Shown piece after piece: positions 1-64,000 of a stretch of DNA of 64,000 nucleotides. The notes under the pieces were generated by a model. The model had not been told where the DNA came from. It did not search any database and saw only the letters and a list, made by a program, of their open reading frames with translations. This DNA comes from Parcubacteria group bacterium (GTDB lineage Bacteria > Patescibacteriota > Minisyncoccia > Moranbacterales > UBA2206): NCBI GenBank assembly GCA_041645535.1, contig JBAZPT010000002.1, positions 77,605 to 141,604 on the forward strand, given 5' to 3'. How positions within the stretch are numbered: position 1 is the first letter of the stretch; every line of letters begins with the position of its first letter. Both the position numbers and the translations under genes were made by a program.

Positions 1-717
1 TATTGTTCCACCCCATGAAACGTTCTTACTGGCGCGAAACATCATTCTATAAGCAAACGTGAAAACTATAGACACCAGCAAAAATCCGCCCAAGATGTTA
101 GGGTGTGGAAATAAGCCATAAGCGCGGATAAATTTGTGCCCGAAGAGCACAATCTTGGCTACGCCGTCAACATTCACCGAGATTAAGCTTTCTTTAAGCC
201 AAAATAGGCCAACAGAGTGCTGTAAAACAGCCTGCGCTATGCCAATTGTGGCTTGTATAAAGCCTAAAGCGACAATAAAGCCTACTGTATTGCGTAATAA
301 TGGCTTATTTAAAGCATTATGTGCAACATAGAAAAAAAGCAGGCTAAATTCGGCTAATTTAAGCGCTTTAAAAAGCGCCAGGTTTGTATTGCCAGGCCAC
401 GAGATGCTCATAAACGCCCAAGCTACTAATACCAGCACTAAGATATAGGCCTCTTGTCGATTGAAAAACTTGATACAACTTGACAATTTAAGCTTTTTGT
501 TTCGTAATATAGAAATTATCCAGGCTATAATAGTCAGAATCAATAAAATATCGCTTAAATAAAGGTAGATTCCGGTATATTCGTTAAAGCCACCCGCAAT
601 AGGATAGAAAAAAAAGACTTTCCGGATTGAAAGCGTGAAGGTCAAAAGGAAGCCGTAGAAAAACCAGCCGTCCGGCCGAGCTTTGAAATTGTTCCACGCT
701 TTGGTGAAGATTGCCAT
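1..717 (-). CDS. O-antigen ligase (Wzy_C)-like polytopic membrane protein, C-terminus cut by window edge
   Basis: Open minus-strand frame running off the window start, with ATG at 717-715. My translation MAIFTKAWNNFKARPDGWFFYGFLL...RAYGLFPHPNILGGFLL is multi-TM. It shares the R..G.F..PN.L motif with the ligase-like paralogs at 41657-44147. Confidence 0.55.
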   Translation of the reverse strand, partial: MAIFTKAWNNFKARPDGWFFYGFLLTFTLSIRKVFFFYPIAGGFNEYTGIYLYLSDILLILTIIAWIISILRNKKLKLSSCIKFFNRQEAYILVLVLVAWAFMSISWPGNTNLALFKALKLAEFSLLFFYVAHNALNKPLLRNTVGFIVALGFIQATIGIAQAVLQHSVGLFWLKESLISVNVDGVAKIVLFGHKFIRAYGLFPHPNILGGFLLVSIVFTFAYRMMFRASKNVSWGGTI

Positions 718-844
718 AACACTTTAATTATACTACAGATTAGACTTTTTGACGCAAAAACGATATGATAAAAATATTGCTATAAAATAGTAACACAGAG
801 GGGAAGTTTTTTAAAAATCAAATTAACTTAAGAGGAGGTGAATT

Positions 845-1939
845 ATGTCATCGATTTTAGATCATTCGCTCATAATTGGTGATATAGTCGCCAAATTGCC
901 ATTCATTCAGGGCGGGATGAGCGTAGGAATTTCTCTGCATTGTCTGGCGGCTGCCGTAGCGAATGAAGGCGGCATTGGAGTTATTGGGACTGCTGATATC
1001 GGTATGAACGAGCCAGACTTCCGCGATAATTTTCTTGAAGCAAATATTTGGGCGTTAAGACAAGAAATCGCAAAGGCAAGGAAATTAACCAAAGGAATCC
1101 TCGGCGTCAATATCATGGTAGCATTGACAAACTTTGCAGATCTTGTGCAGACAGCAATTGAAGAAAAGATTGACATTATTTTTTCCGGCGCCGGATTGCC
1201 GCTTAATCTTCCTGGATTTTTAAATGGCGCAAAAACAAAATTAGTGCCTATTATTTCTTCCGGAAGAGCCGCTGTGATTATCGCGAAGAAGTGGACGGAG
1301 AAATACAATTATCTCCCAGACGCATTTGTAGTCGAGGGACCAAGGGCGGGAGGACACTTGGGATTTTCCGAAGAACATATTGGCGATCCGGAGTATGCCT
1401 TGGAAAAACTTATTCCCGCAGTGATTGAAACACTAAAGCCATATGCAGAAAAATATGGCAGGCCGGTTCCGGTGATTGCAGCCGGTGGAATTTATACCGG
1501 CGCGGATATTTTCAAATTTTTGCAGTTGGGAGCGGCGGGCGTGCAGATGGCAACGCGTTTTGTCACGACGCACGAATGCGACGCCAACATTAAATTCAAA
1601 GAAGCATATCTAAATGCCAAGGAATCTGATATAACAATTATCAAGAGCCCTGTTGGATTGCCAGGAAGAGCAATTCGCAATGCTTTTCTTGATAAGGTCA
1701 GCCAAGGCAAAATGAAACCCTTTAAGTGCCCATATCACTGCCTAAAAACATGTGAATTGGAAAAAAGTCCGTATTGCATTTCTTTCGCATTAATCAACGC
1801 GCAGCGAGGAAATCTTGATCGCGGTTTCGCTTTTTGCGGAGAAAATGCTTACCGGGCAGACAAAATCGTTCATGTAAAAGAAGTGATGGAAGCTCTCAAA
1901 GAAGAGTATCGAGAAGCCTCCGGAGGAGAAGAGTTGTAA
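845..1939 (+). CDS. NAD(P)H-dependent flavin oxidoreductase, nitronate monooxygenase / FabK-like family
   Basis: 364-aa ORF with a strong SD (AAGAGGAGGTG) 5 nt upstream. Family motifs are GGMSVGISLHCLAAAVANEGGIGVIG and IAAGGIYTGADIFKFLQLGAAGVQMATRF. Confidence 0.8.
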   Translation: MSSILDHSLIIGDIVAKLPFIQGGMSVGISLHCLAAAVANEGGIGVIGTADIGMNEPDFRDNFLEANIWALRQEIAKARKLTKGILGVNIMVALTNFADLVQTAIEEKIDIIFSGAGLPLNLPGFLNGAKTKLVPIISSGRAAVIIAKKWTEKYNYLPDAFVVEGPRAGGHLGFSEEHIGDPEYALEKLIPAVIETLKPYAEKYGRPVPVIAAGGIYTGADIFKFLQLGAAGVQMATRFVTTHECDANIKFKEAYLNAKESDITIIKSPVGLPGRAIRNAFLDKVSQGKMKPFKCPYHCLKTCELEKSPYCISFALINAQRGNLDRGFAFCGENAYRADKIVHVKEVMEALKEEYREASGGEEL

Positions 1940-2108
1940 ACATTATTTCCGGGCGTGCTGTGAACTTAACAGTGCGACCCGGATTTATTTTTTCATTGAC
2001 CCTATTAGAAATTTTGGAAAATACTCAATAATACCAGGATGTTAAGGCGAAGCCGCTTCGCTCTCGTATCAAATTGAAAAAAAAGCTGTCCATGAATTTC
2101 TAACAGGG

Positions 2109-2136
2109 TTGACTAACAATTTTTTTCTGATATGAT
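2109..2136 (+). promoter_or_regulatory. sigma70-like promoter upstream of tRNA-Ala
   Basis: TTGACT (2109-2114), a 16-nt spacer, then TATGAT (2131-2136), about 27 nt before the tRNA. Confidence 0.45.
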
Positions 2137-2162
2137 ATTATGGATTTAGATATTGCCTAAAC

Positions 2163-2233
2163 GGGCTCATAGTAAATCGGTATTACGGGACCATGGCATG
2201 GTTCAGTGCAGGGTTCGACTCCCTGTGAGTCCA
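2163..2233 (+). tRNA. tRNA-Ala (anticodon GGC)
   Basis: Hand-folded cloverleaf with acceptor GGGCTCA/TGAGTCC carrying the G3:U70 alanine identity pair. D arm is GTAA/TTAC, anticodon loop ATGGCAT, T arm CAGGG-TTCGACT-CCCTG. No CCA is encoded. Confidence 0.85.
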
Positions 2234-2264
2234 CACTTCGACTTCGCCCAGTGTAAACAATCTT

Positions 2265-2813
2265 ATGTTAAAGAAAATTTTATTAATTCCAGGATGGATG
2301 AGAAGCGTTGCTTATTATAAGAAGTATGAAGGTATTGATATTTGGAAAGAAAATATCCCCAATGATCTGAATATTGAAGCCGATTATATTGTCGCGCACA
2401 GCCTCGGATCCGTAGTCGCTTTGCAAAATTGGCAAAAATTTCCAAACACAAAATTAATTTTAGTTAATCCCTTAGTGTTAAAAAGAAGTTTTTGGGAATG
2501 GCTGTGGCGCTGGTTCAAGTTTGCTTTTGATGAAGGGCCGCGCATAGATAAAAATGTCGGCATTCTCAAGATATTTTCCGGATTGAAAAAACTTTATCAG
2601 CTTAGCCAAGTTGACACGACCGGAATATTAAAAAATATTTCCGCAAATGATTTGGTAATCATCCGCGGATGCAAAGATAAGTTTTTTTGCGATAATGAAG
2701 CCAGTGGATATTTGAAGAAAAATGGATTAAATTTAATAGAAATAGTAGAAGCCGCGCATCATTGGAATGAAAAATTTGACATGGAAATAAATAGAATAAT
2801 CTCGGGCCCGTAG
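2265..2813 (+). CDS. small alpha/beta-fold serine hydrolase (YdeN/RBBP9-like size class)
   Basis: 182-aa ORF with the nucleophile elbow AHSLGS (GxSxG). The last 10 nt, including the TAG stop, overlap tRNA-Met. Confidence 0.5.
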   Translation: MLKKILLIPGWMRSVAYYKKYEGIDIWKENIPNDLNIEADYIVAHSLGSVVALQNWQKFPNTKLILVNPLVLKRSFWEWLWRWFKFAFDEGPRIDKNVGILKIFSGLKKLYQLSQVDTTGILKNISANDLVIIRGCKDKFFCDNEASGYLKKNGLNLIEIVEAAHHWNEKFDMEINRIISGP

Positions 2814-2875
2814 CTCAGTGGTAGAGCGCGCGACTCATAATCGCTTGGTCGCAGGTTCGATCCCTGCCGGGCCCA
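2804..2875 (+). tRNA. tRNA with CAT anticodon (elongator Met or lysidine-modified Ile2; not initiator-like)
   Basis: Acceptor GGGCCCG/CGGGCCC, D arm GCTC-AGTGGTA-GAGC, anticodon loop CTCATAA, T arm GCAGG-TTCGATC-CCTGC. It has a 1:72 G-C pair and lacks the three G-C pairs in the anticodon stem, so it is not an initiator. Confidence 0.8.
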
Positions 2876-2887
2876 CAATTTATAAAG

Positions 2888-2908
2888 TCGAGGCGAAGCC
2901 TCGATTTT
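2888..2908 (+). terminator. rho-independent terminator after tRNA-Met
   Basis: TCGAGGC-GAA-GCCTCGA followed by TTTT. Confidence 0.7.
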
Positions 2909-3039
2909 AAGTTTTCACAGAAATAATCCCGCAAACACTTGACAGAAAGTGATGGCTATGCTAAACTACTTTGAAGTTCTTAAGAGGCATTCACTGAAAA
3001 GTGAAGAATATAAATTATACACCAAAAAGGGAGGAGAAC

Positions 3040-3375
3040 ATGAGAAAATTTTTTTATGTCGTAATATCTGTTTTTGTTCTTTTATTTTTCACAGGTTGCA
3101 GTAAGGATTATAAGATTGATACTCCGGTTACGGTAGAAAATGTTGAGATTACCAAACAGCCATTAACCGGTAAAACCACAATCATCCTGAAAATGGTTGA
3201 TGGAGCTGGAAACCATATGACCCTAGTAAGCCTTGGGGCAAGCGAAAACGAACAACGCATAATAAAATGTGCGAAAAAAGGAGACCACATAACGGTCAGC
3301 TTCTGCTCCAGTGGTACAAATAATATTTTTCTCAAAGCAATCAAGAACAATGATTTGGGTATTGAGTGTCAATAA
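3040..3375 (+). CDS. small lipoprotein, unknown function
   Basis: ATG at 3040 preceded by GGGAGGAG. Signal peptide ends in the lipobox FFTGC. A TTGACA/TAAACT promoter sits at 2938-2966. Confidence 0.6.
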   Translation: MRKFFYVVISVFVLLFFTGCSKDYKIDTPVTVENVEITKQPLTGKTTIILKMVDGAGNHMTLVSLGASENEQRIIKCAKKGDHITVSFCSSGTNNIFLKAIKNNDLGIECQ

Positions 3376-3424
3376 CCCACTACTATGTCCGGAAGCCAGC
3401 GCAAAACAGCGCGTTTGGCTTCTT

Positions 3425-4396
3425 TTATTTTTTTCTCCTTCTCGCGTGGAACGCTTTGTGGACTTCTTTGAGCTGTTGGTTGGTGATGTGGGTGTAAATT
3501 TGGGTGGTAGTGATAGAAGAATGGCCAAGCATAGCCTGGACACTGCGGATATCGGCGCCATTGATTAATAAATCCGTAGCAAATGAATGGCGCAAAGTAT
3601 GCGGATGGACATCTTTAATGATTCCGGCCTTGGCGGCATAAAATTTTACCATTCTTTGGACACTGCGGGGAGTTAATCTTAGAGTTTTATCCTGGTTTTT
3701 TTCTAAAGCCGAGCTTTCCCCGATCTTAAAGCTCGGTTTTTTAGTTTCAAATTTCTTTAGCGCCTTCACATCCCGCACAAATAAGGCAGGGTCAATGTCG
3801 GCGCGCTTGTCGAGATAGCGCTCAAGCGCTTGCTTGGCGCTATCAGAAACAAAAACCAGCCTGATTTTGTCGCCCTTGCCCCGCACAGTGAATTCCTGAT
3901 TTTTGAGATCCAGCTTATCGCGGTTGATATTGATAAGCTCGGAAACACGCAGGCCCGAAGAGAAAAGCAGTTCCAGCATTGCCCGATCCCGGAGGATCTT
4001 GAAGCTATTGCCGCTAGCCGCCTCCAAAATACGCTCGACTTCCTCCGCCTCCAAAAATTCCACTTCCTTGCGGGACACCTTGCCCGCTTCCACTTTCTCC
4101 GCCGACAAAGTTTTGATATCTTTCTTGGCCAGATATTTCAGGAAGCTGCGGAGTGCGATAATATAATAATTTTGCGTTATTTTCTTGAGTTTTTGCCCTT
4201 TTTTGTCCTCATAGCGGTTGAGATAAACCCGAAAACCGCGCACCGTTTCCTCCGTGATGTTTTTAGGATCGGTTACTCTAGACCATTCTAAAAACCGATC
4301 CAGATAGTGGCCGTAGTTTTCAATCGTCTTCCCGGCTTTGCCCTTTTCAATTTCCAAATATTCCAGAAATTGGTTTTTAAAATCCTTTAGTTGCAT
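3425..4396 (-). CDS. tyrosine site-specific recombinase, XerC/XerD family
   Basis: C-terminal catalytic signature HTLRHSFATDLLINGADIRSVQAMLGHSSITTTQIYTH. I prefer the internal ATG at 4396 (MQLKDFKNQFLEYL), which gives a typical length of 323 aa. Confidence 0.9.
   Translation of the reverse strand: MQLKDFKNQFLEYLEIEKGKAGKTIENYGHYLDRFLEWSRVTDPKNITEETVRGFRVYLNRYEDKKGQKLKKITQNYYIIALRSFLKYLAKKDIKTLSAEKVEAGKVSRKEVEFLEAEEVERILEAASGNSFKILRDRAMLELLFSSGLRVSELININRDKLDLKNQEFTVRGKGDKIRLVFVSDSAKQALERYLDKRADIDPALFVRDVKALKKFETKKPSFKIGESSALEKNQDKTLRLTPRSVQRMVKFYAAKAGIIKDVHPHTLRHSFATDLLINGADIRSVQAMLGHSSITTTQIYTHITNQQLKEVHKAFHARRRKK
3705..3740. repeat. intragenic hairpin AAAGCCGAGCTTT / AAAGCTCGGTTTT inside the recombinase gene
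   Basis: 13-bp arms with one G:T, and a 10-nt loop. It shares the AGCCGAGCT core with the palindrome at 42668-42710. Confidence 0.6.
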
Positions 4397-4688
4397 AAAA
4401 ATTGATTGTGCGACACTTATGCTCTTATCATACACCAAGCCGCCAGACTTGGGAATAGCCGGCGACCCAAAAAATTTTAACCGGCCATTTTGGCTTGAAT
4501 TGGGCAAAATATGCCTTGTTGACAATGCTCTTGACTGGCGAAGTTCCATTTGCTATAGTAGAAGTTGTTAAAAATTAAGGTTCAACATCATTAGTAAACT
4601 AGCTATTTCTATTACTCAAGGTTTATTAGGGAGGGCAAACCTGAATAATCTGCGCCAGCAGATCCATATCCAGCAAAAAAACATTGCC

Positions 4689-5759
4689 TTGTTCATCAAG
4701 GAACACCGGACAGTGAAGGCTCTTCATATCTTCCGCCGCTACTCCGCTCTGATAGTGGTCATCTCCAGCGCGCTTCTAGTTTCGGCAACCAATTTGGCCG
4801 CGGGAAAAGAATCCAGTGGTTTTTTATTTGGCTCGCTTGGCAGTGATGACAACTTTGAAAACCCCCTGGCCAATAAAATGTCCGTAGAAGCTAACAAAAA
4901 GCATGATTTAGCCCTAGTTACTCTGTCTCAATCCAGCACCGCTCCCGACCCGGACGCCAAGCTTGAAGATGAAAATGAAACCTTTATTCTTCAGGGACAG
5001 GCTATTGTAGCCGGCACCAGCCCGGTAAAAAGGGATCCGGAAGAAGACGGGGGCGTTAAAATTTATGAAGTCCGCCAAGGCGATACGGTCGGCGGCATTG
5101 CCTCAAAATTTGGCATAACTGTAAATACTATCCTTTGGTCCAATGAGTTGGACAATGTTGATTCTATTATGCCCGGGGATAAAATATTCATTCTGCCGGT
5201 GGCCGGCCTGAATTACACCGTGAAATCTGGAGACAGTCTGGATGCCATTGCCAATAAATATAAAGCCGACAAGGGCAAAATTATTTCTTTTAACGACCTG
5301 CCAGCCGACGGAGAATTGAAAGTTGGAGAGGAAATTATTATTCCGGACGGACAGAAAGAAGTTGCGGCTCCGGCAGTTCCAAGGACGCCCATTGCTACCC
5401 GCCCTTATGAATCCTTTGCTCCATCAGGCACAATCCTTTCTGGAAGAGCCGGCACCGGACACAAATTCCCTTACGGATATTGCACCTGGTATGTGGCGCA
5501 GAGAAGATTCGTTCCCTGGGGCGGAAACGCCGGAACTTGGCTCTACCACGCCAAGGCTATGGGCTATTCCACTGGCAGAACTCCGCGCCCGGGATCCATT
5601 ATTGTGACGTCCGAATCCTGGTGGGGACATGTCGGCATCGTGGAAAAAGTCAGCGGCGGATCAGTCACTATTTCCGAAATGAACTACCGGGGCTGGGCCA
5701 AAAAAAGCTCGCGCGTACTGTCAGCTTCCAGCCGGGTCATTAAAGGCTATATTTACTAA
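4689..5759 (+). CDS. membrane-anchored peptidoglycan hydrolase, 2x LysM + C-terminal CHAP domain
   Basis: LysM repeats YEVRQGDTVGGIASKFGITVNTILWSN and YTVKSGDSLDAIANKYKADKGKIISFN. CHAP-like region is YGYCTWYVAQRR...WGHVGIVEKV. TTG start, N-terminal TM helix. Confidence 0.8.
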   Translation: MFIKEHRTVKALHIFRRYSALIVVISSALLVSATNLAAGKESSGFLFGSLGSDDNFENPLANKMSVEANKKHDLALVTLSQSSTAPDPDAKLEDENETFILQGQAIVAGTSPVKRDPEEDGGVKIYEVRQGDTVGGIASKFGITVNTILWSNELDNVDSIMPGDKIFILPVAGLNYTVKSGDSLDAIANKYKADKGKIISFNDLPADGELKVGEEIIIPDGQKEVAAPAVPRTPIATRPYESFAPSGTILSGRAGTGHKFPYGYCTWYVAQRRFVPWGGNAGTWLYHAKAMGYSTGRTPRPGSIIVTSESWWGHVGIVEKVSGGSVTISEMNYRGWAKKSSRVLSASSRVIKGYIY

Positions 5760-5761
5760 GT

Positions 5762-7972
5762 TTATAATTTCTTGAGCGGGGCGACTGAAGCGGAGAGTTT
5801 TTTGAGGCCGGATTTGGAAAAAGCCACCGTGAGCGTATCGCCCTGCGAACCAACAATGAGTCCGTCGCCGAAAATTTCGTGGCGAACCCGGTCGCCATCT
5901 TTAAAAGTGTTTTTCTTCCGTATTTCCCTCTCCCCTTGGGAGAGGGTGTCCCGATGTGCATCGGGACGGGTGAGGGTTTTGAACTTTGTGATTTGTGATT
6001 TCCCATCTTTTGCATCCTGCAAAAGATGGACTGGTATATCATCCAAAAACCGCGACGGCGGATTGACCTGTGTCGAACCAAAAATATTCCGCTGGCTGGT
6101 GAACAAAAGATAAACTTTTTCTTTGGCGCGCGTGATGCCGACATACATCAGGCGCCTTTCTTCCTCCATTTCGCCTTGATCGAGCATACTTCTAGAATGC
6201 GGCAGGATTCCTTCTTCCAGTCCCGCGATAAAAACTACTTTAAATTCCAAACCTTTGGCGCTGTGGAGCGTCATTAAATGCACGGCATCTAAATTTTGAT
6301 TCACATTGTCCGTGTCGGACGCCAACGCGACTTCTTCTAAAAACATCCGCAAGGCCTCCCCGCCCTCATATTCGCTGTATTTTTTGGCAACAGTCAGCAA
6401 TTCGCGGATATTTTCCCGCCGCATTTCGCCTTCTTCCGTGCCGTCCAGCAGAAATTTTTCATAGCCGGATTCAGCAAAAACTTTTTCCATAAAATCCGTC
6501 AGCGGCAATTTGCGGATCGCCTCGTTCATCCTTTTGATAAAATCACAAAACTTGGCGATCGCCTCATATTTTGCATTCTGTATTTTATATCCAGCATCTT
6601 GGTTGTTTTTAAATCGCAGGCCTCCATCGATTAAATCAACTTTATTTTCTTTGGCAAATTTCAGCCAATATTTTACCGTAACTTCTCCGATACCCCTCTT
6701 GGGTTCATTAATTATTCGCTCCAGCGAAACCGCGTCAGTGAAATTTTGGATCAGGCGCAGATACGCGACGACATCTTTTATTTCTTTGCGCAAATAAAAT
6801 TTTATGCCGCCGATAATTCTATATGGAATGGAATTGGAAAGCATTACTTCTTCCATAATGCGGGACTGCGCGTTGGTGCGGTAGAGAACTACGAAATCAG
6901 AGAACTTATGCTTTTCTTTTTCCTGTTTTTGGTTGCGTAAAACTTCCGCGACCACGAATTCCGCCTCGTCTTTTTCGTCTCTGGCCTCATAGCAAGTTAT
7001 GAGATGCCCGCCGGCGCTTTCCGTCCAGATTTTTTTGTCTTTGCGATTGATATTTTTAGAAATCACGCCGTAAGCCGCGTCCAAAATGTTCTGCGTGGAA
7101 CGATAATTTTGCTCGAGTTTTATGACCTTGGCGCTAGGATAGTCCTTTTCAAAATCCAGGATGTTTTGGATATCCGCGCCTCTCCAAGAGTACACTCCTT
7201 GCCAGTCATCGCCCACGACGCAGATGTTGCCATTCTTTTTGGCCAGCATATTAATCAACGAATACTGCGCGTGATTAGTGTCCTGATATTCGTCCACCAT
7301 AATATAACGGAAAAAATTCTGGTATTTTTCCAAAACTTCCGGAAACTTTTGGAATAAATGAACCATCAGCATAATAATATCATCGAAATCAAGCGCGTTT
7401 TGCTCCTTGAGTTTTTTTTGGTAGGCACTATAGGTCTTGGAAACTGTTTCTTCATAATAACTGCCGATTGTTTCATGATAATGCACCGCGTCAATCAGTT
7501 CGTTCTTGGCCTTTGAAATCGCGTTGAGCATCGCCTGCGGTTTGAATTGTTCCATATCCAGCTCATTTTCCTTCATGGCTTTTTTCATCGTCGCCAACTG
7601 GTCCTGATCATCAAAAATATTAAACGATTTTTTATAGCCCAGTTTTTCGATCTCATGGCGCAAAATCCGCGCGCAGATGGAATGGAAAGTGCCCATAACT
7701 GGAAGTTCATAGTTCTTAGTTTTTAGTTCTTGGTTATTAACATTTAATAAAACTCTTACCCGTTCCTTCATTTCCTGCGCGGCTTTATTAGTAAAAGTCA
7801 CCGCCAGAATATTTCTCGGCGGAATCTTTTTTTCCTTGATGAGATAGGCTACGCGGTGCGTAAGCGCCCGGGTTTTGCCCGATCCCGCTCCGGCAATGAT
7901 CAAAACCGCCCCTTCGGTGGTTTCGACCGCTTCCCTCTGCGCGGGATTCAAGTTTTTTAGGATTTCATCCAC
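5762..7972 (-). CDS. pcrA: ATP-dependent DNA helicase PcrA/UvrD (SF1)
   Basis: 736-aa ORF with Walker A AGAGSGKTRALTHR, plus DEYQDT and VGDDWQ. C-terminal region is GDRVRHEIFGDGLIV. GTG start. Confidence 0.95.
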   Translation of the reverse strand: MDEILKNLNPAQREAVETTEGAVLIIAGAGSGKTRALTHRVAYLIKEKKIPPRNILAVTFTNKAAQEMKERVRVLLNVNNQELKTKNYELPVMGTFHSICARILRHEIEKLGYKKSFNIFDDQDQLATMKKAMKENELDMEQFKPQAMLNAISKAKNELIDAVHYHETIGSYYEETVSKTYSAYQKKLKEQNALDFDDIIMLMVHLFQKFPEVLEKYQNFFRYIMVDEYQDTNHAQYSLINMLAKKNGNICVVGDDWQGVYSWRGADIQNILDFEKDYPSAKVIKLEQNYRSTQNILDAAYGVISKNINRKDKKIWTESAGGHLITCYEARDEKDEAEFVVAEVLRNQKQEKEKHKFSDFVVLYRTNAQSRIMEEVMLSNSIPYRIIGGIKFYLRKEIKDVVAYLRLIQNFTDAVSLERIINEPKRGIGEVTVKYWLKFAKENKVDLIDGGLRFKNNQDAGYKIQNAKYEAIAKFCDFIKRMNEAIRKLPLTDFMEKVFAESGYEKFLLDGTEEGEMRRENIRELLTVAKKYSEYEGGEALRMFLEEVALASDTDNVNQNLDAVHLMTLHSAKGLEFKVVFIAGLEEGILPHSRSMLDQGEMEEERRLMYVGITRAKEKVYLLFTSQRNIFGSTQVNPPSRFLDDIPVHLLQDAKDGKSQITKFKTLTRPDAHRDTLSQGEREIRKKNTFKDGDRVRHEIFGDGLIVGSQGDTLTVAFSKSGLKKLSASVAPLKKL
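5926..6029. repeat. three consecutive perfect hairpins inside pcrA
   Basis: CCCTCTCCC-ctt-GGGAGAGGG (5926-5946), GTCCCGATG-tg-CATCGGGAC (5948-5967) and CCATCTTTTGCA-tcc-TGCAAAAGATGG (6003-6029). Confidence 0.8.
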
Positions 7973-8072
7973 CCCGTTAGAGTTTTGCCGAATTAAATTT
8001 ATTCAATAAGGCAAACTTAGTAAAAAATTATTGATTTATCCCCGCATCATTTATGTTAAAACTCTAGCGGGG
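7972..8072. repeat. CCCGTTA-family inverted-repeat element (copy A)
   Basis: CCCCGTTAGAGTTTT (7972-7986) pairs with AAAACTCTAGCGGGG (8058-8072): 15 bp, 1 mismatch. It lies between the TrmB-like stop and the pcrA start. Confidence 0.7.
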
Positions 8073-8089
8073 TAAATAACCTTTCTATT

Positions 8090-8848
8090 TTACACTCTTC
8101 CCGACTGCGAAGCAAAGGTAGCCAAATCAAAAATCTGCTTTAAACTTTGAGCGATCTGCTTGCTTTCCATGACTACGCCCACCAGTTCTTCACCAAACGA
8201 CAAAATCGCAATCTTGTCTCCAAAAATATCGATCTCTACCGGCGCGGTATACCTATTTTTGTCCACATTAAATCTTTGCATCAACCATCTGGCATCTTTG
8301 GCCGGATCATGGACATCCGACGGAATAATCGCCGTGACTTTAATCTTTTTTTCCACTCTCTCCCGAATAAAATCTTCAACGATAGGGGCGATTTTGTTGT
8401 TATAGGTCGGCTCATAGGCGGTGCGGATCAAATGAAAGTCTTGGCCATCGTTTAAAATTTCCTCGTAGATTTCTTTTAGCCCGCTTACTCCTTCATAAAA
8501 CTTGATTCCGGGCCGGCTATTGATCAGATTAAAACTGGAAAGTATATCCGGAAGATAATTATTCAGCATTTCCTTATCCTTTTTAATTTGCGCTTCTTTT
8601 TTGGCTATTAATTTCTTGAGCAGCGATGGATGGCCGGCCGAAAAAACCGCCACCTGGTTAGGCCGTTCCCTTTTTTCAACCAGTCCCAGGCTTTCCAGTT
8701 CTTCGGCTTCTTTATAGACAATCGCCCGAGATCTTTTAATTTTTTTGGCTATTTGGGAAGCCCTGGCTTCTTTGTTTTGGTATAAATAATCCAAAATCTC
8801 CGCCTGGGAGGGAGTGAGATCGGCTTGAAGTAAAACTTCTTTAAACAT
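8090..8848 (-). CDS. TrmB-family transcriptional regulator (wHTH + C-terminal domain)
   Basis: N-terminus LTPSQAEILDYLYQNKEARASQIAKKIKRSRAIVYKEAEELESLGLVE. Paralogous to 20343-21110. I prefer the ATG at 8848 over the TTG at 8866. Confidence 0.75.
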   Translation of the reverse strand: MFKEVLLQADLTPSQAEILDYLYQNKEARASQIAKKIKRSRAIVYKEAEELESLGLVEKRERPNQVAVFSAGHPSLLKKLIAKKEAQIKKDKEMLNNYLPDILSSFNLINSRPGIKFYEGVSGLKEIYEEILNDGQDFHLIRTAYEPTYNNKIAPIVEDFIRERVEKKIKVTAIIPSDVHDPAKDARWLMQRFNVDKNRYTAPVEIDIFGDKIAILSFGEELVGVVMESKQIAQSLKQIFDLATFASQSGRV

Positions 8849-8905
8849 AAGTATTAATTTAACCAAAAAATTTCTTGCTTAGATTATTTCATTATTTATC
8901 CTTTG

Positions 8906-9035
8906 TGTCAAATAATCTTTTGACAATATATCCTTAAATTTTATGTCAATATTGACCTATAGTAAAGCGATTGACTTACATTTATACTTTTTTGTTTATT
9001 TTGTATTTGACAAATAACAATAAATGGCATACACT
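8906..9035. promoter_or_regulatory. divergent control region with clustered TGTCAA/TTGACA palindromes and a promoter for 9075
   Basis: TGTCAAA-N6-TTTGACA (8906-8925) and the perfect palindrome GTCAATATTGAC (8945-8956). Promoter is TTGACA (9007-9012), 17 nt, TACACT (9030-9035). Confidence 0.5.
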
Positions 9036-9074
9036 ATCTTGTTGCACATTAAAAACTAAAAAGGAGGAGGCACT

Positions 9075-9281
9075 ATGGACTGGGACGAGTTTGATAAGCT
9101 TTTAGAGAAGATAGTGGCCGGAGAAATTACTGACATGCACACGACAAAACTTGAGTCGTTACACTTTCTTCAAGTTCGTGACATAGCTACCAAGGCGCCT
9201 AAAGGATCGCCTATTCAGGAAAAAGCTCACATATTGATTTTGCAGTGGGCTCTGGAGTGCGACAGATTGGGACCACTTTAA
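9075..9281 (+). CDS. hypothetical protein (68 aa)
   Basis: ORF with a strong SD AAAGGAGGAGG 5 nt upstream. Confidence 0.55.
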   Translation: MDWDEFDKLLEKIVAGEITDMHTTKLESLHFLQVRDIATKAPKGSPIQEKAHILILQWALECDRLGPL

Positions 9282-9297
9282 AAGAAAGGAGGAGTGT

Positions 9298-9549
9298 ATG
9301 AGTAATTTATTTTTAGGGATTTTAACTTGTGCCTTTATTGTTTACTTTTACATTGGAACAGATTACGCACAAATTCTCATGAAACGGGCTCCGAAAGAGT
9401 GGGGTGTCAATAAGCCAGTTAATCACGCTTTAATCCTAACGCTTTTTTGGCCAATACTTTGGCCCTATTGGAAAAAAAGAATTAGGATGTGGACAGAACA
9501 AGAAGAGCAACTGGATAGAAATAATCCACCAAGGCATCCAATGGAGTGA
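9298..9549 (+). CDS. hypothetical small membrane protein (83 aa)
   Basis: Strong SD AAAGGAGGAG and two hydrophobic helices. Terminator follows at 9563-9592. Confidence 0.55.
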   Translation: MSNLFLGILTCAFIVYFYIGTDYAQILMKRAPKEWGVNKPVNHALILTLFWPILWPYWKKRIRMWTEQEEQLDRNNPPRHPME

Positions 9550-9562
9550 ATTAAGCTAATGA

Positions 9563-9592
9563 GGGGCGAAGAAATTTCGTCCCTTTATTTTT
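9563..9592 (+). terminator. rho-independent terminator
   Basis: GGGGCGAA-gaaat-TTCGTCCC followed by TTTATTTTT. Confidence 0.6.
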
Positions 9593-9653
9593 ATTCAAAC
9601 TATAGACAAAATCCTTTTCTTTTGTTATGGTTATAATGCATTAAGATAAACTT

Positions 9654-9932
9654 ATGTTTGAAGAAACCCCAGAGCTAACTTACGAACAAGCAATTGAGGC
9701 GAAGAGAACTGTTTTAATCAGAGGCATAGCTGAGGATGTAATTGAACTATTGGCTAAAAATACTAGCGGTGAAGATATTGGAATATTGATCGGTAGGAAA
9801 TTTACTGAGAACTTTGGAGAGGGACAAAATATTCAAACCTTAATCGCGGAGGCCTTCAAAGACAGCGCTGTTTCCGAATTGGAAGCATTGACTATGAAAA
9901 TTGACACTTACAAAAAATTCTTGGAAAAATAA
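9654..9932 (+). CDS. hypothetical protein (92 aa)
   Basis: ORF only; no recognisable motif. Confidence 0.4.
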   Translation: MFEETPELTYEQAIEAKRTVLIRGIAEDVIELLAKNTSGEDIGILIGRKFTENFGEGQNIQTLIAEAFKDSAVSELEALTMKIDTYKKFLEK

Positions 9933-10005
9933 TTTATTTTAATTTAGCGGACATTGGTTTGCGTCCGCCGCGGCGGATCGGAACGAATGTTTTGCCCAAA
10001 AACAT

Positions 10006-10272
10006 ATGGCCCTCACAGGCAAGCAAAAAGAAAAGGTAACCAAGGAAGTGAAAAGGCACGAGAAAGATTCCGGTTCTCCGGAATATCAGATTGCCCTTTT
10101 TAGCGAGCAGATCAAGAAGCTAACCTCACATCTCAAAAAAAATCCGAAAGATTTCCATTCCCGCCGAGGTTTGCTCAAAATGGTATCCAAGCGAAAAAAA
10201 CTGATGAGCTATCTGGAAGGCAAGGACGAAAAAGCTTACAAAAAATTAGTGAAACAACTAGACTTGAAATAA
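10006..10272 (+). CDS. rpsO: 30S ribosomal protein S15
   Basis: 88 aa, with GSPEYQIALFSEQIKKLTSHLKKNPKDFHSRRGLLKMVSKRKKLMSYL, typical of S15. Confidence 0.95.
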   Translation: MALTGKQKEKVTKEVKRHEKDSGSPEYQIALFSEQIKKLTSHLKKNPKDFHSRRGLLKMVSKRKKLMSYLEGKDEKAYKKLVKQLDLK

Positions 10273-10281
10273 TTTCTTTAG

Positions 10282-10308
10282 CTTCCAAGGCTTAACCTTG
10301 GAAGTTTT
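10282..10308 (+). terminator. rho-independent terminator after rpsO
   Basis: CTTCCAAGG-cttaa-CCTTGGAAG followed by TTTT. Confidence 0.8.
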
Positions 10309-10479
10309 AACTAAAAAGCGGTGGCTATCCCAGCACCAATTCCGAATTCAGATTTTTATTAATATTCAATGGGTTCCACGGATACGCCTTCGGCTTAATT
10401 TTAACTAACAGATAATTTAATAAATGAATTGGTGCGGGATGCTCATTTTTGTAGCTTTTCGCTCCGCTCAAAGACAAAA

Positions 10480-10977
10480 ATGGCAAAGTTCAAAGAACAA
10501 AGAGTCGGCGTATTGGTCGACATTCAAAATCTCTATTATTCCGCACGGGTATTGCACAGCAAAAAGGTTAATTTCAAAAATGTCCTTCTGGACGCGGTTT
10601 CGGGAAGAAAACTGATTCGCGCTATTGCCTACGGCATCAAAACCGTGGAAGGCCAGGAGGAAAAATTTTTCGAGGCTCTCGAAAAACAGGGGTTTGAAGT
10701 AAAAACCAAAGATCTGCAGATCTTTCCCGGCGGAGCCAAGAAGGGCGACTGGGATGTCGGCATCGCGGTGGATGCAATTAAAATGAGCAAGAGCCTCGAC
10801 GCTTTAGTATTAATTTCCGGCGACGGCGATTATATTCCGGTTGTGGAATATATCCAAAACACCACCGGCTGTATTGTGGAAGTCATGGCTTTCAAAGAAT
10901 CGACCAGCTCCAAACTAATCGAATCCGCCGACGGATTTACCAATTTGAGTGAGAATAAGAAGAAGTTTTTGATATAA
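10480..10977 (+). CDS. NYN/LabA-like (PIN-fold) domain protein
   Basis: VGVLVDIQNLYYSA ... DWDVGIAVDA ... LISGDGDYIPVVEYIQ. I prefer the ATG at 10480 (MAKFKEQRVGV). Confidence 0.75.
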   Translation: MAKFKEQRVGVLVDIQNLYYSARVLHSKKVNFKNVLLDAVSGRKLIRAIAYGIKTVEGQEEKFFEALEKQGFEVKTKDLQIFPGGAKKGDWDVGIAVDAIKMSKSLDALVLISGDGDYIPVVEYIQNTTGCIVEVMAFKESTSSKLIESADGFTNLSENKKKFLI

Positions 10978-11084
10978 AATCTAGCAACAATCCAAAAATA
11001 GCATGCTTGACATTTTCATCATAGGTATGCTATTTTTTATTACTGATCTTTGACAGTAAAAAATAACGAAAGAGGAGGTGCGCT

Positions 11085-11894
11085 ATGCCCCTTAAAGATT
11101 GGTTGGATGGAGCATTATTACCCGTTATAGCAAAAGAAGAAGAATGGTCACTGGATGAGTTGGAAAAAATATTGAGCGATGCGATATCTGATTGCTTCAC
11201 AAAATGCTTTGTTGCTCATGCGGGAAAAATTGCCACTACGCTTTCCGGCGGAGTTGACTCTTCGTTTTGTCTTTCTAAGCTGAGGCGCGAAGGAAACCTG
11301 ACTGGAATTTACACTTTCACCGTCGGCGGAGATAGAAACCATCAGGACATAGTTTATGCAAAAATGATGGCTGAGCAGTTCTCCACAAACCACCATGAAA
11401 TCATTCCCAAACAAAAAGAAATTTTGTGGGCAAAAAGAAAATTGGCCAAGATTCGTTTTGCATCTGCGAAAGAAATAACAGATGGAAGCGTAGCCGTGTT
11501 TTTGGCTTATCGGTCAATATCGGATTGTGGTTTTCAAATCAGCATCGCCCACGATGGGATTGACGAGCTTTTAGGAGGCTATCCGGAACACCGATTTTCT
11601 CCACGAACAACGGCGGAAAAGAAAATGTATTTCCGGAAAATGTGGAATGAGCTTATCCCGAATCATCTGCTGCTTTTGGAAAAAAGTGCTAGATTCTTCG
11701 GCATCAAAGTTCTTTTCCCTTATCTCTAGCCTGAAGTCGTGGAATATATTTCTCATATTCCCGTCGATCAACGAACGGGAAGACAAGAAAGTAAGATTCC
11801 TCTGCGGAGAATTGCAGCAAAGTATCTTCCCCGAGAAATCATCGAGAGGCCAAAAAAAGGTTTCTGCGATGCCCTGAAGAAAGACTTCGCATAA
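11085..11894 (+). pseudogene. stand-alone asparagine-synthase-like PP-loop ATPase domain interrupted by an in-frame TAG (11727-11729)
   Basis: SD GAGGAGGTG and PP-loop LSGGVDSS. After the TAG the same frame continues PEVVEYISHIPVDQRTGRQESKIPLRRIAAKYLPREIIERPKKGF to TAA at 11892-11894, which is the canonical AsnB C-terminus. Terminator at 11900-11928. Confidence 0.7.
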
Positions 11895-11899
11895 TAATC

Positions 11900-11928
11900 G
11901 CCCCCGGAAACTCACCGGGGGCATTTTT
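11900..11928 (+). terminator. rho-independent terminator
   Basis: GCCCCCGG-aaactca-CCGGGGGC followed by ATTTTT. Confidence 0.8.
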
Positions 11929-11965
11929 CTTAAAAAAGTTTTACTGTTATAATTAGCTCAAATTT

Positions 11966-12232
11966 ATGAATGACATTATTTCACTTTTTCATCACATTCA
12001 TCACATCGGCAAAAAGCATGAGGTTCATCATTGTGGCGGTAAACATTGCAAAATTGATCCTGCGTTTAATTATACGATTCAGCACTGCAAGTGCGGAAAA
12101 CATTCCGTTAATAAAAAAACAGCCATTGGGCATGCGGTCGACAGCAGATTAAATAAAAAAGAAGTTAAAATAAAATTTACAGAAAAATGTCCCGGTGGAG
12201 GCTGGCATATAGAAAGTGGAGTAAAAACATAA
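11966..12232 (+). CDS. His/Cys-rich small protein (88 aa), possible metal binding
   Basis: ORF; sequence FHHIHHIGKKHEVHHCGGKHCK...HCKCGKH...KCPGGGWH. Confidence 0.45.
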   Translation: MNDIISLFHHIHHIGKKHEVHHCGGKHCKIDPAFNYTIQHCKCGKHSVNKKTAIGHAVDSRLNKKEVKIKFTEKCPGGGWHIESGVKT

Positions 12233-12315
12233 ACCCTTGAAAAATTCCTTGTTTTACAATATACTTAAACTATGAAAAGCGCTGACATCAAAAAGCTGGT
12301 AAATTACAAAGAATT

Positions 12316-12630
12316 ATGTCAAAAGCTGAAGCCAAAAAAGTAGTTAAAAAATACGCCGAACAATTAAAGAAAAAGGGCTATCCTTTTACCGCGATTTATT
12401 TGTTTGGATCATACGCCAAGGGAAAACCAAAAAAATGGAGCGATATTGATGTGGCGGTTGTTTCCAGGGAAATGGAGAAAAATTGGGATAAAGCTCGTTT
12501 CAGGTTGTGGAACTTAAGAATGGATGTGGATACCAGAATTGAACCTCACGGGTTTTCGCCCGAAGATTTCAAGGATTATTGGAACCCAATGGCGCATGAA
12601 GTTAAAAAAACCGGCATCAAAATCGCTTGA
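12316..12630 (+). CDS. minimal nucleotidyltransferase (MNT-type), no HEPN partner adjacent
   Basis: LFGSYAKGKPKKWSDIDVAVV is a GS-x10-DxD polymerase-beta-type motif. Confidence 0.75.
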   Translation: MSKAEAKKVVKKYAEQLKKKGYPFTAIYLFGSYAKGKPKKWSDIDVAVVSREMEKNWDKARFRLWNLRMDVDTRIEPHGFSPEDFKDYWNPMAHEVKKTGIKIA

Positions 12631-12780
12631 CAAAATACCACAAGTAACATAAACTTTCATTACTTAATAATTTAATAAAAAGCCTCGTTTAATGCGTAAA
12701 TAGGCACAGTATTGAGCTTAATAGAATTTGAGCTTGGCACCGTGTTTACAGCGTCATTAGCGTAAGGCTAAACGTTTCTT

Positions 12781-14907
12781 ATGGAACATAAAAAATGGTC
12801 TCTCCAGATTGGAGGGAGAATTCTTGAGGTCGAAACCGGGCTTTTAGCCGGCCAGGCCAACGGATCAGTAACTGTGCGCTATGGCGACACGGTAGTTTTG
12901 GCTGCCGCCACAATGAGCGCCGACGCGTCCAGAATCAGCGGTTATTTCCCGTTGATGGTGGACTTTGAAGAGAGATATTACGCCGCCGGGAAAATCAAGG
13001 GCTCAAGGTTTATTAAGAGAGAGGGCCGCCCATCCGATGACGCTGTTCTTTCGGGACGGGTAATCGATCGCACAATCCGTCCGCTTTTCAACAGCCGGAT
13101 GCGAAATGACGTTCAAGTTATCGTCACCGTGCTTTCTTATGACGGAGAAAATGACCCGGATATTTTGGGAATCATTGCGGCTTCCGCCGCCCTTTCTATT
13201 TCCAACATTCCCTGGAACGGTCCGGTTGGCGCCGTTAGAATTGGCAAAGTGAACGAAAATTTAATTTTAAACCCGGTTAACGGCGAAACTACCGATGGAG
13301 ATTTTGATATTGTCCTTTCCGGAACCAAAGATAAAATCAATATGATTGAAACAGCCGCCAAAGAAGTTCCGGAAACGGAAATTCTCAAGGCTTTTGAATT
13401 CGGCCACGAGGCTCTTCAGAAAATCGCCACTTTCATTGAAGATATTCAGAAGGAAGTGGGAAAAACTAAAGCAGGACCGGCATTGCTCCAAGGCACACCT
13501 GAATTTGAAGCTAAGATAAAGGAAATTTTGCTGGGCGAAAATTTGGCTGAAGCTTTGTATGACCCAGATAAGCAAACAATTGAAGGAAAACTCAAGGCTA
13601 TCAAGGAAAAAACCACGGCTTATATCAAAGAAACTTTTTCAGAAGCTTCCGAACGCGAAAAGGACAACTATAAAGAAATCGCCGAGCAAGTTTTTGAAGA
13701 AACCTCGGATGAAATCGTGCATCAGAATATTTTGGGGAAAGAACAACGACCCGATGGCCGCAAATTAAATGAAATTAGAAAAATCGAGTGCCAGGTTGGG
13801 ATTTTGCCTAGAACTCACGGCACCGGTCTTTTCACCCGCGGAGAAACACAGGCGCTGACTGTCACGACTTTAGGATCCCCTGGCGATGAACAAGTCATTG
13901 ACACAATGGAAGTGGATATGAAGAAAAGATATATCCATCATTACAATTTCCCGCCATATTCGGTGGGAGAAGTGAAGCCAATGCGCGGTCCCGGACGGCG
14001 CGAAGTCGGCCACGGGGCTCTGGCTGAAAAAGCCTTGATCCCAGTTTTACCTCCAAAAGATGAATTTCCTTATACTATCCTTTTGGTTTCCGAAGTCCTT
14101 TCTTCCAATGGTTCATCTTCGATGGCTTCTACTTGTGGTTCTACCCTTTCTCTTATGGATGCCGGTGTGCCAATCAAGCGCCCGGTCAGCGGAATCGCCA
14201 TGGGAATAATCGTTGATCAGCAAGATCATTCTAAATTTAAAGTATTAACTGACATTCAAGGACTGGAAGATCATTACGGCGATATGGATTTCAAAGCCGC
14301 CGGCACTGAAATCGGCATTACAGCCCTTCAAATGGATGTAAAATTGGACGGCGTAACCCTGGAAATGTTGAAGGCTGTTTTGGAACAATCCCGGGAAAAT
14401 CGCATGGAAATCATGAAAAAGATTACCGATGCAATCCCGGCTCCAAGAGCCGAAATGTCGCAATATGCCCCAAGAATCATTATAATGAAGATTAATCCGG
14501 AGAAAATCCGCAATGTTATCGGCACGGGTGGCAAAATCATCAACGCTATTATCGATGAAACTGGCGTGCAAATTGACATTGAAGACGACGGCTCGGTTTT
14601 CATCACCTCTCCGGACGCCGTTGCTGCCAAAAAAGCCCAGGAATGGATTGACAACCTCACGCACGAAGTGAAGGCTGGCGAAATCTTTAACGCCAAGGTA
14701 ACCCGCATTATGAACTTCGGCGCGTTTGCTGAAATTCTGCCCGGACAGGAAGGGTTGATTCATATTTCAGAACTGGCTGACCACCGCGTGGAAAAAGTTG
14801 AAGATATTGTCCAGATTGGCGATATCATCCCGGTCAAGGTCAAAGAGATTGACAGCCAAGGCCGAATAAATTTGTCAGCCAGAGCTGCAGCAAAAGTTGC
14901 CAAGTAG
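12781..14907 (+). CDS. pnp: polyribonucleotide nucleotidyltransferase (PNPase)
   Basis: 708 aa with two RNase PH domains plus KH and S1 (FGAFAEILPGQEGLIHISELA). Confidence 0.95.
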   Translation: MEHKKWSLQIGGRILEVETGLLAGQANGSVTVRYGDTVVLAAATMSADASRISGYFPLMVDFEERYYAAGKIKGSRFIKREGRPSDDAVLSGRVIDRTIRPLFNSRMRNDVQVIVTVLSYDGENDPDILGIIAASAALSISNIPWNGPVGAVRIGKVNENLILNPVNGETTDGDFDIVLSGTKDKINMIETAAKEVPETEILKAFEFGHEALQKIATFIEDIQKEVGKTKAGPALLQGTPEFEAKIKEILLGENLAEALYDPDKQTIEGKLKAIKEKTTAYIKETFSEASEREKDNYKEIAEQVFEETSDEIVHQNILGKEQRPDGRKLNEIRKIECQVGILPRTHGTGLFTRGETQALTVTTLGSPGDEQVIDTMEVDMKKRYIHHYNFPPYSVGEVKPMRGPGRREVGHGALAEKALIPVLPPKDEFPYTILLVSEVLSSNGSSSMASTCGSTLSLMDAGVPIKRPVSGIAMGIIVDQQDHSKFKVLTDIQGLEDHYGDMDFKAAGTEIGITALQMDVKLDGVTLEMLKAVLEQSRENRMEIMKKITDAIPAPRAEMSQYAPRIIIMKINPEKIRNVIGTGGKIINAIIDETGVQIDIEDDGSVFITSPDAVAAKKAQEWIDNLTHEVKAGEIFNAKVTRIMNFGAFAEILPGQEGLIHISELADHRVEKVEDIVQIGDIIPVKVKEIDSQGRINLSARAAAKVAK

Positions 14908-14986
14908 ATCCCGTTAGAAATCATGCAGTTACTGCCGCAAAAAATATATATCCTGGGGATTTTTAATACTAACTTTCTAACGGGAT
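14908..14986. repeat. CCCGTTA-family inverted-repeat element (copy B)
   Basis: ATCCCGTTAGAAA (14908-14920) pairs with TTTCTAACGGGAT (14974-14986): perfect 13 bp. It begins 1 nt after the pnp stop. Confidence 0.75.
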
Positions 14987-15013
14987 AGACAAAATTTCAA
15001 AATGTTGTAGAAT

Positions 15014-15041
15014 AAAGATGCAAGTTGCATCTTTATTTTAT
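15014..15041 (+). terminator. rho-independent terminator (pnp)
   Basis: AAAGATGCA-agt-TGCATCTTT followed by ATTTTATT. Confidence 0.75.
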
Positions 15042-15187
15042 TGTCGAAAATTCATCCCCACACCAATCGAGGATTAAAAAAATATTTATTTGTTTGATTC
15101 CGGTTATTGTGTGATTGAATATATAAAAGTAAAAATTAAAAACACGCCTTTTGAAAATTATCCTCAATTGGTGTGGGGACAAGCAAA

Positions 15188-16447
15188 ATGTTTCAAAACA
15201 AAAACAACCAAACAACTGACGGCGGACAAACTAACTTGAGCCAGGCTGATGATCTGCCGATTGAAGATCTGCCGGTTCATACAATGAAAAAAGATCTGGA
15301 AGCGATTAAGCATCCAGAACTGGCTCTGGAAATCGAAGCTCAGGAAGCGGCTTCTCAATCTATGCCGATAAATCGGGAAAAGCTTACAGAAACCCAGAAA
15401 AGCAGCCCTTTTTTGGATTTTTCTGCTCCTAAAAAAAGCGCCCCCGAAGAAATGAACTCCCGGCCAGAATCAGCAAAATCTGATGTTTTAGATTCGCGTA
15501 TTAAATTCACTGAACCCGAGTCCATGCCAGAAAGAATTCTTCCCGCAACTGATGTAAGAGTGATCACGCCCGCGCCTCAACCGGAAAAAGTTGCTGCTCC
15601 ACAGAATCTTCCCATCTCAAACAATGAAAAGCCTATTTTTGATTCTGAAAAAAACTCGGCCAAAGATAAGCAGCATCCGCATCACATTAATTTCAGCAAA
15701 GTTTTCGCGGGAGTTATCGCTGTCCTGATTATCGCCATCATCGCCGGTACAGGCTATTATTTTTGGATTACCCGCCAAGGCACTCCGGAAGTCGTCGTGA
15801 CTCCGCCCATCACTGAACCAGAACCGATACCGGAACCAATAGCAAAGTTTTCAATCGACGCGCCAAATGTTCTTACAATTGATATGGCCGCGGCTACCAG
15901 CGCTACAATCAAAGAACTTTTACAGAATACCGCCAAAGATGTGGCTCAAGAAAAAGCTTCTTTACCAATTGAATTTATCGTCACTGGAACAGACGGAAAA
16001 CCGGTTATTTTCAAAGATTTCACCAAGATTTTAGGAATCACCTTTTCACCAGCACTCACTGCCAATCTTTCAGATGCCTTTAGCCTGTTTATTTATAACG
16101 ACAACGCTGTCACTAGGGGAGGCATCGCCATTGAATCCAAGGATCCGATCAAACTGAAAGGATTATTAACGCTGGAGGAAAAAACCTTGGTCAAAAGCAT
16201 TGCCGAGAGCATTGTTCCCGCATTTCTAGCTTCTAACCCCGCCTTTACTGCCAAGGCTTTCACTGATAGTGATCATAAGGGCACAGCCATTCGCTATATA
16301 AATATAACCTCTCCGGAAGACTGGTCTGTGGACTATGCGATTTACCAAAACAAACTGGTTATTGGAACGACCAAAATGACCTTGCGCGCAATAGTGGACA
16401 AGACTGCCCCGATAGTCGACGGAGTGGTTCAACCTATTAAAAATTAG
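15188..16447 (+). CDS. hypothetical single-pass membrane protein with disordered N-terminal half
   Basis: ATG at 15188 (MFQNKNN); central TM FAGVIAVLIIAIIAGTGYYFWI. Confidence 0.6.
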   Translation: MFQNKNNQTTDGGQTNLSQADDLPIEDLPVHTMKKDLEAIKHPELALEIEAQEAASQSMPINREKLTETQKSSPFLDFSAPKKSAPEEMNSRPESAKSDVLDSRIKFTEPESMPERILPATDVRVITPAPQPEKVAAPQNLPISNNEKPIFDSEKNSAKDKQHPHHINFSKVFAGVIAVLIIAIIAGTGYYFWITRQGTPEVVVTPPITEPEPIPEPIAKFSIDAPNVLTIDMAAATSATIKELLQNTAKDVAQEKASLPIEFIVTGTDGKPVIFKDFTKILGITFSPALTANLSDAFSLFIYNDNAVTRGGIAIESKDPIKLKGLLTLEEKTLVKSIAESIVPAFLASNPAFTAKAFTDSDHKGTAIRYINITSPEDWSVDYAIYQNKLVIGTTKMTLRAIVDKTAPIVDGVVQPIKN

Positions 16448-16460
16448 CCTTTTCAACAAG

Positions 16461-16469
16461 TTATCCACA
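16461..16469 (+). promoter_or_regulatory. perfect DnaA box TTATCCACA
   Basis: Exact 9-mer. It sits in the 16-mer AAGTTATCCACAGCTT, which is identical to 26201-26216. Confidence 0.6.
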
Positions 16470-16603
16470 GCTTTGATTAGTTTGCTGAAAAAAGAGATTT
16501 TCTTTATTTTTTCAGCAAAAATTGAAATTTTAAATATTGCAGTGAAAAATAGCCCAAAATACCGTTTTATTGCCCAAACTAAGCCATTTTTATCAAAACA
16601 CCT

Positions 16604-16632
16604 TTGACTTTTTCTGTTTTTTCTGCTATAAT
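16604..16632 (+). promoter_or_regulatory. near-consensus sigma70 promoter with no ORF downstream
   Basis: TTGACT (16604-16609), a 17-nt spacer, then TATAAT (16627-16632). Confidence 0.7.
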
Positions 16633-16638
16633 GGATAT

Positions 16639-16857
16639 ACAAGTTCGTTAAAAAACCGATTTCGAACAGCACTAGGGTTTTCAATCGCAATTTCCCCCTA
16701 TTTGCGATTGAAAACTTTCCTGCTGTCCAAGCGTTCTGAATAACATTTCAGAACCGCTCCGATAAAAATCGGAGACCCTAAAACAAAAACAAAAACTTGG
16801 GACCTGCCCGGAGCAGTTATAATTTATAACTATTGCGGGCAGGATCCCAGACTTTTT
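16639..16857 (+). ncRNA. candidate structured small RNA (~220 nt), class unknown
   Basis: Starts about 7 nt after the -10. Successive hairpins are GTTTTCAATCGCAAA/TTTGCGATTGAAAAC, GTTCTGAA/TTCAGAAC and CTCCGAT/ATCGGAG. A long terminal hairpin GGGACCTGCCCG...CGGGCAGGATCCC is followed by a T-run. No credible ORF. Confidence 0.5.
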
Positions 16858-16894
16858 AAAAAAATACAAAAAATAAAAAGTTAGTACTTTCAAA

Positions 16895-17126
16895 TAAAGG
16901 CTTTATGCCAGAGGACAGTCGGAATAAAGCATGTATATAAAATACATGTGCACAAGTAATCAAACTGTGTACTCACCCACACGGAGAGATTCAAATGTCA
17001 CATGTTAATACATGACGAACACCTTGGGGTGTCGTTTAAGTAAGCCATATTATATTATTATACGGCACATCTTCAATCGGCACCCTGGGTTTCATTCTTT
17101 ATTGTGCACCAGGCAGGTGTTTTTTT
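16895..17126 (+). ncRNA. second candidate structured RNA / highly structured spacer, class unknown
   Basis: Hairpins GCTTTAT...ATAAAGC, CATGTAT-ataaa-ATACATG and ACACC-ttg-GGGTGT, plus a terminator-like CACCCTGG...CCAGGCAGGTG followed by T7. No clear promoter was seen. Confidence 0.3.
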
Positions 17127-17173
17127 GTTGGCAAAAATGTTAGAATGGGACGGATAAGACTTATGGGATAAAT

Positions 17174-17560
17174 ATGACGGATCATTTAGAAGCTGGAAAA
17201 ATCGGCGAGCAGGTAGCGGCTAACCTTTTGCAAAGCAACGGCTACCAGATTTTAGAAATGAATTATAAAAACTCCCTAGGCAAACGGCTGGGAGAAATTG
17301 ACATTATTGCCGAAGATAAAGAAGCTGGAGAACTGGTTTTTGTTGAAGTGAAGACGCGAAGATTACAGGGCAATGAAGACACTTTGCCGGAAGAAAACAT
17401 TACCCGCTCAAAACTGCGCAAACTCACACGCATTGCCGGCTCATATCTCAACCGCCGGAACTGGCAGGGGCGAGATTACCGTTTTGACGCTGTTTCCGTG
17501 TGGCTGGATTGGGACGCAAGGAACGCCAAAGTCAAACATTTGAAAAACATCTTTTTATAA
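17174..17560 (+). CDS. yraN: YraN-family (UPF0102) endonuclease-like protein
   Basis: GEQVAANLLQSNGYQILEMNYKN..GEIDIIAEDK..LVFVEVKTR. Confidence 0.85.
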   Translation: MTDHLEAGKIGEQVAANLLQSNGYQILEMNYKNSLGKRLGEIDIIAEDKEAGELVFVEVKTRRLQGNEDTLPEENITRSKLRKLTRIAGSYLNRRNWQGRDYRFDAVSVWLDWDARNAKVKHLKNIFL

Positions 17561-17699
17561 TTGCTAGCAAGCACACAAGCGAAAGCTTGCTTTCATTTGG
17601 TGCGAGCGACGCAATTACATGGATAACACATAGACAGGCAGTTGATATTTTGATAGACTAATCACAGCGATATTAAAGTAACCATTAAATAAAGCAACT

Positions 17700-18062
17700 A
17701 TGGATCAAAAAGTGTTAGCTGAATTAAAAGAAGCCTTGCTCAAGGAAAAATCCGAGCTGGAAGAAAACTTATCCCGCATCGCCAAGCCTGTAGACGATAA
17801 AGGAGACTATAAAACATCTTTTGAAGAAATCGGGAGCGACCGCGAAGACAACACTACCGAAGTTGAACAATATGCGGACACTTTGCCGGTAGAGATAACG
17901 CTGGAGAAGAAATTACAGGCCGTCATTGAAGCTTTGGAAAAAATGGAAAAAGGCACTTATGGAATCTGCGCCGAATGCGGAGAAGAAATTGAAATCGACC
18001 GCCTACGCGCCAATCCTTCCGCCCGGCGCTGTATTAAATGCAAAAATCAAGCCTCCGCGTAG
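17700..18062 (+). CDS. DksA/TraR-family C4 zinc-finger protein
   Basis: Coiled-coil N-terminus plus GTYGICAECGEEIEIDRLRANPSARRCIKCK. Confidence 0.85.
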   Translation: MDQKVLAELKEALLKEKSELEENLSRIAKPVDDKGDYKTSFEEIGSDREDNTTEVEQYADTLPVEITLEKKLQAVIEALEKMEKGTYGICAECGEEIEIDRLRANPSARRCIKCKNQASA

Positions 18063-18074
18063 CTTGCCAAACCG

Positions 18075-18491
18075 ATGCTTGGAAAAAATAAAATTATCCT
18101 TTTCACATTTTTAATCTTAGCTGACCAGTTGAGTAAATATTTAATCCGCCATTCCAGCGGGTTTTATATTTGCAATTTTGGAGTTGCTTTTGGCATAAAG
18201 ATTCCTGATATTATCTTTTGGATTTTTTGGCTGGCAATAATATTTTTTATTCTTTTTGGCTTGTACAAAAAATGCTTCCTTCATTCTACTTTATACATTC
18301 TACTTATATTAGCCGGCGCTGTATCCAATATCATCGATCGTTTGTATTTCGGCTGCATTATTGATTTTATCGATCTCAAAATATGGCCGGTGTTCAATTT
18401 GGCAGATGTCTTTATCACTCTCGGAGTAATCCTTCTTATTTTTTCTTTTTACAAAGAGACCTCCAAATCATCCTTGACAAAAAAGACTTAG
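18075..18491 (+). CDS. lspA: lipoprotein signal peptidase II
   Basis: Four TM helices, with NFGVAFG, NIIDRLYFGCIIDFID and WPVFNLADVFITLGV. Confidence 0.9.
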   Translation: MLGKNKIILFTFLILADQLSKYLIRHSSGFYICNFGVAFGIKIPDIIFWIFWLAIIFFILFGLYKKCFLHSTLYILLILAGAVSNIIDRLYFGCIIDFIDLKIWPVFNLADVFITLGVILLIFSFYKETSKSSLTKKT

Positions 18492-18540
18492 TCCATTATA
18501 ATGGAAATATATCCAAAATAATGGAATTTAATATAAACCT

Positions 18541-19077
18541 ATGAATTGGCTATTTTTTATCACTTCCCAACAAAAAATCCTGGCTTTTTTGGGCGAAAAT
18601 TCCGGAGAAGAATTTCAGGAAAAAGAAATCTCCAAAGAAACAGGCGTAAAAAAATCGGCAGTTAATTTAGCTTTGCGTCCCCTGGTTAAACTTAGCCTGA
18701 TAAACCGCAGAAAAATTGGCCGGAGTTCGCTTTACAGCGCTGATGCCAATAATAATCTGATTCGGGAAATAAAAATCATTTTGAGCATATTGGCGCTTAA
18801 TCCGCTTATGGAAAAATTAAAATCAGAAAGCATGCGGGTCATTCTTTTTGGATCTCTCGCGACAGGCAAAAACAAACGAAACAGCGATATTGATCTTTTT
18901 GTCTTAACAAACAATCCAGGAAGTGTTAGAAAAATTATAAATGAGTCTGCTTTTGCAGAGCGAATACAATTAATCACAAAAACTCCCGCTGAAATGCTAA
19001 AAATTAACAAAAACAAGCCCCTGCTTTTTCAGGAAATTGAAAAAGGCAGAGTGCTTTGGGAAACAAATGAAAACTAA
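18541..19077 (+). CDS. wHTH + nucleotidyltransferase (MNT-type) protein
   Basis: ILFGSLATGKNKRNSDIDLFVL. Overlaps the downstream HEPN gene by 11 nt. Confidence 0.75.
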   Translation: MNWLFFITSQQKILAFLGENSGEEFQEKEISKETGVKKSAVNLALRPLVKLSLINRRKIGRSSLYSADANNNLIREIKIILSILALNPLMEKLKSESMRVILFGSLATGKNKRNSDIDLFVLTNNPGSVRKIINESAFAERIQLITKTPAEMLKINKNKPLLFQEIEKGRVLWETNEN

Positions 19078-19498
19078 AGAATTTGAAAAATGCTTGGAAC
19101 GAGGGAAAATAAAGATTTTTTCCAGAGCCAAACAGCTAGTTTCCAAAGAACTAGACCTAGCTAAACAGGATCTGAAATCTTCAGAAAAAAGTTTTTTAGG
19201 TAAAAATTATCGCTGGGCTACGATTCAGGCATATTATTCAATGTTTCATACCGCCCGGGCTTTAATTTACCAAAGGGGATATCGCGAGAAAAGCCATTTT
19301 TGCCTAGCAGAGGCATTGAAGTCTTTTTATGTTTCGGAAAATATTTTACCCTCCAGATTTTTAGAGGCCTTGCAGCTTGGAAAATCCTTACGTGAAAACG
19401 CTGATTATTATGGCGACTTTGACAAAGCTGGAACGGAAAGCATGCTTGAAAGCGCGAAAGATTTTTTGAGGGAAACAAAAAAAATTCTGAAGAAATAA
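19067..19498 (+). CDS. HEPN domain protein (partner of the upstream MNT)
   Basis: ATG at 19067 (MKTKEFEKCLERGKI); helical protein ending in a HEPN-like LRENADY (R-x4-x-Y/H region). The MNT-HEPN gene order is typical. Confidence 0.65.
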   Translation: MKTKEFEKCLERGKIKIFSRAKQLVSKELDLAKQDLKSSEKSFLGKNYRWATIQAYYSMFHTARALIYQRGYREKSHFCLAEALKSFYVSENILPSRFLEALQLGKSLRENADYYGDFDKAGTESMLESAKDFLRETKKILKK

Positions 19499-19560
19499 AA
19501 AACTATTTTGGCAAAAGAAAAAAGACAGGGTCGGTTGACGCCTGCCATTTATGCTTTTTA

Positions 19561-19821
19561 CTATATATATTCTATAAGAGTGTCTGGTTTATCTTTGTGA
19601 CAGCTATAACCCCCACAACATCCAATCCAAGCACCACCAAGTACATGATAGACAGTAATAAACAAGCTTTTATGGTCTCTTTTCATCCTTTTTAGTATAA
19701 CATCCACTTCTTTGCAGCTCATTTTTCTTTCAACTATCTTTTCTATTGCTTCATGAAACTCTGTACCATAAACATAGCCATCATAACTACGATAAATTGA
19801 TTTAAACCTATGTTCACACAT
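19561..19821 (-). CDS. hypothetical Cys-rich small protein (86 aa)
   Basis: Strong SD AAGGAGGAT upstream; C-terminus WIGCCGGYSCHKDKP. Confidence 0.5.
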   Translation of the reverse strand: MCEHRFKSIYRSYDGYVYGTEFHEAIEKIVERKMSCKEVDVILKRMKRDHKSLFITVYHVLGGAWIGCCGGYSCHKDKPDTLIEYI

Positions 19822-19946
19822 AATTTATCCTCCTTATTTTTAAAGAACAAAGCACTTTTTTGAGGAAATTATTTCCCTTTCAAAATATTCAAAATGTTAA
19901 AATCTTTGAAGGGGAGGCAGGTGTTTTTAATACCTGCCCTTATTGG

Positions 19947-20135
19947 CTAGCGATCGTCACCTTTTTCGGGCAATGTATCACATAAGTGACTCGCGAATTC
20001 CAAGAGTTCTTTCAGGAATTCTTCTTTACTTAGTTCTCCCTTGGCAAACATTGAGAACAGCCGAGGTCCAGCATATTGAAGATTTACTTCACTCATAGCC
20101 ACTTCCGATTCATATTCGGTAAATTCTTTTTTCAT
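19947..20135 (-). CDS. hypothetical protein (62 aa)
   Basis: Strong SD AAAGGAGGG upstream. A hairpin GGCAGGT...ACCTGCC lies downstream at about 19917-19939. Confidence 0.45.
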   Translation of the reverse strand: MKKEFTEYESEVAMSEVNLQYAGPRLFSMFAKGELSKEEFLKELLEFASHLCDTLPEKGDDR

Positions 20136-20305
20136 ACGCCCTCCTTTAGCTCAAGGAACTGTTTTTTATTAAGCCAAGTTTTTAGCTTAACGATAAATTG
20201 TATCAATAATTTCTAAGATAGTCAATAAATAGCCACGATTAGTCAATAACTTAAGATTATTTCCTTATATAAGGTTATTTTAAGCCTTAATTTTGTGGAA
20301 TTTTA

Positions 20306-20334
20306 TTGACACATATTACACTGTGCTATATAAT
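20306..20334 (+). promoter_or_regulatory. sigma70 promoter giving an essentially leaderless mRNA for 20343
   Basis: TTGACA (20306-20311), 17 nt, TATAAT (20329-20334), with the ATG 8 nt after the -10. Confidence 0.6.
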
Positions 20335-20342
20335 AAACACAT

Positions 20343-21110
20343 ATGATTACCCAAGAACAATTAATTAATCTTGGATTCAGCCCGAAAGAAGCGGTTGTTT
20401 ATTTGGCGCTTTTGGAGCTAGGACCGTCAACAGCCACTGAGATAGCCAGAAAAGCTGGAATTAATCGCACAACCAGCTATGATATTTTGGAATCACTGCT
20501 AAGCGATGATCTAGCTAGTCTTACTGGCGAAGCAAAAATACAAAAGTATCGTGCAGAAAGTCCTGAAAAAGTCCTGAAATTTTTGGAAAGCAAAATAGAC
20601 ATTGCTAAAGAAAGATTAAGTGAAGCGCAAATTTTACTGCCACAGCTTTTGTCGGTCTACAATATAAAAGAAAAACCCAAAGTAAAATTTTATGAGGGTA
20701 TTGAAAAAATGAAAGAAGCCTTCGAAGACACACTGACTGCCGATGGAGAAATTTTGGCTTATGCTATTGGCGATATGATCCAGACAATTCCCGCTTATTA
20801 TTTTCAAGATTATTTTAAAAAACGGATTGAAAAAAATATAAAAGTCAGGGTAATTGCTCCAGACACTGCAGATAGTCGCAAAATAGCCGAAAATGACAAG
20901 AAGGAATTGCGAACAACTATTTTAATTCCCGGAGATAAGTTCTATTTTTCCATTGAAACGGATATCTATAATGAAAAAGTCCTGGTTTTATCCTGGAAAG
21001 AAAAATTTGCAGTTATAATTGAAAGTGAAGAAATCGCCAGTGCACAAAGAAAAATTTTTGAGCTTTCCTGGGAAGGCGCTAAAAAAATTCAAACCTGGAA
21101 TTCATTATAA
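20343..21110 (+). CDS. TrmB-family transcriptional regulator
   Basis: GFSPKEAVVYLALLELGPSTATEIARKAGINRTTSYDILESL. The C-terminal domain is paralogous to 8090-8848 (KVKFYEGIEKMKEAFEDTL). Confidence 0.75.
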   Translation: MITQEQLINLGFSPKEAVVYLALLELGPSTATEIARKAGINRTTSYDILESLLSDDLASLTGEAKIQKYRAESPEKVLKFLESKIDIAKERLSEAQILLPQLLSVYNIKEKPKVKFYEGIEKMKEAFEDTLTADGEILAYAIGDMIQTIPAYYFQDYFKKRIEKNIKVRVIAPDTADSRKIAENDKKELRTTILIPGDKFYFSIETDIYNEKVLVLSWKEKFAVIIESEEIASAQRKIFELSWEGAKKIQTWNSL

Positions 21111-21136
21111 AAAATTGATTAAATTAACTAAAATTT

Positions 21137-22675
21137 ATGCCTTCTAAAATATTATCCGCCGTCACTATTGGGCTCAAAAGCGAGCTGATTGAAGTCGAAG
21201 CGGATACATGCAAAGCTAACTTGCACCAATTCAATGTGGTGGGACTGCCGGATGCCGCCGTCAAAGAATCGCGCGACCGCGTGAGCGCGGCTATTCGCAA
21301 CAGTAAATTCAAGCCCCCGCACCAGTGCGGCCGGGTGACTGTCAATCTCGCTCCCGCCGATCTCAAAAAAGAAGGGCCGATTTATGATTTGCCGATGGCT
21401 TTGGGATTTTTGCTTGCCACCGGCCAAATCAGTTTTGATTGGAAAAATAAACTTTTTCTCGGCGAATTGTCGCTGGATGGCAAAGTCCGACCGGTGAAAG
21501 GCGTGCTCCCAATGGCAATTCTTGCCAAAGAAAAGGGAATTAAAGAGATGTATGTGCCGAGCGACAACGCCGCCGAGGCTTCTATAATTGAAGGATTGAC
21601 GGTTATTCCAGTCAGCACTTTGGTTGATTTAATCTTACATTTGCAGAATAAAATAAAAATAGCTCCGGCACCGAAAACGAATCTGGAAGAATTTTTTGCC
21701 GACGAAGAATATCTGGTGGATATGAACTATATTAAAGGCCAGGAACACGCCAAGCGCGCGCTGGAAATTGCCGCCGCCGGAGGGCATAATGTGATTCTTA
21801 ATGGTCCGCCCGGATCGGGAAAAACAATGCTGGCCAAAACCATGGCTTCAATTTTGCCCAAACTCACCATTCCGGAAGCGCTGGAAGTGACCAAAATATT
21901 TTCGGTCGCCGGGCATCTTCCGCGCGGAACCGCGCTTATTGCCAAGCGCCAATTCCGCTCACCGCACCACAGCGCCAGCGCGGTGTCATTGGTCGGCGGC
22001 GGAACATATCCACGGCCGGGCGAAATCAGCCTGTCGCACCGCGGTATTTTGTTTCTCGATGAATTTCCGGAATTTTCGCGCGCGGTTTTGGAAAATCTGC
22101 GCCAGCCATTGGAAGACGGAACTATTACGGTTTCCCGCGCCCAAGGTTCGCTGGAATTTCCGGCACGCTTCACCATGGTCGCCGCTATGAACCCCTGCCC
22201 GTGCGGAAACGCCACCGATCCGGAAAAGGCTTGCGCCTGCTCTCCAGCCAGCATTATAAAATATCAAAGAAAAATTTCCGGACCGATTATGGACCGCATT
22301 GATTTGCATGTGGAAGTCCCGCGCATTAAATTTGAAAAACTATCCGAAGATAACCATTCGGAAAATTCAACGGCTATCCGCGCGCGGGTAGAAAAAGCCC
22401 GGGCGATACAAAAGGAAAGATTCGCCGGTCCGCCGGCTGGCGGAAAAACCATAACCAACAGCGAAATGGGCAGCGAACAGATCAAAAAATTCTGCACGCT
22501 TGACGGGCCTTGCTTGGAGCTTATGAAAAACGCGGTCAATCGCATGCACTTGAGCGCGCGGGCATATTATCGTATTATAAAGGTCGCCCGCACTATCGCC
22601 GATTTGTGCGCCTCGCCGACTATCCAGCCGGCGCATATCGCCGAATCGCTGCAATATCGGTTTAAAACGGAATGA
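21137..22675 (+). CDS. YifB/ComM-family Mg-chelatase-like AAA+ ATPase
   Basis: 512 aa; Lon-like N-domain, Walker A LNGPPGSGKTMLAK, LFLDEFPEF. The TGA stop overlaps the next ATG (ATGA). Confidence 0.9.
   Translation: MPSKILSAVTIGLKSELIEVEADTCKANLHQFNVVGLPDAAVKESRDRVSAAIRNSKFKPPHQCGRVTVNLAPADLKKEGPIYDLPMALGFLLATGQISFDWKNKLFLGELSLDGKVRPVKGVLPMAILAKEKGIKEMYVPSDNAAEASIIEGLTVIPVSTLVDLILHLQNKIKIAPAPKTNLEEFFADEEYLVDMNYIKGQEHAKRALEIAAAGGHNVILNGPPGSGKTMLAKTMASILPKLTIPEALEVTKIFSVAGHLPRGTALIAKRQFRSPHHSASAVSLVGGGTYPRPGEISLSHRGILFLDEFPEFSRAVLENLRQPLEDGTITVSRAQGSLEFPARFTMVAAMNPCPCGNATDPEKACACSPASIIKYQRKISGPIMDRIDLHVEVPRIKFEKLSEDNHSENSTAIRARVEKARAIQKERFAGPPAGGKTITNSEMGSEQIKKFCTLDGPCLELMKNAVNRMHLSARAYYRIIKVARTIADLCASPTIQPAHIAESLQYRFKTE
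22429..22444. repeat. GC-rich palindrome TCCGCCGGCTGGCGGA inside comM/yifB
   Basis: 6-bp arms TCCGCC/GGCGGA, the same motif as 52842-52857 and 9964-9977. Confidence 0.6.
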
Positions 22676-23607
22676 AAAAAATCTTTATTATTCTATTTTT
22701 AATAGCTGCCACTTGGGCAATTTGTTCTTTTGTCGGCCGCCCCGACCGTGAATTGGATTTGAATAATTCTGCTAAAATTATTTCTCTAAATGACAATGGT
22801 TTTTCATATAATGTTCGGACTTCCTCTGCTACAATCGAAGACTTTTTAAAAGAAAATGATATAGTTTTGGGCGAGCATGACCAGATTATTCCGGAAAAAA
22901 ACACTCCGCTTCTGTCCGGAATGAACATTTCCATAAAAAGGGCTCTAAAAATAAAATTGCTAGCTGATGGAAAAAATTCCGAAGTTTATACCCTGGAAAA
23001 TTCCGCTGGTGGCGCTCTTTGGGAAAATAAAATAAGTTTAGGTGAAGATGATATTGTTAAGCCAGACTTGAATTATTCATTGCATAGCGGCGATAAAATA
23101 GAAGTTATCCGGGTGGATATCCGGGAAGAAACAGCCAATGAAAGTATTCCTTACGCGACTAAACGCAATGAGGACGACAACTTGAGCTGGCGAATAAAAA
23201 AAGTTACGCAAAAGGGGATAAATGGAATAAATGAAATTCGCTATAAGGTGGTATCCTATAACGGCAAAGAAATTTCCAGAAAGATTCTTTCTCAAAATGT
23301 CACTAAAGATCCAGTGAATGAAATTGTTACACAAGGAACATATATGAAGCTGGGCAAAGCGAAGACCGGACAGGGAACCTGGTATGCTTTTAAGGGCGGA
23401 CTGTTCGCCGCCAGCACAACGCTTCCGCGCGGATCTTATGCCAAAGTAACCAACACAGAAAATGGCCAATCAGTCATCGTGCAAATCAACGACTACGGCC
23501 CGCAAGGCAAAGGCCGGATCATTGACCTCGACAAAGTCGCCTTCGCCAAAATCGCATCGCTAGGAGCGGGGGTGATTGGGGTGAAGGTAGAACCGATATT
23601 AAATTAA
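22672..23607 (+). CDS. secreted cell-wall protein: DUF348-like + G5 domain + RlpA-like double-psi beta-barrel
   Basis: N-terminal TM, a G5-like KKVTQKGINGINEIRYKVVSYNGKEISRKILSQNVTKDPVNEIVTQGT, and DPBB-like GTWYAFKGGLFAAS...VIVQINDYGPQGKGRIIDLDKVAFAKIA. Confidence 0.75.
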   Translation: MKKIFIILFLIAATWAICSFVGRPDRELDLNNSAKIISLNDNGFSYNVRTSSATIEDFLKENDIVLGEHDQIIPEKNTPLLSGMNISIKRALKIKLLADGKNSEVYTLENSAGGALWENKISLGEDDIVKPDLNYSLHSGDKIEVIRVDIREETANESIPYATKRNEDDNLSWRIKKVTQKGINGINEIRYKVVSYNGKEISRKILSQNVTKDPVNEIVTQGTYMKLGKAKTGQGTWYAFKGGLFAASTTLPRGSYAKVTNTENGQSVIVQINDYGPQGKGRIIDLDKVAFAKIASLGAGVIGVKVEPILN

Positions 23608-23613
23608 AAAAAT

Positions 23614-24444
23614 ATGCCGACAAAACTCGGACAAAATTTCCTAAAGAATAGTGACATAGTCAAAAAAATTGTTGCAGCTGCTGATTTAAAAGCGGATGAT
23701 TTGGTTGTGGAAATCGGACCAGGAAAGGGAATTTTGACAGAAGAATTAGCAAAATATGCCGGAAAAGTTGTGGCCGTAGAATTGGATGAAAAGTTATGTA
23801 AATTGTTACTTAACAAATTCAGTAACAATAAAAATATTGAAATAATTGAAGGAGATATTTTAAAAAGAAACATTTCCGGCTTACTTGGACATTGGATGTC
23901 CAAGTCAAAAAAGACATCCGATGTCTTGCCAACCTACAAAGTTATCGCCAACTTGCCTTATTATATAACCTCTCCAATAATTAGATTATTTTTAGAAAGT
24001 GATTGTCCGCCAACTGAAATGATTTTGATGGTGCAAAAAGAAGTAGCGGAAAGGATAACTGCAAAAGCTGGACAAATGAGCATCCTGGCTGTTTCCGTAC
24101 AATACTATGCCGACGCGGAGATTTTATTTGAAGTTGGAAAAGAAAATTTTGATCCGATACCAAAAGTAAATAGTGCAATCGTAAAGATTGCTCCGCATTC
24201 TTCCTCGCCCTATCAAGGGAGAGGAACTAAAGGAGAGGGTGAGAATACAAAAAACTTTTTTAAAATCGTTCGCGCCGGATTTTCCGCTAAAAGAAAAACG
24301 CTGGTAAATAATTTATCCAGCAGTTTGCATTTGGACAAAAATTTGGTTGAAGAAAAAATAAAATCACTAAAAATAAAAAGCACAGCCAGAGCACAGGAGC
24401 TTTCAGTGGAAGATTGGAAGAAAATGGTTGAAATGTTTCCGTAA
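23614..24444 (+). CDS. rsmA: 16S rRNA (adenine1518/1519-N6)-dimethyltransferase
   Basis: GQNFLKNSDIVKKIV, VVEIGPGKGILTEEL, IANLPYYITSPI. Confidence 0.9.
   Translation: MPTKLGQNFLKNSDIVKKIVAAADLKADDLVVEIGPGKGILTEELAKYAGKVVAVELDEKLCKLLLNKFSNNKNIEIIEGDILKRNISGLLGHWMSKSKKTSDVLPTYKVIANLPYYITSPIIRLFLESDCPPTEMILMVQKEVAERITAKAGQMSILAVSVQYYADAEILFEVGKENFDPIPKVNSAIVKIAPHSSSPYQGRGTKGEGENTKNFFKIVRAGFSAKRKTLVNNLSSSLHLDKNLVEEKIKSLKIKSTARAQELSVEDWKKMVEMFP
23884..23928. repeat. double-hairpin TTGGACAT-family element inside rsmA
   Basis: CTTGGACAT-tgg-ATGTCCAAG (23884-23904) and AAGACAT-ccg-ATGTCTT (23911-23927). Near-identical copies lie at 43481-43531 (opposite orientation) and 45151-45180. Confidence 0.8.
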
Positions 24445-24472
24445 AGATGTCCCGGTGGGGCGTCTCTACAAT

Positions 24473-26116
24473 TTACAAAAAGATAATCTTCACCAAAATC
24501 AAACCATAAGCCGCCGCGATTCCCAGAACCCACCAAAAGAACTGGCGCGGTTTTGTTTTTTTATTCACAATTACCAGAAACGCGCCTGCGCCGCAAAGAA
24601 CCGCCCACCAAAAAAGCCTGAATTCATTCAGGAAGAAAACTGTAAGCACAAAGGAAACAAAAGCCCAGGCCGCCATAAAGAGCCTGCCTTTTTCTTCCCC
24701 TAAAAGCACCGGCAAGGTCCAGATATTATGCTTTTTGTCGGCCTCAATATCCTTGAAATCCTTGAGCGGCAAAGCCAGTGTCAAGGTCAAAAGAAGCAGT
24801 AAAATAACTCTCCAGGAAAGTCCCTGTATATTATTGTCGCCGGAAATAAGCGCGAAACCGATAAATAAAACAATGATTAAGTCCGCCGCCGCCAATAAAG
24901 TAGCCGCGACTGGCAGCCTTTTCAGATGGAATGGCGGGCTGGAATATATCCAGGCGATGACTTGATATACCAACAAGAGCGCGGCGAACTTTGGATTCAC
25001 GATAAATCCGCCAACCAGCGAGAGTATGAAAAAAATCAAACCTATCTGCCAGTATTCGCCTATCGTGATTATCTTTTTTGGCAAAGGGCGATCCTGGTTT
25101 GAAATAGCGTCGATGGAAAAATCATAAATATCATTAACCGCCACGGAAGCCAACCAGGCCAGCCAAATAGCGGCTAAAAGATTCAGCGCGGCAAAAGCGG
25201 AAAAAATATTCAGATTAAGATTTCCGGGATAAGCCAGGTAGCCCAGCCACAGCCCGGCGAAAAACAATCCTGTATGCCCCAGTAGCTGCGGCAACCTGGC
25301 GTTTCCGGCCAGCGCGCGAAATTTGTCTTTATTTATCCAAAAAAACAAAATGGCCAGAAGCCCCAGCAAGAGCGGAAAGTAAATTAAGTTAAGATTGAAG
25401 GAGAGAGCATGCTTGAGGCTCTCCGCGAATTCAACGCCGAAAATCGGCTTAGGCGCGCCCACAAATTGCACAATATCAATGCTGGTCACTGCGGTGATTT
25501 TTTTCGAACCCTGAAAAAAATGATAAACAAACGACAGCCAGGATGGGAAACTGACGAAGAAAAAAAGTATGCCGTATGCTCCCAGCGCCCCGGCGAGCGA
25601 TCGCCAAACATTTTTCGTTTTTAAAAATATAATCAAAAGGAATGCCAGCACGCAAACTGCTGCCATAATTCGCGTTCCAAAATATACCATTCCGGTCGGC
25701 AAATTTCCCAAAAAACTTACGCATTGCGGACCCAAGTCATGAAAACTGCTGAATAAATACGGGCTCCAAAAAATTCCCCCGCCGGTTTTTAGCATATCAA
25801 AAATTGGAGGGAAAATGATGATGAGCGATGCCCATAAGACCAAATTGCTCAACTTCAGAGGGTTTTCCTGGACGCATAGCGCCAGCCAAAGCCATAAAGA
25901 AATAATAACCAGCAGAAAAAAAAGCAGGTTGTGGGCATCAGTCGGACTGGCCAGTGTAAATTTTCCCTGCTGGGCCACGAAATTATCCAAAAAAAGCCTG
26001 ACGGCTATAATTCCCGCAAAGCTAAGAAACCAGACCAAGGGACTGGGAGCCTTTTCCGAAAAACTATCCGGCCATTTATTCATTTTTTGCATAAATGCCG
26101 TTACAACTTGATTCAT
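24473..26116 (-). CDS. polytopic membrane protein: ~290-aa N-terminal domain of unknown function fused to a UbiA-family prenyltransferase
   Basis: 547 aa with about 14 predicted TM helices. UbiA Asp-rich motif NDIYDFSIDAISNQDRPLP in the C-terminal half. Confidence 0.7.
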   Translation of the reverse strand: MNQVVTAFMQKMNKWPDSFSEKAPSPLVWFLSFAGIIAVRLFLDNFVAQQGKFTLASPTDAHNLLFFLLVIISLWLWLALCVQENPLKLSNLVLWASLIIIFPPIFDMLKTGGGIFWSPYLFSSFHDLGPQCVSFLGNLPTGMVYFGTRIMAAVCVLAFLLIIFLKTKNVWRSLAGALGAYGILFFFVSFPSWLSFVYHFFQGSKKITAVTSIDIVQFVGAPKPIFGVEFAESLKHALSFNLNLIYFPLLLGLLAILFFWINKDKFRALAGNARLPQLLGHTGLFFAGLWLGYLAYPGNLNLNIFSAFAALNLLAAIWLAWLASVAVNDIYDFSIDAISNQDRPLPKKIITIGEYWQIGLIFFILSLVGGFIVNPKFAALLLVYQVIAWIYSSPPFHLKRLPVAATLLAAADLIIVLFIGFALISGDNNIQGLSWRVILLLLLTLTLALPLKDFKDIEADKKHNIWTLPVLLGEEKGRLFMAAWAFVSFVLTVFFLNEFRLFWWAVLCGAGAFLVIVNKKTKPRQFFWWVLGIAAAYGLILVKIIFL

Positions 26117-26203
26117 ACTAGTTTAAAATTAAATAAAAATTAGCTGCTCTGTGGATTTTCTATGCAGTATGGCTAGAATTGTTCAAGTTGTAACGGTATA
26201 AAG

Positions 26204-26212
26204 TTATCCACA
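26204..26212 (+). promoter_or_regulatory. perfect DnaA box TTATCCACA upstream of the T4SS-like cluster promoter
   Basis: Exact 9-mer. A weaker inverted box TGTGGATTT lies at 26150-26158. Confidence 0.6.
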
Positions 26213-26238
26213 GCTTCAGATTACCAGCCTTGCCCCTT

Positions 26239-26266
26239 TTGCGCAACTTTGTTTTTGTGTTATAAT
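26239..26266 (+). promoter_or_regulatory. extended -10 promoter giving a leaderless mRNA for 26273
   Basis: TTGCGC (26239-26244), 16 nt, TGTTATAAT (26258-26266). The ATG at 26273 falls on the predicted +1. Confidence 0.55.
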
Positions 26267-26272
26267 TTTGGC

Positions 26273-27322
26273 ATGCTAATAGAAATAAAACACATCAAAT
26301 TAACTTTGCTGATTTTGTTTAGTTTGGTAGTTTCGAGCTATGCTTTTTTCAGCCTGGCCCAGGAAAATTCGCAGACGCAAAATAATATTTTTATTGATTC
26401 CGACCAGGACGGACTTTCTGACCAGGAAGAAATTTCTTATGGCACTGACCCGCGCAATTCCGATTCGGATCATGATGGATATTCCGACGGCACCGAAATA
26501 AAATCCGGCTATGATCCGCTGATACCTTCTCCAGGAGACAGGGTAGTTAAGGAAACAGAAACAACCTCTGTCAATTCGGCCGATGAAACCAGCCTGACTA
26601 AGGAAGTCGCCCAAAAAATATTAACCCTGACCAACGACACCGCCGCTACCGACGAGGAAAGCCAGCAGATTTCCCTGGATCAAATAAAAACCATTATTAA
26701 TGAATCATTGCAGCCTCAAACAGAGGACGCCGAATTGCCGGCCATTGACAAAAAAGAGCTAAGCATATTAAAGCAAAATTACAAAGGAACAACGGCTGAA
26801 ATAGCGGCCAAAAAAAAGGCGGACTTCATCAATTACGCGGTAGGAATTTATTATGTTTTTTCCAGCAACTCCCAAACGGCCATTACTTCAACCGGCGATA
26901 TACCGAAAACAATCAATCTTATTTCACAGCAGATAATCACCGCCATGACCACGGGAGACTATAAATCCCTCGACGGCTTGAGCAAGAGCGCGGAAAAAAT
27001 TTATGAGCAGATGAAGTCAGTCGAGGTTCCGGAAGAAATGGCTGACGCGCACATTAGAATACTTCAGTTCGCGAAATACGCCGTGACGATCAAGGACTCT
27101 ATGAGCTCCGACTCGCAAGATCCTCTGGCGCAAATTGCTTCTTTGTCCAAAATGCAAAATTTTATCCAGGAGGTAATGTCGTTTTCGGGCGAGATGACTA
27201 CCAAGTTGCAATCTTATGGAATCCAGTTCAGTGAAATGCAAACCACTATGGAAAATTATGGCATTACCCCGCCGGTGGAATCAACTGACACATCCGCGGA
27301 TTCAAGTAACTCGACAGATTAA
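26273..27322 (+). CDS. secreted/anchored protein with thrombospondin-type-3-like Ca-binding repeats
   Basis: Signal anchor, then DSDQDGLSDQEEISYGTDPRNSDSDHDGYSDGTEIKSGYDP, then a helical domain. Confidence 0.65.
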   Translation: MLIEIKHIKLTLLILFSLVVSSYAFFSLAQENSQTQNNIFIDSDQDGLSDQEEISYGTDPRNSDSDHDGYSDGTEIKSGYDPLIPSPGDRVVKETETTSVNSADETSLTKEVAQKILTLTNDTAATDEESQQISLDQIKTIINESLQPQTEDAELPAIDKKELSILKQNYKGTTAEIAAKKKADFINYAVGIYYVFSSNSQTAITSTGDIPKTINLISQQIITAMTTGDYKSLDGLSKSAEKIYEQMKSVEVPEEMADAHIRILQFAKYAVTIKDSMSSDSQDPLAQIASLSKMQNFIQEVMSFSGEMTTKLQSYGIQFSEMQTTMENYGITPPVESTDTSADSSNSTD

Positions 27323-27328
27323 ATTTTT

Positions 27329-28429
27329 ATGAAAAAAATTTCTCGAAAAAAATTATTCTGCGTAAAAATGATTGCCGTCATTCTTTTCAGCTTATCCTTG
27401 AATTTGAGTCCGCTAACCGTACCTAAGGCCTATGCCTGGGAAACATACATTACAACTCCACTGGGAGTAATGCTCGATACTATGATCAGTATAGTTAAGG
27501 GCGTTTTATTGGGTTCGTTGAAACAGGCAGCCGCAAAGGCTCTTAATAAAGAAATAAGCAATATGGTCGGCGGATCTTCTTCTAGCAACGCCATGTTTGT
27601 CACTGACTGGCAGGATTATCTGATTAAACAGCCGGAACAAAAAACCAAAGTCTTTTTGAATGCCTACATCGATCAGGCAACCTCCGGCCGCGGATCGCTT
27701 TCGCAATACATCCCAGCCGGCTCTGAAGGCTTTGGCCTGAACGCCGCCAATTACAACAATCAGCTGAAAATTGGAGCTACCGCTTCCATTGTAAATCCAA
27801 AAGATCCTAAGGTTACCTATGTCGGCAATCCTTCGCAAATGTTCGCTGAAGGTAATTTCCGCAATTTGAGCCTGTATCTTTCCGGCATTAACAATCCCTG
27901 GGCTTTTAATCTGCATATTCAGGAAAAATTTGACGAAACCAAGAAAAATGAACAACTGACGGCCGCTGAAAAAGCTCGCGCGGGATCAGGCTTTACCGGC
28001 ACGGAATCCAACGGCAAAACCATCACGCCAGGTATCTTAATCAAGGAACAAATGGCGGGAGTGCAAAATATTGGCAATACCATTATTGGCAACGCCACCA
28101 ATATTCCGGAAGTGATCACGGCTATTGTTTCCCAAATGGCCATCCAATCAATCAAACAAGGCGTCGGCAAAGTCCAGGCTAACATTCAAAAAGAAGTTAC
28201 CACCGCGCAAAACCAGGCATCCAGCCAACTCAATTCAGCTGTCCAGCAATTGGGTCCGGGAGCGCAATATACCTCCAGCTGGTCGCAAGGCGCTTCTTCC
28301 AGCACCACCTGTGCTGTCGCCTGCGCCGGCACCGGCGCGCATTACGGCGCCAGCTGTACCAGCGCCGAAAATGGAACCGCCGCCTGCCCAACCGTGGCTG
28401 GAAAACAATATTGTTGCATTCCGAGGTAG
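27329..28429 (+). CDS. secreted protein with Cys-rich C-terminus, unknown function
   Basis: N-terminal signal anchor; C-terminus TTCAVACAGTGAHYGASCTSAENGTAACPTVAGKQYCCIPR. Confidence 0.6.
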   Translation: MKKISRKKLFCVKMIAVILFSLSLNLSPLTVPKAYAWETYITTPLGVMLDTMISIVKGVLLGSLKQAAAKALNKEISNMVGGSSSSNAMFVTDWQDYLIKQPEQKTKVFLNAYIDQATSGRGSLSQYIPAGSEGFGLNAANYNNQLKIGATASIVNPKDPKVTYVGNPSQMFAEGNFRNLSLYLSGINNPWAFNLHIQEKFDETKKNEQLTAAEKARAGSGFTGTESNGKTITPGILIKEQMAGVQNIGNTIIGNATNIPEVITAIVSQMAIQSIKQGVGKVQANIQKEVTTAQNQASSQLNSAVQQLGPGAQYTSSWSQGASSSTTCAVACAGTGAHYGASCTSAENGTAACPTVAGKQYCCIPR

Positions 28430-28454
28430 AAAAAGCCGATTTTATTAAAAAGTT

Positions 28455-28937
28455 ATGCCAAAACAAAAATTAATGAAAGAAAATTCCGAAAATATCACTA
28501 ACCATCTGGCTGTTTTTAGGGGCAAAACCATCAGGAAAACAATCTTTCAAAAAGAATGGTGGTTTTCAGTTGTTGATGTCATTCAGGTGCTTATTAACCA
28601 ACAAGATGGTCTAAAAGCTAGAAAATACTGGAACAAACTAGCGCAACGGCTACGAGAGGAGGGAAGTGAAGTGGTGACAAATTGTCACCAGTTGAAATTA
28701 CTGGCTCCTGATGGCAAAATGCGAGAAACAGACTGTGCTAACACGGAAGATATGTTCAGAATTGTGCAATCGATCCCGTCGCCCAAGGCCGAACCACTAA
28801 AACGCTGGCTGGCCAAAGTTGGCTATGAAAGAATTTACCCCATTGGATATGAAATTATCCAACGGGGTGAAGAAATTGAAAATCCGGAATTACCATGGCT
28901 AAATAATTTGACTTTTGCATATATTGGAATTACCTAA
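28455..28937 (+). CDS. Bro-N/antirepressor-like DNA-binding protein, apparently 3'-truncated
   Basis: FRGKTIRKTIFQKEWWFSVVDVIQVL...PKAEPLKRWLAKVGYERI. The frame runs into the GIY-YIG gene. Confidence 0.6.
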   Translation: MPKQKLMKENSENITNHLAVFRGKTIRKTIFQKEWWFSVVDVIQVLINQQDGLKARKYWNKLAQRLREEGSEVVTNCHQLKLLAPDGKMRETDCANTEDMFRIVQSIPSPKAEPLKRWLAKVGYERIYPIGYEIIQRGEEIENPELPWLNNLTFAYIGIT

Positions 28938-28947
28938 CGGGGTAAAA

Positions 28948-29217
28948 ATGAATACTATGTTTTATATTTATATTCTGCAAAGCCTGAAGGATGAAAAATT
29001 TTACGTAGGCTACACGAATGATCTAACAAATAGAAAGAAGAAACACGACAAAGGATTGGTCAATTCCACAAAAAACAGAAGACCTTTGCAACTCGTATAT
29101 TATGAAGCCTGTATTGATCAGCAAGACGCAACCCATAGAGAAAAATATTTGAAAACAGCCTGGGGCAAAAGGTATATAAAAAGCAGGTTGAAAAATCATT
29201 TAGTACTGAAAATTTAA
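28948..29217 (+). CDS. GIY-YIG nuclease-domain protein (stand-alone, ~90 aa)
   Basis: FYIYILQSLKDEKFYVGYTNDLTNRKKKH...REKYLK. The ATG is preceded by TAACGGGGTAAAA. Confidence 0.8.
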   Translation: MNTMFYIYILQSLKDEKFYVGYTNDLTNRKKKHDKGLVNSTKNRRPLQLVYYEACIDQQDATHREKYLKTAWGKRYIKSRLKNHLVLKI

Positions 29218-29265
29218 AATAATTTTTTACGCGACAAAAATAAAAAGCGCATAAAGTAACCTTCG

Positions 29266-31230
29266 ATGAAAACAAAGAAACTAAAAAATATACTTGGCAT
29301 AGGGATTCTGTTTATCGTATCCGTCGGTTTTTTGTTTTTTGGAAACACGGAAGCAGTGGAAGCAGATACTTTAAATTGCGCGTGTTTTAATGGAACTGCG
29401 CCTACTACGGAAAACATAACAGAATATATTGATGTCACTGTTGGAAATAGTTCTTCACCCACACAGGCAGAAACAAATCAATGTTCGGATCTTTGTAAAA
29501 GCAAATCTTATTCAGGTGGCAGTCTTATGGGGAAGATTAGCACTGGAATAGACATGCTCAGTAGGTGGACGGGATATTATTCTCCGGGAAATGTTGCGCA
29601 AAGAAACGTTGTCGATCCTTTAAAGGGCGCCCTTGGCACGATATTTAAGGGCTTGCTAGTTATAGTGTTGATTTTTGTAGGAATGCTTTTGTCAGTTGCT
29701 GCAAGTATCTTCGAGTGGATCACCCAAGTAGGCAATTTTAAATCAGTAGTTGATGGGCCAACTGTGTATACCGCATGGCAAAATGTTAGGGATGTTTTGA
29801 ATATTGCTTTTATTTTAGTTCTTCTTTATTCCGCTTTTTGCACAATTTTACAAATTGAAAGTTATAATTACAAAAAAATACTTTTAAAACTGGTCATAAT
29901 GGCATTGCTTGTAAATTTCAGCTTTCCTATTACCCGATTCATTATTGACACTTCCAATGTTTTGATGTACACAATTATTCAGACACTCTTGCCTGATCAA
30001 ACTTCTAAGCTTTTTTCTGCATTTTCGAATCCCTCTATAACAGCAATTTTAAACCAAGGAACAGAAGCCTCGGGCGTGTCACTGCTCGCTTCCATTGTTT
30101 TTGTTTTTATACTGGCCATCACATTACTGGCAATTGCCATTTTATTTGTCATTCGAATGATAGTTTTAACAATACTTATAATTTTTTCTCCGCTGGCTTT
30201 TGTCGCGACAATTTTTCCCGACACAGGAAGCTATTCCAGCAAATGGTGGGACAATCTTTTTAAGTATTCCTTCTTCGGGCCCATAATGATGTTTATGCTT
30301 TACATATCGGCACAGATAATGGTCTCTACTATAGGCATTAACAAAAGCCTTACTGCAGTCGTACAAAAAAATTCCATCGAGCCTAACTTAGTTGCCGCTA
30401 TGGCCGAATTCTCCGTGCCGATTGTCATCCTTTGGATGGGCATAGGCATGGCTGCTTCCATGAGCGGGGCAGCCGGTTCGGCAGTCATAAGCGGCGCGCA
30501 GAAGTTTATTAAAGGCGCTGGCAAGAAATTCAGCGGTTACAATGCGATTAAAAAACAATATGATGCCTTTGCCGGAGCTCGCAAAAAACGCGAAGAAGCT
30601 AAGGCCAGAAACAGATTTGGAGGCAAAGTCGGCGACTTCACCAATAAGGCGCAGGATACTGTTATTGCAGGAATTCCAGGCGTGGGAGGTGCCGCTCGAA
30701 AACGACTGGATGAAATGGAGCGCAAAAAAATTCAAGAAATTAGAGAGGAATGGAAGAAGATTGGCGGGGCAAGCGATGTTCAACTTAATGATCATCTCAA
30801 CAGCCATGATTCCGCAAAACGCAAAGCAGCTGCCATGGAAATGGCTGAAAAAAATGGTTTTGGAGACGGAACAAATCCGGCTGCAGACTTAGCTCGTTAC
30901 AAATCTGCTTTTGCAGCGATTGAAAATGACCCGGTTTACAAAAAATTATTTGATGAAAAAGTCAAAGAGAAACATGTGCGTCTTATTATCGCCGACGAGA
31001 TTCCAACAAAAGGTCTTGCAGCAGCTTATGATGATAATTTAAAAAATATGACCGCTGACCAACTTGCAAAACAAACCAACTTATTGGATAAAGATGAGTT
31101 TCATGATAACTTCATGCAAACCAAAAAGATATCCGATCCTAATTTTATCATAGAAGTTGCCAAAAGAGCTACCGGAGGCGTTAGAAATGACTGGAAAAGA
31201 GCTGTTCCCAATAGAAATTATACCATCTAA
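29266..31230 (+). CDS. VirB6/TrbL-like polytopic membrane protein with Cys-containing exodomain and long charged C-terminal tail
   Basis: 654 aa; signal peptide, about 7 TM helices, then a Lys/Glu-rich cytoplasmic tail. The call rests on architecture and neighbours; no strict motif was recognised. Confidence 0.5.
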   Translation: MKTKKLKNILGIGILFIVSVGFLFFGNTEAVEADTLNCACFNGTAPTTENITEYIDVTVGNSSSPTQAETNQCSDLCKSKSYSGGSLMGKISTGIDMLSRWTGYYSPGNVAQRNVVDPLKGALGTIFKGLLVIVLIFVGMLLSVAASIFEWITQVGNFKSVVDGPTVYTAWQNVRDVLNIAFILVLLYSAFCTILQIESYNYKKILLKLVIMALLVNFSFPITRFIIDTSNVLMYTIIQTLLPDQTSKLFSAFSNPSITAILNQGTEASGVSLLASIVFVFILAITLLAIAILFVIRMIVLTILIIFSPLAFVATIFPDTGSYSSKWWDNLFKYSFFGPIMMFMLYISAQIMVSTIGINKSLTAVVQKNSIEPNLVAAMAEFSVPIVILWMGIGMAASMSGAAGSAVISGAQKFIKGAGKKFSGYNAIKKQYDAFAGARKKREEAKARNRFGGKVGDFTNKAQDTVIAGIPGVGGAARKRLDEMERKKIQEIREEWKKIGGASDVQLNDHLNSHDSAKRKAAAMEMAEKNGFGDGTNPAADLARYKSAFAAIENDPVYKKLFDEKVKEKHVRLIIADEIPTKGLAAAYDDNLKNMTADQLAKQTNLLDKDEFHDNFMQTKKISDPNFIIEVAKRATGGVRNDWKRAVPNRNYTI

Positions 31231-31241
31231 ATTTAAAAGTT

Positions 31242-32156
31242 ATGCAAATTGATAATCTAAAAATATTTTCAAATTTTTCTCCCATCATTGCCCAACCAAT
31301 GGAAAGAGAAACTACGGAGCAATTTTCAAGAAGATGGGAAAAATTTGATGCTTTGCCTGAAAAAATCAAGGGCAAGCTTTCTGATCCAAAAGTTCCGGAA
31401 TCTATAAAGAATCTTGGAAAAATAAACAATTTAGCACCTCAACAAACCTGTAGTATTTCCAGAGCCATCAGAAGTTACTATTTCGGCGAGTTGAAGTTGG
31501 AGGATATGCCGGCGGTTTTGGCTAAAGAGATACCGATTGATTTGGCGAAAGCGCGGGAGATTTCGAGAATGGTAATTCAAAAGATTATTAATGACAACTC
31601 GGTGGAAGAAGCTTCGCAAGCCAAGCTGGTTCAGATAACTGTCGCTGACGCGCTAAAGGCTTATCCGGAAATTGGGGAGCAGTTGATCACATCCGAAAAA
31701 ATTGTTTTGAAAAATTTTCCGGAACCGGCGCGGCCGTGCCTCAAAAACTGGCTGGCGGATTTCACTTTCACGCTCGGGCGCGACAAACACACGGCGATGG
31801 ACAGGGGCATTTATCTTTTCCAAAGCGCCAACGGAAAGCGGTTGAATTCGCAAGACAGAAACAAGTTGGCTTATATTTTAAAAGCGTTTGATGAAAATTT
31901 GCCTATTTCTGTGAATAAGGATGTGAAGCAAATTGTTTTTGCGCCGCAACCCGAAACCCAAAACCTGAAACCTGAAACCCAGACTCCACCGACACAAGGA
32001 TTTTCCTCTGATATGCATAGCGGCGTGAGATTTTCATCAGCGCAGAAATTGCCATACGAACAAAAACAGGAACAGCCATATGTAATCAAGCCGATAGCGC
32101 CAAAGCAGGAAGAAAATAGACTATTACAGAAAAATGTAGTTGATTTAAGAGAGTAG
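31242..32156 (+). CDS. hypothetical protein (304 aa)
   Basis: ORF in the cluster. Contains the heptamer-repeat stretch at 31955-31990. Confidence 0.5.
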   Translation: MQIDNLKIFSNFSPIIAQPMERETTEQFSRRWEKFDALPEKIKGKLSDPKVPESIKNLGKINNLAPQQTCSISRAIRSYYFGELKLEDMPAVLAKEIPIDLAKAREISRMVIQKIINDNSVEEASQAKLVQITVADALKAYPEIGEQLITSEKIVLKNFPEPARPCLKNWLADFTFTLGRDKHTAMDRGIYLFQSANGKRLNSQDRNKLAYILKAFDENLPISVNKDVKQIVFAPQPETQNLKPETQTPPTQGFSSDMHSGVRFSSAQKLPYEQKQEQPYVIKPIAPKQEENRLLQKNVVDLRE

Positions 32157-32165
32157 TTTTAAAAA

Positions 32166-32284
32166 AGTCTAAAGTATCAAGTCTGAAGTCTAAAAAAAGT
32201 TAAAAGTTGAAAAGTATATAAGTATAAAAAGTTTTTACTTTAATATCTTATACCTCCTTTAGACTTTAAGCTTTAGCCTTTAGA
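32166..32284. repeat. AT-rich intergenic imperfect inverted repeat built from AGTCTAAAG-like units
   Basis: AGTCTAAAGTATCAAGTCTGAAGTCTAAA (32166-32194) versus TTTAGACTTTAAGCTTTAGCCTTTAGA (32257-32283). Confidence 0.5.
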
Positions 32285-32295
32285 ATTTAACGCAT

Positions 32296-32688
32296 ATGTT
32301 ATTCAACATTCCCCAATTTATCGACAAAGAAGACAAAATTGTCGGCCCGCTCACTGCCAAACAGCTGGGCTGGTCGTTCGGCGCGGGCGGAGTGCTGATT
32401 TTTCTCTGGGCCATCCTCGACATTTCCGCCTTCATTATGGCTTCAGTTCCCGTCATAGCCATTTTCGGAGCCTTGGCTTTTTACCGCCCGAACAACATGT
32501 CGCTCATCGCTTTCATTTTTTCCTCCGTCCGTTTTTTTTTCCGCCCGAAAATGTATGTTTGGAAGCGAGTGCCGGATGTTATTAAAATTCAGAAAAAGAC
32601 ACGCCCAGCCAAGACCATTTCCCGCGATACAAGGATTATAAATAATGATAGAATATCGGAGATAACGAAATTGCTGGATCAAAAATAA
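32296..32688 (+). CDS. PrgI/VirB3-like small two-TM T4SS protein
   Basis: MLFNIPQFIDKEDKIVGPLTAKQLGW followed by two TM helices. It lies just upstream of VirB4. Confidence 0.65.
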   Translation: MLFNIPQFIDKEDKIVGPLTAKQLGWSFGAGGVLIFLWAILDISAFIMASVPVIAIFGALAFYRPNNMSLIAFIFSSVRFFFRPKMYVWKRVPDVIKIQKKTRPAKTISRDTRIINNDRISEITKLLDQK

Positions 32689-32692
32689 TTTT

Positions 32693-33379
32693 ATGGAAAT
32701 ATTGCATCAGGACAAATTAGCCAAAAAAACCACGACTGCCGCCACGCAGAGTTTTTTGGATGTCGCTGAAGTCAAAGAAGACGCAATTGTCCTTAAAAAC
32801 GGGTCGCTCCGCTCGGTAATCGCCGTTTCTTCCATAAATTATGATTTGAAATCCACCGACGAACAGGATGCCATTATCAGCCAGTACCAGAATTTCCTGA
32901 ATTCCCTGGATTTTCCGGTGCAAATTATCATTAGTTCCAGAAAGTTGGATATGCAGCATTATCTGGAGTTTTTGAGCGAAAAAGAAAAAGAACAGTCAGG
33001 CGAACTTTTGCGCCTGCAGATTTCCGAATATAAAAATTTCATTACCCAGCTGGTGGAAGTTTCCAACATTATGGACAAGAATTTTTACATTATCGTCCCG
33101 TTTTCGCCCATTGAAAATGAAGAAAAAAGTTTTTTCAGCAATTTCCTGAATGTCCTTAATCCGAAAAAGGGCATTATTGAAAAACGGGAGAATTTTGAAA
33201 CCTGCAAAAGCCAGCTTTTCCAGCGCGTCGATCATGTGATGGCCGGCCTTTCCGGCATTGGACTGCGCCTGGCTCCGCTCCAGACCCAGGAGCTCGTGGA
33301 ACTCCTCTACAACGCGTATAATCCGACCGTTTTTAATTTATCCGAACTGGGAGAAATCAAGGAACTTGATTTAAAATAA
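32693..33379 (+). CDS. hypothetical protein resembling a VirB4 N-terminal region
   Basis: AEVKEDAIVLKNGSLRSVIAVSSINYDLKSTDEQDAIISQYQNFLNSLDFPVQIIISSRKLD. The stop is 1 nt before the VirB4 start. Confidence 0.45.
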   Translation: MEILHQDKLAKKTTTAATQSFLDVAEVKEDAIVLKNGSLRSVIAVSSINYDLKSTDEQDAIISQYQNFLNSLDFPVQIIISSRKLDMQHYLEFLSEKEKEQSGELLRLQISEYKNFITQLVEVSNIMDKNFYIIVPFSPIENEEKSFFSNFLNVLNPKKGIIEKRENFETCKSQLFQRVDHVMAGLSGIGLRLAPLQTQELVELLYNAYNPTVFNLSELGEIKELDLK

Positions 33380-33380
33380 A

Positions 33381-35207
33381 ATGTTTAATTTTACTAAAAC
33401 TAAAAAAAGCGCTCCGGCTGGCAAAGAAGAACAGGATGAGCTTCTGCGCAGTGAAAAATATTACCGCGAGGGCATTGCTCAGCTTACAGATCTGATCGCG
33501 CCGGCCGCCATCAAGGTTATGCCGCGCTATATCCGCGTCGGCGAAATTTTGGCGGAAACGCTTTTTGTTATCGCTTATCCGCGTTATCTCCACAGCAATT
33601 GGTTTTCGCCAATTATCAATATTGACGCGCCGATTGATATTTCCATGTTTATCCATCCGATTGATACCGCGGAAATTTTGAAGTCGCTGCGAAAAAGCAT
33701 CACGCAAGTTGAATCGCAGATCAACATCGAGCAGGAAAAAGGGCTGGTACGCGATCCATCGCTCGAAACCGCGGCCAAAGATATTGAAGAACTGCGCGAC
33801 AAGCTCCAACAGGGAACGGAAAAATTTTTTCGCTACGGACTTTACATCACCATGTATGGGCAGGACGAAAAAGAGCTGGAAAAAATCGGAAAATCCATAA
33901 CTTCAATTTTGGAAGCGCAATTGGTTTATGTGAAACCCGCCGTTTTTAAATCGGAACAAGGGTTTGTCTCATCGCTTCCCATCGCCAATGATGAACTGGA
34001 CATCGGCACCAGCATGAATTCAGCTCCGCTTTCCACTTCGTTTCCCTTTGTTTCTTCGACCCTTTCCAATGATGAGGGCATCCTTTACGGCATCAACCGC
34101 CACAACAACAGTTTGATAATTTTCGACCGCTTCAAAATGGAAAACGCCAATATGGTGGTTTTCGCCAAGTCCGGCGCCGGCAAAAGTTATACGGTAAAAC
34201 TGGAGGTTTTGCGCTCGATGATGATCGGCACCGATGTCATCATTATCGATCCGGAAAATGAATACAAGCACTTGTGCGATACGGTTGGCGGAACTTTCGT
34301 AAAAATTTCCTTGAATTCCGACCAGCATATCAACCCGTTTGATTTGCCGAAACTCATCGAGGGCGAGGATCCGGAAGATATTTTGCGCAATAACATTGCT
34401 AATCTCATCGGCCTTCTGCATATTATGCTCGGTTCAATCACGCCGGAAGAAGATTCGATTTTAGACAAAGCCATCCATGAAACTTATTCCATCCGCGACA
34501 TAACCTCGCAAACCGATTTCAATGCTCTGGCCAGGGAAGCTTTTCCGACAATGACCGATCTCTATGAAGTGCTGCGCAATATGCAGGGCGGCGAGGATAT
34601 GGCAACCAGACTCGAAAAATATACCGAGGGAGTTTTCGCGGGATTTCTCAATAACACGACCAATGTGCGCGTCGACAACCAGCTGGTAGTTTTCAACATC
34701 CGCGATATGGAAGAGGAACTGCGCCCGATTGCTATGTATGTAGTTTTGCAATACATCTGGAACGAAATGCGCACCAACTTGAAAAAAAGGCTGGTGCTGG
34801 CGGACGAAGCCTGGGTGATGATGAAATATGAAGACGCGGCATCCTTTCTTTTCGGCATTGCCAAGCGCTGTCGGAAATATTATACCGGCCTCACCACCAT
34901 CACGCAGGATGTCAATGACTTTCTGGCTTCGCGCTATGGCAAGCCGATTGTCACCAATTCATCCATCCAGCTCCTGCTCAAGCAATCGCCGGCCGCCATT
35001 GATGTGATTACGGAAACATTTTACCTTACCGACCAGGAAAAATTCCTGCTTCTGGAAAGCAATGTGGGCGAAGGCATTTTTTTCGCCGGCACCAAGCATG
35101 TGGCCATCAAGGTTATCGCCTCCTATTCGGAAGACCAGATTATCACCACCGATCCGGCCCAGCTTTTGGAAATTGAACAAGCCAAAAAAGATTTTGAATC
35201 AGAATAA
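33381..35207 (+). CDS. VirB4/TrbE-family T4SS ATPase
   Basis: 608 aa; Walker A FAKSGAGKSYT, IIDPENEY, Walker B RLVLADEAW, TTITQD. Confidence 0.85.
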   Translation: MFNFTKTKKSAPAGKEEQDELLRSEKYYREGIAQLTDLIAPAAIKVMPRYIRVGEILAETLFVIAYPRYLHSNWFSPIINIDAPIDISMFIHPIDTAEILKSLRKSITQVESQINIEQEKGLVRDPSLETAAKDIEELRDKLQQGTEKFFRYGLYITMYGQDEKELEKIGKSITSILEAQLVYVKPAVFKSEQGFVSSLPIANDELDIGTSMNSAPLSTSFPFVSSTLSNDEGILYGINRHNNSLIIFDRFKMENANMVVFAKSGAGKSYTVKLEVLRSMMIGTDVIIIDPENEYKHLCDTVGGTFVKISLNSDQHINPFDLPKLIEGEDPEDILRNNIANLIGLLHIMLGSITPEEDSILDKAIHETYSIRDITSQTDFNALAREAFPTMTDLYEVLRNMQGGEDMATRLEKYTEGVFAGFLNNTTNVRVDNQLVVFNIRDMEEELRPIAMYVVLQYIWNEMRTNLKKRLVLADEAWVMMKYEDAASFLFGIAKRCRKYYTGLTTITQDVNDFLASRYGKPIVTNSSIQLLLKQSPAAIDVITETFYLTDQEKFLLLESNVGEGIFFAGTKHVAIKVIASYSEDQIITTDPAQLLEIEQAKKDFESE

Positions 35208-35211
35208 AAGT

Positions 35212-35721
35212 ATGTCTATCGAACAAAATATTGAGCGAGCCAATAAATTAAAAGAGCTAAGAAAAGGCATGGAAAAAAGTCCCTTGAAAAAGGCTAAGTT
35301 TGTGGCAGGAAAACTTGCCCTAATGAAATATTTCAATCCTTATATGGATTGGCTCTATGGCATCGCATTATCCGCCGCTCTCTTGAAAGATATTGTGGAT
35401 CTAGTCGGAATCGGCTCTCTTCCCGCTATTGGCACTGTCATTACCCTTATGGCTTCTATCACTATTTTTGCGGTTATGTTCATTACCGGTAATTTTTTTA
35501 AAAAACGCTGGGCTAAAAAAGTTGGGGTTGTTTTTATGGGAACGGCCGTTGAAATAATTTTTGGACTTAATTTTCTACCGGTTGAAACAGCTATCGTTAT
35601 AATTGTTTTTTACCTGGCTTTGGACGATAGGCGAAAAGAAGCCGAAGCCGCTGAAAAGAAAAAGGCGCAAGCGACCGGGCAGAGCGCAAATTATTCTCCA
35701 CAACCCGAATTTGCAGCGTAA
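35212..35721 (+). CDS. membrane protein (169 aa), unknown function
   Basis: ATG at 35212 (MSIEQNIERANK). The longer track ORF overlaps VirB4 and is rejected. Three or four TM helices and a charged tail. Confidence 0.55.
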   Translation: MSIEQNIERANKLKELRKGMEKSPLKKAKFVAGKLALMKYFNPYMDWLYGIALSAALLKDIVDLVGIGSLPAIGTVITLMASITIFAVMFITGNFFKKRWAKKVGVVFMGTAVEIIFGLNFLPVETAIVIIVFYLALDDRRKEAEAAEKKKAQATGQSANYSPQPEFAA

Positions 35722-35726
35722 AAAAT

Positions 35727-36386
35727 ATGGTTAATTATAAAAAACTGAATATTCTCGCCTGGAGAGAAGACCTCGTAACTTTGGCGGTTATTGCTTTTTG
35801 CCTGTTGCTGGTAACTTTTTTTCCCGCCAGCGGAACTTCGCAATTTTTTACAAAAACTTTATTTTTTTTGCTAGTCGTTCCGATCTTGTATATTAAGCTT
35901 ATCCTAAAAAAATCTCTCAGCCAATTTGGATTCAACTTGAAAAATCCTAAACCTGGCATCCTGTGGTCATCCGCGGCCCTGGGGCTTTCCTTGCTTTTAT
36001 TTTTTGCGTTTTTACATTTTTACCCATTTTCAAATACAAACTTGCCGAACGCGATAACAGTTTCGTTTTGGGCATTCCTGTTTTATGAGCTAGTAATAGT
36101 CAGTTCCCTGTTTTTCTTGCAACAATTTTTCACCCAAGGCTTCGCGTTATTTTCTTTCAAGGAAAAGTTTGGAATCTGGTCTATTGTTTTTTCTTTTCTA
36201 GTCTTATTGATTTTTCTGCTGTCAAACAACAGCCTTGCGCTTTCTGACTTGCCCTTGCTTGTTTTTTTTCTGACGGGCAGCTTGGTTTCCTATAAGAGCG
36301 GTTCATTTATTTATTCCTACGCGGCCGGCTTATTATTTTTCATCTTGACGCATAGTTATTTAATCCATCTTATTAAAAATTTATGA
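35727..36386 (+). CDS. polytopic membrane protein (219 aa, ~6 TM), unknown function
   Basis: Hydrophobic ORF. Its stop overlaps the next start (ATGA at 36383). Confidence 0.55.
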   Translation: MVNYKKLNILAWREDLVTLAVIAFCLLLVTFFPASGTSQFFTKTLFFLLVVPILYIKLILKKSLSQFGFNLKNPKPGILWSSAALGLSLLLFFAFLHFYPFSNTNLPNAITVSFWAFLFYELVIVSSLFFLQQFFTQGFALFSFKEKFGIWSIVFSFLVLLIFLLSNNSLALSDLPLLVFFLTGSLVSYKSGSFIYSYAAGLLFFILTHSYLIHLIKNL

Positions 36387-39046
36387 TAAACAAAAAAATA
36401 TTTTTGCCGACACTGATTGTCCTCTTGATTTTTTTCGCCTTAAGCACCCAGAACGCGCGAGCTTATGATATGACCGCCTTTCTCGGCAATCCCAAGGCCG
36501 GCATCAACAACATGCTGGACGCGCTTGGGTTCAACAAGGATGAAACGAATGAAATGGTAAAAAATTTGAATGTTTCCCGCAAAAAAAAGCAAGCGCCCCA
36601 GGTTTCTCTGGATTTCTCTCCGGGAAATCCGACTGAGGGAGAGAAGGTTACCGCCGCCGCCAAGCCTATCTATTTTCTTAATGATATCTCCCGGCTTTAT
36701 TACACCTGGTATCTCAAGCATAATAACAACGATGGGGTTAAAACTCATTTTGACAAAACTTTGGAAAAAACTATCGACTGCGATGAGGATGGCAACTGCG
36801 ATCTTAACGACGATGGAGATATTGATATAGAAGACTGGAAAATAGAAGCCGCCCGGATTATCGCCAGCAATGATTTTGATTGGGAGAAAGCCGATTATTC
36901 GTCCACCAGCAAGGATGATGACGGTTACAAGGCCTATTTGGGCGGCGACGATCAACAAGGCAAGGATCCGGAACCAGAAAAACACTGCTACCTTCACAAC
37001 TTTGAAACCGGAGATGATTTCAATATCCCGGAGGATAAATGCAAGCATCTTTTCCCTAATGCTCCTGAAAAAAATAACAATGATTTTGAAACCGGCGACG
37101 ATTCTTTCAATAAAGACGAAGAAAAATTCTGGCGAACCGATCCGCAAAATCCCGACACGGCCAACACGGGAGAGACGGACGAAGCCAATGTAGCCGGACT
37201 GGGAATTGAGGAATTTACCTGGAACTATCAAAATGGCGACAAGATTGGCGTAGCCGTGGAAGGAATTTCCATGGATCCTACCCAGTCGCCGGACGCGTCT
37301 TACAAAATAATGTGGGCCACGCTCAAAAACGAGACCTGTGATTCGGTTTCGGATTCCCTGGATGAAACCAGTGATTCCTTAGCAAACCTGACAAACGGCA
37401 CAGCCACGGTCGTATCTGATCCTGTGGTTACTACTGATCCCGTTACCGGCAACGAAACTACCGTTGAGGTGACCACGGAAACAACCACTGTAGTTAATTT
37501 AAGTGATTCTACCGCCGAAATAACCACTGTCGCTACCACCACGACAACTGTCAGGGACAGCGGCGACAATATAATTTCCGGACCGACAACCACGACCACA
37601 ACCAGTGTGCAAAATATCGGCTCCGACGCGGACATTGACGATTTCAATGAATGTCTGGAAGACAATCTTATTTCGCCCACCGAAGGCGGGGAGTCGCAAA
37701 AAATTGATGTTTTACTTTCCTATTTTCCGACTTCTCCTATCAATGATCCGACGGGAGAAAACGCCACGGAAATCGTAGTTAATTCTTCCATTACCAACGC
37801 CAATGACCAAAATATTTTGAAATATGCCTGGCAGGTATATAAAAGCGATGTTATCAACCCGGACAGCTGGGGCGATCCATTGTTAAAATCAGAGCTCCCT
37901 GGAATCGGCCAGACTACGGGAGCGGGACTCTCTTCAATCAAATTTAAGCCGCAATTTAAAGATCCAGCGCCAAAATTTTTGAAAGTAAAATTAAGCGTTA
38001 CGGAAAACAGTTCCGCAGACAGCGAGAGAGAAGGCCATTCGAATGTCATAATCCCGCTTTCCCTGACTTCCAATAAAATTAGTGTTTTTTCAGTCGCGGT
38101 ATCGCCGATTTTGGTTTTAAGTTTAGAGCAAGCTGAGCGATGCGCAGCCGGCATGGACAAAGCTTTCTGTCCGATAGTACAAAATGAGATTGTCGGAATG
38201 TCAGTGGCCAAAGAAAACTACACGAATTTTGCCTGGACGGTAAACGGTAATCCTATTAAGGCTATAAACTATCCTAGCGGCGGATCGTGCCTCTCAGGAG
38301 AGTGTAATAAAACTACCAGCGACAACACTAATATAGCCTTTTTTCCGGTTTTAAAAGAAAAAGGAGTAAAATATGATGTATCGCTTACCGCCAGTAATGC
38401 TGCGGGAGAAAAAATAACTCTGACTAAAAATTTTGAAGTCGTTGATCCGGAAATAAAAATTATTTCCTCCGACACTGCCGCTTGCCGGCCCGTTCTTTTG
38501 GGAAATTACCTGGATCTTGATGGAACGCCGTGGCCGGATTATAGCGATAAAAATTTCCAGGCCGCCCCGGGATCAACTATTTCGCTCATCCCCATTCTCA
38601 ATAATCCTTTCGCACAAGATCTTCTTTGGTATATCGACGGAGTGGCGCTGACACCTGAAAATATGTCCTACTTTGGAGCAGCTGTTTCTTCAAGCAGAGC
38701 ATTAACTTTTCCAGCCGCCAAACAATTGGGAGAAATTTATAATATTTCCGTAAGAGCTCTTTACTCGCAGGACAATAACACCAAGAAATTTTTAAATCTT
38801 AACGAAGGAGTGCAGATGAGCGAATTTTCTGAAAGCACTATGTCTGACAGCATTGAAATTCAAATGGCTAGTTTAGCCGGAGTACCGGGAGCCCAGAAGT
38901 CCGTTCCGCGCAAATTTTTGGCCGCCATTTTCACCGGACTGCCGGCTTATATCAGCTTCCTGTTCCGCATTGTGCTTACCGTTATGTTAATTTTGGCCGT
39001 TTTCTGGATCACCATGAGTCTCAACCTCGGAACGCGAGAAGAATAA
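36383..39046 (+). CDS. large surface protein (887 aa) with Asp-rich Ca-binding-like motifs, Thr-rich linker and C-terminal TM anchor
   Basis: Signal peptide, DCDEDGNCDLNDDGDIDIEDW, TTVATTTTTVRDSGDNIISGPTTTTTTSV, and C-terminal helix FLAAIFTGLPAYISFLFRIVLTVMLILAVFWITM. Confidence 0.65.
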   Translation: MINKKIFLPTLIVLLIFFALSTQNARAYDMTAFLGNPKAGINNMLDALGFNKDETNEMVKNLNVSRKKKQAPQVSLDFSPGNPTEGEKVTAAAKPIYFLNDISRLYYTWYLKHNNNDGVKTHFDKTLEKTIDCDEDGNCDLNDDGDIDIEDWKIEAARIIASNDFDWEKADYSSTSKDDDGYKAYLGGDDQQGKDPEPEKHCYLHNFETGDDFNIPEDKCKHLFPNAPEKNNNDFETGDDSFNKDEEKFWRTDPQNPDTANTGETDEANVAGLGIEEFTWNYQNGDKIGVAVEGISMDPTQSPDASYKIMWATLKNETCDSVSDSLDETSDSLANLTNGTATVVSDPVVTTDPVTGNETTVEVTTETTTVVNLSDSTAEITTVATTTTTVRDSGDNIISGPTTTTTTSVQNIGSDADIDDFNECLEDNLISPTEGGESQKIDVLLSYFPTSPINDPTGENATEIVVNSSITNANDQNILKYAWQVYKSDVINPDSWGDPLLKSELPGIGQTTGAGLSSIKFKPQFKDPAPKFLKVKLSVTENSSADSEREGHSNVIIPLSLTSNKISVFSVAVSPILVLSLEQAERCAAGMDKAFCPIVQNEIVGMSVAKENYTNFAWTVNGNPIKAINYPSGGSCLSGECNKTTSDNTNIAFFPVLKEKGVKYDVSLTASNAAGEKITLTKNFEVVDPEIKIISSDTAACRPVLLGNYLDLDGTPWPDYSDKNFQAAPGSTISLIPILNNPFAQDLLWYIDGVALTPENMSYFGAAVSSSRALTFPAAKQLGEIYNISVRALYSQDNNTKKFLNLNEGVQMSEFSESTMSDSIEIQMASLAGVPGAQKSVPRKFLAAIFTGLPAYISFLFRIVLTVMLILAVFWITMSLNLGTREE

Positions 39047-39109
39047 AAAATTCTTGCGTTATCGCTTTGCATTTTCTATAATAAAAGTAGCAACCGTATT
39101 AAAACAAAA

Positions 39110-39970
39110 ATGAATAAAAAAATAATTATTATTCTTTTTCTGTTAGTTTTTCTGTCATTACCTTTTTTTGCCAGCGCCCAAACAACTGGTCCTTTTAATT
39201 ATGTCCCTCTTGAAAAAATTCCCGGCTCGGACAAGGAAACTTCACAAGCGATTGATTTTTATACTTATGTTTCAGCTATTTACAAGTTCGGGATCTGGGC
39301 GGTAGGGATTGTGGCGCTGTTTATGCTGGTTTTTGGAGGCTACACCTACATCACTTCCGCCGGCAATAACAGTTCGATGGAAACAGCCAAAAAAATCATT
39401 ACCGACGCGATCGTGGGCGTTATTATGGCGCTCACCGCTTATCTTTTGCTTTTTGCGATTAATCCTGATTTGGTAAAAATGAAAAAACTGGCTCCAGTAG
39501 CAGGGATATCTGGTACAGGAACAGGGGCCACAACCACAGGAGCAACGGGAGCGCCCAGTGGCGTTGGCAAATGCGTACCACTAACTACCGGCCCTTGTTC
39601 AGTTGATAATCTGAAAAGTTCCTGTTTTGGAGCGACAAACGCAGAAAAAGCTTCGGCTATTTGCAACGCTGAAAGCGTTGGCGATCCAAGAGCCCTAAGC
39701 ATATCCGATAAATGCAAAAAGGGACAATCGTTTTCTGTGGGATTATTTCAAATTAACTTAACCGTTCATGACATCGGCAACGGTTGCACTTCGGCTTTTT
39801 CGGGCAAGAATTATGCTTGTTCCGTCACTGATCAAAACAAATACGATCAGTGCGTTTCCCTGGCGCAAGATTCAACCAAAAACATCCAGGAGGCTTGTGC
39901 TATTTTCAAGGCCAGCGGTTGGAATGCTTGGGGGGCTAATACTGATCCTGTTAAAGGCTGTCATTTTTAA
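39110..39970 (+). CDS. VirB2/T4SS-pilin-like domain fused to a lytic-transglycosylase (SLT/lysozyme)-like domain
   Basis: Signal peptide plus two-helix pilin module (FGIWAVGIVALFMLVFGGYTYITSAGN...AIVGVIMALTAYLLLFAINP), a Gly/Thr linker, then AICNAESVGDP...SVGLFQINL. Confidence 0.6.
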   Translation: MNKKIIIILFLLVFLSLPFFASAQTTGPFNYVPLEKIPGSDKETSQAIDFYTYVSAIYKFGIWAVGIVALFMLVFGGYTYITSAGNNSSMETAKKIITDAIVGVIMALTAYLLLFAINPDLVKMKKLAPVAGISGTGTGATTTGATGAPSGVGKCVPLTTGPCSVDNLKSSCFGATNAEKASAICNAESVGDPRALSISDKCKKGQSFSVGLFQINLTVHDIGNGCTSAFSGKNYACSVTDQNKYDQCVSLAQDSTKNIQEACAIFKASGWNAWGANTDPVKGCHF

Positions 39971-40010
39971 ACTATCTTTTCTCTGATAATTAAATAATCT
40001 AATCTTATAT

Positions 40011-40544
40011 ATGTCCAAGAATACAAAACTCATTATCGTTGTTTTTTCAATCATTCTTTTGGTGGTTGCTGTCTATTTTTTTATAACTCTCCGCTCTAAT
40101 CCACAAAAGCCGTTGGCACAGCCCCAAACGCCTCCACAGACACAACAACCCGGCTCATCTCCAACAAGCAACTTTGTTGTTCCCCCAAAAGACTCTGGAA
40201 AAATGGTTATTACCATATCTCAAGGCAGTCTTGAAATTAACAATCTTTACAAAAATCCGGTGGCAGATTTACCCGGCAATGGCGTTGCTTTCAAAGAAAC
40301 TAACGATTATCATATGGATTTTTATCCACAAGACGAAGGCTTTATTATAGCCATTCAAAATCCAGATATCCAGACAGCCAGAGATATAGCAGAAGTTGAT
40401 TTTTTGCAAGCCTTGGGCATAACCAAGGATCAAGCTTGCTCTTTAAAAGTTACTCTGGGCGTTCCTTACAATGTAAATCAACAGGCTGCGGGACAAAATT
40501 ACGGACTTAGTTTTTGCCCAAATGGTAAATCTTTTAATCAATAG
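40011..40544 (+). CDS. membrane-anchored secreted protein (177 aa) with Pro/Gln-rich linker
   Basis: ORF with an N-terminal TM helix. Confidence 0.5.
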   Translation: MSKNTKLIIVVFSIILLVVAVYFFITLRSNPQKPLAQPQTPPQTQQPGSSPTSNFVVPPKDSGKMVITISQGSLEINNLYKNPVADLPGNGVAFKETNDYHMDFYPQDEGFIIAIQNPDIQTARDIAEVDFLQALGITKDQACSLKVTLGVPYNVNQQAAGQNYGLSFCPNGKSFNQ

Positions 40545-40560
40545 ACCCGTTTAATTACTT

Positions 40561-41697
40561 ATGACCCCCTCTAAAAAAATCTTCATCGCTTCCACCGCCA
40601 TTTTGGCTTTTCTCCTGATTTTCTGGGGCATTTATTCTTTTTCTTTCAAAAAGACAACTCCTCCATCCAACGCGCCGACGGAAGAAAAAACCGAGCCGGT
40701 TGCCGTTCCAAAAACATCTGCTTCGCAAATCACAGCCATCAGCGATGAAGCCGTGCTGGCCCCGGTGCTCACGCCGGAAAAAAACGCCGTCAAATATTAT
40801 TCTAAAAACGACGGGCGGGCTTATCAAATAAACTTGGACGGCACTAATAAAAAAATCTTGAGCGACAAGGAACTCCCGGGTCTCGTTTCCATAGCCTGGT
40901 CGCCCGATACCAGCAAGGTAATTACCCGCTTTGAAAACAACGGCAAAAATAAATTTTATTATTACGACTACGGAAAAAACCAGGGCGTCCAGCTCAAGGA
41001 AAACCTGGACACCGTATTCTGGCAGAATGACAATAAAATTATTTACAAATATTTCGATCCTAAAACCAAAGAACGGACACTCAATATTTCCGATCCGGAC
41101 GGCTCCAATTGGAATAAAATAACCGACATTGCTTTTCGCAACCTCTCTCTGGCTCCCATCCCCAAGACCGGCCTGCTTTCTTTTTGGAATTCACCGGACG
41201 CTTTTTTTGAAACATCCTTCCTGTCAACTCCGATTATCGGCGGGGAAAAAAAGACCATATTGGCCGGAAAGTTCGGCGCTGATTATCTCTGGAGCCCCGA
41301 CGGCAACCTGATCTTAATTAGCAGCTCTCAGGAAAAAGCCAGCCCCCGGATGCAGCTGGCAATTGCCAATGATCGGGGCGGAGAATATAAAAATCTGGAC
41401 ATTCCTACCTTTATTTCCAAGGCCGCTTGGTCGCGCGACAATAAAACCGTTTATTACGCCCTCCCGGGAAATGTTCCGGCCAACGCTATTCTCCCTAATG
41501 ATTACAACGATAAAAAATTCCTTTCCACGGATACTTTCTGGAAAGTTAATGTCGCCAATGGAGAAAAGTCAAGAATCATCCCCTTGGATAAAATCAGCGG
41601 CCAATATGACGCAACCGATTTATTTTTGAATTCCGACGAAAGCCTGCTTTTTTTCATTAATCGCGCGGACGGGAAGTTGTATAAAATAGACCTATAA
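40561..41697 (+). CDS. membrane-anchored TolB-like beta-propeller (PD40/WD40-like repeats)
   Basis: Repeated WSPDTSKV, WSPDGNLILIS and AWSRDNKTVYY motifs. Confidence 0.65.
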   Translation: MTPSKKIFIASTAILAFLLIFWGIYSFSFKKTTPPSNAPTEEKTEPVAVPKTSASQITAISDEAVLAPVLTPEKNAVKYYSKNDGRAYQINLDGTNKKILSDKELPGLVSIAWSPDTSKVITRFENNGKNKFYYYDYGKNQGVQLKENLDTVFWQNDNKIIYKYFDPKTKERTLNISDPDGSNWNKITDIAFRNLSLAPIPKTGLLSFWNSPDAFFETSFLSTPIIGGEKKTILAGKFGADYLWSPDGNLILISSSQEKASPRMQLAIANDRGGEYKNLDIPTFISKAAWSRDNKTVYYALPGNVPANAILPNDYNDKKFLSTDTFWKVNVANGEKSRIIPLDKISGQYDATDLFLNSDESLLFFINRADGKLYKIDL

Positions 41698-42859
41698 AAA
41701 AATTAAGCCAAAAAATAACCGCCAGATCATTTTTGAAGTAAGTTGTGTCGACCAGGCCGTGAATTAAAAAATAAAGCATAATCGCGAAAGAAATAGCCCA
41801 CAGGCTGTTTTTTTCTTTGCCCAGCATTTCCTTGAGCCAGAAAAAAATTAAAGCTATAAAACCAACAAAGCTCAACATCCCGCCATACAGCCACCAGGCT
41901 AAATATAAATTATGCGGATGCGGAACCGCCCATTCAAGATAGGGCGGAAAATATTTCTGGTATTCCAGATATTTTTGCTGGAAATTCCCCGGTCCGATGC
42001 CAAAAGCAATGTTGTCTCCTAAAATTTTAGCCGCGCTGTTCCAAATCATAACGCGCGATGCCAACGATGAGTGAGGCGAGCTTTGGATATTATTGAGCTT
42101 TTCCGTGTTCTGCTGGCTGATAAACAAAATAAATATTATTATTAAGCCTCCAGTTGTTATCTTTTTGTTTATTTTTTTATTTTTTATTATTATAGTAATC
42201 ACTAAACTTAATATAAGCGCTATCCACGCCGCGTAAGAATAAGTCAGATAAAGAGCAACCAAAATTACAGCCAAGCCAATAACCGCGAAGGTCTTTTTCT
42301 TTTTTTGATCCCGTTTTTTAATACTAAATACTAAATACCAGATACTAATTATCAGTCCCGGCACCAGATACATCGCCAGATAATTTGGAGAATTAAAAAT
42401 GCCCTGCAGTCTGCCGTCAAAAGTTACTGCCCCGTAAATATAATATCCCAAACTTATAATAGCCACCGTCAAAGCTGAAAAATAATAAGCATAATAAATA
42501 TTTTTTCTTTTTTCTTCCGGGATACCAGCCGTGGCTATCCATGAAAACAGCAGTGGTAAAATAAACCAGCTTTTTATAATCCCGAAGCCGACCGCGTAAT
42601 TTTTATTCACCAAAATTGAAATCAATAATCCTAAAAAAATGAGGCTTAAACAAAGCACAATCTTCCTCCTAGAGCCGAGCTCTTGGAGTTTCCAAGAGCT
42701 CGGCTCTAGGAAAATAAACCCGCTGGCAATGACAGCCAACATTAAAATTTCCAGTGCGTTTGTCGGAACGCCAAAAACAGAAACTTTAACCAAGTAAGCC
42801 GGCAAAAGAAAAATTGTCGCGTAGATTAAAAATTCGGTTATTTTATTATTTTTCTCCAT
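41657..42859 (-). CDS. O-antigen ligase (Wzy_C)-like membrane protein
   Basis: 400 aa, more than 10 TM helices. Its 3' end overlaps the convergent gene by 41 nt. Confidence 0.7.
   Translation of the reverse strand: MEKNNKITEFLIYATIFLLPAYLVKVSVFGVPTNALEILMLAVIASGFIFLEPSSWKLQELGSRRKIVLCLSLIFLGLLISILVNKNYAVGFGIIKSWFILPLLFSWIATAGIPEEKRKNIYYAYYFSALTVAIISLGYYIYGAVTFDGRLQGIFNSPNYLAMYLVPGLIISIWYLVFSIKKRDQKKKKTFAVIGLAVILVALYLTYSYAAWIALILSLVITIIIKNKKINKKITTGGLIIIFILFISQQNTEKLNNIQSSPHSSLASRVMIWNSAAKILGDNIAFGIGPGNFQQKYLEYQKYFPPYLEWAVPHPHNLYLAWWLYGGMLSFVGFIALIFFWLKEMLGKEKNSLWAISFAIMLYFLIHGLVDTTYFKNDLAVIFWLNFFIGLFYTTSRPRD
42668..42710. repeat. perfect 20-bp-arm palindrome inside the ligase-like gene
   Basis: CCTAGAGCCGAGCTCTTGGA-gtt-TCCAAGAGCTCGGCTCTAGG, translated as EPSSWKLQELGSRR. 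Confidence 0.85.
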
Positions 42860-44147
42860 CTGTTTTCACCGCGCCTAGCGCGATTACAATTAACAAAAAC
42901 GGCAGGGCCTGCACCGAAAACAAGGCTGTTTCAAAAAGAGAATGCGCGGAAAATATAACCAGGCTCGTTGCTCCAGCCAGCCATATAACATTACTCTTTG
43001 ATTTTTTTATAAAACCGCTTATCGAAAAAATAATGAGCGCTATCCAAATTATAGTATTCAAAATTCCGGTTTCCGCGGCAATATCTAAATATAGATTATG
43101 CGCATAGAACGGCTCTCTGTAATCAGCTGTGGCTTTTATTTCCAGCGCATAATTACCAAGCCCGACTCCTAAAGGATTATTTTTAATTATTTCAACAGCT
43201 TCCTTCCACATTTCAAGCCGGCCCTGATTAGATCCTTCTTTGGCGTTGAAGCTTGTCAGAAAACGATTGCCGATCGGACTATTTAAAATAGACACGAAAA
43301 AAACGAACATCAACACGAAACCAATTAAAGCTTTTTTGAAATTCACTTTTTTCTTCCAAACTATAACTGCCAAAAAAAATAATAGCCCGGCTGCCAGACC
43401 GATATAGCCTCCGCGCGAAAACGACAGCAGGTCCGCCAAAAGAATCACCCCGGATAATATTAAATATATTTTTCGGCCGCCAAGACATCGGATGTCCTTT
43501 GCCCGCTTCGCTTGGACATCCGATGTCCAAAACAATCCCAGCGCCAACGGCAGCGCCATCCCCAAATAAATCGAAAGCATATGCGGATCAGGAAAAGTTG
43601 CAGTGGCGCGAAAAATTGTTTTTCCGCCCAGATTCACCAGCCAGCTAGGGTAGGCCAGCACCGCCTCTGAAAAAGCCGTTCCCAAAAAAACAGGCGCGAT
43701 AGTGCCAGCCCAAAATTTCAAAATATTATTTAGCCCCCAAATAAATTGAAGAGCAAATTGAATCAGCCCGACCAGCGCCGCCAGCCCCGCGCCCCAAGTA
43801 AGAAATTTGATAATTTTAATCCTATCGAAGTCGGACTTCGATATTGCCGTAGTTATGAAGTAAATTGGAAATATTGAAAGTAAAAACAAGAGTTTCCGGA
43901 GGCTCCAATCCGTATTTCTGGCCCACAAAAGCGAAAAAGCGCTCAGAAAGAGAAAAGAGAGGATTAAAAAGGTCTGAATTCGGACCGGCACACAAACCTG
44001 GCGGTTTTTGAGAGCCGAAATAAGCCACATTAAAGCCAAAATCAGGATGAACACCCTCCCGGAAGCCAAGTCCACCCCCTCCGCCGGATTAAGAGCGATT
44101 TGGAAAGGGATGTAGAGGCAAAAGAGTAATAAAAGCTTGTATATCAT
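42846..44147 (-). CDS. O-antigen ligase (Wzy_C)-like membrane protein (paralog)
   Basis: 433 aa polytopic protein. Overlaps the downstream paralog by 14 nt. Confidence 0.7.
   Translation of the reverse strand: MIYKLLLLFCLYIPFQIALNPAEGVDLASGRVFILILALMWLISALKNRQVCVPVRIQTFLILSFLFLSAFSLLWARNTDWSLRKLLFLLSIFPIYFITTAISKSDFDRIKIIKFLTWGAGLAALVGLIQFALQFIWGLNNILKFWAGTIAPVFLGTAFSEAVLAYPSWLVNLGGKTIFRATATFPDPHMLSIYLGMALPLALGLFWTSDVQAKRAKDIRCLGGRKIYLILSGVILLADLLSFSRGGYIGLAAGLLFFLAVIVWKKKVNFKKALIGFVLMFVFFVSILNSPIGNRFLTSFNAKEGSNQGRLEMWKEAVEIIKNNPLGVGLGNYALEIKATADYREPFYAHNLYLDIAAETGILNTIIWIALIIFSISGFIKKSKSNVIWLAGATSLVIFSAHSLFETALFSVQALPFLLIVIALGAVKTDGEK
43481..43531. repeat. double-hairpin TTGGACAT-family element inside the ligase-like gene
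   Basis: CAAGACATCGGATGTCCTTTGCCCGCTTCGCTTGGACATCCGATGTCCAAA. Its reverse complement aligns with 23884-23928. Confidence 0.8.
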
Positions 44148-44234
44148 GCCCTAATCCTCGCATATTTTGGGTTTTCGCGCAAAAAAATAGCTGCCAATTT
44201 AAAACGACAGCTATTGAGAATTTTTATAATATTT

Positions 44235-44561
44235 TCAAGCATATTTGATGCCTTTTATGCCTTTTGGCATTTCGACCCGTTTCCAGTTCTCAAGAAATTC
44301 CTTTTCAAAAGAAGTGGAAAACTTTTCAGGCATTAGGTTTATAAAACCAAACCTCTCTGTTAATACTCCCGACTGTCTAACTTTGAACTTATAACTGCAT
44401 TTTCTGCCAAAGATAGAGCCGCCACCCACTTTTGTTTGAACATTCTTTCCAGGCCTCGGAATGTGCTTTCTCCATATATTTTTTGTAAAAGAAGCCACTC
44501 CATTTTCCTCACCCGTAATCAAATTGCAGAAGGTTATGCTGACATATGCCTCAATCTTCAT
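44235..44561 (-). CDS. hypothetical protein (108 aa)
   Basis: ORF with an SD-like AAGGGGGAA upstream. Confidence 0.45.
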   Translation of the reverse strand: MKIEAYVSITFCNLITGEENGVASFTKNIWRKHIPRPGKNVQTKVGGGSIFGRKCSYKFKVRQSGVLTERFGFINLMPEKFSTSFEKEFLENWKRVEMPKGIKGIKYA

Positions 44562-44579
44562 GGTTCCCCCTTTTTGTTT

Positions 44580-45308
44580 TTAATATTTTAAAAAGTACTT
44601 CCTAAAATATCGGCGTTGCGATTTATAATAGTAGGCTTTCTGCGTTTTTTTGTCAAGAAAGGACTTGCCGCCAAAATGTTTAATCGTAAATTTCGGAAAA
44701 TAGAGAACTTTGTATCCGAGCTGGCGCGCGCGCCGGCAAAGATCGATGTCTTCAAAATACATAAAAAAATCTTCGTCGAAACCTTCGACTTTTTCAAAAA
44801 TTTCCTTTTTTACAAAAAGCGCGGCACCGCTAACCCAGTCAGCAGCAACATCTTTTTGGCTTTCCCAAATTTTTTTACTGTCAATTAGACCAATGTTGTT
44901 TTTAATCAGCCGCCAAAGAGTAAACTCTTCCCCAGCGCACCACCACTGCGTTTTTCCATTTTCCCTTACCAGTCTCGGTCCGACTATCGCCAGTTTTTTA
45001 TCTTTTTCAAATTCACTCAATAAATTCAAGATATTTTCTGAAACAATCTCCGTATCCGGATTGAGAAAACATAAAATTTCTCCTTGCGCCATGCGCGCGC
45101 CCAAATTGCACGCCGCGCCAAAACCAATATTTTTGCCGGTATTTATAAGCCTTGCTTCGCTTGGACATTGGATGTCCAAGTCATCATTATTAACCACAAT
45201 TATTTCATATTCCACGGCTAAAATTTTTTCTTTGATAGAAAAAATGCATTTGGCCAGATATTTTTCGCTTTGGTAGTTGACAATAATAATTGAAAGTTTC
45301 GGATTCAT
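44580..45308 (-). CDS. family 2 glycosyltransferase
   Basis: LSIIIVNYQSEKYL...VVNNDDLD...FEDIDLCRRARQLGYKV. Confidence 0.8.
   Translation of the reverse strand: MNPKLSIIIVNYQSEKYLAKCIFSIKEKILAVEYEIIVVNNDDLDIQCPSEARLINTGKNIGFGAACNLGARMAQGEILCFLNPDTEIVSENILNLLSEFEKDKKLAIVGPRLVRENGKTQWWCAGEEFTLWRLIKNNIGLIDSKKIWESQKDVAADWVSGAALFVKKEIFEKVEGFDEDFFMYFEDIDLCRRARQLGYKVLYFPKFTIKHFGGKSFLDKKTQKAYYYKSQRRYFRKYFLKY
45151..45180. repeat. single-hairpin TTGGACAT-family element inside the GT2 gene
   Basis: GCTTCGCTTGGACATTGGATGTCCAAG, translated as LDIQCPSEA. Confidence 0.75.
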
Positions 45309-45356
45309 TTTTCCAGACTATGTCAAATCATTGCATATGCAAGAAATTGACATACT

Positions 45357-46220
45357 TTATATCTTTATGTTGCCATAATCTTTGTAGGCTTTTTGCACAA
45401 TTTCCGCCAAATCATTTCTTTTGAATTTCAGATCGAATTTATTTTTTATCTTGCGCAGCGCCGTATAAAATTTTATCCACGGCTTGAACAAGAGGGGCGT
45501 GTTTTTTTGGAAAAAAATCAGTCCGGAAATAACCAGCCAGTATGTTTTTTGTTTTAAGTTGCTCTCGCTTTTTTCAAGATGATAAACCCAGGATCCGGAA
45601 ACCACGCTGATCTTAAAGCCGGCTTTCCTGGCCCGCACGCTGAAGTCAGCATCCTCCCAATAAAGAAAAAAATCTTCATCCAAAAGCCCGATTTCTTTAA
45701 AAACCGCGGCGCGCACCAGCATAGAACATCCGGTTGCAAGCCCGGTTTCATAACTATCCGCGGATGAGGCCTCTTTTCGGTGTATGGTTTTCATTTGAAG
45801 CCAGCCTATTTCTCCCCCGGAAAACCAGATCTGCCGGCTGTGCTTGCTGAATATCACCGGACTGACAATGCCAATTTTTTCGTTTTTTTCTGCCGCTTCC
45901 ACAAGCTTGGTCAAAAAATCCTTTTCCACTTCCGTGTCATTATTAAGCAGCAACACATAATCTGCCATCCTCTCGAGCGTAAAGCGGATGCCGACATTAT
46001 TGCCGACGGCATAGCCCAGATTCTCTTCATTCTTGATAAATTTGGCTTTGGAAAAACCGGCCTTGGCCAGCTCAAAAGATCCGTCGGTGGAATTATTGTC
46101 CACCACAACCACCTCAAAGTCAGTATAATCAATTTTAAAAATGGATGTCAGGCAATTTTTAATGACATCCTTTCCGTTGTAGTTAAGAACGATAATAAAA
46201 ATTTTAGGGTAGTTGCTCAT
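45357..46220 (-). CDS. family 2 glycosyltransferase
   Basis: IFIIVLNYNGKDV...VVVDNNSTDGS...WEDADFSVRARKAGFKI. Confidence 0.8.
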   Translation of the reverse strand: MSNYPKIFIIVLNYNGKDVIKNCLTSIFKIDYTDFEVVVVDNNSTDGSFELAKAGFSKAKFIKNEENLGYAVGNNVGIRFTLERMADYVLLLNNDTEVEKDFLTKLVEAAEKNEKIGIVSPVIFSKHSRQIWFSGGEIGWLQMKTIHRKEASSADSYETGLATGCSMLVRAAVFKEIGLLDEDFFLYWEDADFSVRARKAGFKISVVSGSWVYHLEKSESNLKQKTYWLVISGLIFFQKNTPLLFKPWIKFYTALRKIKNKFDLKFKRNDLAEIVQKAYKDYGNIKI

Positions 46221-47646
46221 ATTCTTCTACTCCTTTTTTACTTACCAGACTGGTTATTTCGGAAGTTTTCACCGCGTCAAAAATCCAAAGCGCCGTGAAA
46301 TAAATAGCCGAGCCTACGCAAGCGGACAGAAAAAAATTAAGGCCCCGGGCGAAGAATAGAAACACCGCCATTAGTGCGCCAGCAAGAAAAATCCCGGTTA
46401 TCTTTTCCGGCTTCGGGGCATAGTCTAGTTTTTTCCAGGCATAAAGTCCGGCGGCGGCGGCTACAAAAATTTCAGTTGCGGTTGAAATGTAAGCGGCGCC
46501 CATATAAGAAAACTTCGGGATAAGCGCCAGATTGAATCCGACGTTGCCGATCGCCGCTACCAGCCAGATGCCCATCAGCTTCTTTTGCAAATTTCCGGCG
46601 ATTAAAATGTTGTTGAAAAAATTTCCAAAAAAGATCGCCGCCAGGGCGAAAACTAAAATTTGAAGAACCGCCGCGGATTGGCCGAACTGGCCGCCCCCGA
46701 TCAGATGGATTATTCCCTTGGAAAGAAAAAGCGTGCCCACAATAAGCGGAACCACTAAAATAACAAACACTTTAAAAGTTTTATTAGAGATATCTCTGAA
46801 CTTGGCCTTATCGGTAAAAATAGTGTTGGATATTATCGGCAGCACCAGCCCGATAATCATAGCCGGAAAAAAGGAAATGTTTTCCAAAACCTTATAGGCC
46901 GCGTTATAAATGCCTACATCTTCGCTGGTTTTGAGAATTGAAAGCAGGATGGTGTCCATTTTAAAGTAGGCGAAAACAATAACCGATCCAATGCCGATTG
47001 GCAAAGACTCCTTAAGAAATTTTTTCCAATATGAAAAATCAAATTGAAAACTAAAGCGCAGATATTTTCTCGACCAAAGAAAAACAATTATGAAGCTGGC
47101 TATCATATTGAAAAGCAGCGACGCGATAATCCAGTCAAAGCTAAGTTGAAATTTGACGGCCAAAATAACCGTTGCCACCTGGATTATTTTCCCTGCCAAT
47201 TCTCCGATAGCCACCCTGTCCATCGCCAGATTTTTTTGAAAGACGCCATTCAAAACCTGATAGCCGGACGAAAACAAAAAAGAGGCCGCCGCAATCATGA
47301 TGCCCTCCTTCACTTCGCGGGGATAGTCAAAAAAGAGTACGACTATCGGAGCCACGATTAAAATTCCCAGCGCCGAAATAACCCTTAAAGTAAAGATATT
47401 CCCCATAATCCTTTTTTCATCGGCTCCGGGACGGGAAATTTCCCGGGTGGAAATGTGATAGAGGCCAAGATCAGCGAGCGACGCGAAAAAAGACAAAAAC
47501 GCGAGCACTGTCGCGTAATTTCCAAAACCGTCTTTGCCTAAATAGCGGGTAATAAAGCCGATAGAAACCAGAGCCAGCGCCGTTGAAAAAAATTTGGAAA
47601 CGCTGCTTACCAGGACATTGTAAGCTATTTTTCTGGCAATAACCAT
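46204..47646 (-). CDS. Wzx/MOP-family polysaccharide flippase
   Basis: 480 aa with about 14 TM helices, sitting in the glycan cluster. Confidence 0.7.
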   Translation of the reverse strand: MVIARKIAYNVLVSSVSKFFSTALALVSIGFITRYLGKDGFGNYATVLAFLSFFASLADLGLYHISTREISRPGADEKRIMGNIFTLRVISALGILIVAPIVVLFFDYPREVKEGIMIAAASFLFSSGYQVLNGVFQKNLAMDRVAIGELAGKIIQVATVILAVKFQLSFDWIIASLLFNMIASFIIVFLWSRKYLRFSFQFDFSYWKKFLKESLPIGIGSVIVFAYFKMDTILLSILKTSEDVGIYNAAYKVLENISFFPAMIIGLVLPIISNTIFTDKAKFRDISNKTFKVFVILVVPLIVGTLFLSKGIIHLIGGGQFGQSAAVLQILVFALAAIFFGNFFNNILIAGNLQKKLMGIWLVAAIGNVGFNLALIPKFSYMGAAYISTATEIFVAAAAGLYAWKKLDYAPKPEKITGIFLAGALMAVFLFFARGLNFFLSACVGSAIYFTALWIFDAVKTSEITSLVSKKGVEEYEQLP

Positions 47647-47657
47647 GAGTGGTAATT

Positions 47658-48137
47658 TTAAATTAAGTCGGCTGGCTCGATGACAACTTTGCGCTCTTCG
47701 CCTTCGCCGATACTTTCAGTTTTAACCTGGCTGTTTTTCGATAAAGCCAGATGCACCAGTCTTCTTTCATAAGGAGACATCGCGCGCAGAACCACAGCCC
47801 TTTTTTCACGAATGGCCTGTTCAGCCATTTCCTCCGCCATTTTTTCAATGGAAACATTTTTTTCTTCCCGATATGAGTTTACATCCACAGTAAAATTTAT
47901 TCTTTCCTCAGTTTTTTGGCGCACCAAAAGCCGCGCGATATGCTGGAGCGACTGCAAATTCACGCCGTATTGTCCGATCAAAAAATTAGAGTCGGCGGTT
48001 TTAATATTGCAAACCACTGTGTCTTCCTCTTCGCCAGCCGACTCTTTGATTTCCACCTCGGAGCTAAAGCCCATTTTGGAAACAAGCTCCGCCACTGTTT
48101 CCTTAATCACTTCTTTTATATTGCCAGTTTTTTCCAT
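47658..48137 (-). CDS. jag: Jag-like RNA-binding protein (KH + R3H)
   Basis: ATG at 48137 (MEKTGNIKEV); LIGQYGVNLQSLQHIARL; R3H region MSPYERRLVHLAL. Downstream of yidC as usual. Confidence 0.8.
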   Translation of the reverse strand: MEKTGNIKEVIKETVAELVSKMGFSSEVEIKESAGEEEDTVVCNIKTADSNFLIGQYGVNLQSLQHIARLLVRQKTEERINFTVDVNSYREEKNVSIEKMAEEMAEQAIREKRAVVLRAMSPYERRLVHLALSKNSQVKTESIGEGEERKVVIEPADLI

Positions 48138-48144
48138 AATAGTA

Positions 48145-48912
48145 TTAGTTAACTTTTTTAGCTTCCGGCAATTCCTTTTTTTCCAGATAATATTGCTGAG
48201 CAATCATAAACACCGTTGACACCAGCCAATAGAGAGCCAGCCCGGCCGGAAATTTTATACCAATAAACAAAGTGAGAAGCGGCCCCAAGTAAAGCATTTG
48301 CTTGGACATCATTTGCGAAAAATCCGCGTCTTTGCCGGCGGGCGCCGCAACCTGTTTCCCCATCAGCATTTTTGTCTGGATATATTGCGAGCCGGCAGCC
48401 ATGATTACCAAAATTATTTGCGGAACATTAGCGAACGTCAAACTGCCGAGATTTAAAACCGACGCCAAATCGATGATGCCCAAAAACATATGATGGATTT
48501 GCCCCGGATCAGGCACAAAAGCATACAAATCCGCAATATTTACCTTGAGGCCGGCCTCGGAAATATTAAATAACACCCGGTAAATAGCGATTAAAAAAAC
48601 CAATTGGACAATCATCGGCAGGCATCCGGAAAAAGGATTGGTTTTCTTTTCTTTATATAGATCCATCAGCGCCCGGCTTTGTTTTTCTTTGTCATTTTTA
48701 TGCTTGGCCTGCAATTCTTTTATTTTTGGCTGCAACTCCTGCATTTTTTTCTGCGATTCAATTTGTTTCTTGCTTAGAGGAATAAGCAGAAGCTTAATAA
48801 CAATTGTTACCAGAATTATAGCCACGCCAAAATCGCGGAAAGGCACGACCGAATAGACAAAAATCAACAGGTTATAAATCGGCTTATATATAATTGCGTC
48901 AAATAAAAACAT
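48145..48912 (-). CDS. yidC: membrane protein insertase YidC (short form)
   Basis: LLIPLSKKQIESQKKMQELQPKIKELQ...GCLPMIVQLVFLIAIY...PAGLALYWLVS. Confidence 0.9.
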   Translation of the reverse strand: MFLFDAIIYKPIYNLLIFVYSVVPFRDFGVAIILVTIVIKLLLIPLSKKQIESQKKMQELQPKIKELQAKHKNDKEKQSRALMDLYKEKKTNPFSGCLPMIVQLVFLIAIYRVLFNISEAGLKVNIADLYAFVPDPGQIHHMFLGIIDLASVLNLGSLTFANVPQIILVIMAAGSQYIQTKMLMGKQVAAPAGKDADFSQMMSKQMLYLGPLLTLFIGIKFPAGLALYWLVSTVFMIAQQYYLEKKELPEAKKVN

Positions 48913-48921
48913 TGTTTCTTT

Positions 48922-49272
48922 TTAGCTCTTGTTTAATAGATTACTTTTTTCAATCAGTTTGGCGACTGTCTTTTCAATTGCCGCATAAGTTTCTTTCCCA
49001 CCGGCCTTGCCCCTTGCCGACACCACAATATCCGTTCCTTCTTTTATGTTTTTTAGTTCCTGTCTGAATATTTCCCGCAATTTTCTTTTTAAAGCATTCC
49101 TTTCCACCGCCTTTTTAGAAAATCGCATTCCCACTACAACCCCGATTCTGGTTTTATTCTGCCCATTTTCCGTAAATTGCAACTGCAGGAAATCCCGGAA
49201 AAAACGCCGGCCGGTGCGCTGAACCTTGGAAAAATCCTTCTTGTCAACTAATCGTTTTTCCGCCGGCAACAT
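48922..49272 (-). CDS. rnpA: ribonuclease P protein component
   Basis: 116 aa basic protein between rpmH and yidC; RIGVVVGMRFSKKAVERNALKRKLRE. Confidence 0.85.
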   Translation of the reverse strand: MLPAEKRLVDKKDFSKVQRTGRRFFRDFLQLQFTENGQNKTRIGVVVGMRFSKKAVERNALKRKLREIFRQELKNIKEGTDIVVSARGKAGGKETYAAIEKTVAKLIEKSNLLNKS

Positions 49273-49278
49273 ATTTTT

Positions 49279-49385
49279 ATCCCGTTACAACTTAAATAAT
49301 TGTAGTTATCCTTGTATTAAAAAATATCCCGAGCAAAGCTAGCTTAATCAAGTTACAACCAGGATGGATTAAGTTGTAACGGGAT
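49279..49385. repeat. CCCGTTA-family inverted-repeat element (copy C)
   Basis: ATCCCGTTACAACTTAA (49279-49295) pairs with TTAAGTTGTAACGGGAT (49369-49385): perfect 17 bp. It fills the rpmH-rnpA spacer. Confidence 0.8.
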
Positions 49386-49522
49386 TATACCTGGGTTAAT
49401 TTTTTCCGTCCCTTCTGCCGTCTGGCTTTCAGCACCTTTTTCCCTCCCTTGGTCTGGTTGCGTTTCAAAAACCCATGTCTTTTCCGGCGCCTAATTTTTT
49501 TCGGCTTGTAAGTTTGACTCAT
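49385..49522 (-). CDS. rpmH: 50S ribosomal protein L34
   Basis: Not in the ORF track because it is under 60 aa. My translation is MSQTYKPKKIRRRKRHGFLKRNQTKGGKKVLKARRQKGRKKLTQV. Confidence 0.9.
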   Translation of the reverse strand: MSQTYKPKKIRRRKRHGFLKRNQTKGGKKVLKARRQKGRKKLTQV

Positions 49523-49725
49523 TGTTTTTTTCTAATTTTTTACTACCTCCCAGTGTACCAACGCAGAAGCTAAAAGTCAATTTTTTAGCGCAGGGGTTTA
49601 CTTTTTATTTCCCTTCCCTTTATAATAAAAAATGCACAGGTTATCAACAGGTTGATCATCTTTTTGCCTTAGGCGCCCTGGCGCTACTGTGATATACTTT
49701 TTTAACAACCTAATTATATTATCAC

Positions 49726-51117
49726 ATGGCTAACGAAGAACTTTGGCAGGCCGCCCTGGGAGAAATAGAGCTCTCCATCTCCAAGGCTAACTTTATCACT
49801 TGGTTTAAAAACACCTATGTCTTGTCCGCTGAAAACGACAAGGTTGTCATTGGCGTTCCCAATGGCTTTGCCAAGGAATGGCTGGAAAACAAGTATAATC
49901 TCTATATTTTACGCGCTCTGCGCAATATAAAGCCGGAAATTAAGGAGGTTTCCTGCATAATTGCTTCTCCGGAAAACTTTGGCCAAAAAAATGCCTCGGT
50001 TGATGCGATTATCCCAGCTGGCTCCCGTGTTTATCCTGTTGGCGATAATACAGATTATCCTCAAAAAATAGCTAGAATAAGCCAAGAAAGCAACCTGAAC
50101 CCTAAGTATGTTTTCGATAATTTTGTAATTGGCGGCAGTAATGAATTGGCGCGGGCCGCTTGTTACGCGGTTTCCCAAAATCTGGGCAAAGTCTATAACC
50201 CGCTCTTCATTTATGGCGGCGTGGGCTTGGGAAAAACGCACTTACTCCAATCCATCGGCAATGCGGTTTTGAAAATAAATCCCTCCCGCAAGGTAAAATA
50301 TATAACTTCAGAAAGATTCACCACCGAACTCATTGACTCCATAAAAAACCAAAAGGTCGCCCTTTTTAAGGATCATTACCAGAAAATAGACCTTTTAATT
50401 ATCGACGATGTTCAGTTTTTATCCGGCAAGGAAAAAACCCAGGAAGAATTTTTTCATATTTTCAACTTTCTCTATCAATTAAACAAGCAGATTGTTTTAA
50501 GCAGCGACCGAGCGCCCAAGGCTATCCCTACTCTAGAGGAGCGCCTGCGCTCCCGCTTTGAGGGCGGCATGATTGCGGATGTTTCGCGGCCGGACTTGGA
50601 AACTAGAATCGCTATTTTACGCAGAAAAGCGGCCGTTGACGGCCTCGAGATCAATGACGAAGCTCTGGAATTTATTGCCGCCAACATCACTCATAATATC
50701 CGGGAATTAGAGGGAGCGCTTACGCGCGTCGCTGTTTCCGCCCAGCTGCTCAAGAGAGATGTGGTGGATGTTAAATTTGCCACCGCGGTGCTTTCCGAGC
50801 TTATTTCCAGCGGAAAAAAGAAGGGGATCACCCATACCCATATTATTAAGGCAGTTTCTGACTATTTTGACATTAGCCAGGAAGATTTGGTTGTAAAAGG
50901 ACGCAAACAGGAGGTGGTAAGGCCCAGACAAATTGCGATGTATCTGATGCGCATAGAACTCCAATATTCTTTCCCTGGCATCGGGGAAAAGCTGGGCGGC
51001 CGCGACCACACCACTGCCATCCATGCTTTTGAAAAAATCACCAAGGAGCTGGAGGAGGACATGAAGCTGTTGGAGGATATAACCCTCCTGCGAGAAAAGA
51101 TTTATTCTTTAAGTTAA
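49726..51117 (+). CDS. dnaA: chromosomal replication initiator protein DnaA
   Basis: 463 aa; Walker A GGVGLGKTHLL; LLIDDVQFL; C-terminal domain IV RDHTTAIHA. Confidence 0.95.
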   Translation: MANEELWQAALGEIELSISKANFITWFKNTYVLSAENDKVVIGVPNGFAKEWLENKYNLYILRALRNIKPEIKEVSCIIASPENFGQKNASVDAIIPAGSRVYPVGDNTDYPQKIARISQESNLNPKYVFDNFVIGGSNELARAACYAVSQNLGKVYNPLFIYGGVGLGKTHLLQSIGNAVLKINPSRKVKYITSERFTTELIDSIKNQKVALFKDHYQKIDLLIIDDVQFLSGKEKTQEEFFHIFNFLYQLNKQIVLSSDRAPKAIPTLEERLRSRFEGGMIADVSRPDLETRIAILRRKAAVDGLEINDEALEFIAANITHNIRELEGALTRVAVSAQLLKRDVVDVKFATAVLSELISSGKKKGITHTHIIKAVSDYFDISQEDLVVKGRKQEVVRPRQIAMYLMRIELQYSFPGIGEKLGGRDHTTAIHAFEKITKELEEDMKLLEDITLLREKIYSLS

Positions 51118-51381
51118 TATCCTGTGGATAAAGCCGTTTTTTTGTTACTATGCCGGTGCCTTACCCCTGCCTTACCTGTTATTTAACTGTCCTTGCTTTT
51201 GCATTATATTTTTTCCAAAATTATTTCAACCTGTCGTCCTCCATTAAACACCTCTCTTATCCACATGTTGTCCCCTAAAATATTTACCTCTAATGCTTTA
51301 TTTGCCATAACTTAACCCCCTAATCTCTCTTTTTCTTTTCCCCATATAATAATAGTTGCTTATAAATATTTATATAATATT
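51118..51381. promoter_or_regulatory. candidate oriC (dnaA-dnaN spacer)
   Basis: Perfect DnaA boxes at 51123-51131 (TGTGGATAA) and 51257-51265 (TTATCCACA). An AT-rich run at about 51340-51381 follows. Gene orientation diverges around this locus. Confidence 0.6.
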
Positions 51382-52536
51382 ATGAAATTAATATGTACTC
51401 AGGAAAATTTTAAAAAGGCTATTTTTAATTCGGAGCGGGTTGTGGCTAAACAAACAACCTTGCCGATTTTAAATAACATCCTTATAGAGGCGGATAAGAA
51501 GGGATTATCCTTTTCAGCCACAAATTTGGAAATGGGAGCAGTTGTGAACATTGGAGCTAAAGTGGAAAAAGAGGGTAAAATCACCCTACCGGCGAAATTA
51601 TTAAGTAATTTCGTGAATAATTTGCTATTAGGGGAAAATATCGAAATAGAGGGGCATGATCAAGCGCTTAAGATAAAAAGTGGCGGAAGCAAAGCCTTAA
51701 TTAAGGGTTTGCCGGCCACAGATTTCCCCTTAATTCCAAAGAAGAAAAGCGAACCGCAGCTGCAAATAGAGGGCGAAAAAATGGCCTTAATTATAAAAAA
51801 AGTGGTTTCCGCGGTGGCCTTGAATGAAACCAGACAGGAATTAACCGGGGTAAATGTGCTTTTTGGCGAAAAAGAGCTGTTTTTTGCGGCCACAGACAGT
51901 TTTCGGTTGACAGAATACAGGTTGGCCATTTCGGAAAAAAACAGAAACAAAGAGCTTTATCAAGCCTTAATTTCTAAAAAAGAAAGCGTTATTATTCCGG
52001 CGGTTACTTTATTGGAGGTGGGACGGATTATCACCGAGGACGACACAATAGTGAAAATAACCATTGAGGAGGGGCAAGTTTTTTTTGAAGTAAACGGAAC
52101 AACGCTGGTTTCCCGCCTGATTAATGGAAAATATCCGGATTATAAGCACATAATGCCCAAAGATTTCAAAACTAGGATGGTAGGAGAAAAAAGCGGACTC
52201 CAGGGGGCGATTAAAATGGCGAGTATTTTTGCCAGCGGGAAGACTAGTGAGATCAGGCTAAAAACTGACCAGAGGAAAAAGATTATTTCAATTGAGGCCA
52301 GGAGCGTTGAGATTGGGGAAAATGTTTCAGAGCTCAAATTAGACATCACAGGAGAAGATCAGGATATTGTTTTTAACTCGCGCTATCTTTTAGATGGAAT
52401 AAGCACTATTGAAACCTCGCAGGTGGCCATTTTGGCAAACAGTGGAACCGCGCCGGTGGCGCTCAAGGAGATCGATGAAAAAACCGGCGAGGTACTGGAG
52501 GATTATATTTATATCGTAATGCCGATAAAGAATTAA
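51382..52536 (+). CDS. dnaN: DNA polymerase III beta sliding clamp
   Basis: 384 aa, directly after dnaA; LPILNNILIEA, ATDSFRL. Confidence 0.9.
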   Translation: MKLICTQENFKKAIFNSERVVAKQTTLPILNNILIEADKKGLSFSATNLEMGAVVNIGAKVEKEGKITLPAKLLSNFVNNLLLGENIEIEGHDQALKIKSGGSKALIKGLPATDFPLIPKKKSEPQLQIEGEKMALIIKKVVSAVALNETRQELTGVNVLFGEKELFFAATDSFRLTEYRLAISEKNRNKELYQALISKKESVIIPAVTLLEVGRIITEDDTIVKITIEEGQVFFEVNGTTLVSRLINGKYPDYKHIMPKDFKTRMVGEKSGLQGAIKMASIFASGKTSEIRLKTDQRKKIISIEARSVEIGENVSELKLDITGEDQDIVFNSRYLLDGISTIETSQVAILANSGTAPVALKEIDEKTGEVLEDYIYIVMPIKN

Positions 52537-52538
52537 AC

Positions 52539-53483
52539 ATGCCAGAAACCAAAACATACCCGTTGATAATTATTGGCGCCGGGCCGGCGGGGCTGGCGGC
52601 TTCAATTTATGCTTCGCGCTATGGCGTGGAGCATATTATTATCGGCGAACTCTTGGGCGGGCTGATTGCCGAAACGCACTTGATTGATAATTATCCGGGC
52701 ATTGAAGACGCGAGCGGTTTTGATTTTTCGCAAAAACTGGCGCGTCACGCGCAAAAATACGGCGTGGAAATCCGGCCGGCGCGGGTTAAAAATATTCAGA
52801 AAACAGATTTTGAATTTGAACTGGAAATTGAAAGGAAAGAATCCGCCGGCCGGCGGATAAAAAGCTCGGCAGTTTTATTGGCCACCGGAACTAAGCACAG
52901 GAAATTAAATATTCCGGGGGAAGTTGAGTTTTTAGGCAAAGGCGTGTCTTATTGCGCGGCCTGCGACGGCTTTTTTTATAAAAATAAAACCGTGGCGGTA
53001 GTCGGCGGGAACGACAGCGCGGCCGGCGCGGCGGTATATCTCGCAGGCATTGCCGAAAAAGTATATTTAATTTATCGCCGCGGCAAATTGCGCGCCGAAC
53101 CATTCTGGATAAATTTAATTGAAAAAAATCCCAAAGTCGAAGTAATTTATAACACAAATATTTTGGAAATTTTAGGCGCGGAAAAATTGCAAAAAGTAAA
53201 ACTCGATAAAATATACAAAAAGGCAGAAACACTCAATATCGGCGGGCTTTTTATTGAAGCCGGATCGGTGCCAAATCTTAATTTTGCCGCCGATTTAAAA
53301 TTGGAAACAGATGAGGAGGGTTATATAAAAATAAATCCGGACGCGGCTACAAACATTGCGGGCGTGTGGGCGGCGGGCGACATTACGGACGGTTCGGACA
53401 AATTCCGGCAGGTGATCACCGCCTGCGCTGAAGGAGCCATTGCCGCGCGGAGCATCTATAATTATTTGGAGAAAAATAAATAG
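52539..53483 (+). CDS. trxB: thioredoxin-disulfide reductase
   Basis: IIIGAGPAGLAASIYASR, redox CAACDG, VVGGNDSAAGAAVYL, GVWAAGD. Confidence 0.9.
   Translation: MPETKTYPLIIIGAGPAGLAASIYASRYGVEHIIIGELLGGLIAETHLIDNYPGIEDASGFDFSQKLARHAQKYGVEIRPARVKNIQKTDFEFELEIERKESAGRRIKSSAVLLATGTKHRKLNIPGEVEFLGKGVSYCAACDGFFYKNKTVAVVGGNDSAAGAAVYLAGIAEKVYLIYRRGKLRAEPFWINLIEKNPKVEVIYNTNILEILGAEKLQKVKLDKIYKKAETLNIGGLFIEAGSVPNLNFAADLKLETDEEGYIKINPDAATNIAGVWAAGDITDGSDKFRQVITACAEGAIAARSIYNYLEKNK
52842..52857. repeat. perfect 16-nt palindrome TCCGCCGGCCGGCGGA inside trxB
   Basis: Exact self-complementary 16-mer, the same motif as 22429-22444 and 9964-9977. Confidence 0.7.
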
Positions 53484-53485
53484 CC

Positions 53486-53779
53486 GTGAAATCAATCAAG
53501 AGCCTTCTTAGTAAAAAAATGAGCGGGGCGAAGATTTCGCGCCAAGCGACTTTTACCGAAAAAGATATTTTTTATGTTTTTAAAAAAATCATTCAGGAGG
53601 AATTCGGCAATGTCGGCGCCGCGAAACTGAAACCGGATTATTTCGGCAAAAATATTTTGCACATCAAATCCGAAAGCTCGGCCTGGGCTTCAGAACTCTG
53701 GCTGAATAAAAACCTGATTCTGCGCAAACTCAAAAAAGAACTGGGGGGAGAAGCAGTGAAGGAGATTAAACTGAAATAG
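53486..53779 (+). CDS. DUF721/DciA-like protein
   Basis: 97 aa, GTG start, in the typical position after dnaN; SESSAWASELWLNKNLILRKLKKELG. Confidence 0.6.
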   Translation: MKSIKSLLSKKMSGAKISRQATFTEKDIFYVFKKIIQEEFGNVGAAKLKPDYFGKNILHIKSESSAWASELWLNKNLILRKLKKELGGEAVKEIKLK

Positions 53780-53818
53780 GGTTTTGATTTGCAGGCTTTT
53801 TTGGCGTAAGATAAAAAT

Positions 53819-54190
53819 ATGGCTCAAAAAATAGAAAATTGGCAATTCCCCATCGAGGGAATAGGTGGGAAAAACAATAAGGATTATTCGGTATTTTTAG
53901 AACAGGCCGAAAAGGAAAAGAGAAGTAAGGAGGATATTATTGATAGAATTAAGGAAAGGACTAAATTTTTAGAAATCGAGGAGGCCAAACTCGCCATTCT
54001 GGAAGAGAACCCCGCTTCCAACGCCAAAAAAATAGAGGAACAGCAAAAATTAGTTGATAATATCAACGATGAGGTCATGGAGCTTAGCAAGAAAATATCT
54101 GGAATGGATGAGAAAGCGGAGCTGTATTTTGAAGGCGACGAGGAAGCGATAGAAAAACTGGAAAGATTTAAACCTGAAATTGAAAACTAA
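53819..54190 (+). CDS. hypothetical coiled-coil protein (123 aa)
   Basis: ORF with Glu/Lys-rich heptad-like sequence. Confidence 0.45.
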   Translation: MAQKIENWQFPIEGIGGKNNKDYSVFLEQAEKEKRSKEDIIDRIKERTKFLEIEEAKLAILEENPASNAKKIEEQQKLVDNINDEVMELSKKISGMDEKAELYFEGDEEAIEKLERFKPEIEN

Positions 54191-54377
54191 AGAAATGCAG
54201 CCGGTTAAATAAGTAATTAATTACATACATCATGAGCGTTCACAAAAAACACTTGTGGTGAGCGAAGTCGAACCATGGCGAACAAAAAATCCAACGAAAC
54301 AGGTGTGCCGATTAAGTATTGGAAAAAAAATGAAAAATGCCTAAAATAAGCCATATCTTAAGTTTTAACAATGCTAA

Positions 54378-54449
54378 AATCGTGAAAAATAGGTAGTTTT
54401 GTGGTTATTTTCACGATTATATTGACAAAATCGTGAAATGGTGTATAAT
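54378..54449 (+). promoter_or_regulatory. fic promoter with three AATCGTGAAA operator-like repeats
   Basis: 11-bp perfect inverted repeat AATCGTGAAAA (54378-54388) / TTTTCACGATT (54408-54418). A third copy AAATCGTGAAAT (54428-54439) lies in the spacer between TTGACA (54422-54427) and TATAAT (54444-54449). The ATG is 8 nt after the -10. Confidence 0.6.
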
Positions 54450-54457
54450 GGTAATAT

Positions 54458-55330
54458 ATGGCAAAAATACTTAATGTTTTCAACAAAATAAACTCTTTGC
54501 GAGAGAGATATTATGAGGCGTCCATCGGAAAAGAAGCCCTTATTAAACTTATCTCTGAAACCGAGGTGGCCGAACAAGTCTATAACTCAAATGCTATAGA
54601 AAACAGCACGCTAACTCTTGAAGAAACGGAAAAAATACTTTTGCAGATTGATCTGGATCGATACATAAATGAACGGGAGATTTTTGAAGCCAAAAACTTG
54701 GCGCGGGTTGTGTCATATATTGACAAGCGGGCCAAAGAAAAAGAACTTACTCTCGAGGTAGTTTTGTTTTTGCATAAAATGTTGATTTCCAACATCCGTG
54801 ATGAAATTGCCGGAAGATTCAGAAGGGATAATGAATTTGTGCGCGTGGGAAATTATATCGCTCCCAACCCTAAAGAAGTAACCGGGCTTTTGGAAAAAAT
54901 GCTGGTGGAATATAATGCCGCGAGCCATGAAAATATCATTAAGCGGATAGCCAGGTTGCATTTGACGTTTGAACACATCCACCCGTTTTGCGATGGCAAT
55001 GGACGCATCGGCCGGGTGATTAATAATTATTTATTGATCCGGGAAGGTTTCGTTCCCATAAACATAAAGTTTATTGACAGAAAAAAATATTACGAAGCGT
55101 TCAGGGAATTTGACGGGAAAGGCGCGACTGCAATCATGGAAGAAATGGTGGGCAAGGCTCTGACTAATAGTTATTATAAAAGACTGGCATACCTCGAAGG
55201 CAAAAAAATCATTACGCTAGCTGAACATGCGAAAGCAAACAAGCTCTCACATTCAAATCTGATCAATAAGGCCAACCGGCAGACAATCGAGGCTTTTTTG
55301 GAAAAAGGCGTCTGGAAAATCGGGGTATAA
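54458..55330 (+). CDS. fic: Fic/DOC-family protein (AMPylase-type), class II with N-terminal inhibitory motif
   Basis: Active site HPFCDGNGRIGR. N-terminal SNAIEN matches the [ST]xxxE[GN] inhibitory-helix motif. Confidence 0.85.
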   Translation: MAKILNVFNKINSLRERYYEASIGKEALIKLISETEVAEQVYNSNAIENSTLTLEETEKILLQIDLDRYINEREIFEAKNLARVVSYIDKRAKEKELTLEVVLFLHKMLISNIRDEIAGRFRRDNEFVRVGNYIAPNPKEVTGLLEKMLVEYNAASHENIIKRIARLHLTFEHIHPFCDGNGRIGRVINNYLLIREGFVPINIKFIDRKKYYEAFREFDGKGATAIMEEMVGKALTNSYYKRLAYLEGKKIITLAEHAKANKLSHSNLINKANRQTIEAFLEKGVWKIGV

Positions 55331-55376
55331 AAGTTATTATAAATAGGCGGTGCTACGCAGCAAGTCGAGTAACAAT

Positions 55377-55691
55377 ATGGACAAAAAAATCATCAAACAC
55401 GCTTTTCTTTTGGCGTTGGGCGAGGGGGTCTACATAACTCTAGTCGCGCTCCTGATGTTTGGTATCCAGAAACTGTTCGGCGCGAAGCCCGATCCCGTTA
55501 TCGTTGCTCCAATCGCTTTCCTTCTGCTCTTCGTCATTTCCGCTGCAATTTCGGGAGCTTTGATTTTGGGGAGACCCGTTATGCTGTATCTGGACGGCAA
55601 GAAAAAAGACGCGCTCCAGCTTTTTGGATTCATATTGCTCTGGTTGATTTTATTTTTGGCCGTAGCGTTTTTGATTGTGGCTAGTAAGTAA
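55377..55691 (+). CDS. small three-TM membrane protein (copy 1)
   Basis: MDKKIIKHAFLLALGEGVYITLVALLMFG.... About 260 nt are nearly identical to 58975-59228. Confidence 0.6.
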   Translation: MDKKIIKHAFLLALGEGVYITLVALLMFGIQKLFGAKPDPVIVAPIAFLLLFVISAAISGALILGRPVMLYLDGKKKDALQLFGFILLWLILFLAVAFLIVASK

Positions 55692-55794
55692 TATGCTACG
55701 TAATAAAATTAAATGAGCAGAAAAAAAAGGAAGAATATTTTCAGTCTAAAGCTTGTTTATATTACTATTGCTAATATAAACAAAAGAGGCCAAA

Positions 55795-56325
55795 ATGTTT
55801 ATATTGAATGAAATTCTTGATGAGGATTTTAAGTATGCCCGGGGAAAAAGTAAATTTATGATAAAAACTAAAAAAGAAATCGTTATATTTCAGTCAAAAA
55901 CCGGAGCGATTGAGCTTAGGGGTGATTTTAGCCGTGAAACGATTTGGGCCAATCTTGATCAGATTGCAGGCTTGTTTGACCGCGATAAATCAGTGATTTC
56001 AAGACATATAAAGAACATATTTAACGAAGGCGAGTTAAGGCGAAATTCAGTTGTTGCATTTTTTGCAACAACTGCTGCTGACGGAAAAACATATAAAGTC
56101 GAGTATTTTAATCTGGATGTAATTCTTTCAGTCGGGTATCGAGTGAATTCTAAGAAAGCAACCATATTTCGCCAATGGGCTACCAAAATTTTGCGCGAGC
56201 ATATCACCAAGGGATACACCGTTAACCGCAAGCAAATCGCGAAAAACTACGACGCCTTTATGAAGGCCGTCACGGATGTGCAAACGCTTTTGCGTTTCTT
56301 TGGTTTTTACGCAAGACAAAATTAA
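55795..56325 (+). pseudogene. RhuM-family protein, C-terminally truncated
   Basis: IVIFQSKTGAIELRGD...VEYFNLDVILSVGYRVNSKKATIFRQWATKILREHITKGY. 176 aa, against 353 aa for the full-length homolog at 57005. Confidence 0.6.
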
Positions 56326-56459
56326 AAACAATGAGAAATATCAATCCAAACGCGCTTACAGCTATCACGCTTTTGATTGCTGAGAGCAATCCAAAGAAGA
56401 AAGATTTAATGACTGGTCTGGTGGTAAAAATGCTAAAATAAATTCTAGGGCTGGGGATA

Positions 56460-56570
56460 GAGAGGCTCGCGATGGCGGGCGGGGCTAGTAAGTAATATGC
56501 TATGCCATGACGAAGTTTTAACGAAGTCTGGTTACGTAGCAGGTTACGTAGCAAAATCAGAAAATTGTGG
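56460..56570. repeat. solo copy (R1) of the GC-rich end + displaced gene tail + GGTTACGTAGCA repeats
   Basis: GAGAGGCTCGCGATGGCGGGCGGGG joined to CTAGTAAGTAATATGCT...GGTTACGTAGCAGGTTACGTAGCAAAAT. Matches 59637-59661 plus 59699-59784. Confidence 0.75.
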
Positions 56571-56641
56571 AAAGAAAAATAGAAAGTAGTCATCAAGCGC
56601 GTCCGCGGGGGAGTTTTAATTAAAGATTGGAAAAAATAAAA

Positions 56642-56687
56642 TTATCCACAGGGCGGGGATTGACGAAGAGCATGTTAGTGATATAAT
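56642..56687 (+). promoter_or_regulatory. perfect DnaA box next to an extended -10 promoter
   Basis: TTATCCACA (56642-56650), TTGACG (56660-56665), 16 nt, TGATATAAT (56679-56687). Confidence 0.5.
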
Positions 56688-56714
56688 ATCACTATAAATA
56701 ACTTTAAAAAATTT

Positions 56715-56990
56715 ATGGTTAAGGAGATTGTGATAAGTTCACTGAATAAAGATTTCGAAAGTATCAAAAAAGTCGATAAAACTGGCATAGAATATTGGGA
56801 AGCTCGGGAGCTGATGCCTCTTTTGGGTTATCCAAATTGGCAAAAAGCAGAAGATGTTATCGCCAGGGCTGCTAGGGCTTGTATCAATAGCGGCCAGGCT
56901 GTGGATAACCATTTTAACCGGTCGGTGAAAATGGTCGATATCGGCTCAAATACGGTGCGCGAAGTCAGGGATTGGAAAAGTATTTTATAA
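56715..56990 (+). pseudogene. DinD/Bro-N-like protein fragment (N-terminal ~90 aa only)
   Basis: IEYWEARELMPLLGYPNWQKAEDVIARAARACINSGQAVDNHF. It ends abruptly before the RhuM gene. Confidence 0.5.
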
Positions 56991-57004
56991 TTTAAAAAAT
57001 AATT

Positions 57005-58066
57005 ATGAAAAAAAAGAATCAAGTTATTCCAAATAACAGCTTTACCGAGTTTTTACTTTATACTACTCCAAATGGGAAGGTGAAAGTTGAGATTTTTTTG
57101 CGCGATGAAAATATCTGGTTGACTCAAGATAAGATAGCACTTCTATTTGGGGTTCAAAGGCCAGCTATTACCAAGCATTTGAAAAATATATTTGAAAGCG
57201 GAGAATTAGACGAAAAAGTGGTTAGTTCCATTTTGGAACATACCACTATCCATGGAGCTATAGCTGAAAAAACACAAAATCAGTCTGTAAAATTTTATAA
57301 TCTCGATGCTATTCTTTCTGTCGGCTATCGGGTCAATAGCGCGCAAGCCACGCAGTTTCGTATTTGGGCGACCGAAAGATTAAAAGAATATATTATCAAG
57401 GGCTTTACGATGGATGACGAACGATTAAAAAATCCCAATACAATTTTCGGCAAGGATTATTTTGAAGAACAACTTGCGAGAATTAGGGATATTCGTTCCA
57501 GCGAAAGACGAATGTATCAAAAGATAACGGATATTTACGCGCAGTGCAGCGCGGATTATTCTTCAAATAGCGATATTACCAAAGATTTTTTTGCGACAGT
57601 CCAAAATAAGCTCCATTTCGCCATTACCGGTAAAACTGCCGCGGAAATAATATCCGAAAGAGTGAGTAGCGCAAAACCAAATATGGGACTGACGGTTTGG
57701 AAAAATTCTCCAAAAGGCGCGATTCGGGAAACTGATGTGGTGATTGCGAAAAACTATTTGAATGAAAACGAGTTGGATGAATTAAACAGGATAGTTGAAA
57801 TGTATTTGGTGTTCGCGGAAAGTCAGGCGCGCAGAGGCAAAATAATGCATATGAAAGACTGGGTTAAAAAATTAGACAGTTTTTTGCGATTTAGCGAGAA
57901 TACGATTTTGCAAGATTTGGGAAAAGTGAGTCATGAAGTTGCCGAGTCATTGGCATTGGAAGAATATGAAAAATATCGCGTGGAGCAAAACAAAAATTAC
58001 ATTTCCGATTTTGACAGAGAGGTGAAGAGGATTTTGAAGATGGGAAAAAAGAAAGGGAAGAAATAG
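57005..58066 (+). CDS. RhuM-family protein (full length)
   Basis: 353 aa; VKFYNLDAILSVGYRVNSAQATQFRIWATERLKEYIIKGF. Confidence 0.8.
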   Translation: MKKKNQVIPNNSFTEFLLYTTPNGKVKVEIFLRDENIWLTQDKIALLFGVQRPAITKHLKNIFESGELDEKVVSSILEHTTIHGAIAEKTQNQSVKFYNLDAILSVGYRVNSAQATQFRIWATERLKEYIIKGFTMDDERLKNPNTIFGKDYFEEQLARIRDIRSSERRMYQKITDIYAQCSADYSSNSDITKDFFATVQNKLHFAITGKTAAEIISERVSSAKPNMGLTVWKNSPKGAIRETDVVIAKNYLNENELDELNRIVEMYLVFAESQARRGKIMHMKDWVKKLDSFLRFSENTILQDLGKVSHEVAESLALEEYEKYRVEQNKNYISDFDREVKRILKMGKKKGKK

Positions 58067-58119
58067 TATATTTTTCCAAACAGGCTAATATTGCTTGCTA
58101 CCCGAAGCATAATAGAAAG

Positions 58120-58144
58120 AAACCTCTTTTTGAGAGGTTTTTGC
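58120..58144 (+). terminator. rho-independent terminator
   Basis: AAACCTCT-ttttg-AGAGGTTT followed by TTG. Confidence 0.6.
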
Positions 58145-58243
58145 GTTTGCTGGCTTGAATAATTGCTTATTTAGTGATAATATAAGGATATTAAGCTGGA
58201 AACTCGAAGTATGTAATTTAGTATGTAATAAAAAAGTAAATTT

Positions 58244-58861
58244 ATGATAACGCCGTCCGCCATTATTCTCATTGTTGTCAATTTTATTCCTCTAGTCGGA
58301 GTCTTGTTTTTTGGCTGGAGCCTATTTGCAATTTTATTCCTCTATTGGCTAGAAAATTGGGTAGTCGGTCTTTTCAATGTTTTCCGTATGGCAAAGGCCC
58401 AAGGGACAACAGTAAGGACTAATACGGAGATTAACAATGTGCTAGCCAACAAATACAGCAAAGTCACACTCATCCCATTTTTCATCCTGCACTATGGAAT
58501 GTTCACGCTTATTCACGGGGTCTTTGTTTTTGCTGTATTCGGACCGCCGGATATTCCTTTTTGGAGCATGATAACTGCCGGAGCGTCACTTTTTGTGAGT
58601 CACACGGTTTCATACTTTTCCAATTTCATTGGCAAGGGCGAATACAAAAATATTTCACCCGACGCTCTTTTCGGCCAGCCCTATAAAAGAATAGTAATTA
58701 TGCATCTCACGATTCTGGCCGGCGGTTTTCTGGTGAAAGGTCTCGGGGCGCCAATCATGGCTTTGGTAGTCATGATAATTCTTAAAACCGCCATTGACCT
58801 CTTTTCCCATTTTAAAGAACACGAAAAGTTTCAGTGGAATGTTGAAATCGGGCAGATCTAA
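58244..58861 (+). CDS. polytopic membrane protein (205 aa), unknown function
   Basis: ORF with about 6 TM helices. Confidence 0.55.
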   Translation: MITPSAIILIVVNFIPLVGVLFFGWSLFAILFLYWLENWVVGLFNVFRMAKAQGTTVRTNTEINNVLANKYSKVTLIPFFILHYGMFTLIHGVFVFAVFGPPDIPFWSMITAGASLFVSHTVSYFSNFIGKGEYKNISPDALFGQPYKRIVIMHLTILAGGFLVKGLGAPIMALVVMIILKTAIDLFSHFKEHEKFQWNVEIGQI

Positions 58862-58974
58862 AATTCAGGCACTACTTTTCAGCTCTCATCGGGCTGTTTT
58901 TTTATTTAATTCCATTCCCTCGATTTTTTGATTTTTAGCCGGTTTGGGCGTAGAATTAAGGCAAGATCAACAAT

Positions 58975-59289
58975 ATGGACAAAAAAATCATCAAACACGC
59001 TTTTCTTTTGGCGCTGGGCGAGGGGGTCTACATAACTCTAGTCGCGCTCCTGATGTTTGGTATCCAGAAACTGTTCGGCGCGAAGCCTGATCCCGTCATC
59101 ATTGCTCCGATCGCTTTCCTTCTGCTCTTCGTCATTTCCGCTGCAATTTCGGGAGCTTTGATTTTGGGGAGACCCGTGATGCTGTATCTGGACGGCAAGA
59201 AAAAAGACGCGCTCCAGCTTTTTGGATTTATTTTGATGTGGTTAGTATTATTCTTAGCTATAGCATTTTTAATCATTATTAGATATTAA
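58975..59289 (+). CDS. small three-TM membrane protein (copy 2) with recoded 3' end
   Basis: Nearly identical to copy 1 up to 59228. From there the protein is conserved (LMWLVLFLAIAFLIIIRY versus LLWLILFLAVAFLIVASK) but the nucleotides diverge strongly. Confidence 0.6.
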   Translation: MDKKIIKHAFLLALGEGVYITLVALLMFGIQKLFGAKPDPVIIAPIAFLLLFVISAAISGALILGRPVMLYLDGKKKDALQLFGFILMWLVLFLAIAFLIIIRY

Positions 59290-59661
59290 GCAATGATAAT
59301 AAATTTTGGCCTGCCCGCCCGCCTCGCCTGAGCGAGCCCAAAAAATATGTATTATACTTACGTTTTAAAAAGTAAAGTAGATAATGATTTGTATGTTGGT
59401 TTTACGAACGACTTGAAATTAAGATTTAAACAACATAATAATGGCAAGGTTGAATCTACGAAAAGACGGAAGCCATTTGATATAATATATTATGAAGCTT
59501 GCTTGGATAAACAAGATGCCATTAAAAGAGAGAAGTATTTTAAAACAGGATTTGGGCGAAGATTTCTTAATAACAGGTTGGAAATGTATTTTAAATAAGG
59601 CTCAGGCTCGCGACCTGTCCGACACTCGAGTTAAATGAGAGGCTCGCGATGGCGGGCGGGG
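59229..59661 (+). mobile_element. GIY-YIG cassette bounded by GC-rich imperfect inverted repeats, inserted near the 3' end of the small membrane gene
   Basis: Left repeat CTGCCCGCCCGCCTCGCCTGAGCGAGCC (59311-59338); right repeat GAGAGGCTCGCGATGGCGGGCGGGG (59637-59661). The displaced original gene tail lies at 59662-59709. Confidence 0.55.
59347..59598 (+). CDS. GIY-YIG nuclease-domain protein (83 aa)
   Basis: YYTYVLKSKVDNDLYVGFTNDLKLRFKQHN...REKYFK. Paralog of 28948-29217. Confidence 0.8.
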   Translation: MYYTYVLKSKVDNDLYVGFTNDLKLRFKQHNNGKVESTKRRKPFDIIYYEACLDKQDAIKREKYFKTGFGRRFLNNRLEMYFK

Positions 59662-59784
59662 TTGATATTGTTCCTGATCATCGCGTTTATCATTGTGGCT
59701 AGTAAGTAATATGCTTTGCCATGACGGAGTTTTAACGAAGTCTGGTTACGTAGCAAGTTACGTAGCAAAATTAGGAAATTGTGG
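59637..59784. repeat. repeat R2 (GC-rich end, displaced gene tail, GGTTACGTAGCA tandem)
   Basis: See R1. It contains an extra 37 nt (59662-59698) encoding the original ...LILFLIIAFIIVASK tail. Confidence 0.75.
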
Positions 59785-59920
59785 CGGGAAAAGCAGAGAG
59801 TTAAGGTAATGTGCATCAAAGGCGGGTTGTAAATCCGCGATTATCGGAGTAAAAAGTAAAGTTATAAAAAACAACCACCTAGTTTAAATAGGTGATTGTT
59901 TCCGAGCTATGAAGTTTAAA

Positions 59921-60103
59921 CTATGTTAAATCTTCATAATCTGCTCCTTTAGCATTGTTTCTTGTCCACTCAATTGAAGTTTTTGCTCCTTGTTTTGAGT
60001 CGTAAGATTCGCTGCTTTTGGCTACTGTCTTACCGTTTCTATCGGATTTTAATATCCAATAGTAACATCCGGCGACATCCTTCGAAAGTTGGTATCTGGC
60101 CAT
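59921..60103 (-). CDS. YegP/DUF1508-family small protein
   Basis: MARYQLSKDVAGCYYWILKSDRNGKTVAKSSESYDSKQGAKTSIEWTRNNA. Confidence 0.6.
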   Translation of the reverse strand: MARYQLSKDVAGCYYWILKSDRNGKTVAKSSESYDSKQGAKTSIEWTRNNAKGADYEDLT

Positions 60104-60266
60104 AGCTTTGCTATTACGGCCTTATCCCTAGAATAAAGTCTGGTTGATTATCTGGCCTCTGGGGAACCAGAAAGGTACCTTCAATATACTATTTTAACAG
60201 GTCCTCAAAAAAAGTCAAGTTTTTCGTCGAAAATCACAAAAATTAAAATGGCTTAAATAAAGACAC

Positions 60267-60294
60267 TTGACAAGACTTTATAGTCATATATAAT
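60267..60294 (+). promoter_or_regulatory. sigma70 promoter giving a leaderless lexA-like mRNA
   Basis: TTGACA (60267-60272), 16 nt, TATAAT (60289-60294), with the ATG at 60302. Confidence 0.55.
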
Positions 60295-60301
60295 TAGGTT
60301 A

Positions 60302-60943
60302 ATGAGTAAATATCTTACATTAAAACAAAAAAAGGTACTGGAGCTAATTTATGATTCCATTTATTCTTCAGGTTTTTCACCCACACTTGCTGATCTTAAA
60401 GATGAATTAGGAGCTTCTTCAAATCAAACAGTTTTGAATTTTTTAGAAATATTAGAAAAAAAGGAGTGCATCAAAAAAATCGATAATAAAGCGAGGAGTA
60501 TTTCTATTACGCCATTTGGTTATAAGGAAATTGAAAAAGATCCATTGATAAAAATGGAAGGAACTAGCGCGGCTGGACCATATATCGAATCTTTTGCGGA
60601 TGTCTTTACTTTCCTGCCAATAAGCGGGCAGGTTTTAGAAAAAGAAAAAATAATAGAAGCTCAAGATAAAGTCTTTGTTATACAAATTAGCGGTGACTCT
60701 ATGATTAATGTAGGTATTAATGATGGAGACAAGCTACTTATCAAAAAATCTAAAGAATATAAGAGTGGAGATATTGTCCTTGCGAGGACGGATGATGGCA
60801 CGACAGTTAAACGTTTTGTTGCTGAAGGCGGAAAAAGATATTTACAGCCGGAAAATCCAGCTTACGAAAAAATGGTAATTATTCCCGGCGAAGTTGAATT
60901 TCAAGGCAAAGTAATTTTAAATCTTTCTAAAATAAATCAATAA
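60302..60943 (+). CDS. lexA: LexA-family repressor (wHTH + S24 self-cleaving peptidase)
   Basis: N-terminal LexA DNA-binding domain, an AAG cleavage-site candidate, Ser nucleophile GDSM, and Lys in TVKRF. Confidence 0.8.
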   Translation: MSKYLTLKQKKVLELIYDSIYSSGFSPTLADLKDELGASSNQTVLNFLEILEKKECIKKIDNKARSISITPFGYKEIEKDPLIKMEGTSAAGPYIESFADVFTFLPISGQVLEKEKIIEAQDKVFVIQISGDSMINVGINDGDKLLIKKSKEYKSGDIVLARTDDGTTVKRFVAEGGKRYLQPENPAYEKMVIIPGEVEFQGKVILNLSKINQ

Positions 60944-60944
60944 T

Positions 60945-62861
60945 ATGGCGGATCAAAAAAAGACCAGCGAAATCTTGGCAAAAATTTTTCATAATCCTGA
61001 TATGCAATTTGGACTCTCGGTTTTTGAAGGAATTGCTCCAGAGCAGGTTCTTAATCTTTCCGAAAAGGACGGAAAATATTATTTGGATTGTTTAAAACGG
61101 AAAAAGAATATACAAGCCAAGCCTGAAGAAATTGTGCGTCAACTTATGATTTATAAGCTGGTTAATTTTTATAAATACCCGCTTGATCGATTGGATGTCG
61201 AAGTGGATGTGCAATTCGGTCGAGAAATTGGATCCAAGAGAGCGGACATCGTTATCTATCGTGAAGATGGAAAAACTCCATATCTTATGGTTGAAGTGAA
61301 AAAACCTGATGTCAAAGATGGTCTTGGGCAACTCAAAAGCTACGCGAACGCAAACGGCGCGCCGATCCTCATTCTTACCGATGGAAAAGTGCAAAATAAT
61401 ATCTTGCGGACTGATCCGAATCTTTTTGAAGATCTGCCGGAAATTCCCAAATTTAATGAGACAGTTGATGATGTGCGGTCGAAAAAAATTACTTACGCCG
61501 ATTTGGATGAAATTCCGAATTTGAAACAGCTCGTTTATGAGTTGCAAGAAGTTGTTCTGACGCATAGCGGGGTAGATTCTTTTGATGAAATTTTCAAACT
61601 AATTTATGCCAAGCTTTTTGATGATATTGAAACTCCGCGAAATGACAATAGAAGATTTAGAGTTATTGCAGGAGCGACAAATAAGGAAAATTTAAATAAT
61701 ATTATCCGTCTATTTGAAGATGCGAAAGGACAATGGCGTGATGTTTTCAAACCGAAAGATGAAATAGAAATTCCGGAAAATGTGATTGTGCCAGCTGTTT
61801 CACTTTTGCAAAAGTATCGTCTTTTTGGGTCAAACTTGCAGGTAATTGATGATGCCTTTGAATATCTGATTAATCTGGATGCCAAAGGTGAAAAAGGACA
61901 ATACTTTACGCCGCGGCATGTAATAGACATGGCAGTCAAAATGTTAGCGCCTACTTCCAAGGATTATATTATTGATACGGCCGCCGGCAGCTGCGGATTT
62001 TTGCTGCATGCGATGCAATACGTTTGGGATAAAGAAATAAATAAGGAAAAATTTGAAGATGATTACAAATCTAAACAAAAAAACTACGCCGAGAAACATT
62101 TATTTGGGATTGATTTTGATCCGCGTTCGGTAAAAATTGGAAAAGCTATGATGCTTATCGCTGGTGATGGCAAAACTAATGTAACTTATGCTGATTCTTT
62201 GGACTCAGAAGTTTGGAATGAAGATGCAAAAGTTAAATTCAGGCCATTTTTACGACCACTTAAGGATAGCGAAGAAAACCGGCGCAATCAAGAAAAATTT
62301 TCCGAATTTAATTTTGATATTGTCCTAACCAACCCGCCTTTTGCCGGTGAGGTTAAGGGTGTAATGCTTAACAAATACGATCTGGGGTTTAAGTGGGACA
62401 AAGATTTTCAAAGAACATCTAAGCATCAAAATAAAGTTTCGCGCGATGTGCTTTTTATTGAGCGCAATCTGAATTTTCTGAAACCCGGCGGAAAAATGGC
62501 AATTGTTTTACCGCAAGGAGTTTTGAATAATACGCAGATGGAATATGTGAGAAAATTTATTTTGAATAAAGCTAGACTTTTGGCGGTTGTGGGACTGCAT
62601 GGAAACACATTTAAACCGCACACCGGAACAAAAACGTCAGTATTATTTTTGCAGAAGTGGGGGACTGATGAAAAAATTCCGAAAGACTATCCGATATTTA
62701 TGGCAGTGTCCAAAAAAGGCGGAAAGGATAATTCCGGAGATTATATCTACAAAAAAGACAGTGAGGGGAATGTGATGTTTGACGCCAGCGGGAAGAAAAT
62801 TATTGATCATGACTTAGATGAAATTGCAGAGGAATTCTTGAAGTTTACTAAAAATATTTAA
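60945..62861 (+). CDS. fusion of an HsdR-N-like PD-(D/E)xK domain with an N6-adenine DNA methyltransferase (HsdM-like)
   Basis: RADIVIYREDGKTPYLMVEVKKP, motif I IIDTAAGSCGFL, motif IV LTNPPFAG. It starts 1 nt after the lexA-like stop. Confidence 0.8.
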   Translation: MADQKKTSEILAKIFHNPDMQFGLSVFEGIAPEQVLNLSEKDGKYYLDCLKRKKNIQAKPEEIVRQLMIYKLVNFYKYPLDRLDVEVDVQFGREIGSKRADIVIYREDGKTPYLMVEVKKPDVKDGLGQLKSYANANGAPILILTDGKVQNNILRTDPNLFEDLPEIPKFNETVDDVRSKKITYADLDEIPNLKQLVYELQEVVLTHSGVDSFDEIFKLIYAKLFDDIETPRNDNRRFRVIAGATNKENLNNIIRLFEDAKGQWRDVFKPKDEIEIPENVIVPAVSLLQKYRLFGSNLQVIDDAFEYLINLDAKGEKGQYFTPRHVIDMAVKMLAPTSKDYIIDTAAGSCGFLLHAMQYVWDKEINKEKFEDDYKSKQKNYAEKHLFGIDFDPRSVKIGKAMMLIAGDGKTNVTYADSLDSEVWNEDAKVKFRPFLRPLKDSEENRRNQEKFSEFNFDIVLTNPPFAGEVKGVMLNKYDLGFKWDKDFQRTSKHQNKVSRDVLFIERNLNFLKPGGKMAIVLPQGVLNNTQMEYVRKFILNKARLLAVVGLHGNTFKPHTGTKTSVLFLQKWGTDEKIPKDYPIFMAVSKKGGKDNSGDYIYKKDSEGNVMFDASGKKIIDHDLDEIAEEFLKFTKNI

Positions 62862-62868
62862 AAATTAT

Positions 62869-63462
62869 ATGTTTAATAAAAATAAAAATGGAACAGAAAA
62901 TAAAAGCGTAATTTATGTTTTTATCGATGCTTCAAATCTTTGGCAAGCGCAGAAAGCCAAGGGAAAGCTTTTCAATTACGAGAAGCTCAGGAATTTTTTA
63001 AAAAGTAAATTTGAAGGGTTAGAGATAAAAGTTTTTTATTATACCGCATATCCTGCTGACGAAACAAGAAGCTATAGTACTGACGGAAGACATAAATTTT
63101 ATACTTTTCTAAAGAAGGGATTGGGTTTTGTTGTTAGAAAAAAGGAATTAAAACGCATAACTATAGTTACCGATGACGGTCAGGCTATTGAAGAGAAGGG
63201 AAATATGGATGTAGAAATGACCATCGATGCCATACATTATATGAAAAAATATGGCGTAGCCGTTTTGTTTACGGGCGATTCGGACTTTTTAGCGCTGGTA
63301 ACTTATTTAAGAAATGGCGGTAAAAAAGTTTATATTTTTTCATCAGAAAATAATGCTTCTAGAGAGTTAAAAACCGGAGGGGATGGATATTTTGATGTGT
63401 TAAAAATTGAGGATGATATTTGGGGTAAGGAGCTAAGGCATAGATCTAAAAAGACTGAATAA
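62869..63462 (+). CDS. NYN/LabA-like (PIN-fold) domain protein
   Basis: VIYVFIDASNLWQA ... NMDVEMTIDA ... LFTGDSDFLALVTYL. Confidence 0.75.
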   Translation: MFNKNKNGTENKSVIYVFIDASNLWQAQKAKGKLFNYEKLRNFLKSKFEGLEIKVFYYTAYPADETRSYSTDGRHKFYTFLKKGLGFVVRKKELKRITIVTDDGQAIEEKGNMDVEMTIDAIHYMKKYGVAVLFTGDSDFLALVTYLRNGGKKVYIFSSENNASRELKTGGDGYFDVLKIEDDIWGKELRHRSKKTE

Positions 63463-63469
63463 AAAAGCA

Positions 63470-63489
63470 AGCCCTCCTCGCGGAGGGCT
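63470..63489 (+). terminator. stem-loop without T-tract (possible terminator or processing site)
   Basis: AGCCCTCC-tcgc-GGAGGGCT. Confidence 0.35.
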
Positions 63490-63602
63490 GCCCTTGGATG
63501 TAATACCCTTTCAGTTATGACTAACCGAAAGACATAATAAGTATAGCAAAATCAACTTTGTTGTCAATAGTGTTGCCATACTACCAATTAATACGCTTAT
63601 TT

Positions 63603-63929
63603 ATGGGAAATATTTCAACAATTTTAAATATTATTCTAGGGCTTTTGACAGTCTATTTGTATATAGAAAATAAAAAGTTAAAAGGATTTGAAATCGAAAA
63701 AAATATAAAAATAAAAAGTATCGAAATCGATGAGTTAATGAATGAATATTCAGGGAGAAAAGCAATATTAATTCAGGATATGGCTAACAGGGGATTGACC
63801 TTCTCAAGCTTTAGGACACAAGCCGAGAATAATTTGAAAGAGGAATATGAAAATAAAACTAAAAAGCTAACAGCAAAATTAGTTTATTTAGAAAAACTAA
63901 AAAGATGCAAGTGGATTTTTAACAAGTAA
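63603..63929 (+). CDS. small TM + coiled-coil protein (108 aa), unknown function
   Basis: ATG at 63603 (MGNISTILNIILGLLTVYLYI), then a charged helical region. Confidence 0.45.
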   Translation: MGNISTILNIILGLLTVYLYIENKKLKGFEIEKNIKIKSIEIDELMNEYSGRKAILIQDMANRGLTFSSFRTQAENNLKEEYENKTKKLTAKLVYLEKLKRCKWIFNK

Positions 63930-63932
63930 AAT

Positions 63933-64000
63933 ATGATAAATTTTTCAATAATCCAAAAATCTCAACTCGAAGGTGCAATGCGAATTGATGCTGAATATTA
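63933..64000 (+). CDS. restriction-modification specificity subunit (HsdS-like), N-terminal fragment at window edge
   Basis: MINFSIIQKSQLEGAMRIDAEY resembles typical HsdS N-termini. The frame is open to the window end. Confidence 0.45.
   Translation, partial: MINFSIIQKSQLEGAMRIDAEY

What the first reader, a model, noticed from the sequence alone, without database searches (positions are those of the whole stretch)
23884..23928. TTGGACAT double-hairpin element inserted in-frame in rsmA
CTTGGACAT-tgg-ATGTCCAAG followed by AAGACAT-ccg-ATGTCTT is 45 nt, or 15 codons, and codes LGHWMSKSKKTSDVL. It lies between the SAM-binding region and the NLPY motif, where this RsmA is about 12-15 residues longer than E. 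coli KsgA as I recall that sequence. Near-identical units occur at 43481-43531 in inverted orientation (translated SDVQAKRAKDIRCL) and at 45151-45180 (translated LDIQCPSEA). One nucleotide element is therefore read in different frames and orientations inside three unrelated genes. This is the hallmark of Rickettsia-palindromic-element-like intragenic mobile repeats, which to my knowledge are not described for CPR-type genomes.
Basis: partly seen in the sequence, partly recalled or inferred. Interest (0 to 1): 0.65.

Follow-up and report, generated by a model that had tools for sequence, protein, structure and literature searches.

The report
Short mobile hairpins inside Patescibacteria genes
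The 45-base feature in rsmA is two copies of a roughly 20-base palindromic hairpin element that has been inserted in frame into several genes of this ultra-small (Patescibacteria) bacterium. The element belongs to a large, apparently undescribed family that sits next to its own dedicated transposase gene across that whole bacterial group.

Summary
Five GACAT-NNN-ATGTC hairpins occur at exactly three sites in 64 kb, against 0.1-0.5 expected by chance. All five lie in frame inside rsmA, an O-antigen-ligase-like gene and a GT2 glycosyltransferase, and they are read in three different frames.

Orthologue comparisons show insertion polymorphism:
- rsmA orthologues carry 0, 1 or 2 hairpins.
- The ligase is empty in most orthologues of 58-79% identity, and carries 1 or 2 hairpins in others of 74-81%.

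The unit is a single 19-23 nt hairpin, not a 45-nt double element.

At least 82 of the 119 stretches were labelled Patescibacteria, from many classes. About 14 of those hairpin-selected 8-kb blocks carry a 216-aa Y1/HUH (IS200-like) transposase bracketed by the hairpin.

In the reciprocal test, 73 of 80 transposase-selected metagenome loci carry perfect hairpins. These lie about 40 nt upstream, just after the stop codon, and in frame at two conserved positions inside the transposase ORF. The hairpin has a constant foot (ACTTGG/CCAAGT) and a locus-specific apex.

This is a REP/RAYT-type system. It lacks a GTAG/CGTC tag and target-site duplications, and about 45% of copies are intragenic. I found no description of it for Patescibacteria. 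No transposase lies in this window, and catalysis is inferred. I rate it a new variant of a known kind.

The parts
23883..23905 (.). REP-type hairpin copy A1: ACTTGGACAT-TGG-ATGTCCAAGT. It has a 10-bp stem with the canonical foot ACTTGG and apex ACAT. It lies in frame in rsmA and encodes (L)LGHWMSK.
   Evidence: It matches the arm consensus derived from 65 transposase loci. The orthologue L001 has the same hairpin with loop TTG, and P0007 lacks it.
23911..23927 (.). Hairpin copy A2: AAGACAT-CCG-ATGTCTT, with a degenerate foot. It lies in frame in rsmA and encodes KTSDVL. It is a separate insertion of about 18 nt.
   Evidence: It is absent from L001, which carries A1. It is present in orthologues P0002, P0003, P0008 and P0010.
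23614..24444 (+). Host gene rsmA/ksgA (16S rRNA dimethyltransferase, 276 aa). The inserts lie in the variable segment between strand beta4 (GDILK) and beta5 (YKVIANLPY).
   Evidence: The AlphaFold2 model has mean pLDDT 88.9, and the residue blocks that cover the insert (91-110) average 69-71. The insert lies between helix 87-100 and strand 108-113. This segment is 23-65 aa long among 43 orthologues.
43482..43499 (.). Hairpin copy B2: AAGACATCGGATGTCCTT (imperfect). It lies in frame in the ligase-like gene and encodes KDIRCL on the - strand.
43505..43530 (.). Hairpin copy B1 with its shared 5' extension: GCTTCGC + TTGGACAT-CCG-ATGTCCAA. It encodes WTSDVQAKR on the - strand.
   Evidence: Orthologues P0122 and P0123 share B1+B2, P0129 has one hairpin, and P0124-P0128 and others lack both, leaving a 14-aa gap. 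DNA of the empty site (L121) and the filled site (L122) is shown.
42846..44147 (-). Host gene: Wzy_C / O-antigen-ligase-like membrane protein (433 aa).
   Evidence: PF04932.
45154..45182 (.). Hairpin copy C with the same GCTTCGC extension: GCTTCGC + TTGGACAT-TGG-ATGTCCAA + GT. It lies in frame in GT2 and encodes LDIQCPSEA on the - strand.
   Evidence: Orthologues carry LDIxCPS, LEAELPS or LDLGGLS at the same length. L121 DNA has TTGGAAGC-CGA-GCTTCCAA at the identical position.
44580..45308 (-). Host gene: family-2 glycosyltransferase (242 aa).
   Evidence: PF00535.

Best explanation
The rsmA feature is two adjacent copies of a miniature palindromic element of the REP type (repetitive 'extragenic' palindrome).

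Anatomy. Each unit is a 19-23 nt near-perfect palindrome. It has a constant foot, (C)ACTTGG...CCAAGT(G), a short variable apex (here ACAT/ATGT) and a roughly 3-nt loop.

Proposed mechanism. The family is spread across Patescibacteria. I propose it is copied in trans by a dedicated single-domain Y1/HUH tyrosine transposase of about 216 aa, a distant relative of the REP-associated tyrosine transposases (RAYTs). That gene is bracketed by the cognate hairpin and also carries it in frame at two fixed positions. By analogy with IS200/IS605 and E. coli TnpA(REP), the enzyme would recognise the folded hairpin on single-stranded DNA, cut at its foot and rejoin it elsewhere without a target-site duplication.

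Fate of copies. Copies land between genes, where many have extended stems and T-runs and look like terminators. They also land inside genes. In these very gene-dense genomes, only insertions that keep the frame, contain no stop codon and fall in tolerant loops survive. The ACAT core with a CCG/CGG/TGG loop is stop-free in all six frames. Surviving copies are then presumably translated as 6-8-residue peptides.

What is shown: the repeat, its in-frame position in three genes, insertion polymorphism among orthologues, the two-way association with the transposase gene, genome-specific variants, and the absence of target duplications.

What is inferred: that this transposase does the moving, the single-strand mechanism, that the inserts are translated, and that this particular genome still has the transposase (none lies in the 64-kb window).
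For: 1. The repeat is non-random. There are 5 hairpins at 3 sites against 0.1-0.5 expected. The generalised family pattern (foot TTRG + any 4-bp apex) finds only these three canonical copies, all with apex ACAT, against 0.015 expected.

2. It acts at the nucleotide level. Three frames are used in the window. Among 64 intragenic copies in other genomes the frames split 31/19/14.

3. Insertion polymorphism:
- rsmA is empty in P0007, has one hairpin in P0005, P0006, P0015 and P0067, and has two in P0001, P0002, P0003, P0008 and P0010. The DNA was read.
- The ligase has two hairpins in P0121-P0123, one in P0129 and none in 20 other orthologues of 58-79% identity. The DNA was read.

4. Distribution. 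At least 82 are labelled as Patescibacteria lineages (Moran-, Pacei-, Nealson-, Nomura-, Saccharibacteria, Falkow-, Giovannoni-, Niyogi-, Kaiser-, Collierbacteria). About 14 are in unrelated taxa, consistent with chance.

5. Transposase link, forward direction. In L057 a 216-aa ORF matches Pfam Y1_Tnp (31.4 bits, cut-off 23) and carries the HUH motif NHYH and the GYTKYFN tyrosine motif. It is flanked by the hairpin at -34 nt and just after the stop, and holds two in-frame copies. tblastn finds homologues beside the hairpin in about 14 of the 119 hairpin-selected 8-kb blocks.

6. Transposase link, reciprocal direction. Of 80 metagenome loci selected only by the transposase (567 relatives found):
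- 73 have a perfect hairpin of at least 8 bp in or within 130 nt of the ORF.
- 61 have at least 2 copies of the same hairpin, and 30 have at least 3.
- The copies sit at about -40, +170-200, +430-470 and +630-680 nt from the start codon.

7. Modular hairpin. The arm consensus over 65 loci is ACTT(G/A)G (information 0.8-1.4 bits per position), followed by two variable positions, then R-Y. The same apex is used at all positions of one locus.

8. Genome-specific 'dialects'. Flank-plus-loop identity is 7.6 of 11 within a genome and 5.0 between genomes. None of 1000 permutations reached this difference.

9. There is no target-site duplication. Flanking direct repeats are at or below control level. 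This fits an HUH/Y1 enzyme rather than a DDE transposase.

10. The only NCBIfam match of the transposase is 'REP-associated tyrosine transposase'.

11. In the RsmA model the two residue blocks that cover the insert (91-110) average pLDDT 69-71. The insert lies between a helix and strand beta5, in a segment whose length varies from 23 to 65 aa among orthologues.
Against: - No transposase homologue is in the 64-kb window (tblastn; profile HMM). The rest of the roughly 429-kb source contig could not be read, so activity in this genome is unproven.
- The transposase scores only 22-36 bits against the NCBIfam RAYT model (cut-off 80). It has no significant sequence match to any solved structure; the best is ISDra2 TnpA at E = 0.28 over the HUH motif. 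Calling it a RAYT rests on architecture, not on close homology.
- Copy density is low compared with classical REPs. There are 5 copies in 64 kb here, and 14 cognate copies in 354 kb of sequence flanking the transposase loci.
- Different apex variants occupy the very same site in orthologues of rsmA and GT2. Simple one-off transposition does not explain this. It needs repeated targeting of one site, conversion between copies, or compensatory evolution under selection for the hairpin.
- Many stems extend beyond the conserved part with locus-specific complementary bases: 42 of 142 have at least 4 extra bp. The model does not predict this.
- Coding versus intergenic status was assigned with a longest-ORF heuristic, not a gene finder.
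Confidence: 0.75

Rival explanations
1. The hairpins are the ends of an autonomous IS200/IS605-type insertion sequence (transposase plus left and right hairpins). The solitary intragenic copies would be leftovers of whole-element insertion and excision, or solo ends, and not independently mobile REPs.
For: The protein is a Y1_Tnp-family enzyme. Its weak best structural-sequence match is ISDra2 TnpA. The gene is bracketed by hairpins, as an IS200/IS605 element is. The copy number of dispersed hairpins is low. There is no target duplication.
Against: - The same hairpin, not distinct left and right ends, flanks the gene and also sits inside it.
- Solitary copies far outnumber transposase genes. 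About 105 of the 119 hairpin-selected blocks have no transposase.
- The window has 5 copies and no transposase.
- Peel-and-paste excision of IS200/IS605 elements is precise and is not expected to leave a hairpin behind (established knowledge of the family).
- The only curated family hit is RAYT.
Confidence: 0.1
2. The hairpin is mainly a functional cis-element kept by selection, such as a terminator or RNA-stability hairpin, or a site bound by a conserved host protein. It would spread and be homogenised by recombination or gene conversion rather than by transposition. Its link to the Y1 gene would reflect regulation of that gene.
For: - Copies are about 5-fold enriched per nucleotide in intergenic DNA: 46% of copies lie in 14% of the sequence.
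- Many intergenic copies have extended stems followed by T-runs, for example L045, L046 and L094.
- At orthologous sites the stem changes on both sides and stays paired. The GT2 site has ACAT/ATGT in the window and AAGC/GCTT in L121. The rsmA site has TTAGACCTC/GAGGTCTAA in L204. This looks like selection for structure.
- The foot is conserved across a whole superphylum.
Against: - Clean insertions relative to empty orthologous sites inside conserved genes are hard to obtain by conversion alone.
- A terminator inside rsmA or a glycosyltransferase gene would be harmful.
- The tight four-position architecture around a transposase gene has no obvious regulatory rationale.
- It matches known REP-RAYT units (PMC2817692, PMC3116915).
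Confidence: 0.1
3. The motif is a DNA-uptake-signal-like sequence that accumulates through biased uptake and recombination in naturally competent Patescibacteria.
For: It is a short motif shared across a clade with genome-specific 'dialects'. It occurs inside genes in several frames. It is often paired and terminator-like, as Neisseria DUS are (general knowledge).
Against: - The density is far too low. There are about 5 copies per 64 kb, against roughly one per kb for USS/DUS (general knowledge).
- Copies are insertions, not substitutions.
- The association with a Y1 transposase is strong and reciprocal.
- The specific part (the apex) changes between close relatives.
Confidence: 0.03
4. It is a chance similarity or an assembly artefact.
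For: None beyond the short length of the motif.
Against: No shuffle reached the observed counts. The same element occurs at the same sites in independently assembled orthologous contigs from other samples. The reading frames are intact.
Confidence: 0.01

Closest known systems
REP / REPIN elements with their RAYT (TnpA-REP) transposases, e.g. E. coli REP-YafM and Pseudomonas REPIN-RAYT (PMC2817692, PMC3116915, PMC3333891, PMC5581495)
   Same: Both involve short palindromic hairpins dispersed in the genome. Both have a Y1/HUH transposase gene bracketed by the cognate hairpins. Both show genome-specific sequence variants, pairs of adjacent copies, no target-site duplication, and intergenic copies that resemble terminators.
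   Different: - There is no GTAG or CGTC tag.
- The hairpin is an almost perfect 19-23 nt palindrome with a constant foot and a switchable apex.
- About 45% of copies lie inside ORFs.
- Cognate copies sit in frame at two fixed positions inside the transposase ORF itself.
- The copy number is low.
- The protein is only distantly related to curated RAYTs, at 22-36 bits against a cut-off of 80.
- The host is Patescibacteria, for which I found no such report.
Intragenic GTAG/CGTC REPs (Opitutus terrae, Thioalkalivibrio, Thauera and others; Di Nocera et al. 2013, PMC3733652)
   Same: These are REP monomers and dimers inserted in frame in known genes. Orthologues show shorter proteins without the insert, and insertion is presumed to be tolerated in flexible regions.
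   Different: They belong to a different sequence superfamily (tagged REPs) in different phyla. The paper reports intragenic copies as a minority. There is no report of copies inside the transposase gene, or of apex switching at orthologous sites.
Rickettsia palindromic elements (RPE)
   Same: They are palindromic repeats inserted in frame into unrelated, often essential genes, and are thought to be translated and tolerated on protein surfaces (PMC10969869).
   Different: RPE-1-type elements are about 100-150 bp, encode 30-50 residues, are restricted to Rickettsia and have no identified cognate transposase. Here the unit is 19-23 nt (6-8 residues) and has a candidate transposase. There is no sequence similarity.
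IS200/IS605 insertion sequences (IS608, ISDra2)
   Same: They have a Y1/HUH transposase with an HUH motif and a catalytic tyrosine. They recognise hairpins, insert single-stranded DNA without duplication, and have subterminal hairpins at both ends.
   Different: Those elements move as whole units with distinct left and right ends and a TnpA of about 140 aa. Here the protein is about 216 aa, the same hairpin is used at both ends and inside the gene, and the hairpin alone is the dispersed unit.

Membership tests
REP-RAYT system | The associated protein is a Y1/HUH tyrosine transposase (Y1_Tnp fold, HUH motif, catalytic Tyr). | tested here: met
   It matches Pfam PF01797 at E = 2e-7, 31.4 bits against a cut-off of 23. 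N-H-(Y/F)-H is conserved in all 10 aligned sequences (N, H and H invariant; Y in 9 of 10), as are G-Y..(Y)F-N and R.G.L.QG.
REP-RAYT system | The protein reaches the curated NCBIfam threshold for 'REP-associated tyrosine transposase' (NF047646). | tested here: not met
   It is the only family hit, but scores 22.5-36.1 bits against a cut-off of 80. The protein is a distant clade, not a member of the curated equivalog.
REP-RAYT system | The transposase gene is flanked on both sides by the repeated palindrome. | tested here: met
   L057, L048, L051, L119, L120, L089 and L025 show it. Among 78 loci with enough flanking sequence, 63 have a hairpin upstream and 58 downstream. In 61 of 80 loci the same hairpin occurs at least twice.
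REP-RAYT system | The same palindrome is dispersed at many other places in the same genome. | tested here: met
   There are 5 copies at 3 sites in this window without a transposase. Several genomes contributed 3-10 copies from different contigs, for example JACOYO, PWRH, MFSE and CAZJOI. Absolute copy numbers per genome were not obtainable.
REP-RAYT system | A conserved GTAG or CGTC tetranucleotide tag lies at the hairpin foot. | tested here: not met
   GTAG occurs in 4 and CGTC in 1 of 284 flanks. The conserved foot is (C)ACTTGG instead.
REP-RAYT system | The copies are predominantly extragenic. | tested here: not met
   64 of 142 copies lie well inside ORFs of at least 90 aa, and 65 are intergenic. 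Per nucleotide they are still about 5-fold enriched between genes. All 5 copies in the window are intragenic.
REP-RAYT system | The transposase is single-copy per genome. | not tested
   Only 8-kb blocks of the genomes were available.
REP-RAYT system | The enzyme binds and cleaves the cognate hairpin as single-stranded DNA. | not testable with these tools
   This needs biochemistry.
REP-RAYT system | The cognate transposase is present in the genome that holds this window. | tested here: inconclusive
   It is absent from the 64 kb. The source contig is about 429 kb and could not be read.
Rickettsia palindromic elements | The element is about 100-150 bp and belongs to one of the RPE sequence families of Rickettsia. 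| tested here: not met
   The unit is 19-23 nt. The host is Candidatus Moranbacteria/Patescibacteria.
Rickettsia palindromic elements | It is inserted in frame into unrelated protein-coding genes. | tested here: met
   rsmA, the Wzy_C-like gene and GT2 carry it here. Many other ORFs in other genomes do too. Translation itself is not testable here.
DDE-type MITE | It has terminal inverted repeats plus a target-site duplication. | tested here: not met
   Flanking direct repeats are not above the control: 2-nt repeats 9 vs 8, 3-nt repeats 2 vs 3, out of 142 copies.
IS200/IS605 insertion sequence | The whole element (transposase plus distinct left and right ends) is the multi-copy mobile unit. | tested here: inconclusive
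   The same hairpin sits at both ends and inside the gene. Solitary hairpins greatly outnumber transposase genes. Per-genome copy number of the full unit is unknown.
DNA uptake sequences (USS/DUS) | The motif is very dense (about one per kb) and arises by substitution. | tested here: not met
   There are 5 copies in 64 kb. The copies are insertions relative to empty orthologous sites.

The most novel reading that the evidence does not exclude
Patescibacteria carry a superphylum-wide, modular hairpin-transposase system. A constant foot (ACTTGG) and a switchable 4-5 nt apex would form a recognition code that co-varies with the enzyme. The transposase gene keeps its own cognate hairpins in frame, perhaps for self-regulation or self-targeting. 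When specificity changes, existing copies would be rewritten in place by transposase-driven exchange or conversion. That would include copies inside essential genes such as rsmA. On this reading the elements are a continuing, templated source of loop variation in the proteins of these minimal genomes, rather than passive junk.
Probability: 0.25. Interest if true: 0.8.

Novelty: new variant of a known kind. Interest (0 to 1): 0.62.

Why it matters
REP-RAYT systems have been studied almost only in Proteobacteria and a few other cultured groups, and REPs are by name extragenic.

Here a REP-like family with its own Y1 transposase is found across Patescibacteria, organisms with roughly 1-Mb genomes and almost no intergenic space. 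About half of the copies sit in frame inside genes, including a universally conserved rRNA methyltransferase and the transposase gene itself.

This matters in three ways:
1. It explains a class of odd short peptides (LGHxMSK, WTSDVQ, LDIxCPS, LEAELPS and others) and length variation in Patescibacteria proteins. These can mislead alignment, annotation and structure prediction.
2. It supplies hundreds of natural transposase-hairpin pairs that share a foot but differ in apex. That makes the recognition rules of HUH/Y1 enzymes directly testable, and such enzymes are of interest as single-strand DNA tools.
3. The occupation of one orthologous site by different apex variants raises a concrete question about how hairpin copies are replaced or homogenised.

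Tried and rejected
- Literature. Searches for the sequence itself, for 'candidate phyla radiation' plus 'palindromic element', and for RAYT or REPIN plus Patescibacteria terms found nothing relevant. Hits for 'rayt' were unrelated papers. A 2024 MITE review and the 2018 HUH phylogenomics paper do not mention these phyla.
- Rfam. The gathering-threshold scan of the window found only one tRNA and no known RNA family at the sites.
- Solved structures. The transposase has no significant sequence match, either as a single sequence or as a profile. The best is ISDra2 TnpA at E = 0.28.
- Tool restrictions. Structure prediction and the representative-protein search accept only window proteins, so I could not use them for the transposase.
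- Orthologue DNA. Two JGI orthologue contigs (P0003, P0007) could not be fetched because the files were too large. The empty rsmA site is therefore documented at the protein level only.
- Viral contigs. Only 5 matches of the 19-mer were found in IMG/VR, so there is no sign of a phage vector.
- GTAG/CGTC tags and target-site duplications were looked for and not found.
- TIGR arrays, which surfaced in the literature search, were considered for the clustered hits with about 220-nt spacing. I rejected this because those clusters are the transposase gene with its four hairpins.
- The 45-nt 'double hairpin as one unit' reading was rejected on orthologue evidence.
Full report
**1. The observation**

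The window reads CTTGGACAT-TGG-ATGTCCAAG, then tcaaaa, then AAGACAT-CCG-ATGTCTT at 23884-23928. This lies inside a 276-aa ORF (23614-24444, +) whose relatives are RsmA/KsgA of Candidatus Moranbacteria (Patescibacteria/CPR).

The other two sites are also as reported:
- Two hairpins lie at 43482-43530, inside a Wzy_C/O-antigen-ligase-like ORF (42846-44147, -).
- One hairpin lies at 45160-45180, inside a GT2 glycosyltransferase ORF (44580-45308, -).

Pattern searches find these five hairpins and nothing else in the 64 kb. The chance expectation is 0.12-0.50, and no shuffle reached the observed count.

Sites A and C share 24 of 24 nt. Sites B and C share an additional GCTTCGC next to the hairpin.

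The palindrome is read in three different frames: LGHWMSK, WTSDVQ and LDIQCPS. It is therefore a DNA-level element, not a protein motif.

**2. Insertion polymorphism**

*rsmA.* Forty-three Moranbacteria RsmA orthologues differ greatly in the segment between GDILK and YKVIANLPY, which is 23-65 aa long.
- P0007 has no insert (LISNYKV).
- P0005, P0006, P0015 and P0067 have one ACAT-type hairpin (LGHxMSK).
- P0001, P0002, P0003, P0008 and P0010 have that hairpin plus the second one (KTSDVLP).
- At the DNA level, the 75%-identical orthologue L001 has ACTTGGACAT-TTG-ATGTCCAAGT but lacks the roughly 18 nt of hairpin 2. The two hairpins are therefore separate units.

*Ligase.* P0122 and P0123 (79-81% identity) share the double insert. 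P0129 has a single hairpin. Twenty other orthologues (58-79% identity) show a clean 14-aa gap. The empty (L121) and filled (L122) sites were read as DNA.

*GT2.* There is no length difference at this site. Orthologues carry LDIxCPS, LEAELPS or LDLGGLS. In L121 the DNA at the identical position is GAC-TTGGAAGC-CGA-GCTTCCAA-GTG. The foot is the same and the inner stem differs on both sides.

*Variants at the rsmA site.* The same behaviour is seen in rsmA:
- L204 has TTAGACCTC-G-GAGGTCTAA.
- L203 has an imperfect TTGGAAGT/GCCTCCAA.
- L205 has a (ACAACTT)x5 tandem repeat instead.

**3. Distribution**

I scanned one genome per species (185,579 species) for TTGGACATNNNATGTCCAA.
- At least 82 stretches are labelled as Patescibacteria lineages of many classes.
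- 16 are unnamed 'bacterium' MAGs.
- 7 are labelled Bdellovibrionales or Bacteriovoracaceae. These have typical flanks and several hits per genome, so they may be true carriers or mislabelled bins.
- About 14 are unrelated taxa, as expected by chance for a 16-base pattern.

Loops are mostly CCG/CGG, and some genomes use other variants throughout. Flank-plus-loop identity is 7.6 of 11 positions within a genome and 5.0 between genomes, and none of 1000 permutations reached this difference.

Using a longest-ORF heuristic, 64 of 142 copies lie well inside ORFs (frames split 31/19/14) and 65 are intergenic. By the same heuristic 86% of the sequence is coding. Copies are therefore about 5-fold enriched between genes, yet nearly half are intragenic.

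Only 5 matches occur in IMG/VR viral contigs.

**4. The associated gene**

Loci with four hits at about 220-280 nt spacing turned out to be one gene. In L057 it is a 216-aa ORF with:
- a hairpin 34 nt upstream of the start codon;
- a hairpin just after the stop codon;
- two in-frame copies inside the ORF, encoding LGHSMSK and LGHRMSK.

The protein matches Pfam Y1_Tnp (IS200-like) above the gathering score. Its only NCBIfam match is 'REP-associated tyrosine transposase', well below that model's cut-off. N-H-(Y/F)-H (the HUH motif; N, H and H invariant) and GY..YFN are conserved in all 10 aligned sequences.

tblastn finds homologues beside the hairpin in about 14 of the 119 hairpin-selected 8-kb blocks. 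For a roughly single-copy gene in a roughly 1-Mb genome, about one such block would be expected by chance.

**5. The reciprocal test**

I searched JGI/ENA metagenome contigs with the alignment of these proteins. This gave 567 relatives, of which 80 loci were kept, mostly from groundwater.
- 73 of 80 have a perfect hairpin of at least 8 bp in or within 130 nt of the ORF.
- 61 have at least two copies of the same hairpin, and 30 have at least three.
- The copies sit at four stereotyped positions: about -40, +170-200, +430-470 and +630-680 nt.

Within a locus the copies are alike. Between loci the apex differs: ACAC, AAAC, AAGC, AGGC, GGAC, CGGT, CAAC, and also ACAT as in this window.

The arm consensus over 65 loci is (C)(C/A)-A-C-T-T-(G/A)-G, then two free positions, then R-Y, then the loop. 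The window's copy A1 (ACTTGG-AC-AT) fits this exactly.

A generalised search (foot TTRG plus any paired 4-bp apex) finds only the three ACAT copies in the window, against 0.015 expected. This genome therefore uses one apex.

**6. What the element lacks**

There is no GTAG or CGTC tag. There is no target-site duplication. The window contains no transposase, by tblastn or by profile HMM.

**7. Interpretation**

The anatomy is that of a REP-RAYT unit: a Y1/HUH transposase gene bracketed by short palindromes that are also dispersed in the genome. This architecture is described in PMC2817692, PMC3116915, PMC3333891 and PMC5581495.

By analogy with IS200/IS605 and E. coli TnpA(REP), the enzyme would act on the folded hairpin in single-stranded DNA and rejoin it elsewhere without duplication. 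This step is inferred, not shown.

In genomes that are about 86% coding, many landings fall in genes. Only insertions that keep the frame, are free of stop codons and fall in tolerant places would persist.
- The ACAT core with CCG, CGG or TGG loops has no stop codon in any of the six frames (direct reading of the sequence).
- The RsmA model (mean pLDDT 88.9) has average pLDDT 69-71 over the residue blocks that cover the insert (91-110). The insert lies between helix 87-100 and strand 108-113, in the most length-variable segment of the family.
- The ligase insert lies between predicted hydrophobic segments in a Lys/Arg-rich stretch. I infer this is a loop.

**8. What the simple model does not explain**

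- Different apex variants occupy the same orthologous site in rsmA, in GT2 and in the transposase gene itself. This requires repeated insertion at one spot, replacement or conversion between copies, or compensatory change under selection for pairing.
- Many stems continue beyond the conserved foot with locus-specific complementary bases: 42 of 142 have at least 4 extra bp, and the longest has 12.
- A related case in the window is the 45-nt perfect palindrome at 42667-42711. Its right arm (ELGSRR) is conserved in orthologues. Its left arm is unrelated in L122, so it looks like an inverted copy of the right arm. This suggests template-switch-type stem extension, but it rests on one example.

**9. 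Comparison with known families**

Intragenic REPs have been described in other phyla, and RPE-4 and RPE-6 of Rickettsia were equated with CGTC-tagged REPs (PMC3733652). In-frame palindromic inserts are therefore not new in kind.

What differs here:
- the sequence family (a constant ACTTGG foot and no tag);
- the high intragenic share;
- the cognate copies inside the transposase ORF;
- the breadth across Patescibacteria;
- the absence of any report I could find.

It is not an RPE, which is 100-150 bp and Rickettsia-specific. It is not a DDE-type MITE, because there is no target duplication.

Whether the protein should be called a RAYT or a new Y1 clade is open, because it fails the curated equivalog threshold.

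**10. Verdict**

It needs correction on the unit (single hairpins), on the family (REP with a Y1 transposase) and on the scope (Patescibacteria-wide).

I rate it a new variant of a known kind, with interest of about 0.6. The main open points are biochemical proof, copy numbers per genome, and the mechanism that swaps apex variants at fixed sites.

Noticed in passing
window 42667-42711 (inside ORF 41657-42859, - strand): A 45-nt perfect palindrome with a 21-bp stem (DNA fold -26.5 kcal/mol, z = -9.1) lies in frame in a second Wzy_C-like gene and encodes EPSSWKLQELGSRR. Orthologue L121 keeps it with a different apex. Orthologue L122 has only the right arm and an unrelated left arm of similar length. 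The left arm therefore looks like an inverted copy of the right arm, as a template switch would produce.
   Followed up: partly
window 5926-6029 (inside ORF 5762-7972, - strand): Three adjacent perfect palindromes lie in frame near the C-terminal end of a 737-aa ORF: CCCTCTCCCCTTGGGAGAGGG, GTCCCGATGTGCATCGGGAC and CCATCTTTTGCATCCTGCAAAAGATGG. Overall the window has 31 perfect hairpins with stems of at least 8 bp, against 12.3 in Markov-1 simulations.
   Followed up: partly
window 24190-24250 (rsmA residues ~195-213): A second variable insert in RsmA (PHSSSPYQGRGTKGEGEN, purine-rich DNA) is predicted to be disordered (pLDDT about 53). It is absent or different in many orthologues.
   Followed up: partly
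RsmA orthologues (alignment A1); L203, L204, L205: The beta4-beta5 segment of RsmA is a hot spot. Among 43 Moranbacteria orthologues it is 23-65 aa long and carries peptides typical of several other palindromic or repeat families (PHP..RERGLGGEG, VETRQCLVST, GSTL..KVEPW, FQFSIFNQ). L205 has a (ACAACTT)x5 tandem repeat there. Other orthologues have further inserts elsewhere in the protein (CLPAGRR; SPSEIPAESRSAKRISRG).
   Followed up: partly
L057 3975-4625; L048, L051, L119, L120; L123-L202: The Y1 transposase ORFs carry their own cognate hairpin in frame at two conserved positions (about nt 170-200 and 430-470). The apex there matches the flanking copies of the same locus. I am not aware of this having been described for RAYT genes.
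   Followed up: yes
window 26096-26196 and 49281-49383: Two intergenic regions each hold an inverted pair of the 12-mer CCGTTACAACTT / AAGTTGTAACGG about 75-90 nt apart. The second region has an extra partial copy. This may be a shared operator or promoter-associated motif.
   Followed up: no
window 55371-55670 / 58969-59268, and 56483-56587 / 59697-59801: Direct repeats of 300 nt (94% identity) and 105 nt (90% identity) lie about 3.2-3.6 kb apart, indicating a recent tandem duplication of a gene block.
   Followed up: no
L013, L026, L033, L042, L095, L021, L051 (6195), L105: Some hairpin copies occur as head-to-head tandems, nested copies or partial duplications of one arm, for example ATGTCCAAGTATAG repeated three times in L051. 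This suggests slippage or repeated cleavage and rejoining at the hairpin.
   Followed up: no
L020, L039, L054, L069, L074, L100 (contigs labelled Bdellovibrionales): Several MAGs labelled Bdellovibrionales carry typical copies (cac...gtg flanks, TGA/TCA loops) on multiple contigs. Either the family extends beyond Patescibacteria or these bins are mislabelled.
   Followed up: no

Follow-up and report, generated by a model that had tools for sequence, protein, structure and literature searches.

The T4SS encoded by SEML1_0006-0019 of Southlakia epibionticum has been shown to be essential (Wang et al. 2023, PMC10633639). This homologous cluster of Saccharibacteria is needed for epibiotic growth, and it carries pilins with no recognisable relaxase or coupling protein (PMC10633639). 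Single-membrane cells are also known to use Ced/Ted, importers that combine VirB2, VirB4 and VirB6 without a relaxase (PMC9905601); both Ced/Ted (PMC9905601) and ComB are domesticated T4SSs used for import. The cluster described here comes from a Moranbacteria (Paceibacteria) MAG, and we regard it as a further example of the T4SS type described in 2023-2025 rather than a new system. That the system has this architecture, carries no relaxase and lies close to the origin has already been published (Wang 2023, PMC10633639; Quinonero-Coronel 2025, PMC12102498), and the original prediction of a 'largely uncharacterised' composition is outdated for the system as a whole.

Gene content of the cluster

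Positions 26249-41697 of the window, by which we mean the entire 64-kb stretch of DNA analysed, hold 15 co-directional ORFs of the + strand in the ORF listing, with spacers ranging from -23 to +139 nt (Table 1). The co-direction and the tiny or overlapping spacers agree with the original prediction, which had counted fourteen ORFs. The core consists of a split VirB4 (g08 and g09), the VirB3/PrgI protein g07, the VirB6/TrbL-like g05 and the pilin-transglycosylase g13. Lineage-specific partners (g06, g10, g11 and g12) travel with the core, and g01, g02, g14 and g15 are clade-specific surface proteins.

Table 1. Features of the cluster (window coordinates)
Feature	Description	Position	Strand	Basis
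g01	acidic secreted/anchored protein, bacterial thrombospondin type-3 (Ca-binding) repeats	26249..27322	+	Pfam TSP3_bac
g02	secreted/anchored 366-aa protein, Cys-rich C-terminal tail	27329..28429	+	hydrophobic segment, synteny
g03+g04	truncated Bro-N protein and small GIY-YIG nuclease	28455..29217	+	Bro-N, GIY-YIG domains
g05	extended VirB6/TrbL-like polytopic membrane protein	29266..31230	+	TrbL, sub-cut-off
g06	conserved cytoplasmic helical protein with disordered tail	31242..32156	+	alignments, AF2 model
g07	PrgI/VirB3-like small membrane protein, VirB4 anchor	32296..32688	+	Pfam PrgI
g08	TrsD/TraD-like, predicted VirB4 N-terminal domain as separate gene	32693..33379	+	NCBIfam TrsD
g09	VirB4 ATPase, CD1110 / MPF_FATA type	33381..35207	+	NCBIfam NF045971
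g10	small membrane protein, conserved core partner	35212..35721	+	synteny
g11	polytopic CPBP/Rce1-like relative, predicted degenerate	35727..36386	+	Pfam Rce1-like in family
g12	887-aa surface protein	36383..39046	+	AF2 model, Foldseek
g13	VirB2-like T4SS pilin fused to lytic transglycosylase	39110..39970	+	T4SS_pilin + SLT_3
g14	single-pass membrane protein, 177 aa, poorly conserved	40011..40544	+	position, no family
g15	membrane-anchored beta-propeller	40561..41697	+	TIGR02800 partial

Profile searches confirmed the PrgI, VirB4 and T4SS pilin assignments that had been predicted. The VirB4 g09 scored 376.5 bits against NCBIfam NF045971, the CD1110-family model (cut-off 325), and it also matched Pfam P-loop_TraG (E 2e-27), AAA_10 and TraC_F_IV. 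Its best solved structure was PDB 4AG5 (E 2.4e-51), TrwK was matched at E 9e-5, and with the CedB model the score was 56 bits (cut-off 700). The translation contains both Walker motifs, A as GAGKS and B as LADEAW, and g09 is predicted to be the sole ATPase of the system. Only 1 nt separates it from g08 (228 aa), which matched NCBIfam TrsD (E 1.4e-7) and also the Mycoplasma ICE VirB4 model over its residues 93-239 (E 1.9e-11). On the CD1110 VirB4 model, positions 2-120 are matched by g08 and 186-734 by g09; we infer that g08, found in 78 of 80 loci, is the split-off N-terminal domain of a full-length VirB4. The small protein g07, directly upstream of g08-g09 in 75 of the 80 loci, scored 46.6 bits against Pfam PF12666 (PrgI; gathering cut-off 27).

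The VirB6/TrbL prediction for g05 was borne out in part. The N-terminal ectodomain of this protein is Cys-rich, its transmembrane core has about six hydrophobic segments, and some 250 aa at the C-terminus form a hydrophilic domain; it is syntenic in 47 loci. Against Pfam TrbL the window copy reached 18 bits (E 0.0026), under the gathering cut-off of 25.9, whereas its homologues P0250 and P0323 (38-42% identity) exceeded that cut-off in the same transmembrane region (31.1 and 27.8 bits). The assignment is weak for the window copy but stands for the family as a whole. Comparison of g05 with PrgH of pCF10 by hhalign gave no significant match.

In g13, a signal peptide is followed by two hydrophobic helices, a Gly/Thr linker and a Cys-rich lysozyme-like domain. 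The protein scored 26.8 bits against PF18895 (T4SS_pilin; cut-off 26.6, E 5.5e-6), and its C-terminus matched SLT_3 above the gathering cut-off (E 2.7e-6), a fusion that the original prediction had missed. Within the family, 30 of 32 members matched T4SS_pilin (best E 5.8e-21) and 9 matched SLT or SLT_3. The transglycosylase part probably has a VirB1-like function. Relatives encode 2-3 pilin genes, and g13 is the sole pilin-HMM match in the window; as a single, enzyme-fused pilin, it may be a membrane anchor rather than a polymerising subunit. The site of the second pilin gene in relatives is occupied by g14, for which tblastn matched 4 loci only, and which had no family match and was negative in the pilin-HMM search.

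Among the conserved partners, g06 is helical over residues 1-235 and ends in a disordered Pro/Gln-rich tail, in which the motifs FSSPQKLPYEK and NVVNLK are kept in alignments A2 and A7. It is syntenic in 52 loci and has homologues in 672 representative clusters at E<=1e-30. Neither family searches (Pfam, NCBIfam, PHROG) nor fold searches of PDB and BFVD with its AF2 model (mean pLDDT 85.6) gave a match (best fold E 0.47 and 1.2). We propose that g06 is a substrate-handling or docking factor. The small membrane protein g10 follows VirB4 in 64 loci, the clade B mini-module included; its N-terminus is predicted to be cytoplasmic, with 2-3 transmembrane segments, and neither family and PDB searches nor hhalign comparisons with PrgF and PrgG gave a match. 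Of the two membrane proteins originally listed as unknown, g11 (about six hydrophobic segments, syntenic in 53 loci) could be placed: 13 members of its family match Pfam Rce1-like (best E 1e-7). No His is conserved in alignment A4, and the motif YEVFFRG of relatives is replaced by QQFFTQG in the window copy. By its motifs, g11 is a putative CPBP/Rce1-like protein with degenerate catalytic motifs.

In the surface protein g12, a signal/anchor segment precedes an N-domain that is acidic and conserved and contains a DxDxDG-like loop, and a Thr-rich linker comes next; the AF2 model (mean pLDDT 84) continues with Ig/cadherin-like beta-sandwiches in tandem and ends in a transmembrane helix. The anchored surface protein of the original prediction is thus modelled as a membrane-anchored chain of such domains. 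Foldseek matches in PDB were protocadherins, Hoc, SiiE, an RTX adhesin and an S-layer protein (E ~1e-8 to 1e-6), and Pfam and NCBIfam gave none. All g12 homologues come from Parcubacteria or Moranbacteria and are labelled 'hypothetical'. We regard g12 as a candidate adhesin or stalk.

Three further surface proteins are peripheral and restricted to clade A. The thrombospondin-type-3 repeats predicted for g01, which has one N-terminal hydrophobic segment, were recovered in two stretches (PF18884, TSP3_bac, E 2e-9); the gene is present in 26 loci, each time directly upstream of g02-g05. An N-terminal hydrophobic segment and 7 Cys characterise g02, which is syntenic in 27 loci and had no match in Pfam, NCBIfam, PHROG or PDB sequences. 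For g15 (syntenic in 22 loci), the predicted propeller fold stood and the TolB family did not: the TIGR02800 match is partial and far under cut-off (E 1.7e-8), PD40 is weak, and family members match several propeller families, so that the protein is TolB-like in fold only.

In contrast to the original description, two of the ORFs are not parts of the machine. The g03-g04 pair, with Bro-N (E 3e-11) and GIY-YIG (E 8.6e-15) matches and a phrog_15286 match that spans only positions 5-116 of 274, is missing from syntenic relatives and lies at other positions in L003. We rejected the pair as machine parts on account of its absence from these relatives; it is a lineage-specific selfish/mobile insertion.

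Genomic setting and conservation

Cluster order is conserved in ~30 related species-level genomes, far beyond chance, with two rearranged variants among the syntenic relatives. Identity of the VirB4 is 70-87% across 80 loci, and the median of 72.5% is above the identities of neighbouring housekeeping genes (ComM 65%, RsmA 55%). The core genes contain no frameshifts, and the GC content is in line with that of the flanks. These are housekeeping genes, with RsmA/KsgA 1.8 kb upstream and dnaA/dnaN 8 kb downstream, and proximity to RsmA/KsgA and dnaA has likewise been reported for T4SS loci of Paceibacteria (PMC12102498).

As predicted, no relaxase, VirD4/TcpA/T4CP or VirB11 was present among ORFs of at least 150 aa in the 64-kb window. 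This result holds for the window; a VirD4-like gene could lie elsewhere in the genome, as is the case in many Patescibacteria (PMC12102498). Housekeeping flanks, an HMM-confirmed core and synteny in Moranbacteria agree with the predicted non-conjugative surface machine of an episymbiotic bacterium with a small genome.

Proposed function and competing explanations

We consider it probable that the cluster is a chromosomal, vertically inherited Patescibacteria-type T4SS of the Moranbacteria genome, derived from the monoderm MPF_FATA conjugation machinery and no longer conjugative. Its identity as a Patescibacteria-type T4SS is the firmest part, held with high confidence; construction of a pilus or tube is somewhat favoured, and import rather than export is a tentative choice made by analogy. 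VirB4 hexamers would dock onto a VirB6 platform via VirB3, pull pilin out of the membrane and build the tube by polymerisation, for which the fused transglycosylase would open the cell wall locally. Ca-binding and Ig-like surface proteins would hold the tube to the host cell. Since there is no relaxase, coupling protein or second ATPase nearby, we read the machine as a putative pilus-building translocon that would exchange macromolecules with the host; the direction we tentatively prefer is import of host nucleic acid, in the manner of archaeal Ced/Ted and Helicobacter ComB. ComEC is dispensable in Saccharibacteria, so another route of nucleotide supply would be needed. In a cultured relative, a 2026 preprint describes the acquisition of host RNA as well as tubular structures 'that may be T4SS pili'. 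Points against the proposal are the single, enzyme-fused pilin, the sub-cut-off VirB6 score of the window copy, and the failure to identify a VirB8-like component in the cluster, where hhalign was negative for PrgK, PrgF and PrgG.

The same machine could instead be a contact-dependent exporter of effectors, with injected proteins making the host leak or remodel its envelope, which we think unlikely. Brucella VirB and Bordetella Ptl, which have no coupling protein, would be analogues. The toxin that Ptl handles is assembled in the periplasm, and passage through that compartment has also been discussed for Brucella VirB; such staging needs a periplasm, which monoderms do not have. Protein-secreting T4SSs without a T4CP are known (PMC12102498; PMC12857230), and the system of Saccharibacteria, according to a suggestion in Wang 2023 (PMC10633639), 'may instead export proteins'. 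The conserved short motifs in the disordered C-terminal tail of cytoplasmic g06 recall C-terminal T4SS signals, but its conservation matches that of the structural genes and its position does not vary, as would suit a component of the machine more than a rapidly evolving effector, and the cluster contains no effector-like genes or toxin domains.

Less likely still is an organelle for adhesion only, in which a VirB4-built VirB2-type pilus and the Ig-like/Ca-binding proteins attach the epibiont without any transport. VirB4, VirB3, VirB6 and VirB2 are the parts required for pilus biogenesis, the 64-kb window has no substrate-recruiting ATPase among ORFs of at least 150 aa, and g12 (adhesin-like by Foldseek) and g01 (TSP3 repeats) would suit attachment. 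However, type IV pili already provide attachment and motility in these bacteria, the VirB6 channel protein and cytoplasmic g06 are as strongly conserved as the pilin, and clade C loci keep g05-g12 although pilins are missing from them within 10 kb of VirB4. Finally, a decayed integrated conjugative element, its T4SS module stripped of relaxase, coupling protein and integrase, would account for the membership of g09 in the CD1110 family of Gram-positive conjugative elements, for the selfish Bro-N and GIY-YIG genes, and for a tyrosine recombinase adjoining tRNA genes 22 kb upstream. Yet this recombinase scores as XerC/D and is separated from the cluster by the housekeeping genes PNPase, UvrD, ComM and RsmA. 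The position and order shared by ~30 species, the VirB4 identity, the intact core reading frames and the unremarkable GC content also make such an origin very improbable; neither patchy presence in close relatives nor flanking attachment-site repeats nor pseudogenised core genes were seen.

Comparison with known systems

With Ced/Ted (PMC9905601) and Helicobacter pylori ComB, the cluster shares a VirB4-like ATPase, a VirB6-like channel, a VirB2-like pilin and the absence of a relaxase and coupling protein. The ATPase similarity to Ced/Ted is distant, and import by the Patescibacteria systems would be an analogy; ComB, unlike the cluster, operates across an outer membrane and passes its substrate on to ComEC. 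The MPF_FATA systems of monoderms (pCF10 prg/pcf, C. difficile CTn2, pGO1 trs) likewise have a CD1110-family VirB4, PrgI and a cell-wall hydrolase encoded in the operon; the TrsD-like split N-domain recalls pGO1, and VirB6-VirB3-VirB4 are colinear with PrgH-PrgI-PrgJ of pCF10. In contrast to these conjugative systems, the cluster is chromosomal and vertically inherited, is without relaxase, VirD4/PcfC and accessory relaxosome genes, has no detectable homologues of PrgK, PrgL, PrgF or PrgG, and has the VirB2-like pilin that Gram-positive MPF_FATA systems lack.

The Patescibacteria (CPR) T4SS (PMC12102498) has a pilin array where the Moranbacteria cluster has one transglycosylase-fused pilin, and the main text of that paper does not name the conserved partners g06, g11 and g12 or the TSP3, propeller and g02 surface proteins. 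The two agree in an MPF_FATA-related VirB4, in TrsD, PrgI/VirB3, VirB6 and a PF18895 pilin by virB4, in a VirB1-type hydrolase that is associated with virB4 in Paceibacteria, in the absence of a relaxase or T4CP nearby, and in a locus near dnaA/dnaN/ksgA.

Position and surroundings of the gene cluster

The original prediction described fourteen co-directional ORFs. The co-directional arrangement held, but our ORF listing gave 15 (g01-g15), all on the plus strand and separated by spacers of -23 to +139 nt. The GC content of the cluster, 0.40-0.445, is the same as that of the remainder of the window. Rfam and tRNA scans gave no match in or near the cluster. Because the signal in promoter and terminator scans was not clearly over that of shuffled controls, no operon boundaries were called.

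Features of the cluster and its surroundings (window positions)
Feature	Position	Strand	Remarks
tRNA-Ala and tRNA-Met, then tyrosine recombinase	2163-4549	opposite (recombinase)	
PNPase	12781-14907		same origin-proximal neighbourhood
424-aa ORF	15173-16447		
ComM/YifB			upstream of cluster
G5-DPBB wall hydrolase			upstream of cluster
RsmA/KsgA	23614		upstream of cluster
UbiA-family protein			upstream of cluster
T4SS cluster, g01-g15	26249-41697	+	15 ORFs
g01, TSP3 protein	26249-27322	+	
g03/g04, Bro-N and GIY-YIG genes	28455-29217	+	between g02 and g05
Two Wzy_C O-antigen-ligase-like genes, two GT2 glycosyltransferases, flippase	41657-47646	-	directly adjoin cluster
Jag/KhpB, YidC		opposite	downstream of cluster
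dnaA (49726), then dnaN	49726-52536		beyond Jag/KhpB-YidC
Fic, RhuM, DUF6498, LexA-like S24 peptidase, HsdR_N/N6-methylase fusion	53500-64000		right after dnaN; low GC, 0.34-0.39

GC skew, read across 40-54 kb, switches sign near 50 kb, at dnaA and dnaN. The coincidence of these genes with the switch places the chromosomal origin inside the window, 8 kb past the end of the cluster; together with the housekeeping flanks, dnaA and dnaN indicate that the cluster is chromosomal. The polysaccharide genes next to the cluster may form a co-located surface-polysaccharide module, and their Wzy pair is syntenic with the cluster in ~20 relatives. The region following dnaN resembles a variable island of a defence or mobile kind. 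Upstream of the cluster, the 424-aa ORF had no match in Pfam, NCBIfam or PHROG. PNPase is also encoded there; a 2026 preprint tied PNPase and VirB4 to host RNA feeding in the Patescibacteria phylum.

Pfam scans covered nearly all non-overlapping ORFs of at least 150 aa in the 64 kb, including every ORF of at least 400 aa, and no relaxase, VirD4/TcpA or VirB11 was present among the ORFs scanned, as had been predicted. Neither the relaxase and type IV coupling protein of a conjugative T4SS nor ICE boundaries (integrase, attachment sites) were seen in the window. The sole recombinase found, beside the two tRNA genes, was considered as an ICE boundary and rejected, since it scores as XerC/D, slightly under the curated cut-offs, and since PNPase, UvrD and other core genes intervene. 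The fixed position of the cluster across ~30 species also counts against an ICE remnant. Taken together, the missing relaxase and coupling protein, the remote Xer-type recombinase and the synteny uphold the non-conjugative reading of the locus.

VirB4 and the other secretion-system components

The VirB4 protein, g09, matched NF045971, the curated NCBIfam model for the CD1110 family (VirB4 of Gram-positive conjugative elements), at 376.5 bits (cut-off 325), and both Walker motifs reported for it, A (GAGKS) and B (LADEAW), were found in the translation. Its nearest solved structure was the Thermoanaerobacter VirB4 4AG5 (E 2.4e-51), whereas the Gram-negative TrwK was matched only at E 9e-5. The PrgI/VirB3 assignment of g07 likewise stood (PF12666, 46.6 bits, cut-off 27), and g07 adjoins virB4 in 75 of the 80 loci mapped in relatives.

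The 228-aa g08 matched the TrsD/TraD model with an E of 1.4e-7 (31.5 bits versus a cut-off of 200), a score that leaves its possible placement in the TrsD subfamily below threshold. Two VirB4 models match g08 at their N-terminal regions. Of the 752 positions of the CD1110 model, 2-120 are matched by g08 and 186-734 by g09. Because this coverage is complementary and only 1 nt separates the genes, we read VirB4 as split between g08 and g09; that it is encoded as two genes is a solid prediction from sequence. The split resembles TrsD/TrsE of pGO1. Comparison of the two families by hhalign detected no similarity, as expected if g08 is the VirB4 part absent from g09, and this is therefore no argument against the split.

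The VirB6/TrbL call for g05 fell short of the cut-off in the window copy (18 bits versus 25.9); in the family, two homologues of ~40% identity (P0250 and P0323) scored 31.1 and 27.8 bits, over the cut-off, in the same transmembrane region. TrbL was matched at E<=0.01 in just 3 of the 20 family members scanned, and the precomputed annotation of many homologues includes PF19590. Neither a PDB profile search nor hhalign against PrgH gave a significant match for this family. We accepted g05 as putatively VirB6-like at the family level.

The T4SS pilin predicted at g13 passed narrowly (PF18895, 26.8 bits versus 26.6), and 30 of 32 relatives match this model, with a best E of 5.8e-21. A feature missed by the original prediction is that g13 is a fusion of a pilin and a lysozyme-like domain. 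Its signal peptide and pair of hydrophobic pilin helices lead into a Gly/Thr linker, after which comes a Cys-rich, lysozyme-like SLT_3 domain carrying an E-S motif. The window has one pilin gene versus two or three in most relatives. In relatives the two to three pilin genes lie in tandem; the loci noted for their pilins are L033-L055 (e.g., L036:7700-8629) and L007 (15967-18640). The single-pass protein g14, with a transmembrane segment, a small domain and only 4 homologues, was considered as a VirB8-like candidate.

Conservation in relatives and accessory proteins

A VirB4 survey with one genome per species yielded 314 relatives, of which the best 80, with 68-87% identity to g09, were mapped. 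Record titles assign nearly all of these loci to Moranbacteria, Parcubacteria or Patescibacteria MAGs, with Moranbacteria the label of most, and ~20 are titled 'uncultured Bdellovibrionales'. Each cluster gene was mapped onto the 80 loci by tblastn and HMM, which resolved three layouts. Clade A (~30 species) keeps the window order exactly, starting at RsmA-UbiA, running along g01-g02-g05...g13-g15 and ending at the Wzy genes, minus g03 and g04. Clade C keeps g05-g12, with g01 and g02 absent. In clade B, a mini-module of pilin(s), PrgI, TrsD, VirB4 and the small membrane protein g10 lies beyond ComM-G5-RsmA, and VirB6 is more distant. Pilins differ in form as well: in a clade B protein, two pilin domains come after a Cys-rich N-domain, and in clade A the lysozyme-like C-terminal domain fused to the pilin varies in subtype among species. 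Median identity over the mapped loci was higher for VirB4 (72.5%) than for the housekeeping neighbours ComM (65%) and RsmA (55%).

In the g03/g04 pair, a truncated Bro-N gene and the gene of a small GIY-YIG nuclease overlap; homologues of the pair occur elsewhere only in one relative's locus, L003, at two other positions within the same T4SS cluster. These different positions mark the pair as mobile, and g03 and g04 look like selfish genes hopping within the operon. A repeat search around the insertion gave no convincing target-site duplication, and PHROGs added nothing for the cluster beyond the Bro-N match.

Among the conserved partners, g06 (identical to NCBI protein WC608_03575) is a cytoplasmic protein with a confidently modelled helical domain (residues 20-235 mostly at pLDDT >90) and a disordered tail that bears conserved short motifs in family alignments. 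Foldseek found no match to the g06 fold model in either PDB or BFVD. When family alignments of g02, g05, g06 and g10 were searched as profiles against PDB sequences, no hit fell under E 0.3, and hhalign of family profiles against PrgH, PrgK, PrgG and PrgF of pCF10 gave no significant match. For g11, 13 family members match the CPBP/Rce1-like PF02517 (best E 1e-7). The catalytic motifs of that group are EExxxR, FxxxH and HxxxN, a set that g11 does not carry: no conserved His occurs in the family alignment, and the E...R site, YEVFFRG in relatives, is QQFFTQG in the window copy, with the motif gone. The g11 protein is related to CPBP/Rce1-like proteins in fold or family and is probably not an active protease.

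Among the surface proteins, TSP3 repeats in g01 were confirmed by Pfam, and judging by their sequences g01 and g12 both look calcium-binding. The 887-aa g12 (identical to WC608_03605) has an N-terminal hydrophobic segment, a C-terminal transmembrane helix and a confident AlphaFold model (pLDDT 84), whose Foldseek matches were bacterial adhesins and proteins of the tandem Ig/cadherin-like type. At residues ~125-150, g12 has an acidic stretch resembling DxDxDG, CDEDGNCDLNDDGDIDIED. The TolB-like call for g15 survived only as a beta-propeller. A TolB protein would match TIGR02800 at full length, with an N-terminal domain and a six-bladed propeller, over the curated cut-off of 343; the match in g15 spans residues 55-151 only, at 33.8 bits. 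We regard g15 as a generic predicted beta-propeller. Once co-cultures of Paceibacteria are workable, the uncharacterised conserved parts g06, g11 and g12 offer concrete targets for structural and genetic studies.

Possible function and relation to known systems

Patescibacteria account for a large part of bacterial diversity; they grow attached to other microbes and obtain building blocks from these hosts. Their T4SS, essential in the one species tested, is the leading candidate conduit. In T4SSs generally, an inner-membrane platform and pilus are built from VirB4, VirB3, VirB6, VirB2 and a wall hydrolase. Since such parts are present, the putative VirB6 g05 included, and the recruiters of conjugative substrates are absent, we read the cluster as a VirB4-driven builder of a tube or translocon, which would assemble at host contact.

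As to the direction of transport, we lean tentatively toward import of host nucleic acids. Counting for import are the archaeal Ced/Ted systems, in which VirB2, VirB4 and VirB6 without a relaxase can import DNA over a single membrane (PMC9905601); a Saccharibacterium in which the T4SS is essential and ComEC dispensable; and a 2026 preprint on a cultured relative, which describes feeding on host RNA and structures that may be T4SS pili. Export of effectors through the same machine is a rather unlikely alternative. Surface or adhesion roles would fall to the Ig-like g12, the propeller g15 and the putatively Ca-binding g01; that the whole machine serves adhesion only strikes us as quite improbable.

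A further proposal, to which we give little credence, is that g06, g10, g11, g12 and the pilin-transglycosylase fusion form a previously undescribed accessory set that makes a conjugation-derived T4SS a host-feeding importer. Here g06 would stand in for the coupling protein as a cytoplasmic substrate-handling or gating factor, and the CPBP-like g11 would partner the fused cell-wall hydrolase of g13. A parallel is the pairing reported in Staphylococcus between the CPBP-like SpdC and the hydrolase SagB.

The role of the Patescibacteria T4SS was called completely unknown in a 2024 PNAS perspective. A Saccharibacterium cannot grow on its host without the origin-proximal T4SS cluster SEML1_0006-0019, which has pilins without a recognisable relaxase or coupling protein (Wang 2023, PMC10633639). 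The Patescibacteria survey of Quinonero-Coronel 2025 (PMC12102498) describes a VirB4 clade affiliated with MPF_FATA. In that survey TrsD, PrgI/VirB3, VirB6 and PF18895 pilins flank virB4, VirB1 accompanies virB4 in Paceibacteria, relaxases are almost absent, T4CP homologues are mostly distant from virB4, and the Paceibacteria locus is near dnaA, dnaN and KsgA. CPBP-like, TSP3 or Moranbacteria-specific partners are not mentioned in its main text.

With Ced/Ted/ComB importers, the likeness is one of composition; the CedB model scored 56 bits (cut-off 700). With the Patescibacteria T4SS, the cluster agrees on every point that gave a clear score (VirB4 of the monoderm type, adjoining PrgI/VirB3, PF18895 pilin), and the scores for TrsD and the window VirB6 are below cut-offs; within the 64-kb window it shares the lack of a relaxase or coupling protein near virB4 and the chromosomal position near dnaA/ksgA. 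HMMs, synteny and literature confirm the original observation and support its interpretation as a non-conjugative T4SS-like machine. We conclude that the cluster is a further example of a T4SS already published; it brings no novelty at the level of the system, and its value is as a clean case from Paceibacteria, strongly conserved and with a gene-by-gene Moranbacteria parts list.

Follow-up and report, generated by a model that had tools for sequence, protein, structure and literature searches.

In the Parcubacteria group bacterium studied here, a VirB2-like pilin module and a lysozyme-like domain are encoded as one protein, and this fusion is real, widespread in the Patescibacteria and modular. 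The gene (Table 1) lies in a window of 64 kb, which is the whole stretch of DNA that was analysed, within a monoderm-type type IV secretion system (T4SS) cluster that also encodes VirB6-like, PrgI/VirB3, TraC-like and VirB4 proteins. Sequence comparisons and structural models suggest, with a probability of about 0.6, that its product is a peptidoglycan-cutting component of the T4SS, a pilin-anchored glycosidase dedicated to this machine and accompanied by a cognate regulator. The Patescibacteria are ultra-small, live attached to other microbes and make up a large share of the uncultured bacterial diversity. According to a 2025 survey, most of their genomes have VirB2 without VirB1 (PMC12102498), and a Saccharibacterium, the one species that has been genetically tested, cannot grow as an epibiont without the T4SS and its pilins (PMC10633639). 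The fusion may supply the wall-opening enzyme reported missing from most Patescibacterial T4SSs; as a family, it offers many lineages a concrete candidate answer in which a predicted wall-cutting activity is built onto the pilin. The combination of pilin and SLT_3 Pfam domains has previously been recorded in several relatives, and the literature searched holds no description of a pilin-hydrolase fusion.

Table 1 Features of the fusion gene and of its T4SS neighbourhood (positions within the window; aa, residues of the respective protein)
Feature	Position	Strand	Basis or remark
VirB6/TrbL-like polytopic membrane protein, 654 aa	29266..31230	+	TrbL 18 bits, under cut-off
PrgI / VirB3-like protein, 130 aa	32296..32688	+	Pfam PrgI 46.6 bits
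TraC-like protein, 228 aa	32693..33379	+	tblastn; window copy without Pfam match
VirB4-type T4SS ATPase, 608 aa	33381..35207	+	P-loop_TraG 96 bits, AAA_10, TraC_F_IV, CagE_TrbE_VirB
Two small polytopic membrane proteins	35062-35721, 35727-36386	+	synteny
Secreted Thr/Asp-rich protein, 887 aa, C-terminal TM, directly 5' of the fusion	36383..39046	+	synteny
Pilin-lysozyme fusion gene	39110..39970	+	ATG start, 286 aa plus stop; ORF list, Pfam
Signal peptide, aa 1-23, ends FFASA/Q	39110..39178	+	hydropathy and sequence
VirB2-like pilin hairpin, aa 53-122	39266..39475	+	PF18895, AF2 helices, conservation
Linker, aa 123-152, flexible, Gly/Thr/Pro-rich	39476..39565	+	pLDDT, identity
SLT_3 domain, aa 153-286, disulfide-rich, lysozyme-like, 10 Cys	39566..39967	+	PF18896, AF2, Foldseek
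Glu188-Ser189, predicted catalytic, end of helix 174-189	39671..39676	+	invariance, model, hhalign
GLFQIN motif, aa 211-216, counterpart of SLT GLMQ	39740..39757	+	conservation
SLT_3-specific partner, 177-aa membrane protein just 3' of the fusion	40011..40544	+	co-occurrence count
Membrane-anchored beta-propeller-like (TolB/PD40-like) protein, 378 aa	40561..41697	+	weak TolB and PD40 matches

The architecture described in an earlier note on this DNA is borne out in all its elements: sequence and hydropathy agree on a signal peptide and two hydrophobic helices with a short polar loop, and these are followed by a Gly/Thr-rich linker and a Cys-rich domain bearing AES and GLFQIN. A signal peptidase I site is predicted at ASA/Q, the cleavage point being deduced from the AXA motif, and the signal peptide itself is weakly conserved (25% mean pairwise identity). 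The hydrophobic helices span about residues 53-82 and 96-122 in the hydropathy profile and 50-82 and 87-117 in the AF2 model. The polar loop between them, SAGNNSSMETAKK, contains the invariant K94, and the second helix (TM2) ends in INPDLV, a motif typical of fused pilins and mostly missing from stand-alone ones. The linker, GTGTGATTTGATGAPSG, is disordered (pLDDT < 50 over residues 129-148) and its mean identity is 19%. With 165 residues of linker and enzyme after TM2, the protein is not a small, hairpin-only pilin with a mature size of about 70-100 aa. The search for homologues of the whole protein found 145, and the single-ORF architecture is retained in 171 of 251 collected relatives, which rules out a frameshift or an assembly artefact.

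The assignment of the N-terminal module to the VirB2-type pilins, also put forward in the earlier note, holds. The window sequence matches Pfam T4SS_pilin (PF18895) over residues 57-113 at 26.8 bits, marginally above the cut-off of 26.6, and 35 of the 36 aligned homologues match it independently (E <= 0.01, best 7e-9). A weak match to the Mbov_0395 pilin-like family was found in NCBIfam (E = 0.017). The hairpin is the best-conserved region of the protein, with 58% identity against 46% for the enzyme, and its core and loop signature are common to the fusion and to the stand-alone pilins of Patescibacterial arrays. A Foldseek search with the full-length model returned generic helical hairpins only (E > 4), with no VirB2/TraA entry and no lysozyme among them; the hairpin is a very simple structure. 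The VirB2-like pilins described in Patescibacteria, such as those of Southlakia epibionticum and TM7x, share PF18895, the hairpin core, the loop motif and the arrangement in clusters or arrays (PMC10633639, PMC12102498). They are short, however, with precursors of about 120-150 aa, whereas the fusion adds INPDLV and the 165-aa extension.

The C-terminal domain is lysozyme-like and, as judged from profiles, motifs and the predicted fold, belongs to Pfam SLT_3 (PF18896). The match of the window sequence is marginal (28.2 bits, cut-off 27), so that both of its Pfam scores lie within 1.2 bits of their cut-offs, and 26 of the 36 aligned homologues match SLT_3 independently (E <= 0.01). These 36 sequences (34-87% identity) all retain E188, S189, G211, Q214, N216 and Y245 as well as five of the Cys; E188-S189 is invariant in an alignment of 44 sequences too. 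The remaining positions of GLFQIN (L212, F213, I215) are at least 90% conserved, and D200, 12 residues past E188, is nearly invariant. The domain has the predicted catalytic Glu at a helix end (ES) and the GLxQ motif of the lysozyme-like superfamily. Modelled alone with AlphaFold, it reaches a pLDDT of 94.8 and a pTM of 0.88, and all 33 of its PDB matches in Foldseek are lysozyme-like (C-type lysozyme, alpha-lactalbumin, MltF, RpfE), although they are weak, the best having E = 0.93 and TM-scores being 0.44-0.51. Matches to viral proteins are nearly all lysozymes, SLT, Rpf-like, LT_GEWL or entry lysozymes (probability up to 0.99, best E = 0.029); overall, the Foldseek scores remain weak (E 0.03-10, TM 0.4-0.54). 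When the PDB was searched by sequence and by profile, neither the fusion protein nor the family alignment gave a meaningful match. The earlier note had likened the domain to the SLT/lysozyme-like muramidases and to VirB1: its lysozyme-like character stands, but membership of the canonical SLT/VirB1 family does not, as its PF01464 match reaches 13.5 bits, below the cut-off of 21.3, and covers residues 181-216 only. When the SLT_3 tails were compared by hhalign with the canonical SLT tails found on the same pilin module, the similarity was weak (P = 0.0019, probability 14%), although the ES and GLxQ motifs were aligned with each other.

The cluster that carries the fusion is located about 10 kb from dnaA. 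Several of its members are better recognized in related loci than in the window: homologues of the VirB6/TrbL-like gene carry PF19590 (TrbL_3) in L005 and L006, and the tblastn matches of the TraC-like protein coincide with precomputed PF26593 TraC-like genes in L001, L002, L005 and L006. The two genes for small polytopic membrane proteins are syntenic in L002, L005, L007, L013, L016 and others; the first of these ORFs probably starts downstream of the VirB4 stop codon, and a homologue in L001 has a weak Rce1-like/CPBP match. The 887-aa protein encoded upstream of the fusion has no Pfam match, and a syntenic gene for a product of ~900-1040 aa is present in relatives. The co-oriented block closes with the TolB/PD40-like gene, which is syntenic in most loci of the window type. 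Gene order is identical in L001, L002, L005, L006 and many GTDB loci, and the slot of the fusion, 3' of VirB4 and the ~900-aa protein, is fixed between lineages with protein identities of 26-51%. Among the 47 loci with sufficient flanking sequence, VirB4 is found upstream in 24; about half of the SLT_3 loci with such flanks lack it within 10 kb, which suggests that some copies act apart from the core cluster, in many cases within pilin arrays. The loci without VirB4 are mostly such arrays, and in at least 13 loci the fusion comes first, ahead of 3-5 stand-alone pilin genes in an array. The ORFs scanned in the window include no second pilin, second SLT_3 copy, coupling protein or relaxase, and a scan for promoters and terminators between 35 and 42 kb was indistinguishable from shuffled sequence. 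Other wall enzymes are encoded near the fusion locus in the genome.

The gene just 3' of the fusion encodes a 177-aa protein made up of an N-terminal TM segment, a low-complexity linker and an extracytoplasmic domain of ~110 aa with one conserved Cys pair; F111, R124, E128, C143, S167, F168 and C169 are invariant. Pfam and PDB searches with this protein gave no credible match. The gene follows 66 of 81 SLT_3 genes and 1 of 22 other pilin fusions (Fisher p = 2.5e-11), and it accompanies SLT_3 whether the anchor is a pilin or not. A jackhmmer search had linked it to the genes that follow NlpC/P60-type fusions, as if it were tied to the pilin carrier, but this was rejected: an HMM restricted to the domain showed that the link was a similarity of TM segments and low-complexity regions, and that the partner tracks SLT_3. 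The most likely role of the partner is to restrain or regulate the SLT_3 enzyme. A precedent is the T4SS autolysin SagA, which has a dedicated inhibitor, PhiA (PMC8334348).

The survey across Patescibacteria that the earlier note had called for indicates that the fusion is not a single case but a large, modular family: there are 802 cluster representatives of the SLT_3-type lysozyme-like domain, in most cases joined to a pilin. The pilin module also carries other tails. In the identical slot, a canonical SLT domain is found on the same module in P0035 (PF01464, 69 bits) and in P0106 from L006, and close relatives carry tails that are NlpC/P60-like or LAS-like, as assigned by motif only. The tails without SLT in P0032, P0037, P0052, P0068, P0090, P0093 and P0103 are not matched by any Pfam family, and their NlpC/P60-like and LAS-like labels derive from motifs. 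The N-terminal modules of relatives with other tails share 57-82% identity with that of the window, their tails are unrelated, and similarity breaks off at the linker. In L004 and L005, NlpC/P60-like domains (again by motif only) are borne by a second pilin fusion in tandem. Conversely, SLT_3 is also found on other anchors, where a TM segment and a linker likewise come before it: at the C-terminus of multi-TM proteins of ~870-1140 aa encoded directly 3' of VirB4, and on single-TM proteins of ~200 aa. The possibility that the SLT_3 proteins of ~850-1120 aa were fusions with the 887-aa upstream protein was discarded, as phmmer found no similarity; they consist of a cytoplasmic low-complexity region, TM segments and then SLT_3.

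Several scenarios may explain these observations. In the one favored here, the protein would be exported by Sec and its signal peptide cleaved, leaving the hairpin in the membrane as in VirB2, with the K-containing loop inside and both ends outside. Since both ends of the hairpin would be outside, a tether of ~30 residues would keep the enzyme on the external side of the membrane. The hairpin, which is strongly conserved, could then dock it at the site of T4SS or pilus assembly, where it would cut glycan strands and so make an opening for the apparatus in the wall of the producer itself; in diderms VirB1 does this job, in Gram-positives the TM-anchored PrgK, TraG and CwlT. The enzyme might also act on the host wall if it were carried outward, and the 177-aa partner would most likely restrain or regulate it. 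One rival reading is that the domain belongs to a housekeeping autolysin or another envelope protein with a pilin-like two-helix anchor, its T4SS neighbourhood being incidental. The loci without VirB4 within 10 kb, the marginal pilin score of the window sequence and the wall enzymes nearby in the genome are compatible with this. Nevertheless, the syntenic slot is conserved between distant lineages, the VirB4-less loci are mostly pilin arrays, T4SS_pilin is matched by nearly all homologues and the conservation of the hairpin far exceeds that of the signal peptide, making an incidental association very improbable. Another reading treats the protein as a precursor that would be cut at or after INPDLV or in the linker while the pilin matures, so that the assembly site would receive equal amounts of a short mature pilin and of a lysozyme that is free or bound loosely. 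C-terminal trimming occurs in VirB2-family pilins such as TrbC, and VirB1 is processed to VirB1*. The near restriction of INPDLV to fused pilins, the disordered and variable linker and the weak CPBP/Rce1-like protease match of a relative of the small polytopic membrane protein would fit such a cleavage. Yet the window revealed no protease, and Pfam does not recognize its own copy of that membrane protein; the TM segment and linker that precede SLT_3 on its other anchors suggest that permanent tethering is the rule. Cleavage appears improbable.

Alternatively, the fusion could polymerise as a major, minor or tip subunit, and the resulting lysozyme-decorated filament would drill through the walls of both host and producer. 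Pure anchoring does not account for the hairpin being better conserved than the enzyme, a difference that would fit true polymerisation. The signature shared with stand-alone pilins and the arrays headed by the fusion point in the same direction, as does the window cluster itself, where the HMM that detects stand-alone pilins elsewhere finds no other pilin. In VirB2-type pilins the C-terminus faces the exterior of the pilus, as seen in F-pilus structures, and by our own geometric estimate a flexible linker of 30 residues could accommodate a brush of domains. The exchangeable wall-degrading tails and the specific downstream gene resemble effector-immunity modules, and the requirement for T4SS and pilins in a Saccharibacterium (PMC10633639) would also be congruent with an enzymatic filament. 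Against this stands that SLT_3, accompanied by the same partner, also occurs at this position of the cluster on anchors that are not pilins: the conserved need seems to be tethering to the membrane rather than incorporation into a filament, and a role tethered to the machine is favored over one that depends on a filament. In addition, the literature searched does not include a visualised pilus of these lineages, Foldseek gave no match to solved pilins, and we know of no precedent for VirB2 pili with a 16-kDa domain on every subunit. Polymerisation of the fusion is unlikely, though less so than cleavage or an incidental association. A broader version, in which the hydrolase-bearing VirB2-type pilins with SLT_3, SLT, NlpC/P60-like or LAS-like tails (co-)polymerise, the filament digests both walls and the partners protect the producer, is a shade more doubtful still. 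If the fusion did polymerise, it would form the first secretion-system pilus with a built-in enzymatic activity, a way of penetrating walls that would be new for such a pilus and would explain mechanistically why the epibiotic lifestyle depends on the T4SS. Whichever way it acts, the family provides parts suited to testing: a small disulfide-rich lysozyme-like domain whose model is confident and whose predicted catalytic Glu is obvious, an adjoining specific candidate regulator, and natural variants of the same pilin with other wall hydrolases.

Returning to the favored reading of a pilin-anchored glycosidase dedicated to the T4SS, its closest counterparts are the hydrolases of other T4SSs. 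In diderms, VirB1 (Agrobacterium VirB1, Brucella VirB1/SagA) is likewise a lysozyme-like glycosidase encoded with the T4SS and thought to open peptidoglycan, and the inhibitor PhiA dedicated to SagA (PMC8334348) corresponds to what is proposed here for the 177-aa partner. Nonetheless, VirB1 is a separate soluble periplasmic protein with an SLT domain (PF01464), whereas the enzyme of the fusion is an SLT_3 covalently joined to a pilin hairpin. The Gram-positive hydrolases (PrgK of pCF10, TraG of pIP501, CwlT of ICEBs1, TcpG) also come from monoderm systems, combine an N-terminal TM anchor with an extracytoplasmic glycosidase and, like the fusion, are encoded in clusters of the VirB4/VirB6/PrgI type (PMC12102498). 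Like the PrgK/TraG/CwlT type, the fusion is a predicted TM-anchored glycosidase in a monoderm T4SS cluster, but that type has a generic TM anchor in place of a conserved VirB2-family pilin module and usually adds a CHAP or NlpC/P60 peptidase in the same chain, while Pfam recognizes only SLT_3 after the linker of the fusion.

More distant likenesses exist outside the T4SS hydrolases. In effector-immunity modules (Tse3-Tsi3 of the T6SS, X-Tfe/X-Tfi of the Xanthomonas T4SS), a conserved N-terminal carrier likewise bears swappable wall-degrading tails, and a small envelope gene specific to the catalytic type lies 3', a position matched here by the SLT_3 partner as a putative inhibitor. The carrier of those modules is a translocation signal, however, while that of the fusion is a pilin, whose non-SLT_3 tails are classed by motif only. 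The subunit of an envelope machine and its hydrolase are separate proteins in some lineages and fused in others: FlgJ combines the flagellar rod cap with a muramidase, and VgrG3 the T6SS spike with a lysozyme-like domain. In FlgJ, in VgrG3 of Vibrio cholerae and in the tape-measure and tail SLT proteins of phages, a building block that crosses the envelope thus carries a peptidoglycan-cleaving domain as the fusion does, but their carrier modules and machines are unrelated to those described here. SLT domains of phage tape-measure and tail proteins are among the Foldseek matches of the C-terminal domain.

The open reading frame that the earlier note described as a VirB2-type pilin fused to a VirB1-like lytic transglycosylase lies exactly where it was placed, and its translation contains every part then noted: a signal peptide, two hydrophobic helices joined by a polar loop, a linker and a Cys-rich domain with the AES and GLFQIN motifs. 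Given its signal peptide and positively charged loop, the protein should have the VirB2 topology, in which the loop faces inwards and the two termini outwards; the Cys-rich domain would then be extracytoplasmic, compatible with disulfide formation. In Pfam scans the protein passes the cut-offs of T4SS_pilin (PF18895; 26.8 bits versus 26.6, aa 57-113) and SLT_3 (PF18896; 28.2 bits versus 27, aa 173-274), both marginally in this sequence alone, and relatives were therefore scanned as a test. A search of a large protein collection yielded 145 homologues, more than 100 of them near full length; all named sources are Parcubacteria, Moranbacteria or Patescibacteria. Aligning 36 relatives of 34-87% identity shows K94, E188, S189, G211, Q214, N216, Y245 and five cysteines to be invariant and D200 nearly so; scanned individually, 35 of the 36 match T4SS_pilin and 26 match SLT_3. 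The N-terminus is thus pilin-like. The claim about the C-terminus holds too, with one qualification: it belongs to the lysozyme-like superfamily through SLT_3, but not to the canonical SLT/VirB1 family, since PF01464 scores 13.5 bits, below its cut-off of 21.3.

In the AlphaFold2 model of the whole protein, helices 50-82 and 87-117 form a hairpin (pLDDT 73-88), the linker is disordered (pLDDT <50 over aa 129-148) and the C-terminal domain is modelled with confidence; Foldseek found no useful match with this model. When the C-terminal domain was modelled alone (pLDDT 94.8, pTM 0.88), all 33 PDB matches were C-type lysozymes, alpha-lactalbumins, MltF or RpfE (best E 0.93), and the viral matches were SLT/LT_GEWL domains, entry lysozymes and tape-measure proteins (probability up to 0.99, best E 0.029). 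These matches agree with the proposed lysozyme-like fold, though their scores are weak (TM 0.4-0.54), and sequence and profile searches of the PDB found nothing. The domain thus belongs to the lysozyme-like superfamily as a highly divergent member, outside the canonical SLT/VirB1 family.

The fusion gene sits in a block of co-oriented genes on the + strand, 3' of which the opposite strand carries Wzy-type, glycosyltransferase and flippase genes and then jag and yidC. The cumulative GC-skew minimum (window 48000-52536) coincides with dnaA and dnaN, and the block ends ~8 kb from the origin, in agreement with the origin-proximal siting reported for Patescibacterial T4SSs. The cluster is the one that PMC12102498 describes for Patescibacteria: a chromosomal, monoderm-type (MPF-FATA-like) T4SS close to the origin. 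Neither a coupling protein nor a relaxase was found among the window ORFs scanned. The 887-aa protein is secreted and Thr/Asp-rich, has a TM segment at its C-terminus and matches nothing in Pfam; its syntenic counterparts in relatives (~900-1040 aa) are also immediately 5' of the fusion, and it may be an adhesin or a T4SS surface component. The second small polytopic protein is a possible pilin-processing enzyme, since its homologue in the related locus L001 has a weak Rce1-like/CPBP intramembrane-protease match. The ORF of the first overlaps the end of VirB4, so that its true start is probably further downstream.

Coordinates of the features discussed, in the window, the fusion protein and the loci of relatives (L numbers)
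Feature	Position	Strand	Remark
TSP3-repeat protein	26249-27322
366-aa protein	27329-28429		no Pfam match
Bro-N domain protein	28455-28937	+	directly 5' of VirB6-like gene
VirB6/TrbL-like	29266-31230
304-aa protein	31242-32156
PrgI/VirB3-like	32296-32688
TraC-like	32693-33379
VirB4 ATPase	33381-35207
Two small polytopic membrane proteins	35062-35721, 35727-36386	+	between VirB4 and 887-aa gene
887-aa Thr-rich surface protein	36383-39046	+	directly 5' of fusion
Pilin-SLT_3 fusion ORF	39110-39970	+	ATG start, 286 aa
Signal peptide	aa 1-23		hydrophobic, ending ...FFASA before QTT
Two hydrophobic segments	~aa 53-82 and 96-122		polar loop SAGNNSSMETAKK between
Linker			GTGTGATTTGATGAPSG
C-terminal region			10 cysteines, AES (E188-S189), GLFQIN (aa 211-216)
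177-aa membrane protein (partner)	40011-40544	+	directly 3' of fusion
Beta-propeller-like protein	40561-41697
dnaA	49726-51117	+
dnaN	51382-52536	+
LysM-LysM-CHAP and DUF348-G5-DPBB (RpfB-like) proteins	4689-5759, 22672-23607	+	other cell-wall enzymes
Mobile/defence-like set	3425-4549	-
Mobile/defence-like set	18541-19498, 54458-63462	+
NYN-domain proteins	10429-10977, 62869-63462		in mobile/defence-like set
Homologue of second polytopic protein	L001 6159-6839
Long SLT_3 genes	L042 7547-10423, L046 7490-10471, L049 6486-9581, L057 4702-7314, L068 7328-10528, L069 6983-10405, L071 7631-10462		directly 3' of VirB4, then partner
Pilin modules with other tails	L004 1094-1915; L005 8268-9158, 10001-10870; L006 10001-10969; L012 8559-9944; L021 12478-13428; L023 11280-12257; L034 2146-3033		some in tandem with SLT_3 fusion
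Fusion-headed pilin arrays	L024, L028, L036, L037, L039, L045, L050, L052, L063, L066, L070, L074, L085 (~10-13 kb of each)

The same gene order and fusion slot are found in L001 and L002, whose fusion proteins are 43-49% identical to that of the window, as well as in many of the 80 loci from GTDB species; of the 47 loci with at least 7 kb of upstream sequence, 24 have VirB4 upstream on the same strand. At E <= 1e-3 the C-terminal domain alone retrieves 802 cluster representatives (50% identity level), 346 of which reach E <= 1e-10; SLT_3 is nearly always C-terminal. Sorting 251 collected proteins with family HMMs gave 171 that join a window-type pilin module to SLT_3, 25 with a nearly identical pilin module and a different tail, and 55 with SLT_3 but no such pilin. 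The fusion, which the earlier note suggested surveying, is thus widespread across Patescibacteria and not unique to the window. The proteins without the pilin include long ones (~850-1120 aa, e.g. P0130 and P0150), in which SLT_3 is preceded by TM segments and, before these, a low-complexity cytoplasmic region, and short ones (~200-260 aa), with one N-terminal TM anchor. The long SLT_3 proteins encoded directly 3' of VirB4 measure ~870-1140 aa. SLT_3 is thus consistently membrane-tethered, the pilin hairpin being the commonest tether.

The alternative tails include a canonical SLT (homologue P0035, PF01464 at 69 bits), further ES...ACGxxQ variants and, assigned by motif alone, NlpC/P60-like (YTDCS...GDVL.VPGHVVIC) and LAS-metallopeptidase-like domains (SCHANGTCAD...HVE; CHYGG...A.D...HxH); seven of the non-SLT proteins were scanned and their tails had no Pfam match. 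Two different pilin fusions stand in tandem within the slot in L004 and L005. Compared with the window protein, the other-tail fusions are 57-82% identical in the N-module and 21-31% after the INPDLV motif at the end of TM2, a sharp fall which places the swap point in the linker. In L006, the fusion with a canonical SLT tail (P0106) occupies exactly the window slot. That this carrier can bear a bona fide SLT at the very same place is, in our view, the strongest indirect evidence that the window SLT_3 cleaves peptidoglycan on behalf of the T4SS.

In the partner, a TM anchor at the N-terminus is followed by a low-complexity linker and then a domain of ~110 aa, with F111, R124, E128, C143, S167, F168 and C169 invariant; neither Pfam nor the PDB yielded a relative. 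An HMM built on the ~110-aa domain alone counted 68 copies in 86 loci, 53 directly 3' of pilin-SLT_3 genes and 12 after long non-pilin SLT_3 genes. It follows 66 of 81 SLT_3 genes, whereas among the 22 pilin fusions with other tails it follows just 1 (Fisher p = 2.5e-11), and it is about equally frequent with VirB4 nearby (18/24) and without (17/23). Since this distribution is specific to SLT_3 whatever the anchor and whether or not VirB4 is nearby, the partner tracks the catalytic domain and not the carrier or the core machine. It is probably a cognate regulator of SLT_3, most simply an inhibitor that would guard the producer's wall; the T4SS autolysin SagA of Brucella and its inhibitor PhiA offer a precedent (PMC8334348).

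The pilin module itself is not just a generic anchor. In the 36-sequence alignment, pairwise identity averages 58% in the hairpin core, 46% in SLT_3, 38% in the N-terminal extension, 25% in the signal peptide and 19% in the linker. The family HMM found 45 stand-alone pilins in related loci, which have the same core as the fused ones and the same signature in the loop, Y-x-T-[SA]-[AG]-G-[ND]...AK, INPDLV being added in the fused pilins. A stand-alone pilin lies two genes past the fusion in L002; no second pilin is detectable in the window. Where VirB4 is not nearby, at least 13 loci have the fusion at the head of an array, followed by the partner and then by 3-5 stand-alone pilins (~120-150 aa), these arrays being the 'VirB2 arrays' described in PMC12102498.

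The fusion is probably (about 0.6) a T4SS-dedicated peptidoglycan glycosidase, whose VirB2-family hairpin would hold the enzyme at the outer face of the membrane and dock it at the site of T4SS assembly. Its chemistry could be that of a lytic transglycosylase or of a hydrolase; alongside E188 it has the nearly invariant D200. It would then play the part that falls to VirB1 in diderms, or to PrgK, TraG and CwlT, which are TM-anchored, in Gram-positives. The main alternative is that the fusion is truly built into the pilus, whether as a major, a minor or a tip subunit, which would suit the strong conservation of the hairpin, its array context and the absence of a further pilin from the window cluster. 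Nevertheless, the enzyme is also found, together with its partner, on non-pilin anchors at the same place in the cluster, so that tethering to the machine is preferred to an obligatory place in the filament, and incorporation into the pilus seems rather unlikely. Display on a filament and attack on a host wall, as envisaged in the earlier note, may occur. It is improbable that the fusion is a pro-protein that gets cleaved, and we give still less credence to an autolysin unrelated to the T4SS.

Patescibacterial T4SS clusters, their VirB2-like pilins and their siting near the origin have been published (PMC10633639, PMC12102498, PMC12857230), pilins and VirB1 being handled there as separate components, and no description of a pilin-hydrolase fusion was found in the full-text literature searched. 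Both Pfam families exist and precomputed annotations pair them in several relatives, so that the architecture is catalogued but, as far as we found, uninterpreted. The pilin and the lysozyme-like T4SS hydrolase are known parts; the covalent modular arrangement and the SLT_3-specific partner are undescribed. The fusion would moderately surprise T4SS specialists, and it opens a direct and testable way to learn how cell walls are crossed by a secretion system that is essential but enigmatic, in a phylum that is major and uncultured.

Elsewhere in the window, the gene preceding the VirB6-like one encodes a Bro-N domain, a phage-associated DNA-binding domain, and is itself preceded by the genes of the TSP3-repeat and 366-aa proteins. 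Besides the NYN-domain proteins, the mobile/defence-like set comprises a tyrosine integrase, a nucleotidyltransferase/HEPN pair, Fic, two RhuM-family genes, DUF6498, a LexA-like repressor and a fused HsdR_N/N6_Mtase/Eco57I methylase. Among the relatives, the GTDB records of L008, L013, L018, L019, L021, L043 and L054 are titled 'uncultured Bdellovibrionales', 'Aenigmatarchaeota archaeon' or 'uncultured archaeon'; they carry the Patescibacteria-type gene, some with window-type neighbours, and their bins are probably mislabelled.
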